64,000 bases of DNA. It comes from Haliotis rufescens. Taxonomy: Eukaryota. A model generated the notes under the pieces. That model did not search any database. It was not told the DNA's origin and saw nothing but the letters and a program-made list of their open reading frames with translations. A program made the translations under genes and the position numbers. This document shows, piece after piece, positions 1-64,000 of this stretch. Positions within the stretch are counted from its first letter, which is position 1. The number at the start of each line of letters is the position of its first letter. Location of the stretch: assembly GCF_023055435.1 (NCBI RefSeq), contig NW_025964090.1:2542001-2606000 (forward strand). Direction: 5' to 3'.

Positions 1-55
1 CCCGAACCTTCCGCTCTCCGGGCGCACGCTCTACCACTAGACCACGGAGGCGGTC
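1..55 (-). mobile_element. tRNA-headed SINE family B, 5' end
   Basis: Reverse complement of gaccgcctccgtggtctagtggtagagcg..., as at 16877. Confidence 0.75.
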
Positions 56-1669
56 CGCCGTCATATAGCTTGACTACAGCTGATTGCGGCGTCAAACAAC
101 AAACACAAACCAATGATTGACAGCACAAGTAGCGAAACACACTTTTTGAGTGCGATGACACACAGGCACCGATACACACTGTTGAGTGCGATGACACACA
201 AGCACCAATACATACCGTTGAGTGCGATGGAGGCTGGGTGTTTTGAATTAAAATAAATATCATACAAATAAACTTTCCAAACATCAGCCTGCATGGTTGC
301 ATGTGAAATGAAACTTAAACGATGTGACGATGTGAGCAGAGCTTTTATATTTACCTACTGCCGAGCCATTCATAACTATTGAGCGGGACTCGGTTACATT
401 CGTTCACAAAACCGTACCTGTGTATGTGTATGACCTCGTGGAAATAGTGGAATGTTTCCTTTATTCAAAATGAAAAGCTCATGGAGTGATAAGTAGGCTG
501 CTGTGTTATTCAGAAGCATCTGTTTACACAGTTGACAGACGACTGGCTTTAACAATAGATGTGACATGTACCAGATAGCTGGGGTCNNNNNNNNNNNNNN
601 NNNNNNNNNNNNNNNNNNNNNNNNNNNNNNNNNNNNNNNNNNNNNNNNNNNNNNNNNNNNNNNNNNNNNNNNNNNNNNNNNNNNNNNNNNNNNNNNNNNN
701 NNNNNNNNNNNNNNNNNNNNNNNNNNNNNNNNNNNNNNNNNNNNNNNNNNNNNNNNNNNNNNNNNNNNNNNNNNNNNNNNNNNNNNNNNAAGTAAGTAAT
801 GACCTCTCATAACACGGTTTTGTTCAATAGCCTGGATGGATGCAGGTTACCGTAATTCCTCGATTAAACACAGTCCTTGACAAAACGTTGGGGTACGGAC
901 TATCTTGAAACAATAAACGCCAGGTTTCGATTTAATGCCACCGGGTAGTTTGTAAGCATGGAATTATCAACGCATAGTATGTCAACTACAGAAGCATTTT
1001 AAAAAACGTTTAAACTACGAAGATGGGTCTGAAGAAATAATTAAATAATATTATAAACGCCGGGGTTAAAGAATGTCTGAACTAAGTAAACGTTATGGCG
1101 TTTAATGGAGGAAATGCACCACTACCATAAAACTTCCAATATGTACTAGTGCTCCAGATACATGTTTGGGGCAATTGGGTATTCACTCACATTATCATTC
1201 ATATTGGGTATTGATAGTTCTCTTTGGGTATTCAACATATTTTTACTTCTTTGAACCAATGAGTACGGGTAGACCTTTTTAAACAATAATTCTGCTTTGG
1301 ATGCTGTTTCGGGTTACTTTTTTATGCATGATGCCTTTATTCGATCTGCAGAAAGCATCTGTAAAGAAATACGGAAATCCAGACTTAAAATGATGCAATG
1401 GCTAATTTATGCCCAATATTCGTCCACTATTGGGTTTTTCATGTATATTTGCACGCATTTAAAAAACTTAAAGGAAATTGGGAAATGGTTATATATATTG
1501 CATGCACATATCAAGTGACTGTGTACCTGGGGCATTTTTGGACTTCACAGACATTTCTATCCACTTTCACTGTGAAAGATTCCAAGTAGTCATGATAAAA
1601 CCATTCAGTTCATATGAAGGTAAGGGGGCCAGGTGTCGACTGTAACTTTGGTTTGGTGGTTTGGTTGCT

Positions 1670-2455
1670 ACACTCAATCATTCACACAACTTGCTCACTG
1701 AATTAGTCTACTTAATCAAACAATCAACTTAACCAATCATTCACTCATGCAAATCATTCACTTAGCTTACTCTGTCATTGACTGTACTTATTCAATAGTT
1801 AACAACTTACTCAGTCATTCACTCAACTTAGTCAGTCATTCACTCACCTTACTCAGTCATTCACAAAACTTACTCCGTCATTCACTCATCTTACCCCGTC
1901 ATTCACAAAACTTACTCCGTCATTCACTCACCTTACTCCGTCATTCACTCAACTTAGTCAGTCATTCACTCATCTTACACAGTCATTCACAAAACATACT
2001 CCGCATTCACTCACCTTACTCCGTCATTCACTCAACTTAGTCAGTCATTCACTCATCTTACTCAGTCATTCACAAAACATACTCCGCATTCACTCACCTT
2101 ACTCCGTCATTCACTCAACTTAATCAGTCATTCACTCATCTTACTCAAGGGGCGGTGGGGAGCCTAGTGGTTAAAAGCATCGGCTCATCATGCCCGGGTT
2201 ATATTCCCCACATGGGTACAATGTGTGGAGCCCGTGATTTTCTGGAATATTGCTAAAAACTGCGTATATTCACTTACTCAGTCACTCAACTTTACTCAAT
2301 CATTTACTCAACTTACTCAATCATTCACTCAGCATACTCAGACATGTATTCATCTTTCTCAATTATTCACTCAATCATTCATTATATCATTTACTCCACT
2401 TACTCAATCATTCAAACATCTTAGTCTTTCACTCAACTTTATAACTCATTTACTC
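1670..2455 (+). repeat. ~20-22-bp tcattcactcaacttactc minisatellite, end of intron 1 of copy 1
   Basis: Direct inspection. Confidence 0.9.
2149..2275 (+). mobile_element. tRNA-headed SINE family A (internally deleted)
   Basis: ggggcggtggggagcctagtggttaaa...catgggtacaatgtgtg...ctggaatattgctaaaa. Confidence 0.7.
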
Positions 2456-2468
2456 AAGTATATTTCAG

Positions 2469-3297
2469 GGTGTTGCTGTGAGGATTCATCCAGATCAGAT
2501 GATGAGCCACGGGGGTACGACTGATCTATGTGCCAACTCCGAGCTGCAGAGTATCGGACACATGGGAAATAAGGAAACATCCAGATGCCCAAAGACATTT
2601 CAGAATTCCTGCAACAAAAGCTTGGTATTGACCCTAAAAGGTAAGACATAGTACAAGGTTCTGTAATGAATTTCTGATTCAGAAATATTTCAACAATGTG
2701 TCTATAAAAATACAGTTAGTGTTTTGAGGCAGAATATATTGCTGTACTTTAAACGTGTTGTAAATCAAGACAACACTGTCCACTGCTTCAGGCCAGGGGA
2801 TGTGACGATAAACTTGTTTATATTCCAATAGATATCTTGATAGTCTTGTAAGGTCGCTGTGAGATATACCATACGATACATTAAAACTCAATATTTCTCA
2901 TGTCGAAATATTCTATCATGAGAGGAAATGAATATGAAGCCTTGTTGGCGAGTGAATACATTGATGTTTCTGCATCCTCAATTGTCGATCACAGCCATGG
3001 TAATCTTAAGATATGTTACCATTTTTGTGGCAGTGAATTATTCATTGAACATCGATATTTATAAAGTTGTATTGACACAACATTAAACATTTACTGATGT
3101 GTCTACATCACGACTCACGATGACACCCCGTGACCTAGGTCAGTATTAGGGTGGTCAGTTGTCACACACAGAACCTCATTTGAGCAGAATTCCGATTTCT
3201 GGTTATCTTTATTTTCAGAAATTACATCAAATTCACCAACATGAAAGCATTTGAAGTCGGGTGTAAGGGGACCACGTTTGAAATCTTGTGGAAATAA
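2469..3297 (+). pseudogene. MIF: MIF-like copy 1 (subtype A), exons 2-3 only, frameshifted
   Basis: Exon 2 2469-2640 (ag/gt; GVAVRIHPDQMMSHGGTTDLCANSELQSIGHMGNKE...) is 172 nt versus 173 in paralogs (gaaacatcc vs gaaaacattc, a 1-nt deletion). Exon 3 3219-3297 reads NYIKFTNMKAFEVGCKGTTFEILWK*. No exon 1 is found upstream in the window. Confidence 0.8.
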
Positions 3298-4009
3298 AAG
3301 AACCAGACAAAATATTTACTTCAAAACCAACCAATCAACTCATGATGATCCATAGAATCAGTGGTGAAGACGCATCAGTGGCATCTATGCCATATGGCGG
3401 CAGTGTAACAGTGCAACCCATACTAATGAGAACCTTTAAGAACCCATCACTGCAATAAGTAGTATGACATCTGATGTTGAGATGTGTCGGGTCGAGCAAT
3501 TGTGGTATTTCCCTGGAAGGTATTAACGGTTATTCTGCTGAAGTAATTAGAAGAGTGCCATGAAGTGAACCATAAGTTTGATTTGAAAGACGAATATTTT
3601 AAAGAAAACATTATTTAATTGGCCTGAATACACAATAATTGTAGAGACTGTGATCAATCAATAAACATGTGCAACTGGAATTATGGGTTCAATTTTCTAT
3701 GTGAGTGAATGTTGTTTTACGCTGCTGTCAGTATTATTCCAACTGTACAGCAGCCGGTAAATATGTCAACCAGTGATTGACCCCATGGTGATTCCGGGGT
3801 TAGAACAGGTCCCAAACAACCTATGCTGTAGGAGGTGACTAAATGGACCAATAGTCTGACTCAGTGACTTTGGTGATGGCGTGTCAACGTACCCCGACCA
3901 TGAGGGTCGCTGCTCACAATATCAATCACAAGATTTTCTGGTCCAGACTTGATTCGCTGTCATATAACTGGGCTACTGCTGAGTGTGTAGTCAAACAACA
4001 AACACACAA

Positions 4010-4270
4010 CAGTGATTGACAGCACAAGCACCGATACACACTGTTGGTACAGGATTACACACAAGCTTTGATACACACTGTTGGAGTGCGATGAGACGCA
4101 AGCATTGATACACACTGTTGGTACAGGATGACACATAAGCATTGATACACACTGTTTGGGTGTGATGACACACAAGCATTGATACACACTGTTGGGGTGT
4201 GATGACACACAAGCATTGATACACACTGTTGGGGTACGATGACACACAAGCATTGATACACACTGTTGGG
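4010..4270. repeat. 37-bp minisatellite (also at 121-226, 5200-5455, 22200-22250)
   Basis: Unit gcattgatacacactgttggggtgtgatgacacacaa. Confidence 0.9.
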
Positions 4271-4307
4271 TATAGGGGGGATCACGTTTGCAGTCTTGTT
4301 GAAGTAA
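4265..4307 (+). pseudogene. Orphan 3' half of a MIF-like exon 3 (VGYRGITFAVLLK*) followed by 3'UTR/flank homology
   Basis: gttgggtataggggggatcacgtttgcagtcttgttgaagtaaatgaat matches the exon-3 end and 3'UTR of copy 2 (12175-12260). Confidence 0.7.
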
Positions 4308-5649
4308 ATGAATAAGCTTGGCAACATATTCACTTCAAAACCTACCAATCAACGTATTAACAGTCTTTCTGCTGAATCAATTAGAAGAGTGCCATGTGAA
4401 GAAGAGCATTGACATTGAGTCACATTTTCAATTTGTTATGCAATTTTCCATAAGCCATACTTTTGTAAGTGACGGTAACGTTCAATCTCCGATATCCTGA
4501 AGTTGGGTATGAAATTTTCCAGCTTCCTTGAGAGATAGCAAGCTGTCTAGTCCTTCTCCATACATAATACTGCATGTAAATTAATGCACAGATGAAATCT
4601 GATAATTTCCCATATGCATTCATTAGTATGTAGGAACTATGTAGGAACTATGTAGGAACTATGTAGGAACTATTTGATTGGGATTTCCATCTATCCATGC
4701 TGAACTTTACAGGATGATTTCTAAAGAACTAATTCTTGAAGTGGAAGAGTGGTAACAAATAATCAGAAACAGACAAGTTTGATTTGAAAGATGAATATTT
4801 TGAAGACAAATTTATTTAATTTGACTGTATGCCCAAGGATATCAATAAAAATGTACAACTTGAATCCTGGGTTAAATTTTCTTTGTGAGTGAATGTTCTA
4901 TTACGCTGCAGTCAGTATTATTCCAGCCTGTCAATATGATCAGTGCTATATGTCAACCAGTGATTGACTCCATGGTGATTCCGGGGATACAACAGGTCCC
5001 AAACAGCCTATGCTGTAGGAGGTGACTAAATGGACCAGAGGTCAGACTCAGTGACTTAGGTGATGGCGTGTCAACGTACCCCGACCATGAGGGTCGCTGC
5101 TCACAATATCAATCACAAGATTGTCTGGTCCAGACTTGATTCGCCGTCATATAGCTGGACTGATGTTGAGTTAGGCGTTAAACAACAAACACACATCAGT
5201 GATTGACAGCACAAGCACCTACACAAACGTTTGGGTCGTGATGACACACAAGCGCTGATACACACTGTTTGGGAGTGGATGACACACAAGCACTGATACA
5301 CACTGTTGGGGAGTGAATGACACACAAGCACCGACACACACGTTTGGGTCGTGATGGCACACAAGCACTGAGACACACTGTTGGGGAGTGAATGACACAC
5401 AAGCACTGATACACACTGTTGGGCTGTGATGACACACAAGCACCGGTACACACGGTTTTAATCGTTGAATATATGTTCTGTTAATATTCTTCTAAATGTG
5501 CCAACAATCGCAGTTAGGGAGATGGTCCTGCTGGGAGTTCCATACAGGTGGCAGAAGACCCAATGGTCCCTAGTTTGGTGGCCTTCCTTTGTTTGCTTGT
5601 TTCCTCAAGTTGTATTGTCCTTTCATAATATGATTATGATTTATTTCAA

Positions 5650-5693
<44 letters not shown>

Positions 5694-6250
5694 TACAGAT
5701 TAATGTAAAAAATGCACTAAAGAGGGTTTGGGTGATCCTGGACAGTCAGGCTGGTTAGGCTCATCATCAACTCAAGGCCCTTGCCCCCTCTACACGCAGC
5801 CCAGACAGCGAATGGGACTTCTCCCAAGAAGCGCTGCCTGGTCAAACCCACACAGAACGTTTCGGAGAATGTGAAGACTCCCCAACACTGCAGCCTTCTG
5901 CATTACCCAGATTGTCAGAAGGGCTGTATTCCTGGTAGCAAACCCGGGTACTATCCCGATGTCAGTCCTAACCTAAAGCACCGAGAACAATGGGGAGTCG
6001 GACAACTTGGTACTTGGGATGCAAGCGTGACATTTCGAAAGTGGGGTCTGCATATTTGCCATGTATTTGATATATTTTTATAGTATTAATATTACTATTA
6101 TTATCAGCATTGTTATTATTTGCAGATTAAAATCTACACGCAGGCCAGACAGCGAATGGAACTTTTCCCAGGAAGCGCTGCCAGAACCAGAGAATGTGAA
6201 GACTCCACAACACTCTAGCCTTCTGCAGTATTATACGTCAAGAAAATAGT
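5650..6250 (-). mobile_element. 3'-end remnant of the same R4/Dong-like LINE with (TAA)n tail, partly duplicated
   Basis: 5695-6015 matches 33800-34130; (att)n at 5652-5692; an internal re-duplication lies at about 6085-6235. Confidence 0.8.
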
Positions 6251-7152
6251 GATGCAAAATCTAGCCTCATATAGGTATCCGAATGATTATAATGTTGAAA
6301 AGTGTTAAGAGCACAGTGAAAGATCGCTTCATTTTTAATACAAAGTACTCTTCAGAAGGTTGGGGACACTAGACCGTCATATAAAAGGCCGTCTAAATCG
6401 CTGTCTAACATTCTACTTTTCATTAGGCTTTGTATCTTAGAGCTCAGATGTTATATTTTCTGTTGAAGTTTGGAGCTTGTAAGACACAGTGCCATTTGTC
6501 ATAATGACCGATTCTGGGATTTCTTTTTCTCCAAAACGTAAATATATTGAGGATGAATACCATGTTATATCTATATGTGAACACTATGCTTCTATAACAA
6601 GATAGTACCTCTCACCTTATTGGGTTTTCTGCGTTCTGCTTAAAGTTATATGATATCATCAATAGCAATACTGNNNNNNNNNNNNNNNNNNNNNNNNNNN
6701 NNNNNNNNNNNNNNNNNNNNNNNNNNNNNNNNNNNNNNNNNNNNNNNNNNNNNNNNNNNNNNNNNNNNNNNNNNNNNNNNNNNNNNNNNNNNNNNNNNNN
6801 NNNNNNNNNNNNNNNNNNNNNNNNNNNNNNNNNNNNNNNNNNNNNNNNNNNNNNNNNNNNNNNNNNNNNNNNNNNNNNNNNNNNNNNNNNNNNNNNNNNN
6901 NNNNNNNNNNNNNNNNNNNNNNNNNNNNNNNNNTCACACCCAGACACACCCAGTTGGGCAAAAATATCGTTTTATGTATTCTAGCAACACCATAATAACT
7001 GTGTATTGGAATTCTTTCATAATCCTAATCACTCTATTGAAACACTATTTCTGATAACTTCTATTTGATAAGTAAAAGCTGATAAAAAATGTCACATAAA
7101 CAAAAAAACATCTCAAGTCTAGACATACCACGAGTGAGTGAGATAGCACTAT

Positions 7153-7830
7153 TTTATTACTTGCCCGTGAAGAGATCACCCGTTTAATAAAAATACAGCT
7201 TATTACACATTGTGTAATACCAAAACGCGTGCTTATGTACTCTCGGAACACGTTTCACGAACAAATATTGAAAGCTCTTAACATCCCTTGGCTTATTCAA
7301 CGACATTGCGTGTGGAGTTGATAGATCACTGAGAGGAGCTTTTGCACACTCGATGACCCCAGCAACCTTGTTGCGAGGCTGACGTCACATGGCATTGTTT
7401 CGCCGAGGGATCTTGCATCAAAATTCCACAAATTACGTCATCGGGTATTGTGACGTTATTGAAAACTTTAAGGTGCAAGGCCCGTTCCACAAGGCGATCG
7501 TATTGTAGCGCAACGACAGTCGTTGGTCTAAGTTAAAGTATGTGAGATGCGCAAGTCTTAGCCCTACGATAATTTTGTGAATTCTAAAGGTAGACCCGTT
7601 GTATGGTATGAAATTCATACGTTTCAACTTTTGACGTGTTTGAATAATTACTCTGTTAAACTCAATTGGACTATGTCGTGGATCATGTAGGTGTCAGCCT
7701 ATTCAAACTCCACGGCATAATTCAAAAAACGTTATATATTGCAACTCGCTTTCGCTCGTCAGATACCACAACTATTCACTCGTTTCATAAAATTGGTATT
7801 ACACGGGAGCTCGTTTAGTATTCTATATTT
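7153..7830. mobile_element. Insertion relative to the copy-5 upstream region; probable non-autonomous DNA transposon
   Basis: At 41640-41655 the flanks (gcactatt / tatccgtcataagac) are contiguous; here about 680 bp intervene, with cccgtg / cacggg terminal motifs. Confidence 0.5.
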
Positions 7831-8337
7831 ATCCGTCATAAGACATTGTGACCATGTATGGACTCTGCAAAGTCATGGAGCTTCGCCCCACGTTCAGTTA
7901 ACACAGATGAAAAGCAAAACAACAAAAAAAACCTGTTCTGACCCAGAGCCCGATCAGGCGTGTACACACACGAACATGTACTGCATGAAGATTCGCATAT
8001 GTGCCAACTCATGTTAATATTGTGTGAGCGCATTCTCGTGGATTGAAGTGTGGTGAAGCTTGAACCCGTCACAACAAAGCACATCAGAACGACAGAAGCT
8101 TGACAACGAAGCTCTCCATTTATAAAGCGAGGACAGCGTTGTGTGTCAGCAAAAAAGCTTCAGCTTCGGTCAATAGATATGCAAATTGTCGTTGTGGCAG
8201 TGGTGTAATGCTAAGTCATCACTGCCCAAGAGTGTGAACGGGCTTCAGAAGTTGACCACAACTGAGCTCTCGAGTTATCAAGCGAGGACAGCGGTGTGTG
8301 GTAGCAGAAAAGCTTGAGTGTCGGAGTCATTGTAGCC

Positions 8338-11300
8338 ATGCCTGTTTTTCTTCTGTTCACGAATCTGCCAGCAAGTGCCATCCCAAAGGGTTTTTTGTTG
8401 GAAACCTCAGCAGTTATCGCCAAAGCCATTCGGGAACCGGAAAGTGTAAGTTCAAGTTAACAAGAAGAAGAATATTTTTTTCCAAACCACATTATGTGTT
8501 GTGACTAGTAGTGGTAGTATGGTAGTATTGTATAAACAAAACCAATAGAATATTACAATGTATCATCAAACTGATGGAGGGAAACATATTTTTAGAAATT
8601 CATTTTGACATTAAAAAAGACATTTTGGCCACAAAAATACCTAATATATTCACAACCGCCTCTAGAAGGTAGAGCGTCTGCCCGGGGAGCGGAAGATCCG
8701 GGGTTCGATCACCGGCTGCATAATACCAAAAGACGATAAAAGATTGTACTTGTTGTTACCCTGTCTGGCGCTCGGCATTATGGGACTAAAACAAGGACTT
8801 GTCAGTATACTGTGTCTGAGTGGGGTATTCATGTTAAACTGCGGCATGGTATCTCAGTGAGCTAGCACTATAAATCGGCATCAGTCCGGACTAGTACAAG
8901 CAGACACACACAAACGTGCATGCACGTCGCTATATAAGTGCAATAATCTTGGACGCGACGTTAAACCCCATTTCACCTCACCTCACCTCTCTCTGTGTGT
9001 ATATGTCTGTAGATGTGTCTGTCTCTGCCTGTGCAGTGATTGCTATAAACTGATGTGACCTTTATTGTATCATTTGACAGTATTAGTATTGATGATATCA
9101 TTTAAAATTGAAGCAGAAAATAGAACAAAAAAATATATGTATCATGAAAATAATAATGATGCTTTCAATCCAGTGATTGACATCATGAGCATCAAATCCA
9201 CACAATTCCACTTACCAAAAGCACCAACATGAAGCTTCTTTTGGATGATTGTGTGTGAATGCCGTTTAATGCCGTACAGTCCAGCTGTATCATGGGCACC
9301 TGGAAACAATTAAGTTTGGACCCGGCATTTAAAGATTGATATTATGATCATAATCTGTCAGGGTATGATAACACAATCAACTACGTGACCGAGCCTGAAT
9401 ACCCGATCCACGAAATCACCTCCTACGAACCAGCATAGGCTATTTGGGATCAAAATATATTGAGGACTGACTTGCACATTGTACCATCTATTGCGTTGAG
9501 GACTGACTGCGATTGTAGTTTTGGTAGTTTGACATTGGATGTTCACACTGTAATCCCAATATGTTATGCCTTAAGGAAGTAGTCCTGAAGACATATGAAG
9601 AAAGTAAAACTGTCCTTGAAGTATAAAGAGTAAAACCTGGATGTAACAAACTGTGTAAATAGTGCTGTCATAGAAACCGTATTATTGCTGTGAAGGAAAA
9701 ATTCCCAGCTGTGGTTGCCAATAATGTAGACAGGGTGATTTGGGAAAGGGGATGCCTAGCAATATTTAGGGCGAGCGTATTTGCATTGTGCAAGAATAGT
9801 GTTGGGTGTTACCGTCAGACTTGACTATGTGATATTTACATTTCGAGGTCAGTGGAAATGTAAATATGTTTTGAAAATTTTGAGACCATATTTTGTTTTG
9901 CTGAGAAGTGTGTTAACCCTTCAAAACTGGTTGTATTTTGTCTGATGTTTAATCCTAGAACTGAATAAGAAATTACGGCGACCTATTTTAAAACTGTTGA
10001 CCCATTTTAATGATGTTAATGGACAGATAGTGTAATTATCAAGTCACAACAAGTTGTGATGCAAGGTTTTGTGTATGATGTCACGATGACATCTCCGTTG
10101 CGAGGTGTAACACTATTAGTAGTGGCCTCTGATACCAAGGCTGTGTTCAATGACCTGGGCCCACTTGCTCAAAGCGATCTTAGCGCTAAGATCATCGTAA
10201 CTCCCATACTTTAGCATGGCTTACAATAGTCTTAGCGCTAAGATCGTTTTGTGCAAGTAGGCCCTGGTTGGATGTATGTTACTGTATTTCCTCGATTAAT
10301 CGCCGGTGTACGAGGTATCTGAAAACAATAAATGCCGGATCCCCATTAAATGCTGGGCCTCGAGATTTAGAGAACCTTTAAGCTGCGGTGTCAAAGATAG
10401 GTCTGAGAAAACCATTAGTCGGAAATTGAAATTATAAACGCTGGGCCTCGACGTCTTATGGAGGAAATATGGTATTACCATATTTACTCACGTTATCATT
10501 CAAACTGGGTACTGAAAATTCCCTATGGAACATATATTAAACATATTTTACTTCCTTTGGGCCAGTCGGTTGGGTATTAAGGAACCAGTGAGTACATATA
10601 GACCTCTTTCAACAATAATTATGCTTCGGAATCAGTTTCAGGTGACTTTTGAGTGGGATCTGTTTATGTGTACATGATCCGTTTATTCCTTCAGTAGAAA
10701 AATTCTGTAAAGACACACAGGAGTACCAACTGAAATGGCTACATTGGCCATTAGTCACTATTGGTGTTTTCATGCGTATTTGTACACATTTGAAGAAGTC
10801 AAAACTGACTAGGTAATGGTGATATTGTGCGTATTTTGTGTAGCTGTGGTGTACCCTGGGGGATTCCTGGACATCACAAACTTTTCTTTACTGTGAAAGA
10901 TGACCAGTAGCCATTAAAATCATTCATATGAAATTTAAGGTAAAAAAAAAACACTGTCCCACTCCATGTAAATTGTTCATTCTAAGTTTCAAATGAATGT
11001 ATTTTTGGCAGTTAAACTCAATCATTCACTCAACTCAATCATTCACCCAACTTAATCATTCATTTTATCAAAATGATTCCGAAAACTTACTCAATCATTC
11101 TCTCAGCTGAATCATTCACTTAGCCTATTCAATCATTCACTCAATCATTAAATCAACCTCCTCAACTACTCACTTGCGCGACTTACTAAATGATTCCCTC
11201 AATCATTCACTCTACATGTTTCATCGTTAACTCATCTTACTCAATCATTTACTCAGCTTACCCAATCATTTACTCAATCATTCAAATAGCTTTCACTCAA

Positions 11301-12216
11301 CTTAATAATTCATCCACCCAAATATTTTGCTATATTTCAGTATGTGACGGTGAGGAATCATCCAGATCAGATGATGAACCACGGGGGTACGACTGATCCA
11401 TGTGCCAACTCCGAGCTGCGGAGTACCGGACACATGGGGAATGAGGAAAACATTCAGATGTCCAAAGAAATTTCAGAATTCCTGCAACAAAAGCTTGGTA
11501 TTGACCCTAAAAGGTTAGAAATTATACTTGGTTCTGTTTTGAATTGCTGAAGTATTTCAACAATCTGTCCATAAAATACAGTTGGTGTTGAGGCAGAATA
11601 AATCGCTGTACTTTATGTTTGATGTAAATCAAGGCAACACGTGGCCACTGCTTATGAGGTACCATGAAATATTCTATCATTAGAGGAAGTGAATGTGAAG
11701 CCTTGTCGTAGAGTCCATTGAATTTTCGGCAACCTCATTGTCCATCTTAGCCATGGTAATCTATAGGTATTTAAACATTTTTGTTGCAGTAATGGGCGGT
11801 TGGGTAGCCTAATTGTTAAAGTGTTCGCTCGTCACGCCGAAAACCCGGGTTTGATTCCCCACATGGGTACAATGTGTGAAGCCAAATTTCTGGTGTCCCC
11901 CACCGTGATTCTGCTGGAATATTGCTAAAAGCGGCGTAAAACCATGTTCACTCACTGACTCACTGTGAGAGTGAATTATTTATTGCGTATTGATATTCAT
12001 AAAGTTGTACTGATACAACATAGACATTAACCGATATATCTACATCACGACACATGATTACATCCCGTGACCTCGGCCAGTATTTGAGTGATCAGTTGCC
12101 ACACACAGAAACACAGTTGAGCAGAATTCTTATTCAGAAACTACATCAAATTCACCAACCTGAAGCCACTTGACGTTGGGTATGAGGGGACCACGTTTGC
12201 GGTCTTGTGGAAATAA
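8338..12216 (+). CDS. MIF: MIF-like copy 2 (subtype B), 119 aa; join(8338..8445,11341..11513,12138..12216)
   Basis: Spliced product MPVFLLFTNLPASAIPKGFLLETSAVIAKAIREPES/YVTVRNHPDQMMNHGGTTDPCANSELRSTGHMGNEENIQMSKEISEFLQQKLGIDPKR/NYIKFTNLKPLDVGYEGTTFAVLWK*. N-terminal MP, colinear with vertebrate MIF, GT-AG introns at the MIF-conserved positions. Confidence 0.88.
8655..8990 (+). mobile_element. tRNA-headed SINE family B
   Basis: A/B-box-like head (ggtagagcg...gggttcgatc) and (cacct)n tail; homologous to 16877, 42607 and 53815. Confidence 0.8.
10158..10263. mobile_element. Palindromic mini-MITE, PIF/Harbinger-like
   Basis: TIR ggcccacttgctcaaagcgatcttagcgctaaga with its reverse complement at the other end; CTG duplication; paralogous introns show the empty site (gcctggatgg). 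Confidence 0.75.
11015..11320 (+). repeat. Same intron-1 minisatellite, copy 2
   Basis: Direct inspection. Confidence 0.85.
11794..11964 (+). mobile_element. SINE family A
   Basis: tRNA-like A/B boxes and (cact)n tail; absent from intron 2 of the paralogs. Confidence 0.85.
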
Positions 12217-12716
12217 ATGAATTGGCTGGGCAAAATATTAACTAAAAAACCTACCAATAAACTAATGATGATCCATAGTATCCCTGGTGAAGACGTATTA
12301 CTTTGGCTGCATTTGGCTCTGTAAAAAAATTAATGGATGGGTACACTCAGGCATTGTATTCATGCGTTATTTCTACATTTATTTTAGCGGATGAAAATAA
12401 CGGTTTAGGTTCAAAACGTTAGGGCAGCGAAATTATGGATACAACTGCAGGGAGTCTATATATCTTTGTATAGTCTTCTTGAGACGTCGGTGTGCACCCA
12501 GGGCAAATTTTGATTGTAAACCGATCACAAGTGACTCTATCACTATCGACGATTCGATCCATGCATTGACTGACAGCAACAGTCATCAATATTCTACAGC
12601 AATCTTTAAATTTACTTCAGTGTCCTTTTGACACATCCTTATAATCCCTTCTGAATTATCGTGACGATTATCAAGGATGACTGACGCCTAATCGGGACCG
12701 ATTCATTGACAACCTC

Positions 12717-12990
12717 GACCCGTGAAGGTCCGGGGTGGAATAGGTCTTCAGCAACCCATGCTTGCCGTAAAAAGGGACTATGCTTGTCGTAAAAAGCGAC
12801 TAACGGGATCGGGTGGTCAGGCTCGCTGACTTGGTTGATGCATGTCATCGGTCCCAATTGCGTGGATCGATGCTCATGATGTCAATCACTGAATTGTCTG
12901 GTCCAGACTCGATTATTTACAGACCGACGTTATATAGCTGGAATATTGCTGAGTGTGGCGTTAAACAAACAAACAAACAAACAAACAAAC
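12717..12990 (+). mobile_element. Short retroposon family C (structured non-tRNA head, (aaac)n tail)
   Basis: gacccgtgaagg/atccgggg...gtcgtaa(g)aggcgactaacgggatc...ggcgttaaacaaacaaac; TSD cattgacaac. Confidence 0.85.
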
Positions 12991-13618
12991 ATTGACAACT
13001 TCGGAAATCTCACCGCGTCACGATGATCGTGTCGGCCATTTTGTCGTCTTTCAGTTGAACGAAATGTATTACGACAGTGACTGTGGTAGGGGTAGACATT
13101 TTCTCATGACGATATTATTTAAATCATACTTGTTAATCTTAGCAAACAACAAATGAGTTGACTGAAGAACAATTTAAATATACATACGTTCATCGCGGAA
13201 CTATCGGTTTCCGGATACAGCTGTTTGTTTGTGTCAGTATAAACATGAAGTCACGCTTACTTATTGGAATACGTGTTTCGAGGTCCAGAGTAGGAATGTA
13301 AAAATATAAAAAAAGTGAGGGCCAAACATTGTATGAATGTCGTCGCAGGCTCCGAAGTTCACAGTTTGGCCCTCACCCAATGAAGGTTCATACTCAAGGG
13401 CACTCCCACAAAGTGAAAGTCAATTCTTAAAACATACCAATAAAGTGTTGAAAGTGCCTTTTGCTGTTCATTTTTAAAATGTTTTTATTGTTTGTGTTAA
13501 ATTTCCAAGGAAGCAAGTCGGACTCATATGGAAATGGCGATTTCCTTCATTACTTGTTTGATATTATTAACGTCAGACAAGGGCCGAATCGATGTCCATC
13601 ACTGGGCAGGAGTATAAC

Positions 13619-13962
13619 AGCCTGGTTCCCTGGGTATGCTGCGCTGGCGCTACACTGACCCAGGTAATGACTGCACAATGGCGGCCTCCACTAGACGAAC
13701 AAACATGGCGGGCACGACATGTATTTACTATAGAAAAACGGTAGAACGGGTGTAAGTACCAATGGACGTTATTCTCGTGACGTATACATTGCAACAACAG
13801 TGATGTAAATGTTAAAAGACATCTTAACCACCCGTTCTAGAGTTTTTCTATAGTAAATACATGTCGGGTCCGTCATATTTGATTGTCTAGTGGAGGTCGC
13901 AGTTGTGCAGTCATTGCCTGGGTCAGTGTAGCGCCAGCGCAGCATACCCGGAGAATCAGGCA
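13619..13962. mobile_element. Fold-back MITE with ~135-bp inverted arms
   Basis: gcctggttccctgggtatgctgcgctggcgctacactgacccagg... is mirrored by ...cctgggtcagtgtagcgccagcgcagcatacccggagaatcaggc. Confidence 0.8.
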
Positions 13963-14252
13963 GGGAATATGAAGGAATATTATTGTCTGTGTCTGCGCTT
14001 GCTCTCACATGCAAATTGCTTCAAATCAATAACTTATTTCTCCTATCTTCACATTGGTTGTACAGCCTCACGTGCTGTCATCAAAGCCCCAGGGGGAGCT
14101 GGCGATATAGTGACTTGGATGTGTGAGGATATATTGTCATGCACCTCACTGTCATAGTTTTCGAAGCATATTTATACACTTATGCAAAACAATCTGTATC
14201 GCGTACCGAAAGGCTTGCATAGGGCCAGTCTGTTCTGAATAAGGAATAAAGT

Positions 14253-14470
14253 ATGCAAATTGTCCTGTGGCAGTGGTAAGATGCTAGGTTATGACTGCAC
14301 CGGAGTGTTCACTATCAAGGGAAAATTCCGGTCACGTAATATGCAAATTGTCCTGTGGCAGTGGTGTAATGCTAAGTCATCACTGTCCCAGAGTGTGATC
14401 GCGCATCAGAAGTTCCACAACATAGCTCTAGATTTATCAAGCGAGGACAGCGGTGTGTGTATGCAGAAAA
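14253..14470 (+). promoter_or_regulatory. Putative copy-3 promoter: two octamers, a kappaB-like site and a TATA-like box
   Basis: ATGCAAAT at 14253 and 14341, GGGAAAATTCC at 14319-14329, tttatcaag about 60 nt before the ATG; homologous cassettes lie before copies 2 and 4. Confidence 0.45.
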
Positions 14471-14496
14471 GTTTGTGTCTTGGAGTCAGTGTAACC

Positions 14497-17143
14497 ATGC
14501 CTGTTTTTCTTCTGTTCACGAATCTGCCAGCAAGTGCCATCCCAAAGGGGTTTCTGTTGGAAACCACAAAAATGATCTCCAAAACCCTTCGGAAACCGGA
14601 AGAGGTTCGTTCAAGCATACATGCAGAAGTAGAAATTCTGTTTCTAAACCACAGTATTTGTTGTGAATTGTCAATAGTTCTTTGTAGCAGTATTTTGAAT
14701 GAATTATCAGAATATTACAATGTATTATCAAACAGATAGAGGGGAGTCTCTTTTTAAAGAAATTGATCAAACGTCAAGATGGGTCATATCAGGACATGTT
14801 TGACATTAAAGCCATTACAATTATTGATTATATGTGTATCTCAACATGACGGTTATTATTGTCAAGTAAGGGCTTCCTTGGGCAAATGAACCCTCTTTCA
14901 ACAACATTTTCATTCACGATCATTAAGATTTGGAAATAATGTCATTANNNNNNNNNNNNNNNNNNNNNNNNNNNNNNNNNNNNNNNNNNNNNNNNNNNNN
15001 NNNNNNNNNNNNNNNNNNNNNNNNNNNNNNNNNNNNNNNNNNNNNNNNNNNNNNNNNNNNNNNNNNNNNNNNNNNNNNNNNNNNNNNNNNNNNNNNNNNN
15101 NNNNNNNNNNNNNNNNNNNNNNNNNNNNNNNNNNNNNNNNAAAGTATAATTCATTATTGTAAGAGGAAATGTATTGGAATGTATTTCAGTTCTTGCAGTA
15201 ATGATGTGATGATGTATTTTGTAACATTTAACAGTATTAGTATCGGTAATATATTAATTATATAGAAAACAGAGAAAAAACAATAAATATGATGAAAATA
15301 ATAATTAAACTTTCAATCCAGTGATTGACATCAATTCACACAATTGGGTTACGGCAACACACAGTCACCCAAGTCACCAAACTTGACCACACGATCCACT
15401 TACTTGCCTCCGACGTCGAGTTCGTCACGGTATGGCTGAAATATTGCCGATGTGACGTAAACATTAACTCACTCACTCTGACGTCGAGCATTGGTTTCGA
15501 CGGATCCATCTTCTGTCCTGAATCCAAATAATCTGATGATAATTTAATACATTTGGTCTTTGATCTTATAATCATAGATGGAGACTCTGATATTTATAAA
15601 TGGGAGCCAGATAACGGGGAACACATAACGCCAGTGTTCGAAATACCTGCCTGCCCGACCGTCCGAGACGGGTTGATTTCAACTCGGGCTGCAAGATTTT
15701 CAAATCCCCCTGCCCGACGGTCGGGTTATATTTCATATGTGAAAATATTCTAAATATTTACCGATGATAAGCATTAATTCACATGTAAAGATGAATGATA
15801 AAATGTAACCAAAAAGAAACCCCGTTAGCTTATCCTGAGAAACATATGATTATAGTGGGAAGGCAGGTTTTGGTCAGGGCTGGCAAGTATTTCAGCTAGC
15901 CAGTCCTGTGGTCTGGCTGAAATTTTTGGGAGTTTCATACCCTGATAACGCACATATGGCATCTATTGCATAATTTTGTGTGTGAGTATTGCTTAATGCC
16001 GTGAATTCCAGCTGTATGATGGAGACCTGGGAGCCTGGCGCAGTGATCAGTGATTGATATTAGGAGCACAACCCGTCAGGGTACGTTGACACACAATTAA
16101 CTTAGTGACCAAGCCTGACAACTTGGTCCTTTTAATCACCAACTACGACCAGCAGAGATTGTTTGAAACAAATTTCAATCTGAATCCCGGCAGGGTTCGA
16201 GGGGGAATGACTACATTTCATTGTTTGCCTTTATGCTGTTCTTCGGACAAGTGATCTGAAAATGAGTTGTTTAGCCCAACAATAGGGGTGAGTTTCAACA
16301 TCGCATATCTTTCGTCCGTCCATACTTGGCAGCCATATTGAGAGACTCTAATTGTTCAGTAAGTTCAGGTTAGAATTAATAATGTTTTATTAGAAATTAC
16401 AAATAACCATAGGGAGCTATATCTATAGGAGAAAACATGCCTCCGAGCCTTTGGTTGAAAATGTAAACACGAGGGAAAGGGAAAGTCTGAAGAGTTTGTT
16501 TGATATAAACAAAAATATAATACATTTTGGGCGTAAAAACGAGACTATTGTACAGCTGTTCATGTGTACAACTGTTAGCGAAAAGGGGCGCGGCACGAGA
16601 ATTTCGTGCTCGTGTCGCGGTTTTATACCACGTGGCTGGTACGAGCGATCGCAGCGTGCGAGAGAAAGACCACGTGCAGCATGCAGCACAAACAGAGGTC
16701 TTGACAAGTAAAACTGAACTACTTGTAATCACCTCCACCGGTGGCTCAGTGGGGAAACTAAACACGAAATGTGAGGTTGCAGGTTCGATAACCTTAATCC
16801 ATAATGAAAACTTTCATTCCAAGTCTTCGAAAACAAATTTCATCTACTACTCAACTCATCAGGTCTTACTATGGGAGACCGCCTCCGTGGTCTAAAGGTA
16901 GAGCGTCCGCCCGGAGAGCGGAAGGTCCGGGGTTTGATCCCCAGCTGCGTCATACCAAAAGACGTTAAAAGATGGTACTTGTTGTTACCCTGTCTGGCGC
17001 TCGGCATTAAGGGGCTAAAACAAGGACTGGTCGGCTCGGAGTCAGTATACTGTGTCTGAGTAGGGTATTCATGTTAAACTGCGGCATGGTATCTCAGTGT
17101 GCTTGCACTATAAATCGGCATCAGTCCGGACTAGTACAAGCAG

Positions 17144-17181
<38 letters not shown>

Positions 17182-20100
17182 ATGCACGTCGCTATATAAG
17201 TGCAATAATCTTGGACGCGACGTTAAACCCCATTTCACCTCACCTTTCTATATATGGGAACGTAAAACCTCATACCAGGCCTTCCGAAGAAAAACTGAAA
17301 CCTCCCAATAGGTTATTACGAGATAAGGATCAAAAGTGGCAGTAGTGCCCCCTATTTTATAGAGAGGAATGATTGTTCTCAACTAAATGAGCAGGTTTGA
17401 TATGATGCCGCTTTTGACAGTATTTCAGTTATATCACAGATGGTCAGAAAGCCCGAAGTCATGTAGATTTTAGATCTTTTCCCGCTTTGGTGAAGACATA
17501 CTCACAGGATCCCCATGTGGATTCCAGGTTCAACCTTTTCTGGTCATAAAAGGCGACCAAACGGAACGGATTCACAATATCAATCCCCGAATTGTCTGAT
17601 CCAGACCTTAATTATTTTAAGACTGTCATATAGCTGGAATCTTGCTGACTGTAGCATTAACAAAGTGCTGCTGACAAACCAAGACATTGGCCCACATTCA
17701 CAAGTTTCTGGTACCCAACTTTGCGTTGCGAGTGGCACCAAATAAATTTGAATTAAATTATCTTTGAATACCATACAATAAATCCAATATTTAAAGATTA
17801 TTTGGTATTTCTTAAAATTGAAATAACACTTCAGAGTAACTTAATTTTTTGTGTGCATGAAATTAAGGAATATTTGAATGGATAGTTCCAAAATAATTCC
17901 ATAATGATAGTAATTGTTCTTTTTTCGACTTAATGTCAAAACATAATTCAGATAAAATTCAGCTATAATTCAGATAAGATGATTCTAAATGATAAACAAT
18001 TCGGAACATGAACTAGAAAAATTAACTAGGAACTAGTTTTCCGTTGTTTGGTCCTCCCAACAGGGTTTGATGGAGCCTGAAGAGCAAAAGCATACAAAAT
18101 GTAAAACAACAACACAAAATATGCTTCATATCACGTTGGCTGAAGAATAGTTTTAACACTAGGTGTGACTTGTGACCTCTCATAAGATATTGTTCAATAG
18201 CCTGGATGGATGCAAGTTACCTTATTTCCTCGAATAAATTCAGGGATTTATTAAACGCCGGATGGTTGATATGGTTGTATTGTATTTCAACTACTGTATG
18301 CGTCCCCGCGAAACAGAAGCATTTGATAGAACTACGAAGATGTGTATGAGCAAATCATTAGTCGGAAATTGAAATATAATTATTATAAACGCAGGGCCGT
18401 GATAAAACGCCGGGGATAAAAGAGTGTCTGAAAAAATAAACGTCCGCGCGTTTTATGGAGGAAATACAGTACTACCATAAAACATCCAATATGTACCAGT
18501 GCTCCAGATAATGTTTGGAGCTACTGGATATTTACTCACTTTATCATTCATACTATTCAAAGTTTGCAGTAGGATCACATCCTTAATGCAATATGAAATT
18601 ATGATATGAAGTCTTATTTTAGTAAAACCCGGTACACAGTGAGTGGGTGCCCCCCCACTGGAGCAACAGTAACACACTAAAAAGGTGAAGGAATGCTGTG
18701 AAGGACACCATATGCACGTGATGCACGTGATGCACGTGATGCACGTGATGCATGATAACCACAGTTGCCACCGTCTCATTTTACCGGTCGATTACGTGTT
18801 GCTTTGGTATTTTCTCAAACGCATTCCAATCATTTCCTTTCAATTAAACATTCATCTGCACGATTTTGTACATGGTTATTTGTATTTGTCATTGGAATGT
18901 TTTTTTCATATTCGGAAAATGTTATCCTTAGCAAACTTTGAGTGGTATATTTAGACATTTTTGGGTCCAGTCTATTAGGTATTTATGAACCAATGAGTAC
19001 AAGTAGAACTTTTTTTAACAATAACTCTGCTTTGTATACATGATGTCTTTATTCGATCTGTAGAAAGGATCTGTAACTTAAAATGTTGCACTGGCTTATT
19101 TATGCACAATATTCGTACACTGTTGTTTTTTTCCATGAATTTGTGCACGCGTTTGAAGAACTTAACAGTAATTCGGAAATGGTTATTTCTTGTGAATATT
19201 GTATACGCAGCTTATCTGGAGTGTTGTTGGACACCACAAACATTTCTATCCATTGAATGCTTCACTGTGAAAGATTTCCAGTAGGCATCATAAACCCATG
19301 AAGTAATCACTCATCCAAATCATTCAGTCAACTTACTCAGCCATTCACTCAACTTACTATGCCATTCACTCAACTTACTCAATCATTTATTCAATTTACT
19401 GCGCCATATATTGAACATACTCAATCATTTACCCAACATACTCAATCAATTACTCAACATACTCAATCATTTACTCAGCTTAATCTGTCATTCACTCAAC
19501 TTCCGTCATTTACTCAACTTACTCCGTCATTTACTTAACTTACTCCGTCATTCACTCAGCTTACTCCGTCATTTACTGAGCTTACTCTGTCCTTCACTCA
19601 ACTTCCGTCTTTTACTCAGCTTACTCCGTCATTTACTTAACTTACTCCGTCATTCACTCAGCTTACTCCGTCATTTACTCAGCTTACTCTGTCATTCACT
19701 CAACTTCCGTCATTTACTCAACTTACTCCGTCATTTACTTAACTTACTCCGTCATTTACTCAGCTTACTCTGTCATTCACTTAACTTCCGTCTTTTACTC
19801 CGCTTACTCTGTCATTCACTTAACTTCCGTCATTTACTCAGCATACTCCGTCATTTCCTTAACTTACTCGGTCATTCACTCAACTTCCGTCTTTTACTCC
19901 GCTTACTCTGTCCTGCACTCAACTTCCGTCATTTATTCAGCTTACTCCGTCATTTACTTAACTTACTCCGTCATTCACTCAACTTCCGTCATTTCCTTAA
20001 CTTACTCGGTCATTCACTCAACTTCCGTCTTTTACTCAGCTTACTCTGTCATTCACTTAACTTCCGTCATTTACACAGCTTACTCCTTCATTCACTCAAC

Positions 20101-21137
20101 TTACTCCACCATTTACTCCACCACTGAATCTTTATTCACACAATGTACTCATTCAATCAGGCAACCTACTTCGTCATTCACGTCACTAACTCAAACAGTC
20201 ACCCAAATTATTCCGTCATTCACTCAACTTACTCAATCATTTATTCAACTTTCTCAATTATTCAGCAAAATCATTCATTATATCATTGTCTCAACTTACT
20301 CAATCGTTCAATCATTTTACTCAGTCTTTCACTTAACTTATTAACTTATTTACTCAAGTATATTTCAGCGTATTGCAGTGTTGATTCATCCAGATCAGAT
20401 GATGAGCCACGGGGGTACGACTGATCTCTGTGCCAACTCCGAGCTGCAAGGTATCACGAACATGGGGAATAAGGAAAACATTCAGATGTCCAAAGACATT
20501 TCAGAATTCCTGCAACAAAAGCTTGGTATTGACCCTAAAAGGTAACAAATTATACATGGTTCTGTTTTGAATTTCTGAAGTATTTCAACAGTCTGTCCAT
20601 CAAAAACAAATCGCTGCACTTTATGCTTGTGGTAGATCAAGACAACACGTGGCCACTGTGACAATAAACCTCTTTATATCCAATTAATATTTGATAGTCT
20701 TGTAAGGTCGCAGTAAGAAAAAACATACATAAAAACTCAATATTATTCATGTCGAAATATTCTATCATGAGAGGAAATGAATATGAAGCCTTGTTGGCAA
20801 GCGAGTCCTTTGAGTTCTCAGTTCTCAGCCATGGTAATCTATAGATATGTGATCATTTATGTCGCAGTCAACTGCTCATTTAGTATTGATATTCATAAAG
20901 TTTTATTGATACGACATCAACATTTAACATGTACTGATGTGACTACATCCCGACTCACAATGACACCCCGTGACCTAGGTCAGTAGTAGGGTGGGCAGTT
21001 GTCACACACAGAGCCACAGTGGAGCAGAATTCCGATTTCTATTATTCTTTATTTTCAGAAACTACATCAAATTCACCAGGAATCAAGCATTTGAAGTTGG
21101 GTATAAGGGGACAACGTTTGAAGTACTGTGGAAATGA
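14497..21137 (+). CDS. MIF: MIF-like copy 3 (subtype A), 119 aa; join(14497..14604,20369..20541,21059..21137)
   Basis: MPVFLLFTNLPASAIPKGFLLETTKMISKTLRKPEE/RIAVLIHPDQMMSHGGTTDLCANSELQGITNMGNKENIQMSKDISEFLQQKLGIDPKR/NYIKFTRNQAFEVGYKGTTFEVLWK*. Intron 1 spans an N-gap and has a weak donor (gttcgt). Confidence 0.85.
15632..15944. mobile_element. Non-autonomous DNA transposon with CAG...CTG ends
   Basis: Termini cagtgttcgaaat / tttcataccctg; 7-bp duplication ataacgc on both sides. Confidence 0.6.
16877..17245 (+). mobile_element. tRNA-headed SINE family B, full length
   Basis: Head plus internal (CA)n plus cacct tail; flanked by tatggga duplication. Confidence 0.85.
18553..18945. mobile_element. 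Tc1/mariner-like MITE containing (gtgatgcac)n
   Basis: ta|ctattcaaagtttgc ... gcaaactttgagtgg|ta; absent from paralogous introns. Confidence 0.55.
19305..20355 (+). repeat. Same intron-1 minisatellite, copy 3
   Basis: Direct inspection; explains the spurious L/H-rich ORF 19411-20127. Confidence 0.9.
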
Positions 21138-22247
21138 AACAGTTTGGGAAAATATTAGCTTCAAAACCAACCAATCAACTCATGATGATCCATAGAATCA
21201 GTGGCGAAGACGCATGAGCAGCATCTATGTCACATGGCGGGGGTGTAACAGTTCAATACACGCCAATGAGAAGCTTTAAGAACCCATCACTGCAATAAGT
21301 AATATGACATCTGTTGTTGAGATGTACCAGGTGGAGCAGGTGTGGTATTTCCCTTGAACGTATTATTCTGCTGGATTATTTAGAAGAGTGCCTTGAAATG
21401 ACGTATAACAGTTCATTAAAATAGAGTCACATTTCATGAGCCATACTTTCCTAACTAATTGTAATTTTCCATCTACGATGTCCCAAAGTTGGGTATGCAA
21501 TTTTCCAGCTTCCTGTGCAACAAGTGTCACGCAGACTGAGTCTAAGGGTTAAGCTGTCTAGCACTTCTCCATGCATGATACTGCATGTAAGTTAAAGCGC
21601 AGATGAAGTCTGATAATTTCTCATATGCATTCATTGGTATGAAGAAACTATTTTATCTAGAGTTCTATCTATCCACGCTTTACTTCATAGGATGATTTCT
21701 ATAGACCTAATTTTTGAAGCGGAACAGTGAACAAAAATAAGGAGAAACTGATTTGAAAGTTGAATATTATAAAGACAAATTTATTAAATTTTCCTGTTTA
21801 CGCAAGAATTGTGCAGATTGTAATCAATTAATAAACAATCTCAACAAGAATATCAATAAACATGTACAGCTGAAATCACGGTTTCAAGAGTGAATGTTTT
21901 TTTACGCTGCAGTCAGTATTATTCCAGCTGTACAGCAGCCTGTCAATATGATCAGTGCTATATGTCAACCAGTGATTGACATGGGGATTCCGGGGTTAGA
22001 ACAGGTCCCAAACAACCTATGCTGTAGGAGGTGTCTTAATTGACCAGAGGTCAGGCTCAGAGACTTACATCATGGCGTGTCAACGTACCCCGACCACGAT
22101 CGTCGCTGCTCACAATATCAATCACTGAATTGTCTGGTCAAGGCTTTATTCATAAATCTGGACTACTGCTGAGGGTGGCGTTAAACAACAAACACATATC
22201 AGTGATTGACAGCACAAGCACTGATACATACATTTGGGGTGCGATGA

Positions 22248-22976
22248 CACACGAGCCTACACATAGTAACCTAACCATCTGATTCTCATGTTAGTTTTTC
22301 CCTTGAGAGGGTATGTAAGACATCCCAAAACCGACTTACACACGAGCCTACACATAGTAACCTAACCATCTGATTCTCATGTTAGTTTTTCCCTTGAGAG
22401 GGTATGTAAGACATCCCAAAACCGACTTACTCACGAGCCTACACATAGTAACCTAACCATCTGATTCTCATGTTAGTTTTTCCCTTGAGAGGGTATGTAA
22501 GACATCCCCATACCGACTTACACACGAGCCTACACATAGTAACCTAACCATCTGATTCTCATGTTAGTTTTTCCCCTGAGAGGGTATGTAAGACATCCCA
22601 AAACCGACTTACTCACGAGCCTACACATAGTAACCTAACCATCTGATTCTCATGTTAGTTTTTCCCTTGAGAGGGTATGTAAGACATCCAAAAAACCGAC
22701 TTACACACGAGCCTACACATAGTAACCTAACCATCTGATTCTCATGTTAGTTTTTCCCCTGAGAGGGTATGTAAGACGTCCCAAAACCGACTTACACACG
22801 AGCCTACACATAGTAACCTAACCATCTGATTCTCATGTTAGTTTTTCCCCTGAGAGGGTATGTAAGACGTCCCAAAACCGACTTACACAAGCCTACACAT
22901 AGTAACCTAACCATCTGATTCTCATGTTAGTTTTTCCCCTGAGAGGGTATGTAAGACATCCCAAAACCGACTTACT
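22248..22976. repeat. 91-bp tandem repeat, 8 units
   Basis: gagcctacacatagtaacctaacc...gagagggtatgtaagacatcccaaaaccgacttac recurs at 22253, 22344, 22435 and onward. Confidence 0.95.
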
Positions 22977-24121
22977 CTCATACCACCAGATGTCCACCAA
23001 TACACGATTAATCTCTGTCAAACCTTGGAATCACTGGATCTAAAATATAAATGTGAATAGGGAACGCTTTAACCACTGAACTACCTTAGAGACCGTCTGT
23101 GTTTTCAGCTTTGTCTGGTTTAAATGATTATGTTCAAATATCCGCGTATAGAATACTAAATAATAACCATTCATCACTCATAGTCTGAAAAGATAAATAA
23201 AGATTATTAGATGAGTGTGTTTCCGTATCGTATAGACGATATGTTAGGAATACCAGTTGTTTAAGCGAGGCTGTGGTGAGTCTAATACATATTTTAATCC
23301 GACTATTTCATATTTATCACATACTGGATAGTGTTTATCACATACTGGATTCAATAAACCAGTGCGATAAACTTGGTATCACGATCCGATAAATATGCAG
23401 ATGAAGTCACCTTGTTGAAACTTTTAATAAATCCATGCTTAGATATCATGGCAGCTTGCTAAATATTCTAGAAGTTAATTTCGGTTTCCCGACGTGCGAG
23501 TGATTATGTAAGCCAACATGTCTGCATTTGACACTGTATACAAATAAATGGATCGGTTCACCCGGCATTGTATTTCTACGTTATTTCTACATATATTTTA
23601 TCGGATGAAAATATGGCCAAGGTACAAAACTCTGCGTTCAACTGCGTGGAATCTAAATATCTTTGTATGATCTGTCGGTGTGCACGCAGGGCAAATTTTA
23701 ATAGTAAACCGATCACTATCGACGACTCGATCCATGCCTTGACTGACAGCAACAGTCTTCAATATTCTACAGCAATCTATATATCTACTTCAGTATCTTT
23801 CTGACACATCGTTATAACCACCCCTGAATTATTGTCCATATTATTAAAGATTAATGACGCCTAATCGGGACTTCGGAAATCTCCCTGCGTCACGATGATC
23901 CTGTTGGCCATTTTGACGTCTTGTAGTTGAACGAAATGTTATACCACAGTGACTGTGGTAGAGATAGACATTGTCCCATGACGATATTATTTAAATCTTA
24001 CTTCTTGTAACCAAACAACAAATGAGTTCACTGAAGAACAATTTGAATATACATACGTTCATCATGTCATTGCTATTTGTTTCCGCGATGCAGCTGTTTG
24101 TGTGTATTTCAGTATGAGCTT

Positions 24122-24328
24122 GAGTCAGTGAGTTGGGTTTAACGCCGCTTTTAACAGTATTACAGTTATATCACGGCGTGTCAGATTAATGTGGGAGGAA
24201 AGCCCGAAAAGATGCAGGTCTTAGACGTTTACGACTCCCGTGAAACCCATCACCACGGGTATGGTGCTGACAAACCTAGAAACATAATCGGGTCGAACCG
24301 GGATTCGACTGGGCCACGCGTGCCCCCG
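24122..24328 (-). mobile_element. tRNA-headed SINE family D
   Basis: 12-bp TSD gtatgagcttga; homologous to 48560, 51430 and 58213. Confidence 0.8.
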
Positions 24329-25330
24329 TATGAGCTTGAAGTCTCACGTACTAAATGGAAATGTGTCTACGTCTTACGAAGTACATAATAAGAATATAAA
24401 AACTTATAAAAGTGAGGGCCAAATATTGTGTGAAGGTCGTCGCAGGCTCCGAAGTTCACAGTTTGGCCCTCGCCCAATGATGGTTCATAATCAAGCGAAC
24501 TCCAACAAAGTGAAAGTCTTACAAACACACCAATAAAGTGTTGAAGGTGCCTTTTGCTATTCATTTTTAAATGTTTGCGTTTAATTTCCAAGGATGCAAG
24601 TCGGACTCGTATGGAAATGGCGATTGCCTTCATTACTTGTTCGATATTTATGACGTCAGACAAGGGCCGAACTGATGTCCATTACTAGGCAGACATATAA
24701 ACAAATTATTGTGTGTGTTTCCATGGCTACGTGTGGGACATGAGTTCAAAATATAGGATCCCCTCTTGGTCAAGTAGATACAGCGTCTGCCCGGAGAGGT
24801 GCCCGTTGAAAGATGGAACTTGTTTCCCAGAGTGGGGCATCCATGTTAAACTGCGGCATAGTATCTCGACCAGTGAGCTTGCAGCATAAAACCGGCAATA
24901 TTCTTATGCTGAGCAGACGACACACTAAGGGACGTAACTCCAATTTTTTGCTTCCCAGACTGATATCAACTGCCCATCAAAATGCACTAATAGGCTATAT
25001 CAGCCCGGCAGGAGGGGTAATACGGGTCTGGTTATTGCAAAGCTCGTTTGATTACAAAAAAAAAGAGAAAGTCCGGTCACGAGATATCCAAATTGTCCTG
25101 TGGCAGTGGTGTAATGCTAGGTTATCACTGCACCGGAGTGTGCACCAACAAAGGAAAATTCCGGAACACGTGATATGCAAAATAATGTTTGGCAGTGGTG
25201 TAATGCTAAGTTACCACTGCCCCAGAGTGTGATCACGCTTCAGAAGTTCTACAACTGAGCTCTCGATTTATCAAGCGAGGACAGCGGTGTGTGGTAGCAG
25301 AAAAGCTTGAGTGTCGGAGTCAGTGTAACC

Positions 25331-28300
25331 ATGCCTATTTTTCTTCTGTTCACGAATCTGCCAGCAAGTGCCATCCCAAAGGGGTTTCTGTTGGAAACCA
25401 CAAAAATGATCTCTAAAACTGTTCGGAAACCGGAAGAGGTAAGTTTAAGCAAATATGCATAGATATAGGGGAGCTTCGTTTTAAAGAAATGGATCCAGGC
25501 TGAATGGTAAAAACGTAATTTTGCATGCAACGGGAGTTTTCGCTCCCGTACTGCACGAATCCCTCTCTGAATGTCACATTGACACAGTACAGTGACTGAC
25601 AATCACAGCCAGTCTGGCCGGGGTGCATGCTTCTGCAAGAAAGAAACTGATACACCACTGAGCAGATTCAAGGTCAGAATATGTAGGTCATTCATTGGGA
25701 GCTGAAAATGAGGTCAGGTTACAGTGCAGCTTCACAATGTCATATGAGATAGATAAAACAGTTCTAACTCATTGCGCCATTGCAATGTTGACTTGGGTGA
25801 AATGCATTTTTGTGATAGAAATTTCCTCTTATAAAAAAGAAGCGATCAGAAATAGTGTGATCAAAATTTACAAAGTATCCCAATNNNNNNNNNNNNNNNN
25901 NNNNNNNNNNNNNNNNNNNNNNNNNNNNNNNNNNNNNNNNNNNNNNNNNNNNNNNNNNNNNNNNNNNNNNNNNNNNNNNNNNNNNNNNNNNNNNNNNNNN
26001 NNNNNNNNNNNNNNNNNNNNNNNNNNNNNNNNNNNNNNNNNNNNNNNNNNNNNNNNNNNNNNNNNNNNNNNNNNNNNNNNNNNNNNNNNNNTATTACGGG
26101 TAATGTATTATGATGACTGCTTGCTAAAAACTGATGTAACCTATTTTGTAAAATTTTAAAGTTCGAATAGGGATTTGTTTTATTTCATTGTTTGCCTTTA
26201 TGTTGTTAGTATTGGGACACGTGCTCTGAAAATGAATTGTTTAACCCCACAAAGCCCAAAGTGGGTGGGTTTCATCATGTCTGTGTTTCTGTGTGCGTGT
26301 ATCTGTGTGTGTGTCTATCTGTCTGCGTGTGTGTCTCTCTGTGTCTGTCTATGTGCGAGTGTATCTATCTGTGAGTGTGCGTGCGTGTGTGACTGTCTGT
26401 CTGTGTGCGTGTGTGTGACTGTCTGTCTGTGTGCGAATGTGCGTGCGTGTGTGTGACTGTCTGTCTGTGTGCGAATGTGTGTGCGTGTCTGTGACTGTCT
26501 GTATATCTGTCTGCGTGTGGGTAGGTGGGGCAGAGTGTTCTAGTCCGGACTTATGCCGGTGATAAAGTTCAAGCTCACTGAGTTACCATACCACAGTTTG
26601 ACTTGAATAACGCACATCATACTGACTTTGAGCTGACCAGTCCCCTAACTGCAGATTGTCAGGCAGAGAAACAACAAGTACAATCGTTTAACCTCATTAA
26701 GTATTGCACGGTATGGAATCAAACCACGGTCCACCCGCTCTCCAGGAAGGCGCTCTTACCACGCAGCTTGTGGTGGTATTGAGTAAACCATTTATTTTAT
26801 ATAGAGAAATGTCCGTTTGCAACTAAATGAGCGGGTTTGGTACGACTCTGCTTTTAACAGCATTACAGTTCTATCACAGCGTGTTAATCCAATGTAGCCA
26901 GAAAGCCCGAAGTGATGTAGATTATACATGTGTACCGCTTTGGTTACGGCATGATCACAGGATCACATGATCCCCATTGTGATTCCAGGTCCAACCTGTG
27001 CTGATCATAAAAGGCGACCAAACGGATCGGGTGGTCAGGCTTGCGTTATTCCCAATATCAGTCACTGGATTGTCTGATCCAGACTTGACGAGACTTTTTT
27101 TACAGGCTTCCATCATATAACTGGTGCCCTGCTGACTGCAGCATCAACAAAGTGCTTTTGACAAACCAAGAAACGTTATCAGGGTGAGCAGGGATACTGT
27201 TTGTTTGTTTGTTGTTTAACTCCACACATAGCAATATTCCAGCTATATGATGGCGGTCTGGAAATAATCCAGTTTGGACCAGACAATCCAGTGATTTATA
27301 TAATGAGCATCGATCCAAGCAATTGGAATACGATGACATGCATCAGCCAAGTCAGCATGTCTGACCACCCGATCCCGTTAGTCGCCTCTTACGGCAAGCA
27401 TAGTCGCCTTTTTACGGCAAGCATGGGTTGCTGAAGACCCGGATCTACCCCTGATTCTACCCGGATCTTCACGGGTCAGCAGGGACACTGACCCACATTC
27501 ACAAGTATCTAGCACCAACCTTTGCACAGCGAATTGCAGCACCTTATAATAAGACGGCTAGGCCACTCATGTTCCCCTCTCAGCTCAATAGGAAATAAAT
27601 TATCTTTGAATGAAAGTGTGACTTATTTTATTGCATGAATTTAAAAAGAAATATTTGAATGGATAGTTCCATAATAATTCCATGATAATAAAAAAATTAG
27701 CTTTTTTCGGCTTAATGACATAACGTATTTCATATATAATTCAGATATGATAATTCTAAATGTTAAACGATTCGGAACATAAACTAGAACTAACTAGGAA
27801 CTGGTTTTCCCTCGTTTAGTCTTCCTAACAAGGTTTGAGACCCGTGAAGATTCCGGGGTAGAATAGGTCTTCAGCAACCCATGCTTGCCGTAAAAGGTGA
27901 CTATGCTTGTCGTAAAAGGCGACTAACGGGATCGGGTGGTCAGGCTCGATGACTTGGTTGATGCATGTCATCGATCCAAATTGCGTGGATCGCTGCTCAT
28001 GATATCAATCACAAGGTTAAACAACAAACAACCAACCAACCTAACAAGGTTTGAGCATACAGATGGAGCCTGAAAAGCAAAAGCATACATGGAAAACTAC
28101 AACACATAGCAGGCGTTATGTCACGTAGGCTGAAGAATAGTTTTAACACTAGGTACGACTTGTACCAGATAGCTGGGGTCTATCATGATCTCAAGTATGT
28201 TGGAAGTAAGTATACGTAGTGACCTCTCATAACAAGAATTTGTTCAATAGCCAAGATGGACGCAGGTTACCGTATTTTCTCCATTAAACGCAGGCAGGCA

Positions 28301-31300
28301 GGCATTTTAGAAAACTTTTAAGCTACGAGGATGGGTCTGAGGATATCATTATCGGAAATTGAAATTATAAACGCAGGGCCTTGATAAAACGCCAGGGGTA
28401 AAGAGTGTCTGAAACAAAATAAACGTCCTGGCGTTTAATGGAGGAAATACAATGCGACCATGAACCTTCCAATATGTGCCAGTGCTCCAGATACGTGTTT
28501 GGGGCCATTGGGTATTCACGTACATTATCATTCATATTGGGTATTGATAGCTTTCTTTGGGTTTTTAACATATTTTAACTTCTTTGGATCCAGCCTATGA
28601 GGTATTTGGGGTGGTCAGGTAGCCTAGTTGTTGAAGCGTTCACTCGTCACGCCAAGGACCCGGGTTCGATTCCCGACATTGGTACAATGCGTGAAGCCCA
28701 TTTGTGGTGTCCCCCGCAATGATATTGCTGGAATATTGCTAAAAGCGCCGTCACTCACTCACTATGAAGTTTTTATGAACCAATGAGTACAGGTAGACTT
28801 TTTTAAACAATAAGTCTGCGTTAGATGCTGTTTCAGGTGACTTCTATATTTGCATATGTATGCGCGATGCCTTTATTCGATATTCAGAAAGGATCTGCAC
28901 AGAAATACGGAATACTTAAAATGCTGCACTGGCTAATTTATACACAATATTAGTCCACAATTGGGTTTTTCATGTATATCTGAACGCATGTGAAGAACTT
29001 CAAGGTAATAGGAAAATGGTTATTTTGAATATTGTATATGCACATATCAAGCATCTTATCTTGTGTACCTGGATTCCAAGTATTCATTAAAAAAACCCAT
29101 TAATGTCATATATGAGGTGAGGAAGTCAGGTGTCGACTGTAAATTCTAACCTTCAAATGATGTAGTTTGGTTGCTGCACTCAATCATTCACTCAACTTGG
29201 TCACTCAATTACTCTAGTTAATCAGACGCTCAACTTAGCAAATCATTCACTCAATTTACTCCATCATTCACTCAACTTACATCATCTTTCACTCAACTTA
29301 CTCCATCATTCACTCAACTTACATCATCTTTCACTCAACTTACTCCATCATTCACTCAACTTACATCATCTTTCACTCAACTTACTCCATCATTCACTCA
29401 ACTTACATCATCTTTCACTCAACTTACTCCATCATTCACTCAACTTACATCATCTTTCACTCAACTTACTCCATCATTCACTCAACTTACATCATCTTTC
29501 ACTCAACTTACTCCATCATTCACTCAACTTACATCATCTTTCACTCAACTTACTCCATCATTCACTCAACTTACATCATCTTTCACTCAATTTACTCCAT
29601 CATTCACTCAACTTACATCATCTTTCACTCAACTTACTCCATCATTCACTCAACTTACATCATCTTTCACTCAACTTACTCCATCATTCACTCAACTTAC
29701 ATCATCTTTCACTCAACTTACTCCATCATTCACTCAACTTACATCATCTTTCACTCAACTTACTCCATCATTCACTCAACTTACATCATCTTTCACTCAA
29801 CTTACTCCATCATTCACTCAACTTACATCATCTTTCACTCAACTTACTCCATCATTCACTCAACTTACATCATCTTTCACTCAACTTACTCCATCATTCA
29901 CTCAACTTACATCATCTTTCACTCAACTTACTCCATCATTCACTCAACTTACATCATCTTTCACTCAACTTACTCCATCATTCACTCAACTTACATCATC
30001 TTTCACTCAACTTACTCCATCATTCACTCAACTTACATCATCTTTCACTCAACTTACTCCATCATTCACTCAACTTACATCATCTTTCACTCAACTTACT
30101 CCATCATTCACTCAACTTACATCATTGTTCACTTAACTTACTCCGTCATGCACTCAACTTACATCATTGTTCACTTAACTTACTCCGTCATGCACTCAAC
30201 TTACACAATCATTTACAAAACTCACCCTGTCATTCGCTCAACTTACCCTGTAATTCACGCAACTGACTCCATTATTCACTCAACATACTCCGTCATTCAC
30301 TCAACTTACTCCATTATTCAATCAACTTATTCAATCATTTGCTAAACTCACTCTGTGATTCACTCAACTTACGCAAGGTGTTGTGGGGTAGTATGGTGGT
30401 TAAAAGCGACAGCTCTTGCTGAAGGTCCGGGTTCGATTCCCCAGTTGGGTACAACGCGTGAAGCCTGTGATATTGCTGGAAAGGCGGTGTAAAACCATAC
30501 TCAATTACTCACTAACTCAACTGACTCCATTATTCACTCAACTTAGTCCGTCATTTAGTCAACTTACTCAATCATTCACTCAACAAACTGTGTCACGTAC
30601 TCAACTTACTCAATCATTTACTCAACACACTGCGTCACATACTCAAGTGACACAATCATTCACTCAACACACTGCTTTATGCACTCAGCCTTGTATTCAA
30701 CTTTCTCAATTATTCACTCAATCATACATTATATAATTTTACTCAACTTACTCAATCATTCAAACAACTTACTCCGTCTTTCACTCAACTTAATAACTCA
30801 TTTACTCAAGTATATTTCAGGGTGTTGCAGTGAGGATTCATCCAGATCAGATGATGAGCCACGGGGGTACGACTGATCCATGTGCCAACTCCGAGCTGCA
30901 GAGTATCGGACACATGGGGAATGAGGAAAACATTCAGATGTCCAAAGACATTTCAGAATTCCTGCAACAAAAGCTTGGTATTGATCCTAAAAGGTAACAA
31001 AAACGACAAGGTTCTGTTTTGAATTTCTGAAGTATTTCAACAATATGTATATGTTACAGGAAATATGTATAATCAGGAAATTTGTTTGTTTTTTATCAAG
31101 TTTGACCATATGAGAGCCTCAAAAGTAATTTCAGGGAATATGTCTTAAAAACTTGAAGTTAAATCAGAGAATGTGTATAATACCTGAAAATGTTAGGGAT
31201 TATGTATATTCCCTGAGTGAATCAGACATTAAATATATTCCCTGAAAATTTCGGGGATTATACATATTCCCTGATTATACATATTCCCTATATAAATATA

Positions 31301-31624
31301 AAGTTGGTGTTTTGAGGCAGCATATCTCGCCGTGCTTTATGCTTGTTGTAAATCAAAACAACACGTGACTTAAGGCTAGGGGATTTGATGATAACTGAGA
31401 CAATGATCAAAGCAATAAATCCCAAGCACTGGGCAGATAGGTTCCCTGGTCACAGTTGTCTCCTAACGTGAATGGCTTCTTGTATTTTTATTTGTCGTTA
31501 CTTGTTGTTGTTGGTTGACAGGACTTTGGTTTTATTTATTTTCAGAAACTACATCAAATTCACCGACATGAAAGCATTTGAAGTTGGATGTGAGGGGACC
31601 ACGTTTGAAATCTTGTGGAAATAA
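25331..31624 (+). CDS. MIF: MIF-like copy 4 (subtype A), 119 aa; join(25331..25438,30821..30993,31546..31624)
   Basis: MPIFLLFTNLPASAIPKGFLLETTKMISKTVRKPEE/GVAVRIHPDQMMSHGGTTDPCANSELQSIGHMGNEENIQMSKDISEFLQQKLGIDPKR/NYIKFTDMKAFEVGCEGTTFEILWK*. Canonical splice sites; intron 1 spans an N-gap. Confidence 0.88.
26278..26520. repeat. Compound (GT/CT) microsatellite
   Basis: Direct inspection. Confidence 0.9.
27199..27477 (-). mobile_element. Short retroposon family C
   Basis: Reverse complement; TSD gcaggga(t/c)actg. Confidence 0.85.
27839..28040 (+). mobile_element. Short retroposon family C (internal deletion)
   Basis: 15-bp TSD cctaacaaggtttga. Confidence 0.85.
28607..28762 (+). mobile_element. 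SINE family A
   Basis: Same consensus, flanked by a ctatga target duplication. Confidence 0.85.
29178..30810 (+). repeat. Same intron-1 minisatellite, copy 4, with a near-perfect 42-bp dimer (~20 units, 29247-30120)
   Basis: tttcactcaacttactccatcattcactcaacttacatcatc, period 42. Confidence 0.95.
30377..30510 (+). mobile_element. SINE family A (degenerate), at a position equivalent to the 2149 copy
   Basis: ggtgttgtggggtagtatggtggttaaaagcg...gggttcgattcccc, inside the intron-1 repeat. Confidence 0.65.
31050..31292. mobile_element. MITE with internally repeated gggaatatgtataat motifs, in intron 2 of copy 4
   Basis: Inverted ends aggaaatatgtataatcagg / cctgattatacatattccct; absent in the paralogs. 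Confidence 0.6.
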
Positions 31625-32526
31625 AACAGTGTGGGCAAAATATTAACTTCAATACCTACCAATCAACTCAAATGATCCATAGTATCAGTGGCGAAGACGC
31701 ATAAGCAGCATCTATGTCATATGGCGGGGGTGTAACAGTTCAATACACGCCAATGAGAAGCTTTAAGAACCCATCACTGCAATAAGTAATATGACATCTG
31801 TTGTTGAGATGTACCAGGTGGAGCAGGTGTGGTATTTCCCTTGAACGTATTAACTGTTATTCTGAAGTAATTAGAAGAGTGCTATGAAGTGAAGTGTTCA
31901 TTAAAATAGAGTCACATTTCATAAGCCATACTTTCGTAACTAATGGTAATTTTCAATCTAAGATGGCCCAAAGTTGGGTATGCAATTTTCCAGCTTCATG
32001 TGCAACAAGTGTCATGCAGTCTAAGGTTAAGAGATATCAAGCTGTCTCGTACTTCTCCATGCACATATGAAGTCTATCTATCTATCCACGCTGAACTTCA
32101 CAGGATGATTTCTATAGAGCTATTTTTTGAAGAGGAACATTGGTAACAAATAAGCAGAAACTGACAAGTTTGATTTGGAAGTTGCATATTTTAAAATCAA
32201 ATTTATTCAATTTGCCTGTATACCCAAGAATTGTGCAAATTGTGGTCAAATAATAAACATGTGCAACTGGAAATTATGTGGTCAATTTTCTATGTGAATG
32301 AATGTTGTTTTACGCTGAAGTCAGTATTATTCCAACTGTACAACAGCCTGTAAATATGATCAGTGCTATATGTCAACCAATGATTGACCCATGGTGATTC
32401 CGGGGTTAGAACAGGTCCCAAACAACCTATGCTGTAGGAGGTGACTAAATGGAAAAATGGTCAGACTCAGTGACTTGGGTGATGGCGTGTCAACGTACCC
32501 CGACCATGAGGGTCTCATTATCAATC

Positions 32527-32890
32527 GACCCGTGAAGATCCGGGGTGGAATAGGTCTTCAGCAACCCATGCTTGCCGTAAAAGGCGACAATGCTTGTCTT
32601 AAGAGGCGAAAAACGGGATCGGGTGGTCAGGCTGACTTGGTTGATGCAGGTCATCGACCCCAGTTGCTTGGATCGATGCTCATGATATCAATCACTGGAT
32701 TGCCTGGTCCAGACTCGATTATTTACAGACCGCCGTCATAAAGCCGGAATATTGCTGAGTGCGGCGTAAAACAACTAACCAACCACAATATCAATCACTG
32801 GATTGCCTGGTCCAGACTCGAATATTTACAGACCGCCGTCATAAAGCCGGAATATTGCTGAGTGCGGCGTAAAACAACTAACCAACCACA
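32527..32890 (+). mobile_element. Short retroposon family C with duplicated 3' end, nested in an older family-C copy
   Basis: Head at 32527; a ~104-bp tail duplication; older copy at about 32385-32980. Confidence 0.8.
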
Positions 32891-33165
32891 ATATCAATCA
32901 CTGGATTGTCTGGTCCAGACTTGATTCGCCGCCATTACTGGACTACTGCTGAGTGTGGCGTTATACAACAAACACACATCAGTGATTGACACCAGAAGCA
33001 CTGATAAACTCGGTTTTAATCGTTGAATATATGTTCTGTTAATATTCTTCTAAATGTGCCAACAATCGCAGTTAGGGAGATGGTCCTGCTGGGAGTTCCA
33101 TACAGGTGGCAGAAGACCCCATGGTCCCTAGTTTAGTGCCCTTACTTTGTTTGCTTATTTGTTCA

Positions 33166-33758
33166 CAATCTCATTAAAATCAGATTTTAGTTCTCGCTAT
33201 CGCTAAACAAAGATCTGAGGACATCCCATTACGGGTCACGTCAGAACGACCTTTCATTCGACCAATCAAAGCGTCGCTTACAAGATCAGGAAAGTGAAAG
33301 TCGGAATGTGTTTTCTGATAAATGCAACCTCGAAAACGTTAACACGGGGTATTCCGAACGACAGTTACGGCCCGTACGACTGATCCCGTTGTCTATCTCT
33401 CGCTTCCATGGGATAAACATTTGAACGGAGGGGGCGTTGCACATTACGTGGGAAGCACTGCTATACAATCTCAACCAAATATTAGACATTCCGGAATGTT
33501 CCTTTGTTCAGTTTTCAAAATTTTAATCGAGAACTGTGTCAACATATTTTTCAAGCGTAGTCTGAAATGGAAGTCACCAGGTTAAAACGAGTGTCGTAAA
33601 GCTCGAAAAAGCTGCTTTCTAATTGGCTGTTGTCGATTTCTTGTTAGTCATTTCAGTGGTCGGTCAGAGTTCGCGAAAGGTCGTTCTGACATGACCCGTA
33701 ATGGGATGTCCTCAGATCTTTGTTTAGGGGCAGAAGTGTTTCTCTTTTAATGAGATTG
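33166..33758. mobile_element. MITE with ~85-bp TIRs (Mutator-like)
   Basis: caatctcattaaaa...agatctgaggacatcccattacgggtca / inverted copy at the other end; second copy at 49175; empty site at about 5600. Confidence 0.82.
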
Positions 33759-33789
33759 GTTTTTTTCACGTTGTATTGTCCTTTCATAT

Positions 33790-36700
33790 TGTTATTGTTA
33801 TGTACAGATTAATATAAAAAAAAGAAGCAAAGAGGGTTTGGGTGATCCTTTTCTGGTTAGCCTCATCATCAGGTCAGGGCCCTTGCCCCCTCCACACGCA
33901 GCCAAGACAGCGAATGGGACTTCTCCCAGGAAACGCTGCCTTGTCAAACCCACCTAGAACTTTTCGGAAAATGTGAAGACTCCCCAAACATTGTAGCCTT
34001 TTGCATTACCCAGATTGTCAGAAGGGTTGTATTCCTGGTAGCAAACCCAGATACTCTCCCAAAGTCAGTCAGCAGATTGGGAGGTACCAAACCTAAGGCA
34101 CCGGGAACAATGGGGAGTCGGACAACTTGGTATATCCTTAATCTTGTCAATCACATTAGTGTCAATAGGGACAGAAAATTCCATGATAAGAATGTTTTCA
34201 TTGATTTATTAAAAAGGACAAGATCAGGTTTGTTGGCCTGGATAGGTCTGAGGCTGTATGCGGGCCTTTTCCAAAGAATTTTGAATTGAGCATTTTCCTT
34301 GACGCCCTGTACATATTCCGGGTCGTACCATGGATTTACGTTTGTGTCAAACCATAAGCATGGCGAAGACAGTGTATAAAATGATCGAGCCACTCCAATC
34401 ATGTTGTTTAAAATACCGTGATTGTGCAAACGCTGGGCAGCCACTGACAATATGTTGGACAGTCTCATTATATTCATTGCATATTCTTCATTTCATATTT
34501 ACATTTTGATGCAAAATCACACATTGACGTTTTCGAGCGGAATGTGACTGGTCCGGAGCAGCAAACAGAAAGCCTTCTGTTTCACTTTTCAGGCCAGCTA
34601 ACTTCATCCAAGCGAAGGACGCTGCAGGGTTGCTGACCCTCTCAACACACTGCTCATAAACTCGATGCAGTGGTCGTTCAGATAGCCTGAGCTGATTTGA
34701 TATGGCACTTCGCTTGCTTTACACTCACTTCTGTACCGTCCAGCAGTACAGAACAATCAACAAAATCAACACTGACATTGAGTTTATATCCCACATACTT
34801 GGCTCGTTTAAGACAACTGTGGAATGCCTTGTTTTGATCATGAAAGGACGGGTACAGCACGAGTATTTGTGGCTTTAACTTTGTTGTGAGCGTTCAGCTC
34901 TGAACTCAGTCATTTGGTACTCATATTCTTCAGTCATTTGGTAGTTTTTCCTTGATATGGGCATTCTGGAGTTTGTCCCTAACCTGCATCCCTAAATACG
35001 TGAAGGCCTGACCTTCCACGAGATGGTCAATAACTTCTTCCCCAAGTTAACCGAATGATCTTTCCTCTTCTACCTTGCCACGTTGAAGAATGTTACTTAC
35101 ATTTTTCAGACAATCAGATGAAATGAAACACAACAATGGTGACCTTAGTTTTTCGTGTACACTATCATTGTAATCCTCTACCCATGGCTCCTCGAGGTTA
35201 CAGTTGGTATAGTCCTCAACTGTTTCCAAACCCTTTCATTGTAATCCTCTACCCATGGCTACTCGAGGTTACAGTTGGTATAGTCCTCAACTCTTTCCAA
35301 AACCTTTCATTGGAATCCTCTACCCATGGCTCCTCGAGGTTACAGTTGACGGGTATAGTCCACAACTGTTTCCAAACCCTTTCATTGGAATCCTCTACCC
35401 ATGGCTCCTCGAGGTTACAGTTGACGGGTATAGTCCTCAACTCTTTCCAAACCCTTTCATTGGAATCCTCTACCCATGGCTCCTCCTCGAGGTTACAGTT
35501 GCCGGGTATAGTCCTCAACTCTTTCCAAAACCTTTCATTGTAATCCTCTACCCATGGCTCCTCGAGGTAACAGTTGCCGGGTATAGTCCTCAACTCTTTC
35601 CAAAACCTTTCATTGTAATCCTCTACCCATGGCTCCTCGAGGTTACAGTTGACGGGTATAGTCCTCAACTCTTTCCAAACCCTTTCATTGGAATCCTCTA
35701 CCCATGGCTCCTCGAGGTTACAGTTGACGGGTATAGTCCTCAACTCTTTCCAAACCCTTTCATTGGAATCCTCTACCCATGGCTCCTCGAGGTTACAGTT
35801 GCCGGGTATAGTCCTCAACTCTTTCCAAACCCTTTCATTGGAATCCTCTACCCATGGCTCCCGAGGTTACAGTTGCCGGGTATAGTCCTCAACTCTTTCC
35901 AAAACCTTTCATTGTAATCCTCTACCCATGGCTCCTCGAGGTTACAGTTGCCGGGTATAGTCCTCAACTCTTTCCAAACCCTTTCATTGTAATCCTCTAC
36001 CCATGGCTCCTTGAGGTTACAGTTGCCGGGTATAGTCCTCAACTCTTTCCAAACCCTTTCATTGGAATCCTCTACCCATGGCTCCTCGAGGTTACAGTTG
36101 ACGGGTATAGTCCTCAACTGTTTCCAAACCCTTTCATTGGAATCCTCTACCCATGGCTACACGAGACTACAGTTGCCGGGTATAGTCCTCAACTCTTTCC
36201 AAACCCTTTCATTGTAATCCTCTACCCATGGCTCCTCGAGGTTACAGTTGCCGGGTATAGTCCTCAACTCTTTCAAAACCCTTTCATTGTAATCCTCTAC
36301 CCATGGCTCCTCGAGGTTACAGTTGCTGGGTATAGTCCTCAACTCTTTCCAAACCCTTTTATTGTAATCCTCTACCCATTGCTCCTCGAGGTTACAGTTG
36401 CCGGGTATAGTCCTCAACTCTTTCCAAACCCTTTCATTGTAATCCTCTACCCATGGCTCCTCGAGGTTACAGTTGACGGGTATAGTCCTCAACTCTTTCC
36501 AAACCCTTTCACTGGAATCCTCTACCCATGACTCCTCGAGGTTACAGTTGACGGGTATAGTCCTCACGATTTCCAAAACCTTTCATTGTAATCCTCTACC
36601 CATGGCTCCTCGAGGTTACAGTTGACGGGTATAGTCCTCAACTCTTTCCAAAACCTTTCATTGTAATCCTCTACCCATGGCTCCTCGAGGTTACAGTTGC

Positions 36701-39700
36701 CGGGTATAGTCCTCAACTCTTTCCAAAACCTTTCATTGTAATCCTCTACCCATGGCTCCTCGAGGTTACAGTTGGTATAGTCCTCAACTCTTTCCAAAAC
36801 TTTTCACTGGAATCCTCTACCCATGGCTCCTCGAGGTTACAGTTGCCGGGTACAGTCCTCAACTCTTTCCAAAACCTTTCATTGGAATCCTCTACCCATG
36901 GCTCCTCGAGATTACAGTAGACGGGTATAGTCCTCAACTGTTTCCAAACCCTTTCATTGTAATCCTCTACCCATGGCTCCTCGAGGTTACAGTTGACGGG
37001 TATAGTCCTCAACTCTTTCCAAAACCTTTCACTGGAATCCTCTACCCATGGCTCCTCGAGGTTACAGTTGCCGGGTATAGTCCTCAACTCTTTCCAAACC
37101 CTTTCATTGTAATCCTCTACCCATGGCTCCTCGAGGTTACAGTTGACGGGTATAGTCCTCAACTCTTTCCAAACCCTTTCATTATAATCCTCTACCCATG
37201 GCTCCTCGAGGTTACAGTTGCCGGGTATAGTCCTCAACTCTTTCCAAACCCTTTCATTGTAATCCTCTACCCATGGCTCCTCGAGGTTACAGTTGCCGGG
37301 TATAGTCCTCAACTCTTTCCAAACCCTTTCATTGTAATCCTCTACCCATGGCTCCTCGAGGTTACAGTTGCCGGGTATAGTCCTCAACTCTTTCCAAACC
37401 CTTTCACTGGAATCCTCTACCCATGACTCCTCGAGGTTACAGTTGACGGGTATAGTCCTCAACACTTTCCAAAACCTTTCATTGTAATCCTCTACCCATG
37501 GCTCCTCGAGGTTACAGTTGCCTGGTATAGTCCTCAACTCTTTCCAAAACCTTTCATTGGAATCCTCTACCCATGGCTCCTCGAGGTTACAGTTGCCGGG
37601 TATAGTCCTCAACTCTTTCCAAAACCTTTCATTGTAATCCTCTACCCATGGCTCCTCGAGGTTACAGTTGGTATAGTCCTCAACTCTTTCCAAAACTTTT
37701 CACTGGAATCCTCTACCCATGGCTCCTCGAGGTTACAGTTGCCGGGTACAGTCCTCAACTCTTTCCAAACCCTTTCATTGTAATCCTCTACCCATGGCTC
37801 CTCGAGATTACAGTAGACGGGTATAGTCCTCAACTCTTTCCAAAACCTTTCATTGTAATCCTCTACCCATGGCTCCTCGAGGTTACAGTTGACGGGTATA
37901 GTCCTCAACTCTTTCCAAACCCTTTCATTGGAATCCTCTACCCATGGCTCCTCGAGGTTACAGTTGACGGGTATAGTCCTCAACTCTTTCATTGTAATCC
38001 TCTACCCATGGCTACTCGAGGTTACAGTAGACGGGTATAGTCCTCAACTCTTTCCAAAACCTTTCATTGTAATCCTCTACCCATGGCTCCTCGAGGTTAC
38101 AGTTGCCGGGTATAGTCCTCAACTCTTTCCAAACCCTTTCATTGTAATCCTCTACCCATGGCTCCTCGAGGTTACAGTTGCCGGGTATAGTCCTCAACTC
38201 TTTCCAAAACCTTTCATTGTAATCCTCTACCAATGGCTCCTCGAGGTTACAGTTGACGGGTATAGTCCTCAACTCTTTCCAAAACCTTTCATTGTAATCC
38301 TCTACCCATGGCTCCTCGAGGTTACAGTTGCCTGGTATAGTCCTCAACTCTTTCCAAAACCTTTCATTGTAATCCTCTACCCATGGCTTCTCGAGGTTAC
38401 AGTTGCCGGGTATAGTCATCAACTCTTTCCAAAACCTTTCATTGTAATCCTCTACCCATGGCTCCTCGAGGTTACAGTTGACGGGTATAGTCCTCAACTC
38501 TTTCCAAAACCTTTCATTGTAATCCTCTACCCATGGCTCCTCGAGGTTACAGTTGCCGGGTATAGTCCTCAACTCTTTCCAAAACCTTTCATTGGAATCC
38601 TCTACCCATGGCTCCTCGAGGTTACAGTTGCCGGGTATAGTCCTCAACTCTTTCCAAACCCTTTCATTGTAATCCTCTACCCATGGCTCCTCGAGGTTAC
38701 AGTTGCCGGGTATAGTCCTCAACTCTTTCCAAACCCTTTCATTGTAATCCTCTACCCATGGCTCCTCGAGGTTACAGTTGACGGGTATAGTCCTCAACTC
38801 TTTCCAAACCCTTTCATTGGAATCCTCTACCCATGGCTCCTCGAGGTTACAGTTGACGGGTATAGTCCTCAACTCTTTCCAAACCCTTTCATTGGAATCC
38901 TCTACCCATGGCTCCTCGAGGTTACAGTTGACGGGTATAGTCCTCAACTCTTTCCAAAACCTTTCATTGTAATCCTCTACCCATGGCTACTCGAGGTTAC
39001 AGTTGACGGGTATAGTCCTCAACTCTTTCCAAACCCTTTCATTGTAATCCTCTACCCATGGCTCCTCGAGGTTACAGTTGCCGGGTATAGTCCTCAACTC
39101 TTTCCAAACCCTTTCATTGTAATCCTCTACCCATGGCTCCTCGAGGTTACAGTTGCCGGGTATAGTCCTCAACTCTTTCCAAAACCTTTCATTGTAATCC
39201 TCTACCCATGGCTCCTCGAGGTTACAGTTGACGGGTATAGTCCTCAACTCTTTCCAAAACCTTTCATTGTAATCCTCTACCCATGGCTCCTCGAGGTTAC
39301 AGTTGGTATAGTCCTCAACGCTTTCCAAACCCTTTCATTGTAATCCTCTACCCATGGCTCCTCGAGGTTACAGTTGGTATAGTCCTCAACGCTTTCCAAA
39401 CCCTTTCATTGTAATCCTCTACCCATGGCTCCTCGAGGTTACAGTTGGTATAGTCCTCAACTCTTTCCAAACCCTTTCATTGTAATCCTCTACCCATGGC
39501 TCCTCGAGGTAACAGTTGCCGGGTATAGTCCTCAACTCTTTCCAAAACCTTTCATTGTAATCCTCTACCCATGGCTCCTCGAGGTTACAGTTGGTATAGT
39601 CCTCAACGCTTTCCAAAACCTTTCATTGTAATCCTCTACCCATGGCTCCTCGAGGTTACAGTTGACGGGTATAGTCCTCAACTCTTTCCAAAACCTTTCA

Positions 39701-40850
39701 TTGGAATCCTCTACCCATGGCTCCTCGAGGTTACAGTTGACGGGTATAGTCCTCAACTCTTTCCAAAACCTTTCATTGTAATCCTCTACCCATGGCTCCT
39801 CGAGGTAACAGTTGCCGGGTATAGTCCTCAACTCTTTCCAAAACCTTTCATTGTAATCCTCTACCCATGACTCCTCGAGGTTACAGTTGGTATAGCCCTC
39901 AACTCTTTCCAAAACCTTTCATTGTAATCCTCTACCCATGGCTCCTCGAGGTTACAGTTGCTGGGTATAGTCCTCAACTCTTTCCAAAATCTTTCATTGG
40001 AATCCTCTACCCATGGCTCCTCGAGGTTACAGTTGACGGGTATAGTCCTCAACTCTTTCCAAAACCTTTCATTGTAATCCTCTACCCATGGCTCCTCGAG
40101 GTTACAGTTGCCGGGTATAGTCCTCAACTCTTTCCAAAACCTTTCATTGTAATCCACTACCCATGGCTCCTCGAGGTAACAGTTGCCGGGTATAGTCCTC
40201 AACTCTTTCCAAACCCTTTCATTGTAATCCTCTACCAATGGCTCCTCGAGGTTACAGTTGCCGGGTATAGTCCTCAACTCTTTCCAAAACCTTTCACTGG
40301 AATCCATGGTGGGTATTTTCACATCACTTCCATTGGTTGCATTTAATTGCCTGTAAAACTGCTTTTCATTAGATTTGAACAATTCATTTTGTTTCATGAA
40401 ATTATTTTTCTTATCCCACTTTCTTTTTCTCTCTGTCCAAACCTTTAACTTTGCCTTCAGATAATCAAGAATTTGATTTAGAATTTTCTCTTTTCTTGTC
40501 TTGTATTTTGTTATAATTGTTTCCAAATTGATTTTTGGTGTTTTGACATTGATTGCCCTGAGGAACATAATTTTAAGCAAAGTTCTATCCAGGCGCATAT
40601 ACAACTTCAGTCGCCGGAGCTGGTCACAAACATTCTGCTCTGTCAGGTATACATACATTTGCATGGCTTTGTCCCAATGCTGCTTCAGTAATTTGCCATT
40701 TATACGTGGTATATCTGTCCATCGTGTTGCTTTCACACACCCATAAAGTGTGGACTTATGTTGGTACCTCAAAGATATTCTTGGATGGGTTCTGTGCCTC
40801 CCTCTGGGGCAAGTCCCATCTCCAGTTTGGTTGGTTTGTGTACGGAGCAA
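33790..40850 (-). mobile_element. Decayed non-LTR retrotransposon with restriction-like endonuclease (R4/Dong-like); central RT replaced by a satellite
   Basis: Minus-strand remnants: pre-RT region (KQNELFKSNEKQFYRQL), RT end (QAFTYLGMQ, ELNAHNKVKA), CCHC knuckle (RICNEYNETVQHIVSGCP), RLE (PIQANKPDLVLF), terminal MQKA. The 3' end runs into an AT-rich TAA-like tail. Confidence 0.85.
35165..40305. repeat. 60-bp tandem satellite (~85 units) derived from LINE ORF sequence
   Basis: Unit cattgtaatcctctacccatggctcctcgaggttacagttgccgggtatagtcctcaactctttccaaaaccttt-type, period 60, with occasional 56-bp variants. Confidence 0.97.
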
Positions 40851-41909
40851 TGTAACATTATGATGTTGAAAAGTGAAAAAATCAATCTCTTCAATTTTTA
40901 CTACAAAGTACTCTTGAGAGGGTTAGTGACACTAGACTGTCATATAAAACGTCGTCTAAATCGCTGTCTAACATTCTACATTTCATTAGGCTTTGTATCT
41001 TAGAGCTCAGATGTTATATTTTCCGTTGAAGTTTGGAACTTGTAAGACACTGTTACATTCCTCTTAATGACCGATTCTGCGACATCTGTTTCTCCAAAAC
41101 GTAAATGTATTGAGAATGAATACCATGTTATGTTTATATGTGAATACAATGCTTCTATAACAAAAAAGTACCTCTCATCTTATTTTGTTTCTGTTTTCTG
41201 CTCCAATTTACGTGATGTCATCAATACGAATACTGTTACAAAATAGTCTACATCAATACCACATACTACGTCACCTGTAATAACAATGAATAATGCACAC
41301 ACATCCACACACAGCAAGAGACACGTGTTCATAGTCACACACACGCACGCACGCACGCACGCACGCACGCACACACACGCACGCACACACATTCTGTCTT
41401 TCAAAAGCATTTGGTATGGGTCTGGTCTAACCTTTAGGTCCAAGGTTAAAATCCCACTTGGGCAATTTTATTTGATCATTTTATGTATTCTAGCAACAAA
41501 CACCACAGTAATCTTTATCACACTATTGAAACACTATTCTTGACCGCTTCTATTTGACAAGTAAAAGCTGATAAAAAATATCACATAAACAAAGAAACAT
41601 CTCAAGTCTTGACATACCACGAGTGGTGGAGTGATTCAGCACTATTGTATCCGTCATAAGACATTGTGACCAGGTATGGATTCTGCAAAGTCATGGAGCC
41701 TCGCCCCATGTTCAGTTAACACAGATGACAAGCAAAACAACAAACAAAACCTGTCCTGACCCCGAATCCGATCAGGAGTGTACACATACGAACAGGTACT
41801 GCATGCAGATTCGCATAATGTGCCAACTCATGTTAATATTGTGTGAGCGCATTCTCGTGGGGTAGCTTGAACCTGTCACAACAACGCACATCAGAACGAC
41901 AGAAGCTCT

Positions 41910-41976
41910 CCATTTACAAAGCGAGGACAGCGGTGTGTGTCAGCAGAAAAGCTTGAGTCTCGGAGTCAGTGTAGCC
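41910..41976 (+). promoter_or_regulatory. Conserved MIF core promoter/5'UTR block
   Basis: ttta(c/t)aaagcgaggacagcggtgtgtgtcagcagaaaag-type block is conserved before all five exon-1 copies; TATA-like to TCAG spacing is about 29 nt. Confidence 0.5.
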
Positions 41977-44206
41977 ATGCCGTGTTTTCTTCTGTTCACG
42001 AATCTGCAAGCAAGTGCCATCCCAAAGGGTTTTTTGATGGAAACCTCAACAGTCATTGCCAAAGCCATTCGGAAACCGGAAATTGTAAGTTCAAGCTAGC
42101 ATGCACAAGAATAATTTTTATCCAAACCACAACATGTGTTGTGACCAGTAAATGTTCTTTATAGTAGTATTGCGAAAAACATATCAGAATATAACAATGT
42201 GTTATCAAATTGTTGGCGGGAAACCTATTTTTAGAAATTTACTAGATGTCAAGATTTATCATATCAGGACATGTTGGAAAAACCCTTTGTAAACTCCTCT
42301 CTAAAATGTATATATTCACAAGGAAATAATATATGAGCATATTAATATGGGTGTAAGAAACAATCTCCACTATGCTTTTGGCAGAAATTTCTTGTGCGGT
42401 TTGGTTGGTTGTTTGGTTGGTTTGTTATTTTACGCCGCACTCAGCAATATTCCAGCTATCTGACGGCGGTCTGTAAATAATCGAGTCTGGGCCAGACAAT
42501 CCAGTGATTGATATCATGAGCATTGATCCACGAAATTGTTGTGCGGTAAGAAAGTGGTTCTAAAGTTACAGACATAAGAAGGAAGTGAAACTGTGCGATA
42601 AGTATTAGGTGAGAAGAGGTTAAATGGGGTTTAACGTCTCGTCCAAGATTATTGCACTTATATAGCGACGGGCATGCACGTGTGGGTGTGGGTGGCTGCT
42701 TGTACTAGTCCGATTTATAGTGATGCCGATTTATAGTGCTAGCTCACTGAGATACAATGCTGCAGTTTCACATGAATACCCCACTCAGACACAGTATACT
42801 GACTCCGAGCCGACCAGTCCTTGTTTTAGCCCCTTAATGCCGAGCGCCAGACAAGATAACAACAAGTACCATCTTTTAACGTCTTAAGGAGTAAAACCTA
42901 CTGTCATTGTTCATAAAATCGGTGTAAGAATCTGTGTAAATAGCTCTTTCACAGCTCATATTGTATACATTGTGATGTTGAAAAGGGGATACCTCGCAGT
43001 GTTTAGGACGAACATAGTCATTATTTGCATTGTCCGTGAATAGTGTTCGGCGTCACCGACGTGATGTTTACATTTCGAGGCCTTTGGAAATGCGAGAGGG
43101 TAACATTATTAGTGACCTCTGATAACAAGGCTATGGCCTGAATAGATGCAGGGTACCGTATTTCATCGATTAAACGCCTGAGTACGAGGTATCTGCAAAA
43201 AATAAATGCATTAGAGTTTTAGAGAACTTTTAAATTACGGAACTGATTTCAGTATGTGACGGTGAGGATTCATCCAGATCAGATGATGAGCCACGGGGGC
43301 ACGACTGATCCATGTGCCAACTCCGAGCTGCAGAGTATTGGAAACATGGGGAATGAGGAAAACATTCAGATGTCCAAAGAAATTTCAGAATTCCTGCAAC
43401 AAAAGCTTGGTATTGACCCAAAAAGGTTAGAAATAGCAAATGGGTCTGCATTGAAATGCTGAAGTATCGGTCATGTTGGTGGATTTCTGAGGGAGAATAA
43501 ATTGCGTACTTTATGCTTGTGGTAAATTAAGACAACACGTGGCCACTGCCTAAGGCTTGAGCATGTAACGATACACTTATTGGCTATACAATAGATATCT
43601 TGATAGTCTTGTAAGGTTGCAACAGGATACACAATATGATACATGAAAACTCAATAGTTGACATGTTGAATATTTATCATAAGAGTACATGAATATGAAG
43701 CCTTGTTGGCGAGTGAGTCCACTGACTTTTCGCATCCTCATTGCCCATCTAACCCAGGGTAATCTGTAGACATTTATGTGACAGTGAACTATTGACTTTG
43801 TATCGATATTCATAAACTTGTATTGATTCAACATAGACATTTACTACTATATTTACATCACGACACATGCTTTCCGTAAAAGGTGACTATGCCTGTGGTA
43901 AGAGACGACTAACGGGATCGGGTGGTCAGGCTCCAAACTCGATTATTTACAGACCGCCGTCATATAGCTGGAATATTGCCGTGTGCGGCGTTAAACCACA
44001 AACAAACATCACGACACTCGATGACACGATGACACCCAGTGACCTAGGTCAGTATTAGGCTGGTCAGTTGTCACACACAGAACCACAGCTGAGCATAATT
44101 CTGATATATGGTTTTCTTTATTTTCAGAAACTACATCAAATTCACCAACATGAAACCACTTGAGGTTGGGTTTGATGGGACCACGTTTGAAGTCTTGTGG
44201 AAATAA
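41977..44206 (+). CDS. MIF: MIF-like copy 5 (subtype B), 119 aa; join(41977..42084,43253..43425,44128..44206)
   Basis: MPCFLLFTNLQASAIPKGFLMETSTVIAKAIRKPEI/YVTVRIHPDQMMSHGGTTDPCANSELQSIGNMGNEENIQMSKEISEFLQQKLGIDPKR/NYIKFTNMKPLEVGFDGTTFEVLWK*. Intact, no gaps. Confidence 0.92.
42607..42885 (-). mobile_element. SINE family B, 5'-truncated
   Basis: Reverse complement of about 16960-17245. Confidence 0.75.
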
Positions 44207-44644
44207 ATGAATTGGCTGGGCAACATATTCAAATTCAAAACCTTCCAATACACTAATGATGGTGCATAGTATCAGTGGTGAAGACTTGTCACTTATATTA
44301 TCATGTTTAATATGTCGTTGCTACAGCTACAAAAACAGATAAAGTTTTTATTGAAAACTATGATCCTGAATTTTTTAAAGAATTCTTTTGAGGCAACAAT
44401 TTGGTATTTCTTTCTAATCACGTTGAACTGATTTTTGACACAGGACAGTGGTGACAGATAATGAAAGCTGGCAAGTTTGATTTTAAATTTCATTTTTTTA
44501 AAGAAAAGATATCTAATTTCCCAAAAGAGAGTATTATGCATATTGTGAAAAGGTATTAAACATGTATAACTGGAATCAAGGGTTCAATTTTCAATGTAAG
44601 TGAATGTTGTTATAGGTTAAAGTTTAGTATGATCAGTGATTGAC

Positions 44645-46310
44645 ACCGGGGGGTGCAATGACCCACAAGCAGCGATACACACTTTTGGGATGCGATGTCA
44701 CACAAGCAGCGATACACACTTTTGGGATGCGATGTCACACAAGCACCGATACACACTTTTGGGATGCGGTGACACACAAGAAGCGATACACACTTTTGGG
44801 ATGCGATGTCACACAAGCAGCGATACACACTTTTGGGATGCGATGTCACACAAGCACCGATACACACTTTTGGGATGTGGTGACACACAAGCAGCGATAC
44901 ACACTTTTGGGATGCGATGTCACACGAGCAGCGATACACACTTTTGGGATGCGATGTCACACAAGCACCGATACACACTTTTGGGATGCGGTGACACACA
45001 AGCAGCGATACACACTTTTGGGATGCAATGTCACACAAGCAGCGATACACACTTTTGGGATGCGATGTCACACAAGCAGCGGTACACACTTTTGGGATGC
45101 GATGTCACACAAGCACCGATACACACTTTTGGGATGCGGTGACACACACGCACCGATACACACTTTTGGGATGCGATGTCACACAAGCAGCGATACACAC
45201 TTTTGAGATGCGATGTCACACAAGCACCAATACACACTTTTGGGATGCGGTGACACACAAGCACCGATACACACTTTTGGGGTACGATGTCACACAAGCA
45301 CCGTTACACACTTTTGGGATGCGGTGACACACAAGCACCGATACACACTTTTGGGGTGCGATGACACACACGCACCGATACACATTGTTGGTGTGCGATG
45401 ACACACACGCACCGATACACACTTTTGGGATGCGATGACACACACGCACTGATACACACTTTTCGGGTGCGATGACACACACGCACCGATACACATTGTT
45501 GGGGTGCGATGACACACACGCACCGATACACATTGTTGGGGCGCTATGACACACACGCACCGATATACATTGTTGGGGTGCGATAACACACAAGCACCGA
45601 TACACATTGCTGGGGTGCGATGACACACACGCACCGATACACATTGTTTGGGTGCGATGACACATAAGCACTGATACACATTGTTGTGGTGCGATGATAA
45701 ACACGCACTGATACACATTGTTGGGGCGCGATGACACACAAGCACCCAAGCACCGATACACATTGTTGGGGTGCGATGACACACACGCACTGATACACAT
45801 TGTTGGGGTGCGATGACACAAACGCACCGATACACATTGTTGGGGTGCGATGACACACACGCACTGATATACATTGTTGGGGTGCTATGACACACACGCA
45901 CCGATACACATTGATGGGGCGCTATGACACACACGCACCGATACATATTGTTGGGGCGCTGTGACACAAGCACTGATACACATTGTTGGGGCGCTATGAC
46001 ACACAAGCACTGATACACATTGTTGGGGTGCGATGACACACACGCACCGATACACATTGTTGGGACGCTATTACACACACGCACTGATACACATTGTTGG
46101 GGCGCTATGACACACACGCACCGATACACATTGTTGGGGCGCTGTGACACACGCACCGATACACATTGTTGGGGTGCTATGACACAAGCACAGATACACA
46201 CTTTTGGGGCGCTATGACACAAGCACTGATACATACTTTTGGGGCGCTATGACAAAAAAACTGAAACACACTTTTTGGGTGCTATGACACAAGCACTGAT
46301 GCACACTATT
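44645..46310. repeat. 37-bp minisatellite, ~44 units
   Basis: gcaccgatacacattgttggggtgcgatgacacacac-type units. Confidence 0.95.
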
Positions 46311-46562
46311 TCGTTTGTTGTTTAACACGTCACTAAGCAATATTCCAGATATTTGACGGCGGTCTGTAAATAATCGAGTCTGGACCAGATAATCCAGTTA
46401 TTGATCTGTAGGGATGTGATGACACGCCATCCAAACTTGTTGTATAACTGACACATCTTTTAATCGTAGGAAATGTGTTGATAATCGGCTAAATTTGCCA
46501 ACAATCACCAGCATCGCTATGCTTGTGTTCAACTATCCGCGTATCGAATACTAAATAATAAC

Positions 46563-46727
46563 GGGGCGGTCGGGTAGCCTAGTGGTTCAAGCGTTTGCTC
46601 GTCGCGCCGAAGACCCGGGTTCGATTCCCGACATGGGTACAATGTGTGAAGCCCATTTCTGGTGTCCCCCGCCGTGATATTGCTGGAATATTGCCAAAAT
46701 CGGTGCAAAATCAAACTCACTCACTCA
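46563..46727 (+). mobile_element. SINE family A, full length
   Basis: ggggcggtcgggtagcctagtggttcaagcg...ggttcgattcccg...cactcactcac; TSD aaata(a/g)taac. Confidence 0.88.
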
Positions 46728-47081
46728 CGAAATAGTAACCGCTCAATATTCATAGTCTGAAAACATAAATAGACAACTTGTGTTTCCGTAACGTAAAGAT
46801 GTTAGGAATACAAATTGTATAAAGCGAACCGATGGCGAGAATAACAAAAGGCTCAACTTAGATGTTGTTATACCAGTGATTTATGTGAGTGGTGATTGCA
46901 ACAGGCAGAGAAGGAAATATTTACCCTTTCAGCGAACACCTGGTGTCATCATTGGTTTTCACCATTATTTTGCCTTTTACGCCCAGTGGAATCTATATTG
47001 ATAGATAAGTTCTATATAATAGAGTGTGGTGTGCGTGGGCCGAGGCTCGATGAGGTTGCAGAGTCCATACCTGGTCACAAT

Positions 47082-47355
47082 GTTGGTTTGTTGGTTGGTT
47101 TGTTGTTTAACGCCGCACTCAGCAATATTCCAGCTATATGACGGCGGTCTGTAAATAATCGAGTCTGGACAAGACAATCCAGTGATTAATAGCATGAGCA
47201 TCGATCCACGAAATTGGGATCGATGACATGTATCAACCAAGTCAGCGAGCCTGACCACCCGATCCCGTTTGTCGCCTTTTACGACAAGCATAGTCGCCTT
47301 TTACGGCAAGTATGGGTTGCTGAAGACCTATTCTACTCCGGAATCTTCACGGGCC
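47082..47355 (-). mobile_element. Short retroposon family C
   Basis: 11-bp TSD ggtcacaatgt. Confidence 0.85.
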
Positions 47356-47651
47356 GGTCACAATGTCTTATGACGGATACAATAGTGCTGACTCACTCCA
47401 CCACTCGTGGTGTGTCTAGGCTTGAGATGTTTCTTTGTTTATGTGATATTTTTTATCAGCTTTTACTTGTCAAATAGAAGCGATCAGAAATAGTGTTTCA
47501 ATAGTGTGATAAAGATTACTGTGGTGTTAGTTGCTAGAATACATAAAATGATAAACTCGTCGTTAAGGTCAAATACAACTGCCCAAATGGGATTTGAACC
47601 TTGGACCTAAAGGTTAGACCAGACCCATACCAAATGCTTTTGAAAGACAGA

Positions 47652-47652
<1 letters not shown>

Positions 47653-47729
<77 letters not shown>

Positions 47730-47737
47730 GTGTGTGT
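47653..47737. repeat. (GT)n microsatellite
   Basis: Direct inspection. Confidence 0.95.
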
Positions 47738-47779
47738 TATTAATTATTAAATTAAGCATTTATATAGTTTTACACACAC

Positions 47780-48560
47780 AAAATAGTTTGCACGCATACA
47801 AGTGAAGCTTTTATAAAACATTGAATTGTTTTAATCCCCATATTCCAGCACCGTAAAGTCATATTGGTTTATTTAACATGAAAAATATTAAAGAATGACG
47901 TGCAAATTATTTGTATTTGTGTATTCTTCATAAATTTCTTCTTAAAAATATGTGTATATTCTTCATAATGCCAAATAAAATCTTCTTGGCCTGGACTAAT
48001 ACTTCTATCACATGTGTAGACCAATTTAGATTGTTACTGAAATGAACATCCAAATATTTATAGTGCGTAGTTACATCCAAAGTTTTAAGTTTACAGCTAT
48101 TTGTTTAATACACTAATTTTCGTTTTGACTCTATTAACAGTGACTTTCCATTCATCACACTAATGTTCTAATACATTAATTGCATGTCACCAGCTGTGCT
48201 TGAGAACATGATAATATCATCTGCCAAATAATACAGAAAGCGTTGAACAGGATCTTGATGTAATTGAATACCTTTTGTACAACTATTATTGATTTGTTGA
48301 ACTAATTAATTTATGAAAAAGGAACATAAAAACGGACGTAATATACACCCTTGGCATAGGCTAAACTTGCATTCAAACATTGCATTACACCCTTCTGTGG
48401 TATACACGTTTTAACATTGTCATATATTCTACAAAATAATGTAAACATTTTGGAACTAAGTCCACGTGCATTAAATAATCTCCATAATTTACACCTGTAT
48501 ATAAGTCAAATGCTTTAGAGAACTCAACAAATAATGAACAAAACTTTCCCTCTTCCTTGA
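47780..48560 (-). mobile_element. Old LINE reverse-transcriptase fragment (CR1/L2-group-like)
   Basis: Minus-strand motifs VEFSKAFD, GCILRPFL, YLADDIIMFS and HYKYLDV, with stops and frameshifts. Confidence 0.7.
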
Positions 48561-48842
48561 TGAGTGAGTGAGTGAGTTGGGTTTAACGCCGCTTTTAACA
48601 TTATTCCAGTTATATCACGGCGTGTCAGCTTAATGTGGGAGGAAAGCCCTAAGTGATGCAGGTCTCAGACGTTTACCACTTCGGTGAAACCCACGAGCAC
48701 GGGTATGGTGCCGACAAACCTAGAAACATAATCGGGGCGAACCGGGATTCAAACCCACAATCATAGGTTTCTGGAGTGTCCAAGGCACACAACTCTGCAC
48801 AACGAATTGCGGCGCCTTAGACGACTGGGCCATCCGTGCCCT
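48560..48842 (-). mobile_element. SINE family D
   Basis: Minus-strand head gggcacggatggcccagtcgtctaaggcgcc...gggtttgaatccc; (cact)n tail. Confidence 0.82.
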
Positions 48843-49174
48843 CTGGGTCTTGTAAGTGGCACACAAGTAACAAATCAGCTGAAGCTGGTGGCGGAGAGTA
48901 GATGGATGGGGAATCACGTTTGGAAAGACTCCCAAGGGTTTCTAGTGCATTTGCCAAATTATAAAACATGGAGTTTCTTTAAGCAAGTGAATGTTTCTAA
49001 CCTGTTTCTGAGTACCCAGCAGTGAATGGTAGGTGAGATGGTAATGTAAATGCATGGTAGCTTTGGTTGTGTACTCCTACTGTAACTGAGAATGCAGTAT
49101 GAACATACTCTGATCCATTGACAAGGTATAATATCATGCATTTTGAGCATGTCACTTGGTTTTGGGGAATTTTG

Positions 49175-49755
49175 CAATCTCATTAAAATCAGACCTAAGT
49201 TCTCGCTATCACTAAACAAAGATCTGAGGACATCCCATTACGGATCACATCAGAACGACCTTTCATCCGACCAATCAAAGCGTCGCTTACCAGATCATGA
49301 AAGTGACAGTCGGAATGTGTTTTCTAATCATGCAACCTCGAAAACGTTGACATGGTGTATTCCGAACGACAGTTATGGCCAATACGACTGATTCCGTCAA
49401 AATGATCGTCTATCTCTCACTTCCGCGGGATAAACATTTGAACAGAGGAGGCGTTGCACAGTACGTGGGAAGCACGGGATTCCGGAATGTTCCTTTGTTC
49501 AGTTTAAAAAAAATTAATCAAGAACTGTGTCAACATAGTTTTCAAGCGAAGTCTGAAATTGAAGTCGCCAGGTTAAAACGAGTGTCGTAAAGCTCGAGAA
49601 AGCTGCTTTCTAATTGGCTGATGTCGACTTCTTGTTAGTCATTTCGGTGGTCGGTCAAAGTTCGCGAAAGGTCGTTCTGACGTGACCCATAATGGGATGT
49701 CCTCAGATCTTTGTTTCGCAGCAGCGAGAACTTAGGTCTGATTTCAATGAGATTG
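49175..49755. mobile_element. Second copy of the Mutator-like MITE
   Basis: Same TIRs; gggaatttt duplicated on both sides. Confidence 0.85.
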
Positions 49756-50604
49756 GGGAATTTTATTATTATGATTATGATTATGATTATGATTATTATT
49801 ATTCCTACATTGACACACAATTAGGCAAATCACATATTATAACACAAATTTTCTAACAAGACAAGCATGAGATATTTACCTATTCTGCACATATATCGGT
49901 ATTCTGCAATACGCTTTTCAAATCATACATATTGCAATATGTGTTTCTGTAAAACAATGTAACAATTTACATTATTATTTGTATTGTAAAATCTGCCAAG
50001 AAACTTAATCACAAATGATGTTCCCCTTCAAATTTATAATAAAAAAAACACTGGTAACGTTGAAGTGATTTCACAATCATTCTGTTATCTACCCTGTATT
50101 CACAACTTCAAAATGGCGGCAAATAAAAATATTAACTTTAGTATGTGGAACATTATAATCTGCATGTACAATTAGTGTTACATCACTGTCAAACACTGAA
50201 GCTCCCAATATATCGCAATGCGTATCGCAGTACGATAACAGTGCAATATGTTGCAAGACATCCTTTATCATTATTTCAGTGGTCAACATTCATATTGGTA
50301 ACACTGGTTTTCAATGAACTCATATATAACTAAATATACATAGTTGTTATTAGTGTTCTTAAAATGTACACAGGATAAATATTTGATTGTGAACGTCTGT
50401 TTGTGGCAGGTGAATGAAGGTGAGCCCTCTGTGATGTGGTTGTCCGGTCTGCACATACCGGAGTCCTATCTCACGGCCTTGGTGCAAGCGACATGTCGTA
50501 AGAACAGCTGGCCACTGGACAAGTCCACTCTGTACACCAGCGTCACACAGTACCAGGCCGCGGAGGACGTCACAGAACGGGCACATGCTGGTCAGTACAC
50601 TGTG

Positions 50605-50872
50605 GACCCGTCAAGATCCGGGATAGAATAGGTCTTCAGCAACCCATGCTTGCCGTAAAAGGCGACGATGCTTGTCGTAAGAGTCGACTAACTGGATCGG
50701 GTGGTCATACTAGCTGACTTGGTTGATGCATGTCATCGTATCCCAATTGTGTGGATCGATGCTCATAATGGCAATCACCCGATTGTCTGATCCAGACCCG
50801 ATTATTTAAGACCCCCGTCATATAGCTGGAATATTGCTGAGTGTGGCGTTAAACAACAAATATACAAACAAA
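50605..50872 (+). mobile_element. Short retroposon family C in a dynein intron
   Basis: TSD agtacac(t/a)gtg. Confidence 0.85.
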
Positions 50873-51429
50873 TAGTACACAGTGACATTTATAGACCCCA
50901 ATTTTCAAACCCTTTAAATTATCAGATTGATCTGTAAGTTTATTTCTGCTTCAAAATGAAATTACATGTTTTTCTTTGAGCTATATCATTACCCTACCCA
51001 GAGTAGCCTAGCACTATTAAACTGGCATAGTCTGGACTAGCACAAGCAGTCACACTCATGTGCATGCATGTCTCTATGTGAGAGAAACAATCTTGAATGT
51101 GATGTTAAACCTGATTTGATCTCCTCTCTTTGAGCCATAAGCCTATACAATGCCATGAAAGTTCCATGTGTTGCTGTCGTCAGGTTGTTTCATGTACGGC
51201 CTGTGTCTCATCCGTCAGAAACCCAAACAGCTCATTCAAGAACTACCAGTTCTCAAGATCATCCCCATCGAAGCTCATCGGCTCAAACTCCAGGTGAGTA
51301 GGTCACTTTGAGATAACTGGTATCAAACATGTGAAATTGAATTCCAGGATTGGCTATTCCATGGTGATGACCTGAGGTCAGATTATGACAGACTACTTTC
51401 CTGACTGTAGTTCATTGATGTTTCTCATG

Positions 51430-51706
51430 AGTGAGTGAGTTGTGTTTAATGCCGCTTTTAACAGTATTACAGTTAAATTGCGGCATGTTAGCTTATTGTG
51501 GGAGGAAAGCCCGAAGTGATGCAGGTCTCAGACGTTTACCACTCCAGTGAAACCCACGAGCACGGGTATGGTGCCGACAAACCTAGAAACATAATCGGGG
51601 CGAACCGGGATTCGAACCCACAATCATAGGTTTCTGGCATGCCCAAGGGACGCAACTCTGCACAGCAAATCACGGCGCCTCAGACGACTGGGCCACCTGT
51701 GGCCCC
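51430..51706 (-). mobile_element. SINE family D
   Basis: 13-bp TSD gatgtttctcatg; B box ggttcgaatccc. Confidence 0.85.
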
Positions 51707-53625
51707 GATGTTTCTCATGCTTTAGTCAGTCACCTATGTCTCTGAGCAGTTTATGCTTTTAGAGTGTTCATAGATGTTCTATCATCTTATCTAGTTTGCA
51801 TTATCATCATTGTCTTGATAATCCACATATCGTGGAAACATTTTGTAAAGGTGCTCACTAGGTATCAGTAGTAAGAGAAAGATGGTGTAATGTATTAATG
51901 CACCAATGAAATCATGAGAATGGACAAAATATGCATCGATTTGATGCTGAAATGGTGTGATTTTCAGGAGCTTGTTAAATACAGTTTGAATCAACTAAGA
52001 TAAATGACATCCGACAGACACTCTTGTAGTAATTTCTATAAGTCTATGAGTTCCTGGTTTGGAAAGTGTTGGCAAGGTATTTTTTAAAAGGATTTCAAAG
52101 CCATAATAACACTAACAAAAACTGAAAACAGTTTCTCCTAATTAAAGTGAGCAAGCTGTTTGGAAAAGGGTGATCGTGTAGTTTCGCTTGGTTTTCTTCA
52201 CAATTGTCTTACATGTAATATTACATTTAAAACATCGAAAAGAAGTTTCAATTATTGATTCAGATATAAATAAATACCTGGTAGTCTTTAAAAATAAAAT
52301 AAAATAAAAATGCAATGCTGTGTTGCCATGTAACATTGAGATAAACCTGTTTTGTTTTGCAGAACACATTCCGTACGCCTGTGTATGTGACCTCACAGAG
52401 GAGGAACGCCATGGGTGTCGAGCTGGTCTTCGAGGCCTACCTCGCCACATCTGAACACACCAGCCACTGGGTGCTGCAAGGAGCTTGTCTCATTCTCAAC
52501 ACAGATTAGATCACAACATGTTCGTCTTATAAGACTCCACCGCTTTAAGCTTTCCATAGAACCTAAATCCCAATCATTAGAACCAAATAACTGTCAGTTC
52601 AGGTGATTGTATAGAAGTATGTTTTTTCATTCAAACAGAATGTTTAATCAATTTCTTATTTTGAAATGATTCATGGTCGATCATTGTCCAAAATGGAGAA
52701 CTTATTCAATTAGAAGTTGTCTACAGGGTCATTTAAAAAGTTTATGCACATAAAATGTCCAAAGCCTGACAGGAGATTATTTTCACTGAAGTCATCAGTA
52801 TTAAATGTTACATTGTCTATAAATAATGATATAAGTATTCAGTGACTGTTGTTTATGATGCTAATTGGTGTCATAGTGCTCTTAAATGTCAATTTCATTT
52901 GACCTGTTGTTGTGTTCAATTTTGTACATAGCTTCAACAGTGAAGCAGTATTGTATATTTCTTGTTAGTGAACTGTTGTGATATTTGTATTGATAATGTA
53001 AGTTCTAACAATGTCATTTATTGATGTCACGACGGAGATATATGCATGAAACTCCATTCCGATTAAATCATAACAGTAATTCACAAAAATCAAATATTTC
53101 ATCCAGTATCTACAAAGTGTGCATATTTATTTGTGTACTTTTGTGTGTAGAGCTTTAGCTGTGATATGATATATTTATTTATATCCATTGAAAGTATTTC
53201 TATCAAAGCATTCATTTATCATGTTTATCCTGAACTTGCCATGCAATATGTTGAAACATTCCGTCCAAATATGGTACCAAGATTAATGGTAAACACTATT
53301 CTATGAAAGTTCTAAAAGCGTTTGTATTATTGGGTATGGTTTGGAGAGTTTTTTCCACCCATCAAATCAGTATTTACTGTCTTCAGATGATTTCAGTTGG
53401 TATTGTGATAATGAACTGTACTTACATTAAATGGTCAATTCCTTTAATTCAGAATTATAAGAACTCACATTGTGCCAAACATTTAAGTACATTTGTCATG
53501 AAGTACACCGTGTGGGATTTTTTTTATATATTGAAAGGTTTTTTTTTGTTTTTATTTATTGATCTCACACAAAACTATGTTTTATTTTGTGTGAAAAAGA
53601 AGAAAACCTAAAAAAGAATGAATGA

Positions 53626-53640
53626 AAATAAAATAATAAA
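53626..53640 (+). terminator. Candidate polyadenylation signals of the dynein 3'UTR
   Basis: Tandem AATAAA followed by a GT-rich stretch about 1.1 kb after the stop codon. Confidence 0.35.
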
Positions 53641-53814
53641 ATATTATCTGTTTAGTGTTGTGATAATCATTGGGACATGGGTGGCCCCGCCTACATTCAC
53701 TGTGGCTTGTGTGACCCCAGATTTCTCTGCATTATAAGCCTTGGCAATATCCGGTCTGTGTTCACTGGCTTCACCAAAGTGGTCAATGTCTAAGATCTGT
53801 GCCTTTTGAGGACT

Positions 53815-54160
53815 GACCGCCTCCGTGCATCTGCCCGAAGAGCTGAAGGTTAGGGGTTCGATCCCGTCCTTGTCATTCCAAAAGACGCTAAAAATTACTC
53901 TGCCTGGTGCTCGGTATTAAGGGACTAATAAGGACTGGTCGGCTCGGAGTCAGTATACTGTGTTAGTGGGGTATTCACTCGGGCATGCTATCTCCGTGGG
54001 CTATCTCCGTGGGCTAGCACCATAAAATTAGCCGGGACTAGTACAAGCAGCCACACACAGACACACATACATGGATGTCGCTAAATAAGTGCAATAATCT
54101 TGAATGCGACGTTCAACCCCATTTCACCTCACCTCACCTCACCTCACCCCACCTCACTTC
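53815..54160 (+). mobile_element. SINE family B
   Basis: Homologous to 16877-17245 with a (cacct)n tail. Confidence 0.8.
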
Positions 54161-54347
54161 AAATCAAGACAAGGGTAAATATTAAACTGAATAGAATGAA
54201 AATATATGTATCCATTCTCTGTCAACAACGGTTCATTTCAAGTCGTCAATAACGGTAATCCGGTCGTTGTTGTAATTAACTGTGAGTAACGTGATCTGCC
54301 GTTCAGTTCACACACGATAAAAAGATTACATACATCCAGCTATACAA

Positions 54348-54512
54348 GGGGCAGTGGGGTAGCCTGGTGGTTAAAGCGTTCAGTCATCACACAGAACACC
54401 CAGGTTCGATTCTCCACATGGGTACAATGTGTGAAGCCAATTTCTGGTGTCCCCCTGCATGATTTTGCTTGAATATTGCCAAAAAAGGCGTAAAACCATA
54501 CTCACTCACTCA
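54348..54512 (+). mobile_element. SINE family A
   Basis: Same consensus as 46563. Confidence 0.85.
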
Positions 54513-54629
54513 CCTACAAAAAAACACTTTTTATAACCAGATAGTTAGACGAACATTTAGTCTCTGAAATCTTATATTACTTAATATTCTTCTTGACTCT
54601 AAGATAAATAAAAAATTCCCTATGCTGAT

Positions 54630-54825
54630 TGGAATAGAGCTAGCAAGGGCTGGCTAGACTTGCTTTTGTATGCATTTCTAGATTGATTTTTTTCAATAAA
54701 ATAGATATATTCCACGGTCATGGTGCAGAATAGAGCTAGCAAGGGCTGGCTAGACTTGCTTTTGTTTGTGAGTCTAGATTTATTTTTTTTCAATAAAATA
54801 AATATATTCCACGGTCATGGTGCAG
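54630..54825. repeat. ~97-bp direct tandem duplication
   Basis: gaatagagctagcaagggctggctagacttgctttt...ccacggtcatggtgcag occurs twice. Confidence 0.85.
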
Positions 54826-55097
54826 GACTAACAGCTAGTGTATCAAGGCTTGTGCGCCAGTGAGTCCCAACAATGTGTACCGGTGCTTGTATTGTCAATC
54901 ACTGATGTGTGTGTTTGTTGTCTAACCCTGCACAAAGCAATATTCCAGCTATTTGAAGGCGAATCAAATATGGACCAGGCAATCCAGTGATGGATACTGT
55001 GAACAACGATCTAGCCGTTGGGGTATGTTGACACACCGTCAAACCAAGTCACAGAACCTGACCACCCGATCAATTAAGTCGCCTATTGTTTTTGTAT

Positions 55098-55333
55098 GTT
55101 TGTTTGTTGTTTAACGCCACACTCAGCAATATTCCAGCTATATGATGGCGGTCTGTAAATAATCTGGACCAGACAATCCAGTGATTGACATCATGAGCAT
55201 CGATCCACTCATTTGGGATACGATGACATGCATCAACCAAGTCAGCGAGTCTGACCACCCAATCCCGTTAGTCGCCTCTTTACGGCCAGCATGGGTTGCT
55301 GAAGATCTATTTTACCAAGCATTTTCAAGGGGT
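55098..55333 (-). mobile_element. Short retroposon family C
   Basis: Reverse complement, nested in an older copy. Confidence 0.75.
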
Positions 55334-56253
55334 GTGTCGCCTCTGATGACCAACAAAGGCTGCTAGGGACCAGTTCTAACTTAAATCCCCATGGGGGTCA
55401 ATCATAGCTTGACAAATAAGATGATCATATTTACAGCTGCTGGTATAATACGGACTGCTGCGTAAAACAACATTCACTCACATATATAATTGAACCCATG
55501 ATTCCAGTTTTACACATTTAATACAAATATCAGACTTCATCTGTGCATCAACTTACATACAGTACTGCATCATGCATGGAGAAGTATGAGACAGCTTGAT
55601 ATCTCTTAACCCTTGGACTGTGTGACAATGGTCGTACTGGAAGCTGGACATTTTTATCAGTTTCAGTGGATAATCTAGACTGGGTATTCTCTTGGACTGA
55701 TCATTTATATTTACAATAATATTAACTAATAATAATTTGAGGGATTTTTCACCGAGATATAGATTGAAAATTCACGTTAATTAGGAAAGTATGGCATATT
55801 AAGTATGGCGGCATTAGTGCAACATGCACAGGTCATGTTAAAAACCATAAGACTGGTCATACAAAAGATAACACAAATATAAATCTTACTTAATGAACTG
55901 TTCTACATCACTAAATGACACTCTTCAAATTATTTCAGCAGACTAAGAGTTAATATGTTCAAGAGAAATACCACATTGTTCGACCTGGTACATCTCAACG
56001 ACAGATGTTATATTACTTTGATTTCCCTAACTGAAGTGATGCGATTTTATAGCTTTTCACTGGCATGTATTGTACTCTTACAGAGCTGCCATAGACATAG
56101 ATGCTGCTGATGTGACAAACAAATTTAACATGAGTATGAAAGTGACAAGCCTTCACCACTGATACTATGGTTCATCGTAAGTTGATTAAAATGAAGATTT
56201 TGCAGTCAATATTTTGCCCAATCCAGCTGTTTATTTCCACTAGTGCGTGATCC

Positions 56254-59200
56254 CTACAAGGCTGCAAATGTGGTCCCGCCATACCCGACCTCAAGTCGTT
56301 CCATTTTGGTAAATTTGATGTAGTTTCTGTAAATAACCAAAACCAGAAATCAGAATTCTACTCATCTGTGGATCTGTGTGGCAACTGACCACCCTAATAC
56401 TGACCTTGGTCACTTGTGAAGATGACCAGGAAACCAGTACCAAATCCATTCTTATGTGACCTTTGACCAACTTACTATTGACCCTTTGGGTGGTAAGTGT
56501 TTTACATAACAAATTTTTTTCAGCCTGGACACGCTTTTTACATCTTCCCGGGGCAAGAGAGTTAACTGACTATAAAAGTCCAGTTTCCACCCTTGCCAAA
56601 CTAGGCTAGTATTATGGAGTTACGTTTTGGCTGGACTAACGAGTCTATGCATAGTCCAATCAAAATCGCGCACCGAAATTGAAATCCGGTTCGTAAACTG
56701 TCGTCGGTCAATTGCAGGATTTGCAAAGCGTGTGCACCGCCAACTCGTTGTTAGCAGATATTTGCAAAAAGAAATTATGTTTTTAATCAAGGTGCTCACG
56801 TGATTTCATGCATTTCGCGATGTAAGATCCGTTTTATCACAATACAGATCTTGATTATCGATCAGATCGTCTTGACTAGGCGCCGCAATTTGCTTTGTAG
56901 CAAATGCAAGTGATACGAGAGGTGAAATCTGATTGGCTCAAAGAAGAGGCTTAGAAGGGACATAACTCGTAATATCCACTGGTGGCACTTTGATCTAGCG
57001 CAGTAATTCCACCCTAGTTTGGCAATGGTGGAAACTGGACTTTTAAAGTCAGTTAACTTCCTTGCCTCGGGAAGATGGCCTTTTTATAGATATAAACCTT
57101 ACCTACAACCAGTACAAACCTATAAAATCACCAACAGGATAACAGATCAAACATCTTCGATTATACAGGGTACTTTATCCTCTTTCTATTAGGATAAACA
57201 CCCTGTACTCATTTGTCAACAAGGTTTCATATTTATATCCTGTCACAATAAATCATGATAAATTTTTCAGCATGTCAAGTATTGCAAGGTATCGTATTGC
57301 AACCTTACAAGACTATCAAGATGTCTATTATTTAGCCAATAAGTGTATCGTTACATACTCAAGCCTTAAGCAGTGGCCATGTGTTGTCTTGATTTACCAC
57401 AAGCATAAAGTACGCAATCTATTCTCCCCCAGAACTCCACCAACATGACCAATACTTCAGCAATTCAATGCTATTTCTAACCTTTTAGGGTCAATGCCAA
57501 GCTTTTGTTGCAGGAATTCTGAAATTTCTTTGGACATCTGAATGTTTTCCTCTTTCCCCATGTGTCCGATACTCTGCAGCTCGGAGTTGGCACATGCATC
57601 AGTCGTACCCCCGTGGCTCATCATCTGATCTGGATGAATCCTCACCATCACATACTGAAATATAGCAAACTACTTAGTCGGGGTGCATGAATTGAGTAAA
57701 TGATTTATTGAGTTGTGTGAACAATTGAGTCAGCTGAGCAAATGGTTGTGGAGGTTGGGTGAATGATTGAGTAAGCTGAGTGAATGAGTATTGAGTGATG
57801 GATTGAGGTGATTAAAACATTGAGTAGATTGAGCAAATAATTGAATAGATTTGGTGAATGATTGAGTAAGCTGAGTGAATGGTTGTGTTAATGATTGAGT
57901 AAGTTAAGTGAATGATTGAGTAGGTTGAGCAAATAATTGAATAGATTTGGTGAATGATTGAGTAAGCTGAGTGAATGGTTGTGGAGATTGGATCAATGAT
58001 TGAGTAAGCAGAGTGAATGAGTATTGAGTGATGGATTGAGGTGATTAAAACATTGAGTAGATTGAGCAAATAATTGAATAGATTTGGTGAATGATTGAGT
58101 AAGTTAAGTGTATGATTGAGTAGGTTGAGTGAATAATTGAGTAGATTTGGTGAATGATTGAATAAGCTGAGTGAATGATTGAGTAGGCTGAGCGAATAAT
58201 TAAGTCAAGTGATTGAGTGAGCTGGGTTAATCACTGCTTTTAACAGTATTCCAGTTGCATCACTGCGTGTCAGCTTAATGTGGGACTAAAGCCTGAAGTG
58301 ATGCAGGTTTTAGACATTAATACCTTGGGACAAACCTAGAAACATAGTCGGGACGAGCCAGGATTCAAACCCACAATCATAGGTTCCTGGTTCTGCCCAA
58401 TGGACGCAACTCTGCACAGCGTATTGTGGTGCCATAGTCGACTTTCCGCCTATGCCCCGATTAAGTCAAGTGTATGATTAAGTGTAGCAATCAAATCACC
58501 TCATTTGAAGGTTTGAATTTACTGTTGACACCTGGCTCCCTTACCTTATTATGAGGTGAAGGAATTTTTAATGACTAGTGGTAATCTTTCACAACTGATA
58601 GAATTTTTTGCCGGGTCCTGGAACGCGTATTTGCATAACATTTGCAAACAATATAACCATTTCCCAAATGTGTACAAATATGCATGAAAAACCGAATAGG
58701 GGACTAACATTGTGCATTTTAGCCAATGTAGTCTTTTTATTTTCAGTTTGTATTCCTGTATTTCTTTACGGTTCTTTTCTGCTGATTGAATAAACTTATC
58801 ATGTATACACAAACAGATGCAAATTCACCTGAAACTGCATCCGAAGCAGAATTATTATTTAAAAAGGCCTACCTTAACTTGTTGGTTCATAAATACCCAA
58901 CTAAAGTAGCAGTAACAATATGCTGAACACCCAAAGAGAACTGTCAATACCCGATGTGAATGAAAATGGGAGGAAATACCCAGTGGTTCCAAACATTATC
59001 TGGATCACTGGTACACTATTGGAAGCTTTATGGTCGTACCATATTTTCTCCATTAAACGCCTGAACATATATTTCTTTCAGACTCTCTTTACCCCCATCG
59101 TTTAATCGAGAAACAATGATCGACTAACCATTTGCTCAAACACATCTTCGTAGTTCTCTAAATTGCTTCTGTTTAGCGGGGATTAGTGTTGAACGCATGT

Positions 59201-59628
59201 AGTAGTCAAAATACAATACGGAGAGAATTCTGTCCATAAAAGCTCCTTTTGTTTAATAGAGGCCCGGGGTTTGTTGATTTCATGTACCCTCTTCCCAGGC
59301 GTTTAATCAAGGAAATACGGTAGCCTGCATCCATCCAGGCTATTTAACAAATTGTTATCAGAGGTCACTACTAATTAAGTTTTCCTCCTTAGATTTGATA
59401 ATACATCGTAATATTCTGAAAAACTATTCAACATACTAATATAAAGAGCATTGACTAATCACAACATATATTTTGGTTTGGAAAATAATGTTCTTCTTGT
59501 GCGTGATAGCTTGAACTTACAGTTTCCGGTTTCCGTATAGCTTTGGCGATGACGTTTGAGGTTTCCAACAGAAAACCCTTTGGGATGGCACTTGCTGGCA
59601 GATTCGTGAACAGAAGAAAACACGGCAT
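56254..59628 (-). CDS. MIF: MIF-like copy 6 (subtype B, inverted), 117 aa; complement(join(56254..56326,57482..57654,59521..59628))
   Basis: MPCFLLFTNLPASAIPKGFLLETSNVIAKAIRKPET/YVMVRIHPDQMMSHGGTTDACANSELQSIGHMGKEENIQMSKEISEFLQQKLGIDPKR/NYIKFTKMERLEVGYGGTTFAAL*. Canonical splice sites. Confidence 0.9.
56541..57077. mobile_element. MITE with ~65-bp TIRs in intron 2 of copy 6
   Basis: catcttcccggggcaag...ttgccaaactagg / cctagtttggcaa...cttgcctcgggaagatg; near-identical 9-bp flanks ending cttttta. Confidence 0.82.
57690..58210 (-). repeat. Same intron-1 minisatellite, copy 6
   Basis: gagtgaatgattgagtaag units on +. Confidence 0.88.
58213..58459 (-). mobile_element. SINE family D
   Basis: TSD attaagtcaagtg. 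Confidence 0.8.
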
Positions 59629-59972
59629 GGCTACACTGACTCCGAGACACAAGCTTTTCTGCTGACACACACCGCTGTCCTCGCTTGATAAATCGAGAGC
59701 CTCGTCGTCGAGCTTCTGAAGCGCGTGGTTCAGAAACGGGTTCACGCTACCTCGCACTGCACTGCACGACAATATGCGCACCCACAATATTAAAATGTAA
59801 CAGGTCGACACATCAGACGATTTGCATGAAGTACCTGTCGTTATGTGTTCTTCGAACAAAATTGTATTGTCTAGCACACCTGGTATAGTCAAAAATAAGA
59901 GAAAGATTGTAATGATTAATTAATAAAAGTTGTTGATAACACTGTACCAGAGATGGTATACAGTATATGGCT

Positions 59973-60140
59973 AGTGAGTGACAGAGTATGGTTTTACGCC
60001 GCTTTTAGCAATATTCCAGCAATATCACGGCAGGGGGACACCAGAAATGGGCTTCACACATTGTACCAATGTCAGGAATCAAACCCCGGGTCTTCGGCGT
60101 GACGAGCTAACGCCTTAACCACTAGGCTACCCAACGCCCC
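59973..60140 (-). mobile_element. SINE family A
   Basis: Reverse complement of the consensus. Confidence 0.85.
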
Positions 60141-60590
60141 TCTTACAGACCCTGACACAAATATATAAAAAACAGCACATGCAAGTGTATAATGTTTAGC
60201 AAGTCTAGATTACTGCAGTATCTGAAAGTAAAGACATTCTGTGGATTGGTCCGTTCCGGCGTCTGGTCTGCACCTCGGATTTTCCAAAACGGACTGTCCC
60301 TCTCCCTGGGGTGAGCATGCTGATTTCTCCATCCTAAATAGACAACGCAACACTCATTTTTGTTCAATTTTTTTTAATCCCCCGCTCACATGAACCAACA
60401 CAACAAAACAAAAGTCACAGGATTAGGGGCGTCCCTGTGATTTTTGTGAACCAAGGGTGGCCACTAGGGTGTGAACCTCTGTCCATTCCTAAAAACGTGG
60501 TGAACAGGAAACTTTGTTACTTGGAGTGAACAAGACACTCGACTCTTCTCTTCCATGCTTCTTCGGACATCAGACGTCTGTATTTTTAAT

Positions 60591-61127
60591 TCACTTCTCC
60601 ATCAGGACAATCAGATGTTCTTTCCAGGGTTTGTCTGTGGCTTCCCATTGGCAGAGTGTCACAACGCAGCAATAACAGATAACACGGTCACCTCGTCCTT
60701 GATAAAAATAACCAGCCATGGCCATAGCATAAGGGGTCTGGGTAATCTGTTTAGGCCACGTTTGAAAAGACCTCAGACATTCTTGAAATGAATCATAGTT
60801 AGGATGAGAAGGATGGCACAAGGTGTTAGAAGAAGAAGGTCCCTCCAGAATGTCACTGAGTCGCCATGTGTCATCCATAAGGAGTGTGTCGTCCATAAAG
60901 AGTGTGTGTAATCTCGCTTCTTCTCTCGCCTTTTCAGACACCCACTCGGTTTCGGGGACATCTCGGGATGGTGGTATGGCATTCATAGACTGTCTTTGCC
61001 CCATATACCGCGGCGGCGGCGGAGGCGACGGTGATGTCTCTGGTCTCATAGGTGATGGTGTTGGTGATAAGCCATGGATGTGTTTTTTCTGACAAAGTAA
61101 GACATCTCTTCTAGAAAATGTGCACAC
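60591..61127 (-). CDS. Intronless BIR-domain (IAP-like) ORF, likely degenerate
   Basis: HPNYDSFQECLRSFQTWP...AMAGYFYQGRGDRVICYCC..LCQWEATDKPWKEH fits a BIR domain. The final Zn-ligand Cys is missing and the conserved first Arg is replaced by Cys. Confidence 0.75.
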   Translation of the reverse strand: MCTFSRRDVLLCQKKHIHGLSPTPSPMRPETSPSPPPPPRYMGQRQSMNAIPPSRDVPETEWVSEKAREEARLHTLFMDDTLLMDDTWRLSDILEGPSSSNTLCHPSHPNYDSFQECLRSFQTWPKQITQTPYAMAMAGYFYQGRGDRVICYCCVVTLCQWEATDKPWKEHLIVLMEK

Positions 61128-62159
61128 ACATAACAGACAGGGGAGGGGGAGGTCATGACCTCTTCATCATTATCATCATCACCTCGTGACGTCATATGTG
61201 GACTCCATGACGTCTTGCATGTCACTGATGATGTGATAAGACTCTGTCCTGTGTACTGGGATGACTGACACCAGGCAGCTGATCTTTCAAGCATGGCCTT
61301 TCTCTTTTATCTATTTTTTATTCTTTACTTTTTTTCTTTACTTTTACAACGAGCATGTGCACAGACTTGACAGACAAACAGACAGACAAAGTAGACGACA
61401 TCTCAACTAAGCATCTGCCCTCGGTTTGGCACCCTATTGGAGTTGAGATCAATCAAGACACAAAGAGTCAGTTCAATCAATCACTGTTTAATAATGAACA
61501 ACAAGAACAACCAGATACATAGGAAATACGAAAAGACAACTGAGGAGGGAGTGCTTTGCATGTCCCTACAACAACGAGAAAACCTTTTCTCTTTCATCTT
61601 CAGGCTCTTCGAGTGAAGATGGGGTCACCATAAGATGTGGTCCTTCATCATATTGACCCAAATAGGTTCCAAACATGTTTGGGACGCCTAATCAGTAAAA
61701 CAGGTACAGTCTATGGCCTCCCTGAAACAGAGATGACAAATCACTTGACCACTGTTACAGCTTATGTATATTGTTGTGGCGACAGGCACTACATTCACGC
61801 TGTATGGAAGTGAGTTGAGCTTCTCCATAAGCATCGTCGTCAACGTTGTCGTCGCAAACCATGTGCATACCTGAGGAGATGATATCCTCCGGTGATGCTG
61901 TTGACCAAGAAGCATCAAGCAGGGTTGGTGTGTCCAGACCCATGGAAGGGAGGGCTGTCAGCTTGAGCGCTTCATGATCATCATCGTCACTGGTCGTCAT
62001 CATCACAGACGAATAGGTTGGCTCCCGTGGGGTTTGTTCCCACCACTGTACCAATAGGGTCTATGCTGAACTGACATCGGGGGAAAGAAGGATGGGTGTC
62101 CTGTCAATCCAACAAGAAAAGAACCCTTCAGTATACCCACGATCATCGTCATGCATTCG

Positions 62160-62470
62160 TGATACTCATCATCATCATCATCATCATTATCATCATCATC
62201 ATTACAACATACACATCCCAAAGAATAGCATGGTACTTAATGTTGTTCTTGATGAGAGATCTTCAGAGACAATTTCTTCTGTGGTCGCCTTTTTGCAGGT
62301 GTTGCAGATGTTGCAAGTTTCAAGAAGGATGTCCCTTTTGTTTCGGTGTCTGTTGTTGCTGTTGTTGTGGTTGTTGCTGTTGTTGTGGTTGGTGCTGTTG
62401 TTGTGGTTGGTGCTGTTGTTGTGGTTTTAGTTGCTGCTGCTGTTGTTGTTGATGCTGCTGCTGCTGGTGT
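62160..62470. repeat. (CAT)n and (TGT/TGC/GGT)n trinucleotide tracts (poly-Q/P on minus)
   Basis: Direct inspection. Confidence 0.85.
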
Positions 62471-63112
62471 TTTTTCATCATCACACGTCGTAGGCCTTTA
62501 TCTTTGCACATATCACGTCGTACACTTCACCCCACAGTTCAGCGGTCATTTCACCATTCCCTTCACCGTTCCCTTCCACCCACGTCGCTCCGTGTCTTTG
62601 CATTCATAAGTTTGGACATGATGTTGTCCGGATTTTCTGTCCGTTGGTTCTGTCCAAGTCTTCACGGATGTGAGTCAACACTTGATGGTACTCTCTCCAA
62701 ACACACGTTTCTCCCAGATAAAACGCCAACAGCCAACACAACGTGAGGAACATCAATCAGAGGGACGATTTTGTTGCTTGGACAGATCAGTGAAAAGTGA
62801 TGACCAGAGAGCGTCTGTTAGTTTAAGGTACTGAAACCCTGCTTCCTGACTGGCTCATTCCGGTGCCTGGTCTGCACCCCAGTTTTCCAAACTGGACCGA
62901 CCCGTGTGTTTCTTTTCAATAGGAAATGGATTTTACCATGAGAGAGAAAGCACAACCTCATTTCGACCAATCATAGGCCAGCACAGGCTGAGCGCGGCCT
63001 CTGATTGATCCAAAAACCCAAGTTTCTGATTCATTTAGATTTCGATCCGTTTTTTTTGCTGTAGGTGTGCATGTCGATTCATTTTCGATCCGTTGTGACA
63101 CCCAAAAATGAT

Positions 63113-64000
63113 CTAGTCGTCTCTGTACCCAAAGGGGAGCGTGTCTACAGGCAGCCCTGTGGTTTTGTCGTGGACGATGTGTCACTTTTCGTAAATGGTG
63201 CGGTAGTCTTTTCGGGTGGGTCGGGTCACAAGAGCGATCCCGTGCCGAGGTCCTTAATGAATGATCTGCTGAGGGTAATCCAAGCTTATTTTCTCCCCCT
63301 CATTCCAATGCCGTTGTCCCAGTATCAGTCCTTTCATGGTGTCAAAGTTGAGGTGTTGTTGGTTTCTGTAATTCAAATTGAACCCTCGCACTTTGCAGGT
63401 CGTGAGTGTTCCATTGGGTCTGGGGTTCATTAACTGAATGGCCCAGCTCTGGATTCGTGTCATGGGATTGATGAATGTAAATTACGCTGTCCGTGTCAAA
63501 GTGACCCACTTGGGTCTCGTACAGCTTGAGACTTGCTTGTGCGGTGACCCAAGCAGCTATGGCGATATTGAAACGAGAATGAGGTGTTTGGAATTTTTCC
63601 TTGTGGGTATAGGTCACTTCCACCATGTATTCATTGACGACGGTGACATCCTCGATGGTATTTTGTTCATCTCTCCACAAGGTAAAGTACTGCGCAGGAT
63701 CGTTCATATAGACGTTCTGACTATAGTCTAACCATTGTCCGAACTTGCCCCAGAGCGAATTAAGAAAGAGCTTGGCAATAGTGCTAAGTCCTGGGTTCTT
63801 CTCGATGTGGTCCTTGTCCAAACGAATGCCTTCTTTGTCATAGATCTCCTGGATATAAGCGATGTGATCGGTACATCCCTCGGGGTATCCGCTGGCTTCG
63901 AACTTCTCCTTGAAATGACGGTCGATATAGGAGTCAAAGAGTCCTTTTTGTTGGGTGTCGAGGTCATGCTGTGCAAAAGTGTCGAAATGCCAAACTGAAG
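63113..64000 (-). pseudogene. Protein-primed family B DNA polymerase (pPolB) C-terminal part, frameshifted and internally deleted
   Basis: GLFDSYIDRHFKEKFEASGYP...NPGLSTIAKLFLNSLWGKFGQ...NIAIAAWVTAQA...DTDSVIY...CKVRGFNLN...TLPFGYRDD* spread over several frames. Confidence 0.88.

What the first reader, a model, noticed from the sequence alone, without database searches (positions are those of the whole stretch)
2469..59628. Six-copy MIF-like cytokine array diversifying around the active site
Seen: six spliced paralogs with a nearly invariant scaffold (HPDQMM, SEFLQQKLGIDPKR, YIKF). Variation (human MIF numbering, colinear without gaps) sits at position 2 (V/V/I/C/C), 32 (E/K), 35 (S/E/E/I/T), 36 (G/Y/R/G/Y/Y), 63-66 (SIGH/STGH/GITN/SIGN), 100-104 and 108-109 (CK/YE/YK/CE/FD/YG). 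In copy 3 versus copy 4 exon 2, I count 8 amino-acid-changing codons against 2 silent ones. Established: P1, M2, K32, Y36, I64, Y95, N97, W108 and F113 form the MIF tautomerase pocket and its receptor-contacting rim, and most animals have only a few MIF/D-DT genes, although expansions are known in some invertebrates. Inference: a birth-and-death repertoire under diversifying selection for ligand, receptor or pathogen specificity.
Basis: partly seen in the sequence, partly recalled or inferred. Interest (0 to 1): 0.8.

Follow-up and report, generated by a model that had tools for sequence, protein, structure and literature searches.

The report
Abalone MIF cytokine gene array
An abalone carries a tandem row of copies of the immune protein MIF that keep their catalytic core while the surface ring around the pocket changes unusually fast, a modest sign that the copies are being tuned to different partners.

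Summary
The array is real, but it holds five intact three-exon MIF genes plus one broken copy (frameshift, no exon 1), not six. Four copies equal proteins named Haliotis rufescens MIF-like. Copy 4 differs at 1 of 119 residues from an H. cracherodii protein, so these are not haplotype artefacts. The listed residues and the 8:2 count are correct. Site models favour positive selection on one tree (LRT 7.5, p about 0.02). That weakens to p about 0.07-0.12 once exchange between copies is modelled. What survives is local. The catalytic core has omega about 0.3. Five pocket-rim residues (36, 64, 66, 108, 109) have omega about 2.9, p about 0.005, 0 of 151 null simulations; I chose that set after seeing the data. 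Best reading: a birth-and-death, mosaic MIF array with a conserved enzyme core and a selected partner-binding rim. Partner and expression are untested.

The parts
2469..2640 (+). Copy 1 exon 2, 172 nt; one A missing in the run at 2575-2577 (frameshift) and S76P; no exon 1 in the window; probable pseudogene
3219..3297 (+). Copy 1 exon 3 (coding part to stop)
4265..4307 (+). 43-nt remnant of the 3' half of exon 3 (86% identity to copy 2)
8338..8445 (+). Copy 2 exon 1 (K32E); its 5' flank resembles copy 4, its coding part resembles copies 5/6
   Evidence: whole protein equals P0005
11341..11513 (+). Copy 2 exon 2 (I41N, S48N, Q62R, I64T)
12138..12216 (+). Copy 2 exon 3
14497..14604 (+). Copy 3 exon 1 (donor GTTCGT, off consensus)
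   Evidence: protein equals the last 119 residues of P0007
20369..20541 (+). Copy 3 exon 2 (R36, L40, L55, G63, T65, N66)
21059..21137 (+). Copy 3 exon 3
25331..25438 (+). Copy 4 exon 1; 5' flank like copy 2, coding part like copy 3
30821..30993 (+). Copy 4 exon 2 (G36)
   Evidence: whole protein differs at 1 of 119 residues from H. cracherodii P0003
31546..31624 (+). Copy 4 exon 3 (C108, E109)
41977..42084 (+). Copy 5 exon 1
   Evidence: whole protein equals P0001
43253..43425 (+). Copy 5 exon 2
44128..44206 (+). Copy 5 exon 3 (F108, D109)
59521..59628 (-). Copy 6 exon 1 (inverted copy)
   Evidence: whole protein equals P0004
57482..57654 (-). Copy 6 exon 2
56254..56326 (-). Copy 6 exon 3; stops two codons early, an ending shared with H. 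rubra P0006
19320..20255 (.). 21-bp-unit satellite in intron 1 of copy 3; related arrays lie in intron 1 of copy 1 (1754-2147), copy 4 (29229-30372, 42-bp unit) and copy 6 (57881-58205); part of the duplicated unit
44650..46307 (.). 37-bp satellite in the 3' flank of copy 5 (45 units); related arrays at 118-229, 4017-4270 and 5198-5457 mark unit ends

Best explanation
This is a tandem array of the abalone MIF gene itself. It grew by duplication of whole three-exon units, loses copies by decay, and swaps segments between copies. SHOWN: five intact genes; a catalytic core under purifying selection; mosaic ancestry; excess amino-acid change at the solvent-facing ring around the pocket mouth (36, 66, 108, 109; also 2 and 35). 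INFERRED: each copy makes a Pro1-dependent MIF trimer. Four probably keep tautomerase activity and copy 2 (K32E, I64T) has probably lost most of it. Selection after duplication has retuned the rim so that copies differ in which protein partner they engage or evade: an unknown snail MIF receptor or a pathogen factor. I favour a protein partner over a new small-molecule substrate because the residues that touch the substrate are fixed, while those that govern receptor activation in human MIF change.
For: MIF identity: Pfam MIF at 78-117 bits, gap-free match to solved MIFs, MIF fold for the model, 76% identity to the H. diversicolor protein A9QXF1. Core P1/K32/I64/Y95/K97: omega about 0.3, and 0 of 5 vary without copy 2. 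Rim 36/64/66/108/109 (set from PMC12059935): 5 of 5 vary; 11 parsimony changes against 2.6 expected, p 0.0007; p 0.0005 when matched for family-wide variability; p 0.001 without copy 2. Fixed-site omega 2.6-2.9, p 0.005-0.008 with one or three trees and with doublet rates 0 to 0.05. 0 of 151 simulations with a fully neutral rim reached that value. The same rim varies among 6 proteins from H. rubra, H. asinina and H. diversicolor (9 extra states against 3.4, p 0.018) while 4 of 5 core sites are fixed. Single-tree M1a/M2a LRT was 6.3-8.5 in all 6 subsets and frequency models tried. Mosaicism: copy 4 5' flank vs exon 1, p 0.0003; breakpoint inside exon 2 of H. rubra P0006, p 0.002. Snail MIF with Lys97 is an active tautomerase and an immune cytokine (PMC2944803, passages).
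Against: I chose the rim set after seeing the variable sites, and it is one of 8 sets tested; Bonferroni p is about 0.04-0.06. The unpartitioned site test falls to LRT 4.2 (p 0.12) on per-exon trees. It falls to 3.6 (p 0.16) at the best-fitting doublet rate tried, and 8 of 120 null simulations reach the observed value. Positions 66, 108 and 109 are also highly variable among 8 distant MIFs. The other-species check is not independent, because some copies share ancestry with these. There are only 6 sequences. No expression, activity or partner data were available. Most mammalian MIF receptors are missing in invertebrates (PMC6826473, passage), so the 'CD74 rim' label is borrowed from human MIF.
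Confidence: 0.5

Rival explanations
1. Relaxed constraint plus gene conversion. Extra copies are kept for dosage or expression pattern, or by drift. The core is conserved, exposed rim and loop sites drift freely, and recombination and multi-base mutation create the appearance of omega above 1.
For: All 15 whole-gene pairwise dN/dS values are 0.16-0.88. M1a, with about 45% neutral sites, is not rejected on per-exon trees or with doublets. 8 of 120 null simulations reach the observed LRT. Recombination is shown. Copy 1 is broken, and copy 2 has 3 private nonsynonymous and 0 synonymous changes at otherwise invariant codons.
Against: The rim exceeds a fully neutral expectation in 151 of 151 simulations with mosaic trees and doublets. 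Adjacent mismatches in non-coding flanks are only slightly above chance (161 against 141), so a high doublet rate is not supported outside exons. Array variability correlates poorly with family-wide variability (Spearman 0.12, p 0.19).
Confidence: 0.27
2. Enzyme diversification. The copies are tautomerases or electrophile scavengers selected for different small molecules (dopachrome-type pigment intermediates, catechol quinones, dietary algal phenolics), and the pocket mouth sets substrate access.
For: M2, Y36 and W108 contact ligands in human MIF complexes (PMC11670708, PMC8266241, passages), and all three positions vary here, including gains and losses of Cys at 2 and 108. Pro1 is kept in all five copies that have exon 1.
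Against: The direct substrate contacts (P1, K32, I64, Y95, 97) and V106, F113 and H49 are fixed outside copy 2. The 7 pocket-lining residues are not enriched for change (p 0.07-0.16). No physiological substrate is known for mammalian MIF (PMC6826473 section 3.6). The diet and pigment link is my inference and comes from no call.
Confidence: 0.15
3. Haplotype or assembly artefact, or uniform neutral decay of dead copies.
For: The window has four N-runs. The copy-1 frameshift sits in a homopolymer, a common sequencing error (my knowledge). No expression evidence was available.
Against: Copies differ by dS 0.11-0.29, and the longer alignable flanks (60 or more columns) differ by about 4-30%. Copy 4 differs from another species' protein at 1 of 119 residues. 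About 55% of codons have omega near 0. Five reading frames with GT-AG introns are intact.
Confidence: 0.04

Closest known systems
Abalone MIF of Haliotis diversicolor supertexta (UniRef A9QXF1; Wang et al. 2009, seen only as a reference-list entry)
   Same: 76% identical to copy 5; same Lys97, Cys2, His49 and no CXXC. Lys97 in abalone MIFs is already noted in PMC2944803.
   Different: It appears in the papers seen as a single cloned gene. Its C-terminal extension type is absent from the six window copies. No paper found describes an array, paralogs or selection.
Aphid MIF multigene family (PMC4169804, passages)
   Same: Five MIF paralogs from serial duplication in an invertebrate, expressed in hemocytes.
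   Different: Aphid copies are only 33-55% similar and only 3 of 5 keep the catalytic Pro. The abalone copies are far closer (78-87% identical to copy 5), tandem, exchange segments and keep Pro1. The term 'positive selection' does not occur in that paper's text.
Cross-kingdom MIF survey (PMC6826473; introduction, section 3.6 and passages read)
   Same: Clade-specific re-duplications, conserved tautomerase residues, CXXC mostly absent outside some nematodes.
   Different: It reports 0-5 MIFs per species and only six positively selected positions across its groups; Haliotis is not mentioned. Here Y36, counted there among globally conserved residues, is G or R in 3 of 6 copies.
MIF-like gene expansion and loss in bivalves (Rosani et al. 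2019, PMID 31306763; title only, from a reference list; text not held)
   Same: By its title, mollusc MIF-like expansions are already known.
   Different: It concerns bivalves. Whether it covers abalone, tandem arrays or site selection could not be checked.
Human MIF (PDB 1MIF, 1CA7 and others)
   Same: Gap-free alignment over 114 residues (E about 1e-23), P1/K32/I64/Y95/F113 and fold. The three-exon layout appears to match (recalled, from no call).
   Different: N97 is Lys, W108 is Tyr/Phe/Cys, H62 is Gln/Arg, and there is no CXXC. Humans have no comparable tandem MIF array (recalled).

Membership tests
MIF family (tautomerase superfamily) | Pfam PF01187 domain over about 114 residues | tested here: met
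   6 of 6 proteins scanned score 78-117 bits against a cut-off of 22
MIF family (tautomerase superfamily) | N-terminal Pro after Met | tested here: met
   5 of 5 copies with exon 1; copy 1 has no exon 1 in the window
MIF family (tautomerase superfamily) | K32, I64, Y95 catalytic-site residues | tested here: met
   met in copies 3-6; not met in copy 2 (E32, T64)
MIF family (tautomerase superfamily) | Double beta-alpha-beta MIF fold | tested here: met
   moderate model (pLDDT 67); all listed Foldseek hits are MIFs, TM 0.61-0.65
MIF family (tautomerase superfamily) | Homotrimer | not tested
   the complex job was not queued; assumed from homology
MIF family (tautomerase superfamily) | Tautomerase activity and cytokine activity | not testable with these tools
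   shown for Biomphalaria MIF (PMC2944803), not for these proteins
MIF proper rather than D-DT/MIF-2 | Closer to vertebrate MIF than to D-DT | tested here: met
   81-89 bits to vertebrate MIF chains (Xenopus 77) against 50-52 bits to D-DT
Vertebrate-type MIF | Asn97 and the CXXC oxidoreductase motif | tested here: not met
   Lys97 in 6 of 6; the second Cys is Ser in 6 of 6
Birth-and-death multigene family | Paralogs of mixed age, pseudogenes, lineages shared across species | tested here: met
   broken copy 1; copy 4 shared with H. cracherodii; copy 6 exon 3 groups with H. rubra P0006 (support 0.94)
Gene family under diversifying selection | omega above 1 at a class of sites, robust to recombination | tested here: inconclusive
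   borderline gene-wide; significant for a rim set chosen after seeing the data
Gene family under diversifying selection | Copies expressed and functionally distinct | not testable with these tools
   no RNA or assay data available

The most novel reading that the evidence does not exclude
The array is a small combinatorial cytokine repertoire. The residues one subunit lends to its neighbour's pocket (H49, Y95, K97) are invariant, and residues 71-99 vary at only 2 of 29 sites. Paralog chains could therefore co-assemble into mixed trimers showing different rims. Catalytically crippled copy 2 could act as a decoy, in an arms race with a pathogen MIF-binding factor or with a diversifying snail MIF receptor.
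Probability: 0.12. Interest if true: 0.75.

Novelty: new variant of a known kind. Interest (0 to 1): 0.45.

Why it matters
The invertebrate MIF receptor and the natural substrate of the MIF tautomerase are both unknown. Five natural variants, 78-87% identical, with a fixed catalytic core and different rims, form a ready-made panel for asking whether the pocket's chemistry or the ring around it carries MIF's function in an animal that lacks the known mammalian receptors. Copy 2 is a natural K32E control. In practice, abalone studies that measure 'MIF' by qPCR or read mapping may be pooling several paralogs. The genes are already annotated, and MIF expansions are known in aphids and, by title, in bivalves. 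The new element is the rim-restricted selection signal and the mosaic history, and that signal is moderate.

Tried and rejected
Pairwise dN/dS as evidence of positive selection: rejected, 15 of 15 whole-gene pairs are below 1; only 2 of 40 per-exon pairs exceed 1. The single-tree M7/M8 result (LRT 8.7, p 0.013) was not accepted at face value because recombination is present. Exon 1 of copy 1 hidden in the N-run at 587-789: rejected, intron-1 homology continues across it. Helix-1 sites 23-30 and loop 100-105 as selected regions: omega 1.1-1.75, not significant. Exon-wide homogenisation within the window: dS is similar to flank divergence, so not supported. A compensated indel at copy 3 codons 100-102: masking them leaves LRT 7.1. 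Cluster membership of the named proteins could not be looked up, so whether copies 3 and 6 have H. cracherodii counterparts and how copy 1 is annotated stay unchecked. Trimer prediction: not queued and not resent, since a homotrimer would pass by likeness to solved MIFs. IQ-TREE timed out on one protein segment, so two segments were done with FastTree. Of 150 unnamed library hits, only 7 that score above human MIF were used; the other 143 were left out because some may be human. No DNA of other abalone species was available, so cross-species tests are on proteins only. Literature: 9 searches (one search was for pocket residues) found no paper on an abalone MIF array. PMC13229213 (passages and both supplementary files) and the main text of PMC9936805 do not mention MIF. 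Most subscription papers, including Rosani 2019 and Wang 2009, are not in the library.
Full report
What is there. Six-frame motif and exon searches found six exon-2 and six exon-3 copies but only five exon 1s. Copies 2-5 lie on + and copy 6 on -. Each has 108/173/79-nt coding exons (73 nt for exon 3 of copy 6) and GT-AG introns. Copy 1 has a 172-nt exon 2 with one A missing at 2575-2577, plus S76P. Upstream of it, unit 3'-flank sequence (56-229) is followed by intron-1 homology from about 548, so it looks 5'-truncated. The duplicated unit includes intron satellites and a 37-bp 3' satellite.

Identity. Copies 2, 5 and 6 equal P0005, P0001 and P0004, and copy 3 equals the last 119 residues of P0007. 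All four are named Haliotis rufescens MIF-like. Copy 4 differs at 1 of 119 residues from P0003, named H. cracherodii. H. rubra (4 proteins), H. asinina (2) and H. diversicolor (1, 76% identical to copy 5) have relatives. Pfam, PDB sequence search and a fold search agree on MIF rather than D-DT, with gap-free numbering against human MIF. Lys97 and loss of CXXC are shared by all copies. Lys97 is known in abalone MIFs and is compatible with activity in Biomphalaria MIF (PMC2944803, passages).

Not an artefact. Paralogs differ by dS 0.11-0.29 and by a similar amount in alignable flanks. That is far more than copy 4 differs from the other species' protein.

All listed residue states and the 8:2 codon count are right. 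But nonsynonymous sites outnumber synonymous ones about 4:1, and that comparison gives dN/dS 0.61; all 15 whole-gene pairs give 0.16-0.88.

Exchange between copies. Copy 4 has a copy-2-like 5' flank and a copy-3-like exon 1 (breakpoint p 0.0003). Copy 2 switches from copy-4-like to copy-5/6-like (p 0.003 and 0.04). In H. rubra P0006, residues 36-71 differ at 1 position from the H. diversicolor protein, whereas 72-93 differ at 1 and 94-116 at 3 positions from copy 6. The breakpoint lies inside exon 2 (p 0.002; P0009 p 0.005-0.013), which argues against exon mis-joining by annotation if the exon layout is the same. Some paralog lineages therefore predate the split of these species while segments have moved between them.

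Site models (my own GY94 code, F3x4 codon frequencies, not PAML). On one tree, M1a/M2a LRT is 7.48 (p 0.024), M7/M8 8.68 (p 0.013) and M8a/M8 7.46 (p 0.006), with 13-15% of sites at omega about 3.3. M2a sites above 0.5 posterior are 2, 24, 35, 36, 55, 65, 100, 103, 108, 109 and 115; none exceeds 0.96 in either model. Dropping copies or changing frequencies leaves LRT 6.3-8.5 in 6 of 6 runs. With the best tree per exon the LRT is 4.23 (p 0.12 on 2 df). Allowing double-base changes improves the null by about 4 log units and lowers the LRT to 5.0 (rate 0.02), 3.6 (0.05) or less. Non-coding flanks show only a slight excess of adjacent mismatches (161 against 141), from which I set the rate at 0.015. 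Under a null with mosaic trees and that rate, 8 of 120 simulations reached the observed 7.31. Gene-wide positive selection is suggestive, not established.

Where the change sits. Site sets came from papers: core P1/K32/I64/Y95/N97 (PMC8266241, passages), pocket lining (PMC11670708 and PMC8266241), and the five residues reported to influence CD74 activation, 36/64/66/108/109 (PMC12059935, passages). I had already seen the variable sites when I picked them. The core has omega about 0.3 and varies only in copy 2 (K32E, I64T). The rim has 5 of 5 sites variable and 11 changes against 2.6 expected (p 0.0007), and this holds without copy 2 and after matching for variability among 8 distant MIFs. Its fixed-site omega is 2.6-2.9 (p 0.005-0.008) in all four settings; the 15-residue union is 1.4-1.6, not significant. 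None of 151 simulations with a fully neutral rim, mosaic trees and doublets reached it. With 8 sets tested, the corrected p is about 0.04-0.06. The rim also varies among 6 proteins from three other species (p 0.018, not fully independent). The title 'diversifying around the active site' is therefore fair if 'around' means the mouth and not the catalytic floor.

Mechanism. Shown: duplication of whole units, decay, segment exchange, a conserved core and a fast rim. Inferred: the copies are MIF cytokines whose rims were retuned for different protein partners (0.5). Rivals are relaxed drift with conversion (0.27), small-molecule specificity (0.15) and artefact (0.04). The partner cannot be named: the known mammalian MIF receptors are mostly missing in invertebrates (PMC6826473). 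No expression or activity data could be reached.

Comparison and novelty. Invertebrate MIF expansions are known: five in the pea aphid (PMC4169804, passages), 0-5 per species in a broad survey (PMC6826473), and, by title only, in bivalves. The genes here are already annotated. My searches found no description of an abalone MIF array or of rim-focused selection, but key subscription papers were not readable. Verdict: a new variant of a known kind, interest 0.45.

Noticed in passing
window 50409-50594, 51185-51294, 52363-52509 (+): Three exons of a dynein heavy chain C-terminus lie between copies 5 and 6, tail to tail with copy 6. Pfam Dynein_C matched the first and third (2 of 3 pieces). No upstream dynein exon was evident by eye in 46300-50400, so this may be a stranded 3' fragment.
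   Followed up: partly
window 63342-64000 (-) and 60591-61163 (-): A protein-primed type-B DNA polymerase ORF running off the window and an intronless BIR/IAP ORF flank the array on the right. Together they suggest a Polinton/Maverick-like insertion (inference).
   Followed up: partly
window 8338-12216 (copy 2): K32E and I64T at catalytic positions, plus I41N, S48N and Q62R, in an otherwise intact gene: a dead-enzyme variant or early decay.
   Followed up: partly
window 35165-40305, 22247-22975: A 75-bp satellite of 69 units and a 91-bp array of 8 units inside the cluster.
   Followed up: no
protein P0011 (H. asinina): A database model fuses MIF exons 1-2 to a 'failed axon connections' protein; probably an annotation chimera.
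   Followed up: no
window 14239-14604 (copy 3 5' end): The database model P0007 starts 72 codons upstream, which would bury the catalytic Pro1. The other copies point to the ATG at 14497. The intron-1 donor is off consensus.
   Followed up: partly
codon 55 of exon 2 in copies 1, 3 and 6: P55 is invariant in 8 of 8 distant MIFs and 6 of 6 other-species abalone proteins, but is L, L and A here; unexplained.
   Followed up: no
window 587-789, 6674-6933, 14948-15140, 25885-26091: Four N-runs of about 200-260 bases, none overlapping an identified exon.
   Followed up: partly

Follow-up and report, generated by a model that had tools for sequence, protein, structure and literature searches.

A pseudoknotted RNA head shared by retrotransposons and viruses: a candidate exoribonuclease-resistant element

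The conserved head of about 70 bases that opens a SINE family of Haliotis rufescens is predicted to fold as two pseudoknots in series, and the same motif is found far from that family. Six RNA-virus contigs have the whole motif in their 3' UTR, one large DNA virus contains it as well, and in an intact I-group LINE it lies directly behind a separate minimal HDV-like ribozyme; both the viral and the LINE setting are new. We propose that the head is a mobile RNA module of non-LTR retrotransposons and viruses that likely blocks Xrn1/Xrn2, as viral exoribonuclease-resistant RNAs (xrRNAs) do. The chance that it constitutes a new class of exoribonuclease-resistant RNA, trimming and protecting uncapped retroelement RNA, appears to us to be about even. 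For LINEs and SINEs without an obvious promoter, the source of a full-length 5' end is an open question; their shared head was noticed in 2016, and the question is now reduced to a 70-nt RNA that can be assayed.

Relation to published LP-SINEs

Mollusc LP-SINEs were described by Matetovici 2016 (PMC4758252), who report that two Nimb LINEs and one RTE LINE open with the first ~70 bp of these SINEs. The carriers of this LINE 5' domain listed in the available text are Nimb-17_LMi, I-3_DR, RTE-9_CPB and the scallop MESC SINEs, and a promoter is proposed there for the head, with the Pr77 ribozyme cited as precedent. LP-SINEs are likewise TSD-flanked mollusc SINEs whose head derives from a LINE (PMC4758252), and since the H. 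rufescens SINE has TSDs, a LINE-derived head, a short tandem-repeat tail and a LINE-type 3' end, it is an LP-SINE or close kin. The scallop heads (PMC4758252, Suppl. Fig. S2) contain the identical hairpin word and show, by eye, an identical S1/S2 layout; the head was therefore already known as sequence. For its identity with the head of Hdi_LP and with three Repbase LINE heads we rely on what that paper states in its text and not on the sequences themselves. The available part of PMC4758252 gives the head no structure and mentions neither viruses nor an upstream ribozyme, and a literature search that covered few subscription papers returned no structure for the head and no link to viruses or xrRNAs.

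The element in the window

The window, that is, the whole stretch of 64,000 nucleotides analysed, contains a copy at 12717..12989 (+) that consists of a LINE-type head, a body, a LINE-derived tail homologous to the 3' end of the LINE L435, and (CAAA)n. It is flanked on the same strand by target-site duplications of 13 bp at 12704..12716 and 12990..13002, which differ by one mismatch. The preliminary description named six copies, at 12717, 27477 (minus), 27839, 32527, 47355 (minus) and 50605, and these do all begin with G(A/G)CCCGT and have a direct repeat on either side, in some cases with one mismatch. The heads of the other five occupy 27365..27477 (-, with an internal duplication), 27839..27939 (+), 32527..32603 (+), 47255..47355 (-) and 50605..50704 (+), and a seventh, absent from that list, lies at 55255..55333 (-) and scores 43 bits with the covariance model. 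On the window this model gave 17 matches at E<=1, seven of them above 40 bits and one of them new (55333, minus), while the hairpin word occurred 9 times against 0.02 expected. ARAGORN found no tRNA genes in the window. A first look across the genome yielded 2999 candidates, 40 of which were scored, so the SINE family is abundant.

A decayed head of an older subfamily is present at 3779..3855 (+). The copies at 3779 and 32386 had been offered as compensatory evidence for the fold, a claim that fails since the two lie in common flanks and are 95% identical to each other; the copies at 4967 (92%) and about 21976-21980 (87%) are also duplicates of this one insertion, and the four are not independent covariation. 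Locally, then, one old insertion was duplicated together with its flanks, and a young copy inserted at 32527 within the 32386 unit. At G000:C57, from 2176621 to at least 2236908, units that recur every 600-640 bp or so are arrayed in tandem; at least 80 are listed, each with an old head.

Fold of the head

An alignment was built from one natural copy of each of 20 families, selected visually so that the head was short and intact; two copies came from this genome, eight from metagenomes, four from species-genome assemblies and six from viruses. The exact metagenome scan gave at least 120 stretches, with about 3500 estimated, and those among the matches listed were mostly host repeats of several families. 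RNAalifold recovered from the alignment stem S2, the hairpin and a further stem, S3, that the preliminary description had missed. The resulting order is S1, U, S2, S1', a loop ending in AGAAUA, S2', S3, its loop, S3', U, the hairpin, UAA and a tail.

In the 12717 copy (all on the plus strand) the predicted 5' H-type pseudoknot spans 12719..12749, with covariation over the 20 families. It is formed by S1 (12719-12722 / 12731-12734), the one-base loop U at 12723 and S2 (12724-12730 / 12743-12749), and the loop before S2' ends in GGAAUA here in place of the conserved AGAAUA. Predicted stem S3 follows at 12750..12762 (12750-12753 / 12759-12762), with two-sided change in 3/4 of its pairs across the 20-family alignment, and its loop (12754-12758) is the 5' strand of a predicted second pseudoknot. 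The near-invariant hairpin S4 plus UAA, identified by word count and covariation, occupies 12786..12803 and is preceded by an extra copy at 12764..12785, the 22-nt duplication of young copies that had been noted earlier. The 3' strand of the second pseudoknot, which would pair with the S3 loop, is placed at 12804..12807 and is supported by a permutation test on 22 families.

On the unfitted alignment the revised fold pairs 84.9% of cells, against 67.5% when shuffled and 38-47% in slid controls, where the shuffle controls ignore kinship and several rows are mis-registered or decayed. By helix, pairing amounts to 87.5% for S1, 82% for S2, 87% for S3, 62% for the second pseudoknot and 99% for the hairpin, the invariance of the last being partly circular since all members were found via the hairpin. 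The fold first put forward pairs 71% of cells. Two of its four helices stand: P2, which corresponds to S2, and the hairpin. The other two are not supported across the 20 families, since P1 (the 5' end with the 3' CGGG) reached 47%, with 1986 of 5000 permutations as high, and the GGGGT/AACCC pseudoknot 59.5%, with 360 of 5000 as high; in the young local subfamily P1 can form, and there it may represent a genuine alternative pairing. The corresponding test for S1 gave 2 of 5000, and in none of 5000 permutations (22 families, register shifts allowed) did the S3 loop pair as well with the tails of other families as with its own 3' tail.

The virus L441 and the LINE L435, both outside the training alignment, fit S3 and the second pseudoknot, which favours the proposed module; the model predates the discovery of L441, which forms both helices with pairs of its own. 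The second pseudoknot is weak or absent in vir152, vir153 and g311. Single-strand folding of the 12717 head gave a z of 0.60, not above shuffles, as expected because pseudoknots cannot be scored. The analysis supports the earlier view that these promoter-less SINE-like elements have their 5' end marked by an RNA structure that is conserved and functional. Among the variants, L075, L143, L092 and their kin have long simple-sequence insertions in the loop before AGAAUA with the remaining head kept, and a metagenomic repeat (L048:1370-1520) carries two whole heads in tandem.

A ribozyme in front of the motif in a LINE

In locus L313 the head lies about 340 nt ahead of a zinc-knuckle ORF1. A genome search with this ORF1 returned many intact copies, with the head 640-710 nt upstream of the match in 19 of 20 loci, in agreement with the earlier suggestion that the head is common to LINE 5' UTRs. 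Besides ORF1, one full LINE, L435, contains an ORF2 carrying endonuclease, reverse transcriptase and RNase H, and its TSD is 12 bp long; we infer that it belongs to the I group and is likely a Nimb element. Its 3' end is the homologue of the SINE tail, and its motif lies about 550 nt before ORF1.

The 5' end of this young, intact LINE is a 57-nt element that abuts the motif (L435:412-468; G000:C13:24750311-24750367). Starting at G+1, it has the P1/P2/P3/L3/P1.1/catalytic C layout, and nine of nine copies agreed with our descriptor; RF02682 scored it at 27 bits, under the 44-bit threshold of that family. By this layout it is modelled as a minimal HDV-like ribozyme. The genome holds 1077 first-look candidates for it, and Nimb is absent from the ribozyme-bearing clades listed in PMC5786205. 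When the motif region was used as query, 28 of the best 30 of 1814 candidate LINE copies (a few of the 30 share flanks) began at the first G of the ribozyme and the remaining two were cut inside it, so that none begins at the motif. At L361 two LINE 5' ends lie back to back and oppositely oriented, separated by about 100 bp that include a SINE fragment.

The retention of upstream sequence in 30 of 30 LINE copies argues against self-cleavage or promoter action at the motif's own 5' edge, since an efficient cleaver or promoter there would strip the ribozyme from new copies. An internal polymerase II promoter, as proposed for LP-SINEs in the available text of PMC4758252, would account for the terminal position and the purine start, and Pr77 offers a precedent for a dual promoter and ribozyme. 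We nevertheless consider it very unlikely, since the LINE copies begin 57 nt upstream of the motif, the stems show two-sided covariation, and the motif is present in RNA viruses, which have no DNA stage. A DNA-level role could have been added in the retroelements.

Where ribozyme-less elements start

Five families that lack the HDV-like ribozyme were compared (n=24, 14, 8, 17 and 46; a sixth, with n=3, was left out as too small). In each of them similarity between copies sets in 0-2 nt ahead of the C run of S1, the sequence farther out is random flank, and no HDV-like fold was found within 130 nt upstream. The first base is A in 75%, G in 85%, A in 50% and A in 52% of copies in four of them, and the fifth starts with GA. 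In the family with about 60 extra loop bases the 5' end is still at S1, so it is the structure that sets the end, rather than the spacing to some downstream element. When 30 SINE copies were selected by their body, 20 were full-length by script; by eye three more were full-length with point changes and seven were cut at scattered places. None of the 30 begins at the internal UAA and none has shared extra sequence upstream. These genomic 5' ends would fit a stable RNA whose own 5' end lies at the element.

Self-cleavage, which the preliminary description had suggested, is not supported here as the likeliest mechanism. A ribozyme of undescribed type cutting at its own 5' edge would fit the many invariant unpaired bases, the complex fold, the likeness of the hairpin and following CUAA to HDV J4/2, and the gap between TSD and C run, which is only GA or A in 11 of 15 and 12 of 13 TSD-bearing copies. 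However, the upstream sequence is kept in the LINE, which has a separate ribozyme, the putative site has no conserved base across families and viruses, no SINE copy starts at the internal UAA, and efficient cleavage would presumably sever the genome end of the linear RNA viruses that hold the motif within their 3' UTRs. We give this explanation little credence.

Three small-RNA runs from a related organism, of very low depth, placed 11, 124 and 14 reads on one SINE copy; at that depth the reads were mostly ~30-nt, antisense and from the body, with no pile-up at +1. In the SINE body at L007:1662-1704 these ~30-nt RNAs, mainly antisense, have a common start at 1704 in all three runs and are piRNA-like.

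The motif in viruses

Scans of IMG/VR found the whole motif in seven distinct viruses, six of them small RNA-virus-like contigs in which it lies in the sense orientation 6-198 nt past the last stop codon and its start is 80-180 nt from the contig end. Pfam identified RdRp or RNA-virus capsid domains in five of these six. The motif follows the last stop by 11 nt in L152/L154 (Peptidase_A21 capsid), 6 nt in L153 (nodavirus capsid upstream), 74 nt in L155 (RdRP_3), 24 nt in L173 (RdRP_4) and 198 nt in L441 (RdRP_3 and Viral_coat); in L151, which has no Pfam match and is RdRp-like by eye, the distance is 101 nt. L151 also has a second tandem copy, cut by the contig end, and L441 a hairpin remnant upstream of the motif. 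Since RNA viruses have no DNA stage, the motif must function at the RNA level.

The seventh occurrence (L172:2457-2530) is intergenic in a DNA-virus contig of 212,482 bp, a length that matches Chilo iridescent virus; it lies 121 nt past one ORF and ahead of a kinase-like ORF, and its S2 closely resembles the S2 of the local SINE. Chilo iridescent virus has an HDV-like ribozyme, according to the available part of PMC8256844, which may overlap the L172 site; an HDV fold for that site was rejected by our descriptor.

Patterns that freed the hairpin stem or loop (19 and 9 viral stretches) gave no new full motif, and a further, looser pattern (17 stretches) gave one, L441. Only 6 of 87 distinct hairpin-only sites in viral loci have the pseudoknot, the phage contigs with hairpin-only matches have none, and non-members scored at most 30 bits with the covariance model (168 loci, some repeated). 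Whatever the motif does, the recurrence of one near-invariant RNA fold in RdRp viruses of several lineages, in a large DNA virus and in retrotransposons speaks for exchange among these groups and for a host partner that is conserved.

A role in translation is a rival reading. Tombus-like and toti-like viruses are uncapped, and the Alu head keeps SINE RNA on ribosomes, where it captures LINE protein. A cap-independent translation or ribosome-recruiting element might enhance translation from the 3' side in RNA viruses that lack a cap, promote the ORF1 start on ribozyme-cleaved LINE RNA, and hold SINE RNA on ribosomes in the manner of the Alu head. Consistent with this are the position just past the last stop in tombus-like and toti-like contigs, the site in the LINE, which abuts the HDV-like ribozyme and precedes ORF1 by about 550 nt, and the invariant loop sequence, which suggests a conserved cellular partner. 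By itself, however, such a role does not account for the ends that five families have 0-2 nt ahead of S1, and we regard it as unlikely; it is compatible with an exonuclease block and does not exclude one.

A binding site for a host or element protein, serving particle assembly, localisation or the second-strand step while the reverse transcriptase sets the 5' end, would explain the sequence invariance, and R2 proteins are reported in the available text of PMC8256844 to bind 5' RNA pseudoknots. It would, however, have to serve unrelated RdRp viruses as well as LINEs of different clades, and it leaves the differing 5' ends of LINE and SINE unexplained, so that we see it as highly improbable.

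Comparison with known RNA classes

That the head falls outside the HDV topology, as had been stated, was confirmed with our own descriptor (nested double pseudoknot P1-P2-P3-P1.1-P4, G at +1, YCC-type L3), which matched none of 20 heads and none of four window copies with flanks. The HDV-like ribozymes of R2, RTE and Ingi/L1Tc resemble the head in being the 5'-terminal RNA of non-LTR elements and in placing CUAA and a closing helix after a hairpin, but the head lacks their P1/P3/L3 core. Rfam gave no match in the window at gathering score and only chance-level snoRNA matches around the 12717 head. For twister, pistol and hammerhead, from which the head had been distinguished before, and likewise for twister-sister and hatchet, there was no Rfam match to E=10 at 12600-13000 or to E=1 at nine loci; to our knowledge, the helix orders of all five differ from that of the head.

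Tombusvirus and luteovirus 3' cap-independent translation enhancers lie in the 3' UTR and have a short invariant hairpin sequence. The motif is similar in both respects, but its fold differs from the known folds of those enhancers and it matches no Rfam family.

Viral xrRNAs (flavivirus classes 1-2, plant-virus class 3 and coremin) are likewise compact, pseudoknotted and found where viral 3' UTRs begin, in some cases as tandem copies, and across unrelated virus families including dsRNA viruses, as far as the available text of PMC12397905 and PMC10520033 goes. The six RNA-virus contigs similarly have a pseudoknotted element in the 3' UTR on the sense strand. The head differs in helix order and sequence, has no flavivirus-type three-way junction and, unlike viral xrRNAs, also stands at retrotransposon 5' ends. 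Compared by eye with the motif in the available part of PMC10520033, the head does not have the coremin arrangement of a 4-bp hairpin with YGAD/YGNNAD loop, an 8-10 nt spacer and a second hairpin.

A possible block to 5'-to-3' decay

We suggest that SINEs and ribozyme-less LINEs may be copied within host read-through transcripts, and that decay would chew away the flank until it stalls at the base of stem S1. The stall would leave a precise, protected and uncapped 5' end, which could then be reverse-transcribed by the LINE machinery. Xrn1 needs a 5' phosphate, and Xrn enzymes do not load on a 5'-OH. In the LINE with an HDV-like ribozyme in front, cleavage would leave a 5'-OH and Xrn would presumably not load, so that such copies would keep the ribozyme. 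In viruses the motif would give a stable 3' subgenomic RNA, and the head may additionally aid translation of uncapped RNA. An exonuclease block is the one reading that accounts for all three settings with no additional assumptions.

Several observations favour such a block. The motif has a viral 3'-UTR position and occurs in tandem, as do the 3'-UTR xrRNAs known from Zika virus (PMC13611918, available part). Ribozyme-less elements end at the base of the first stem, and a plant-virus xrRNA, in the text available, halts Xrn1 "precisely at the base of P1" (PMC12397905). The LINE keeps its upstream sequence in 30 of 30 copies, where the ribozyme would leave a 5'-OH. Others count against it. According to the available part of PMC10321173, known frameshift pseudoknots of the H type fail to stall Xrn1, so that being a pseudoknot is not sufficient. 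Some LINE copies (0 of 30 observed) might be expected to begin at the motif if the 5'-OH were ever phosphorylated. A loop sequence so nearly invariant would be expected of a site that binds a ligand or a protein sooner than of most xrRNAs, coremin excepted, the often purine start also fits polymerase II initiation, and the second pseudoknot is not strong in every member. An intact motif is kept in the LINE even though the end is already made by the ribozyme, a hint of some further function that favours an added role in translation.

The broader proposal, that an exonuclease-blocking RNA has moved among RNA viruses, a DNA virus and animal LINEs and SINEs and defines the 5' end of promoter-less retrotransposons via stalled host decay, we hold tentatively, with a probability slightly short of even. 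If it is true, there would be a third route to retrotransposon 5' ends beside internal promoters and ribozymes, and a cellular-genome xrRNA in thousands of copies. If Xrn1 is blocked by the head, xrRNAs are not confined to viruses, retrotransposons would mature their RNA via host decay, and a compact stabilising module becomes available.

Occurrences in prokaryotic species genomes

A scan of prokaryotic species genomes gave six stretches with a match to the head. L309 was rejected as a member since it is without the fold, and L310, L312 and L313 were rejected as prokaryotic occurrences since they lie in microsatellite-rich or LINE-bearing DNA, which we read as animal contamination. These three are instances of animal-type repeat DNA in prokaryotic species genomes, L308 and L311, in which the head was examined, may be further ones, and L313 places a LINE 5' end and ORF1 within the assembly of a bivalve symbiont.
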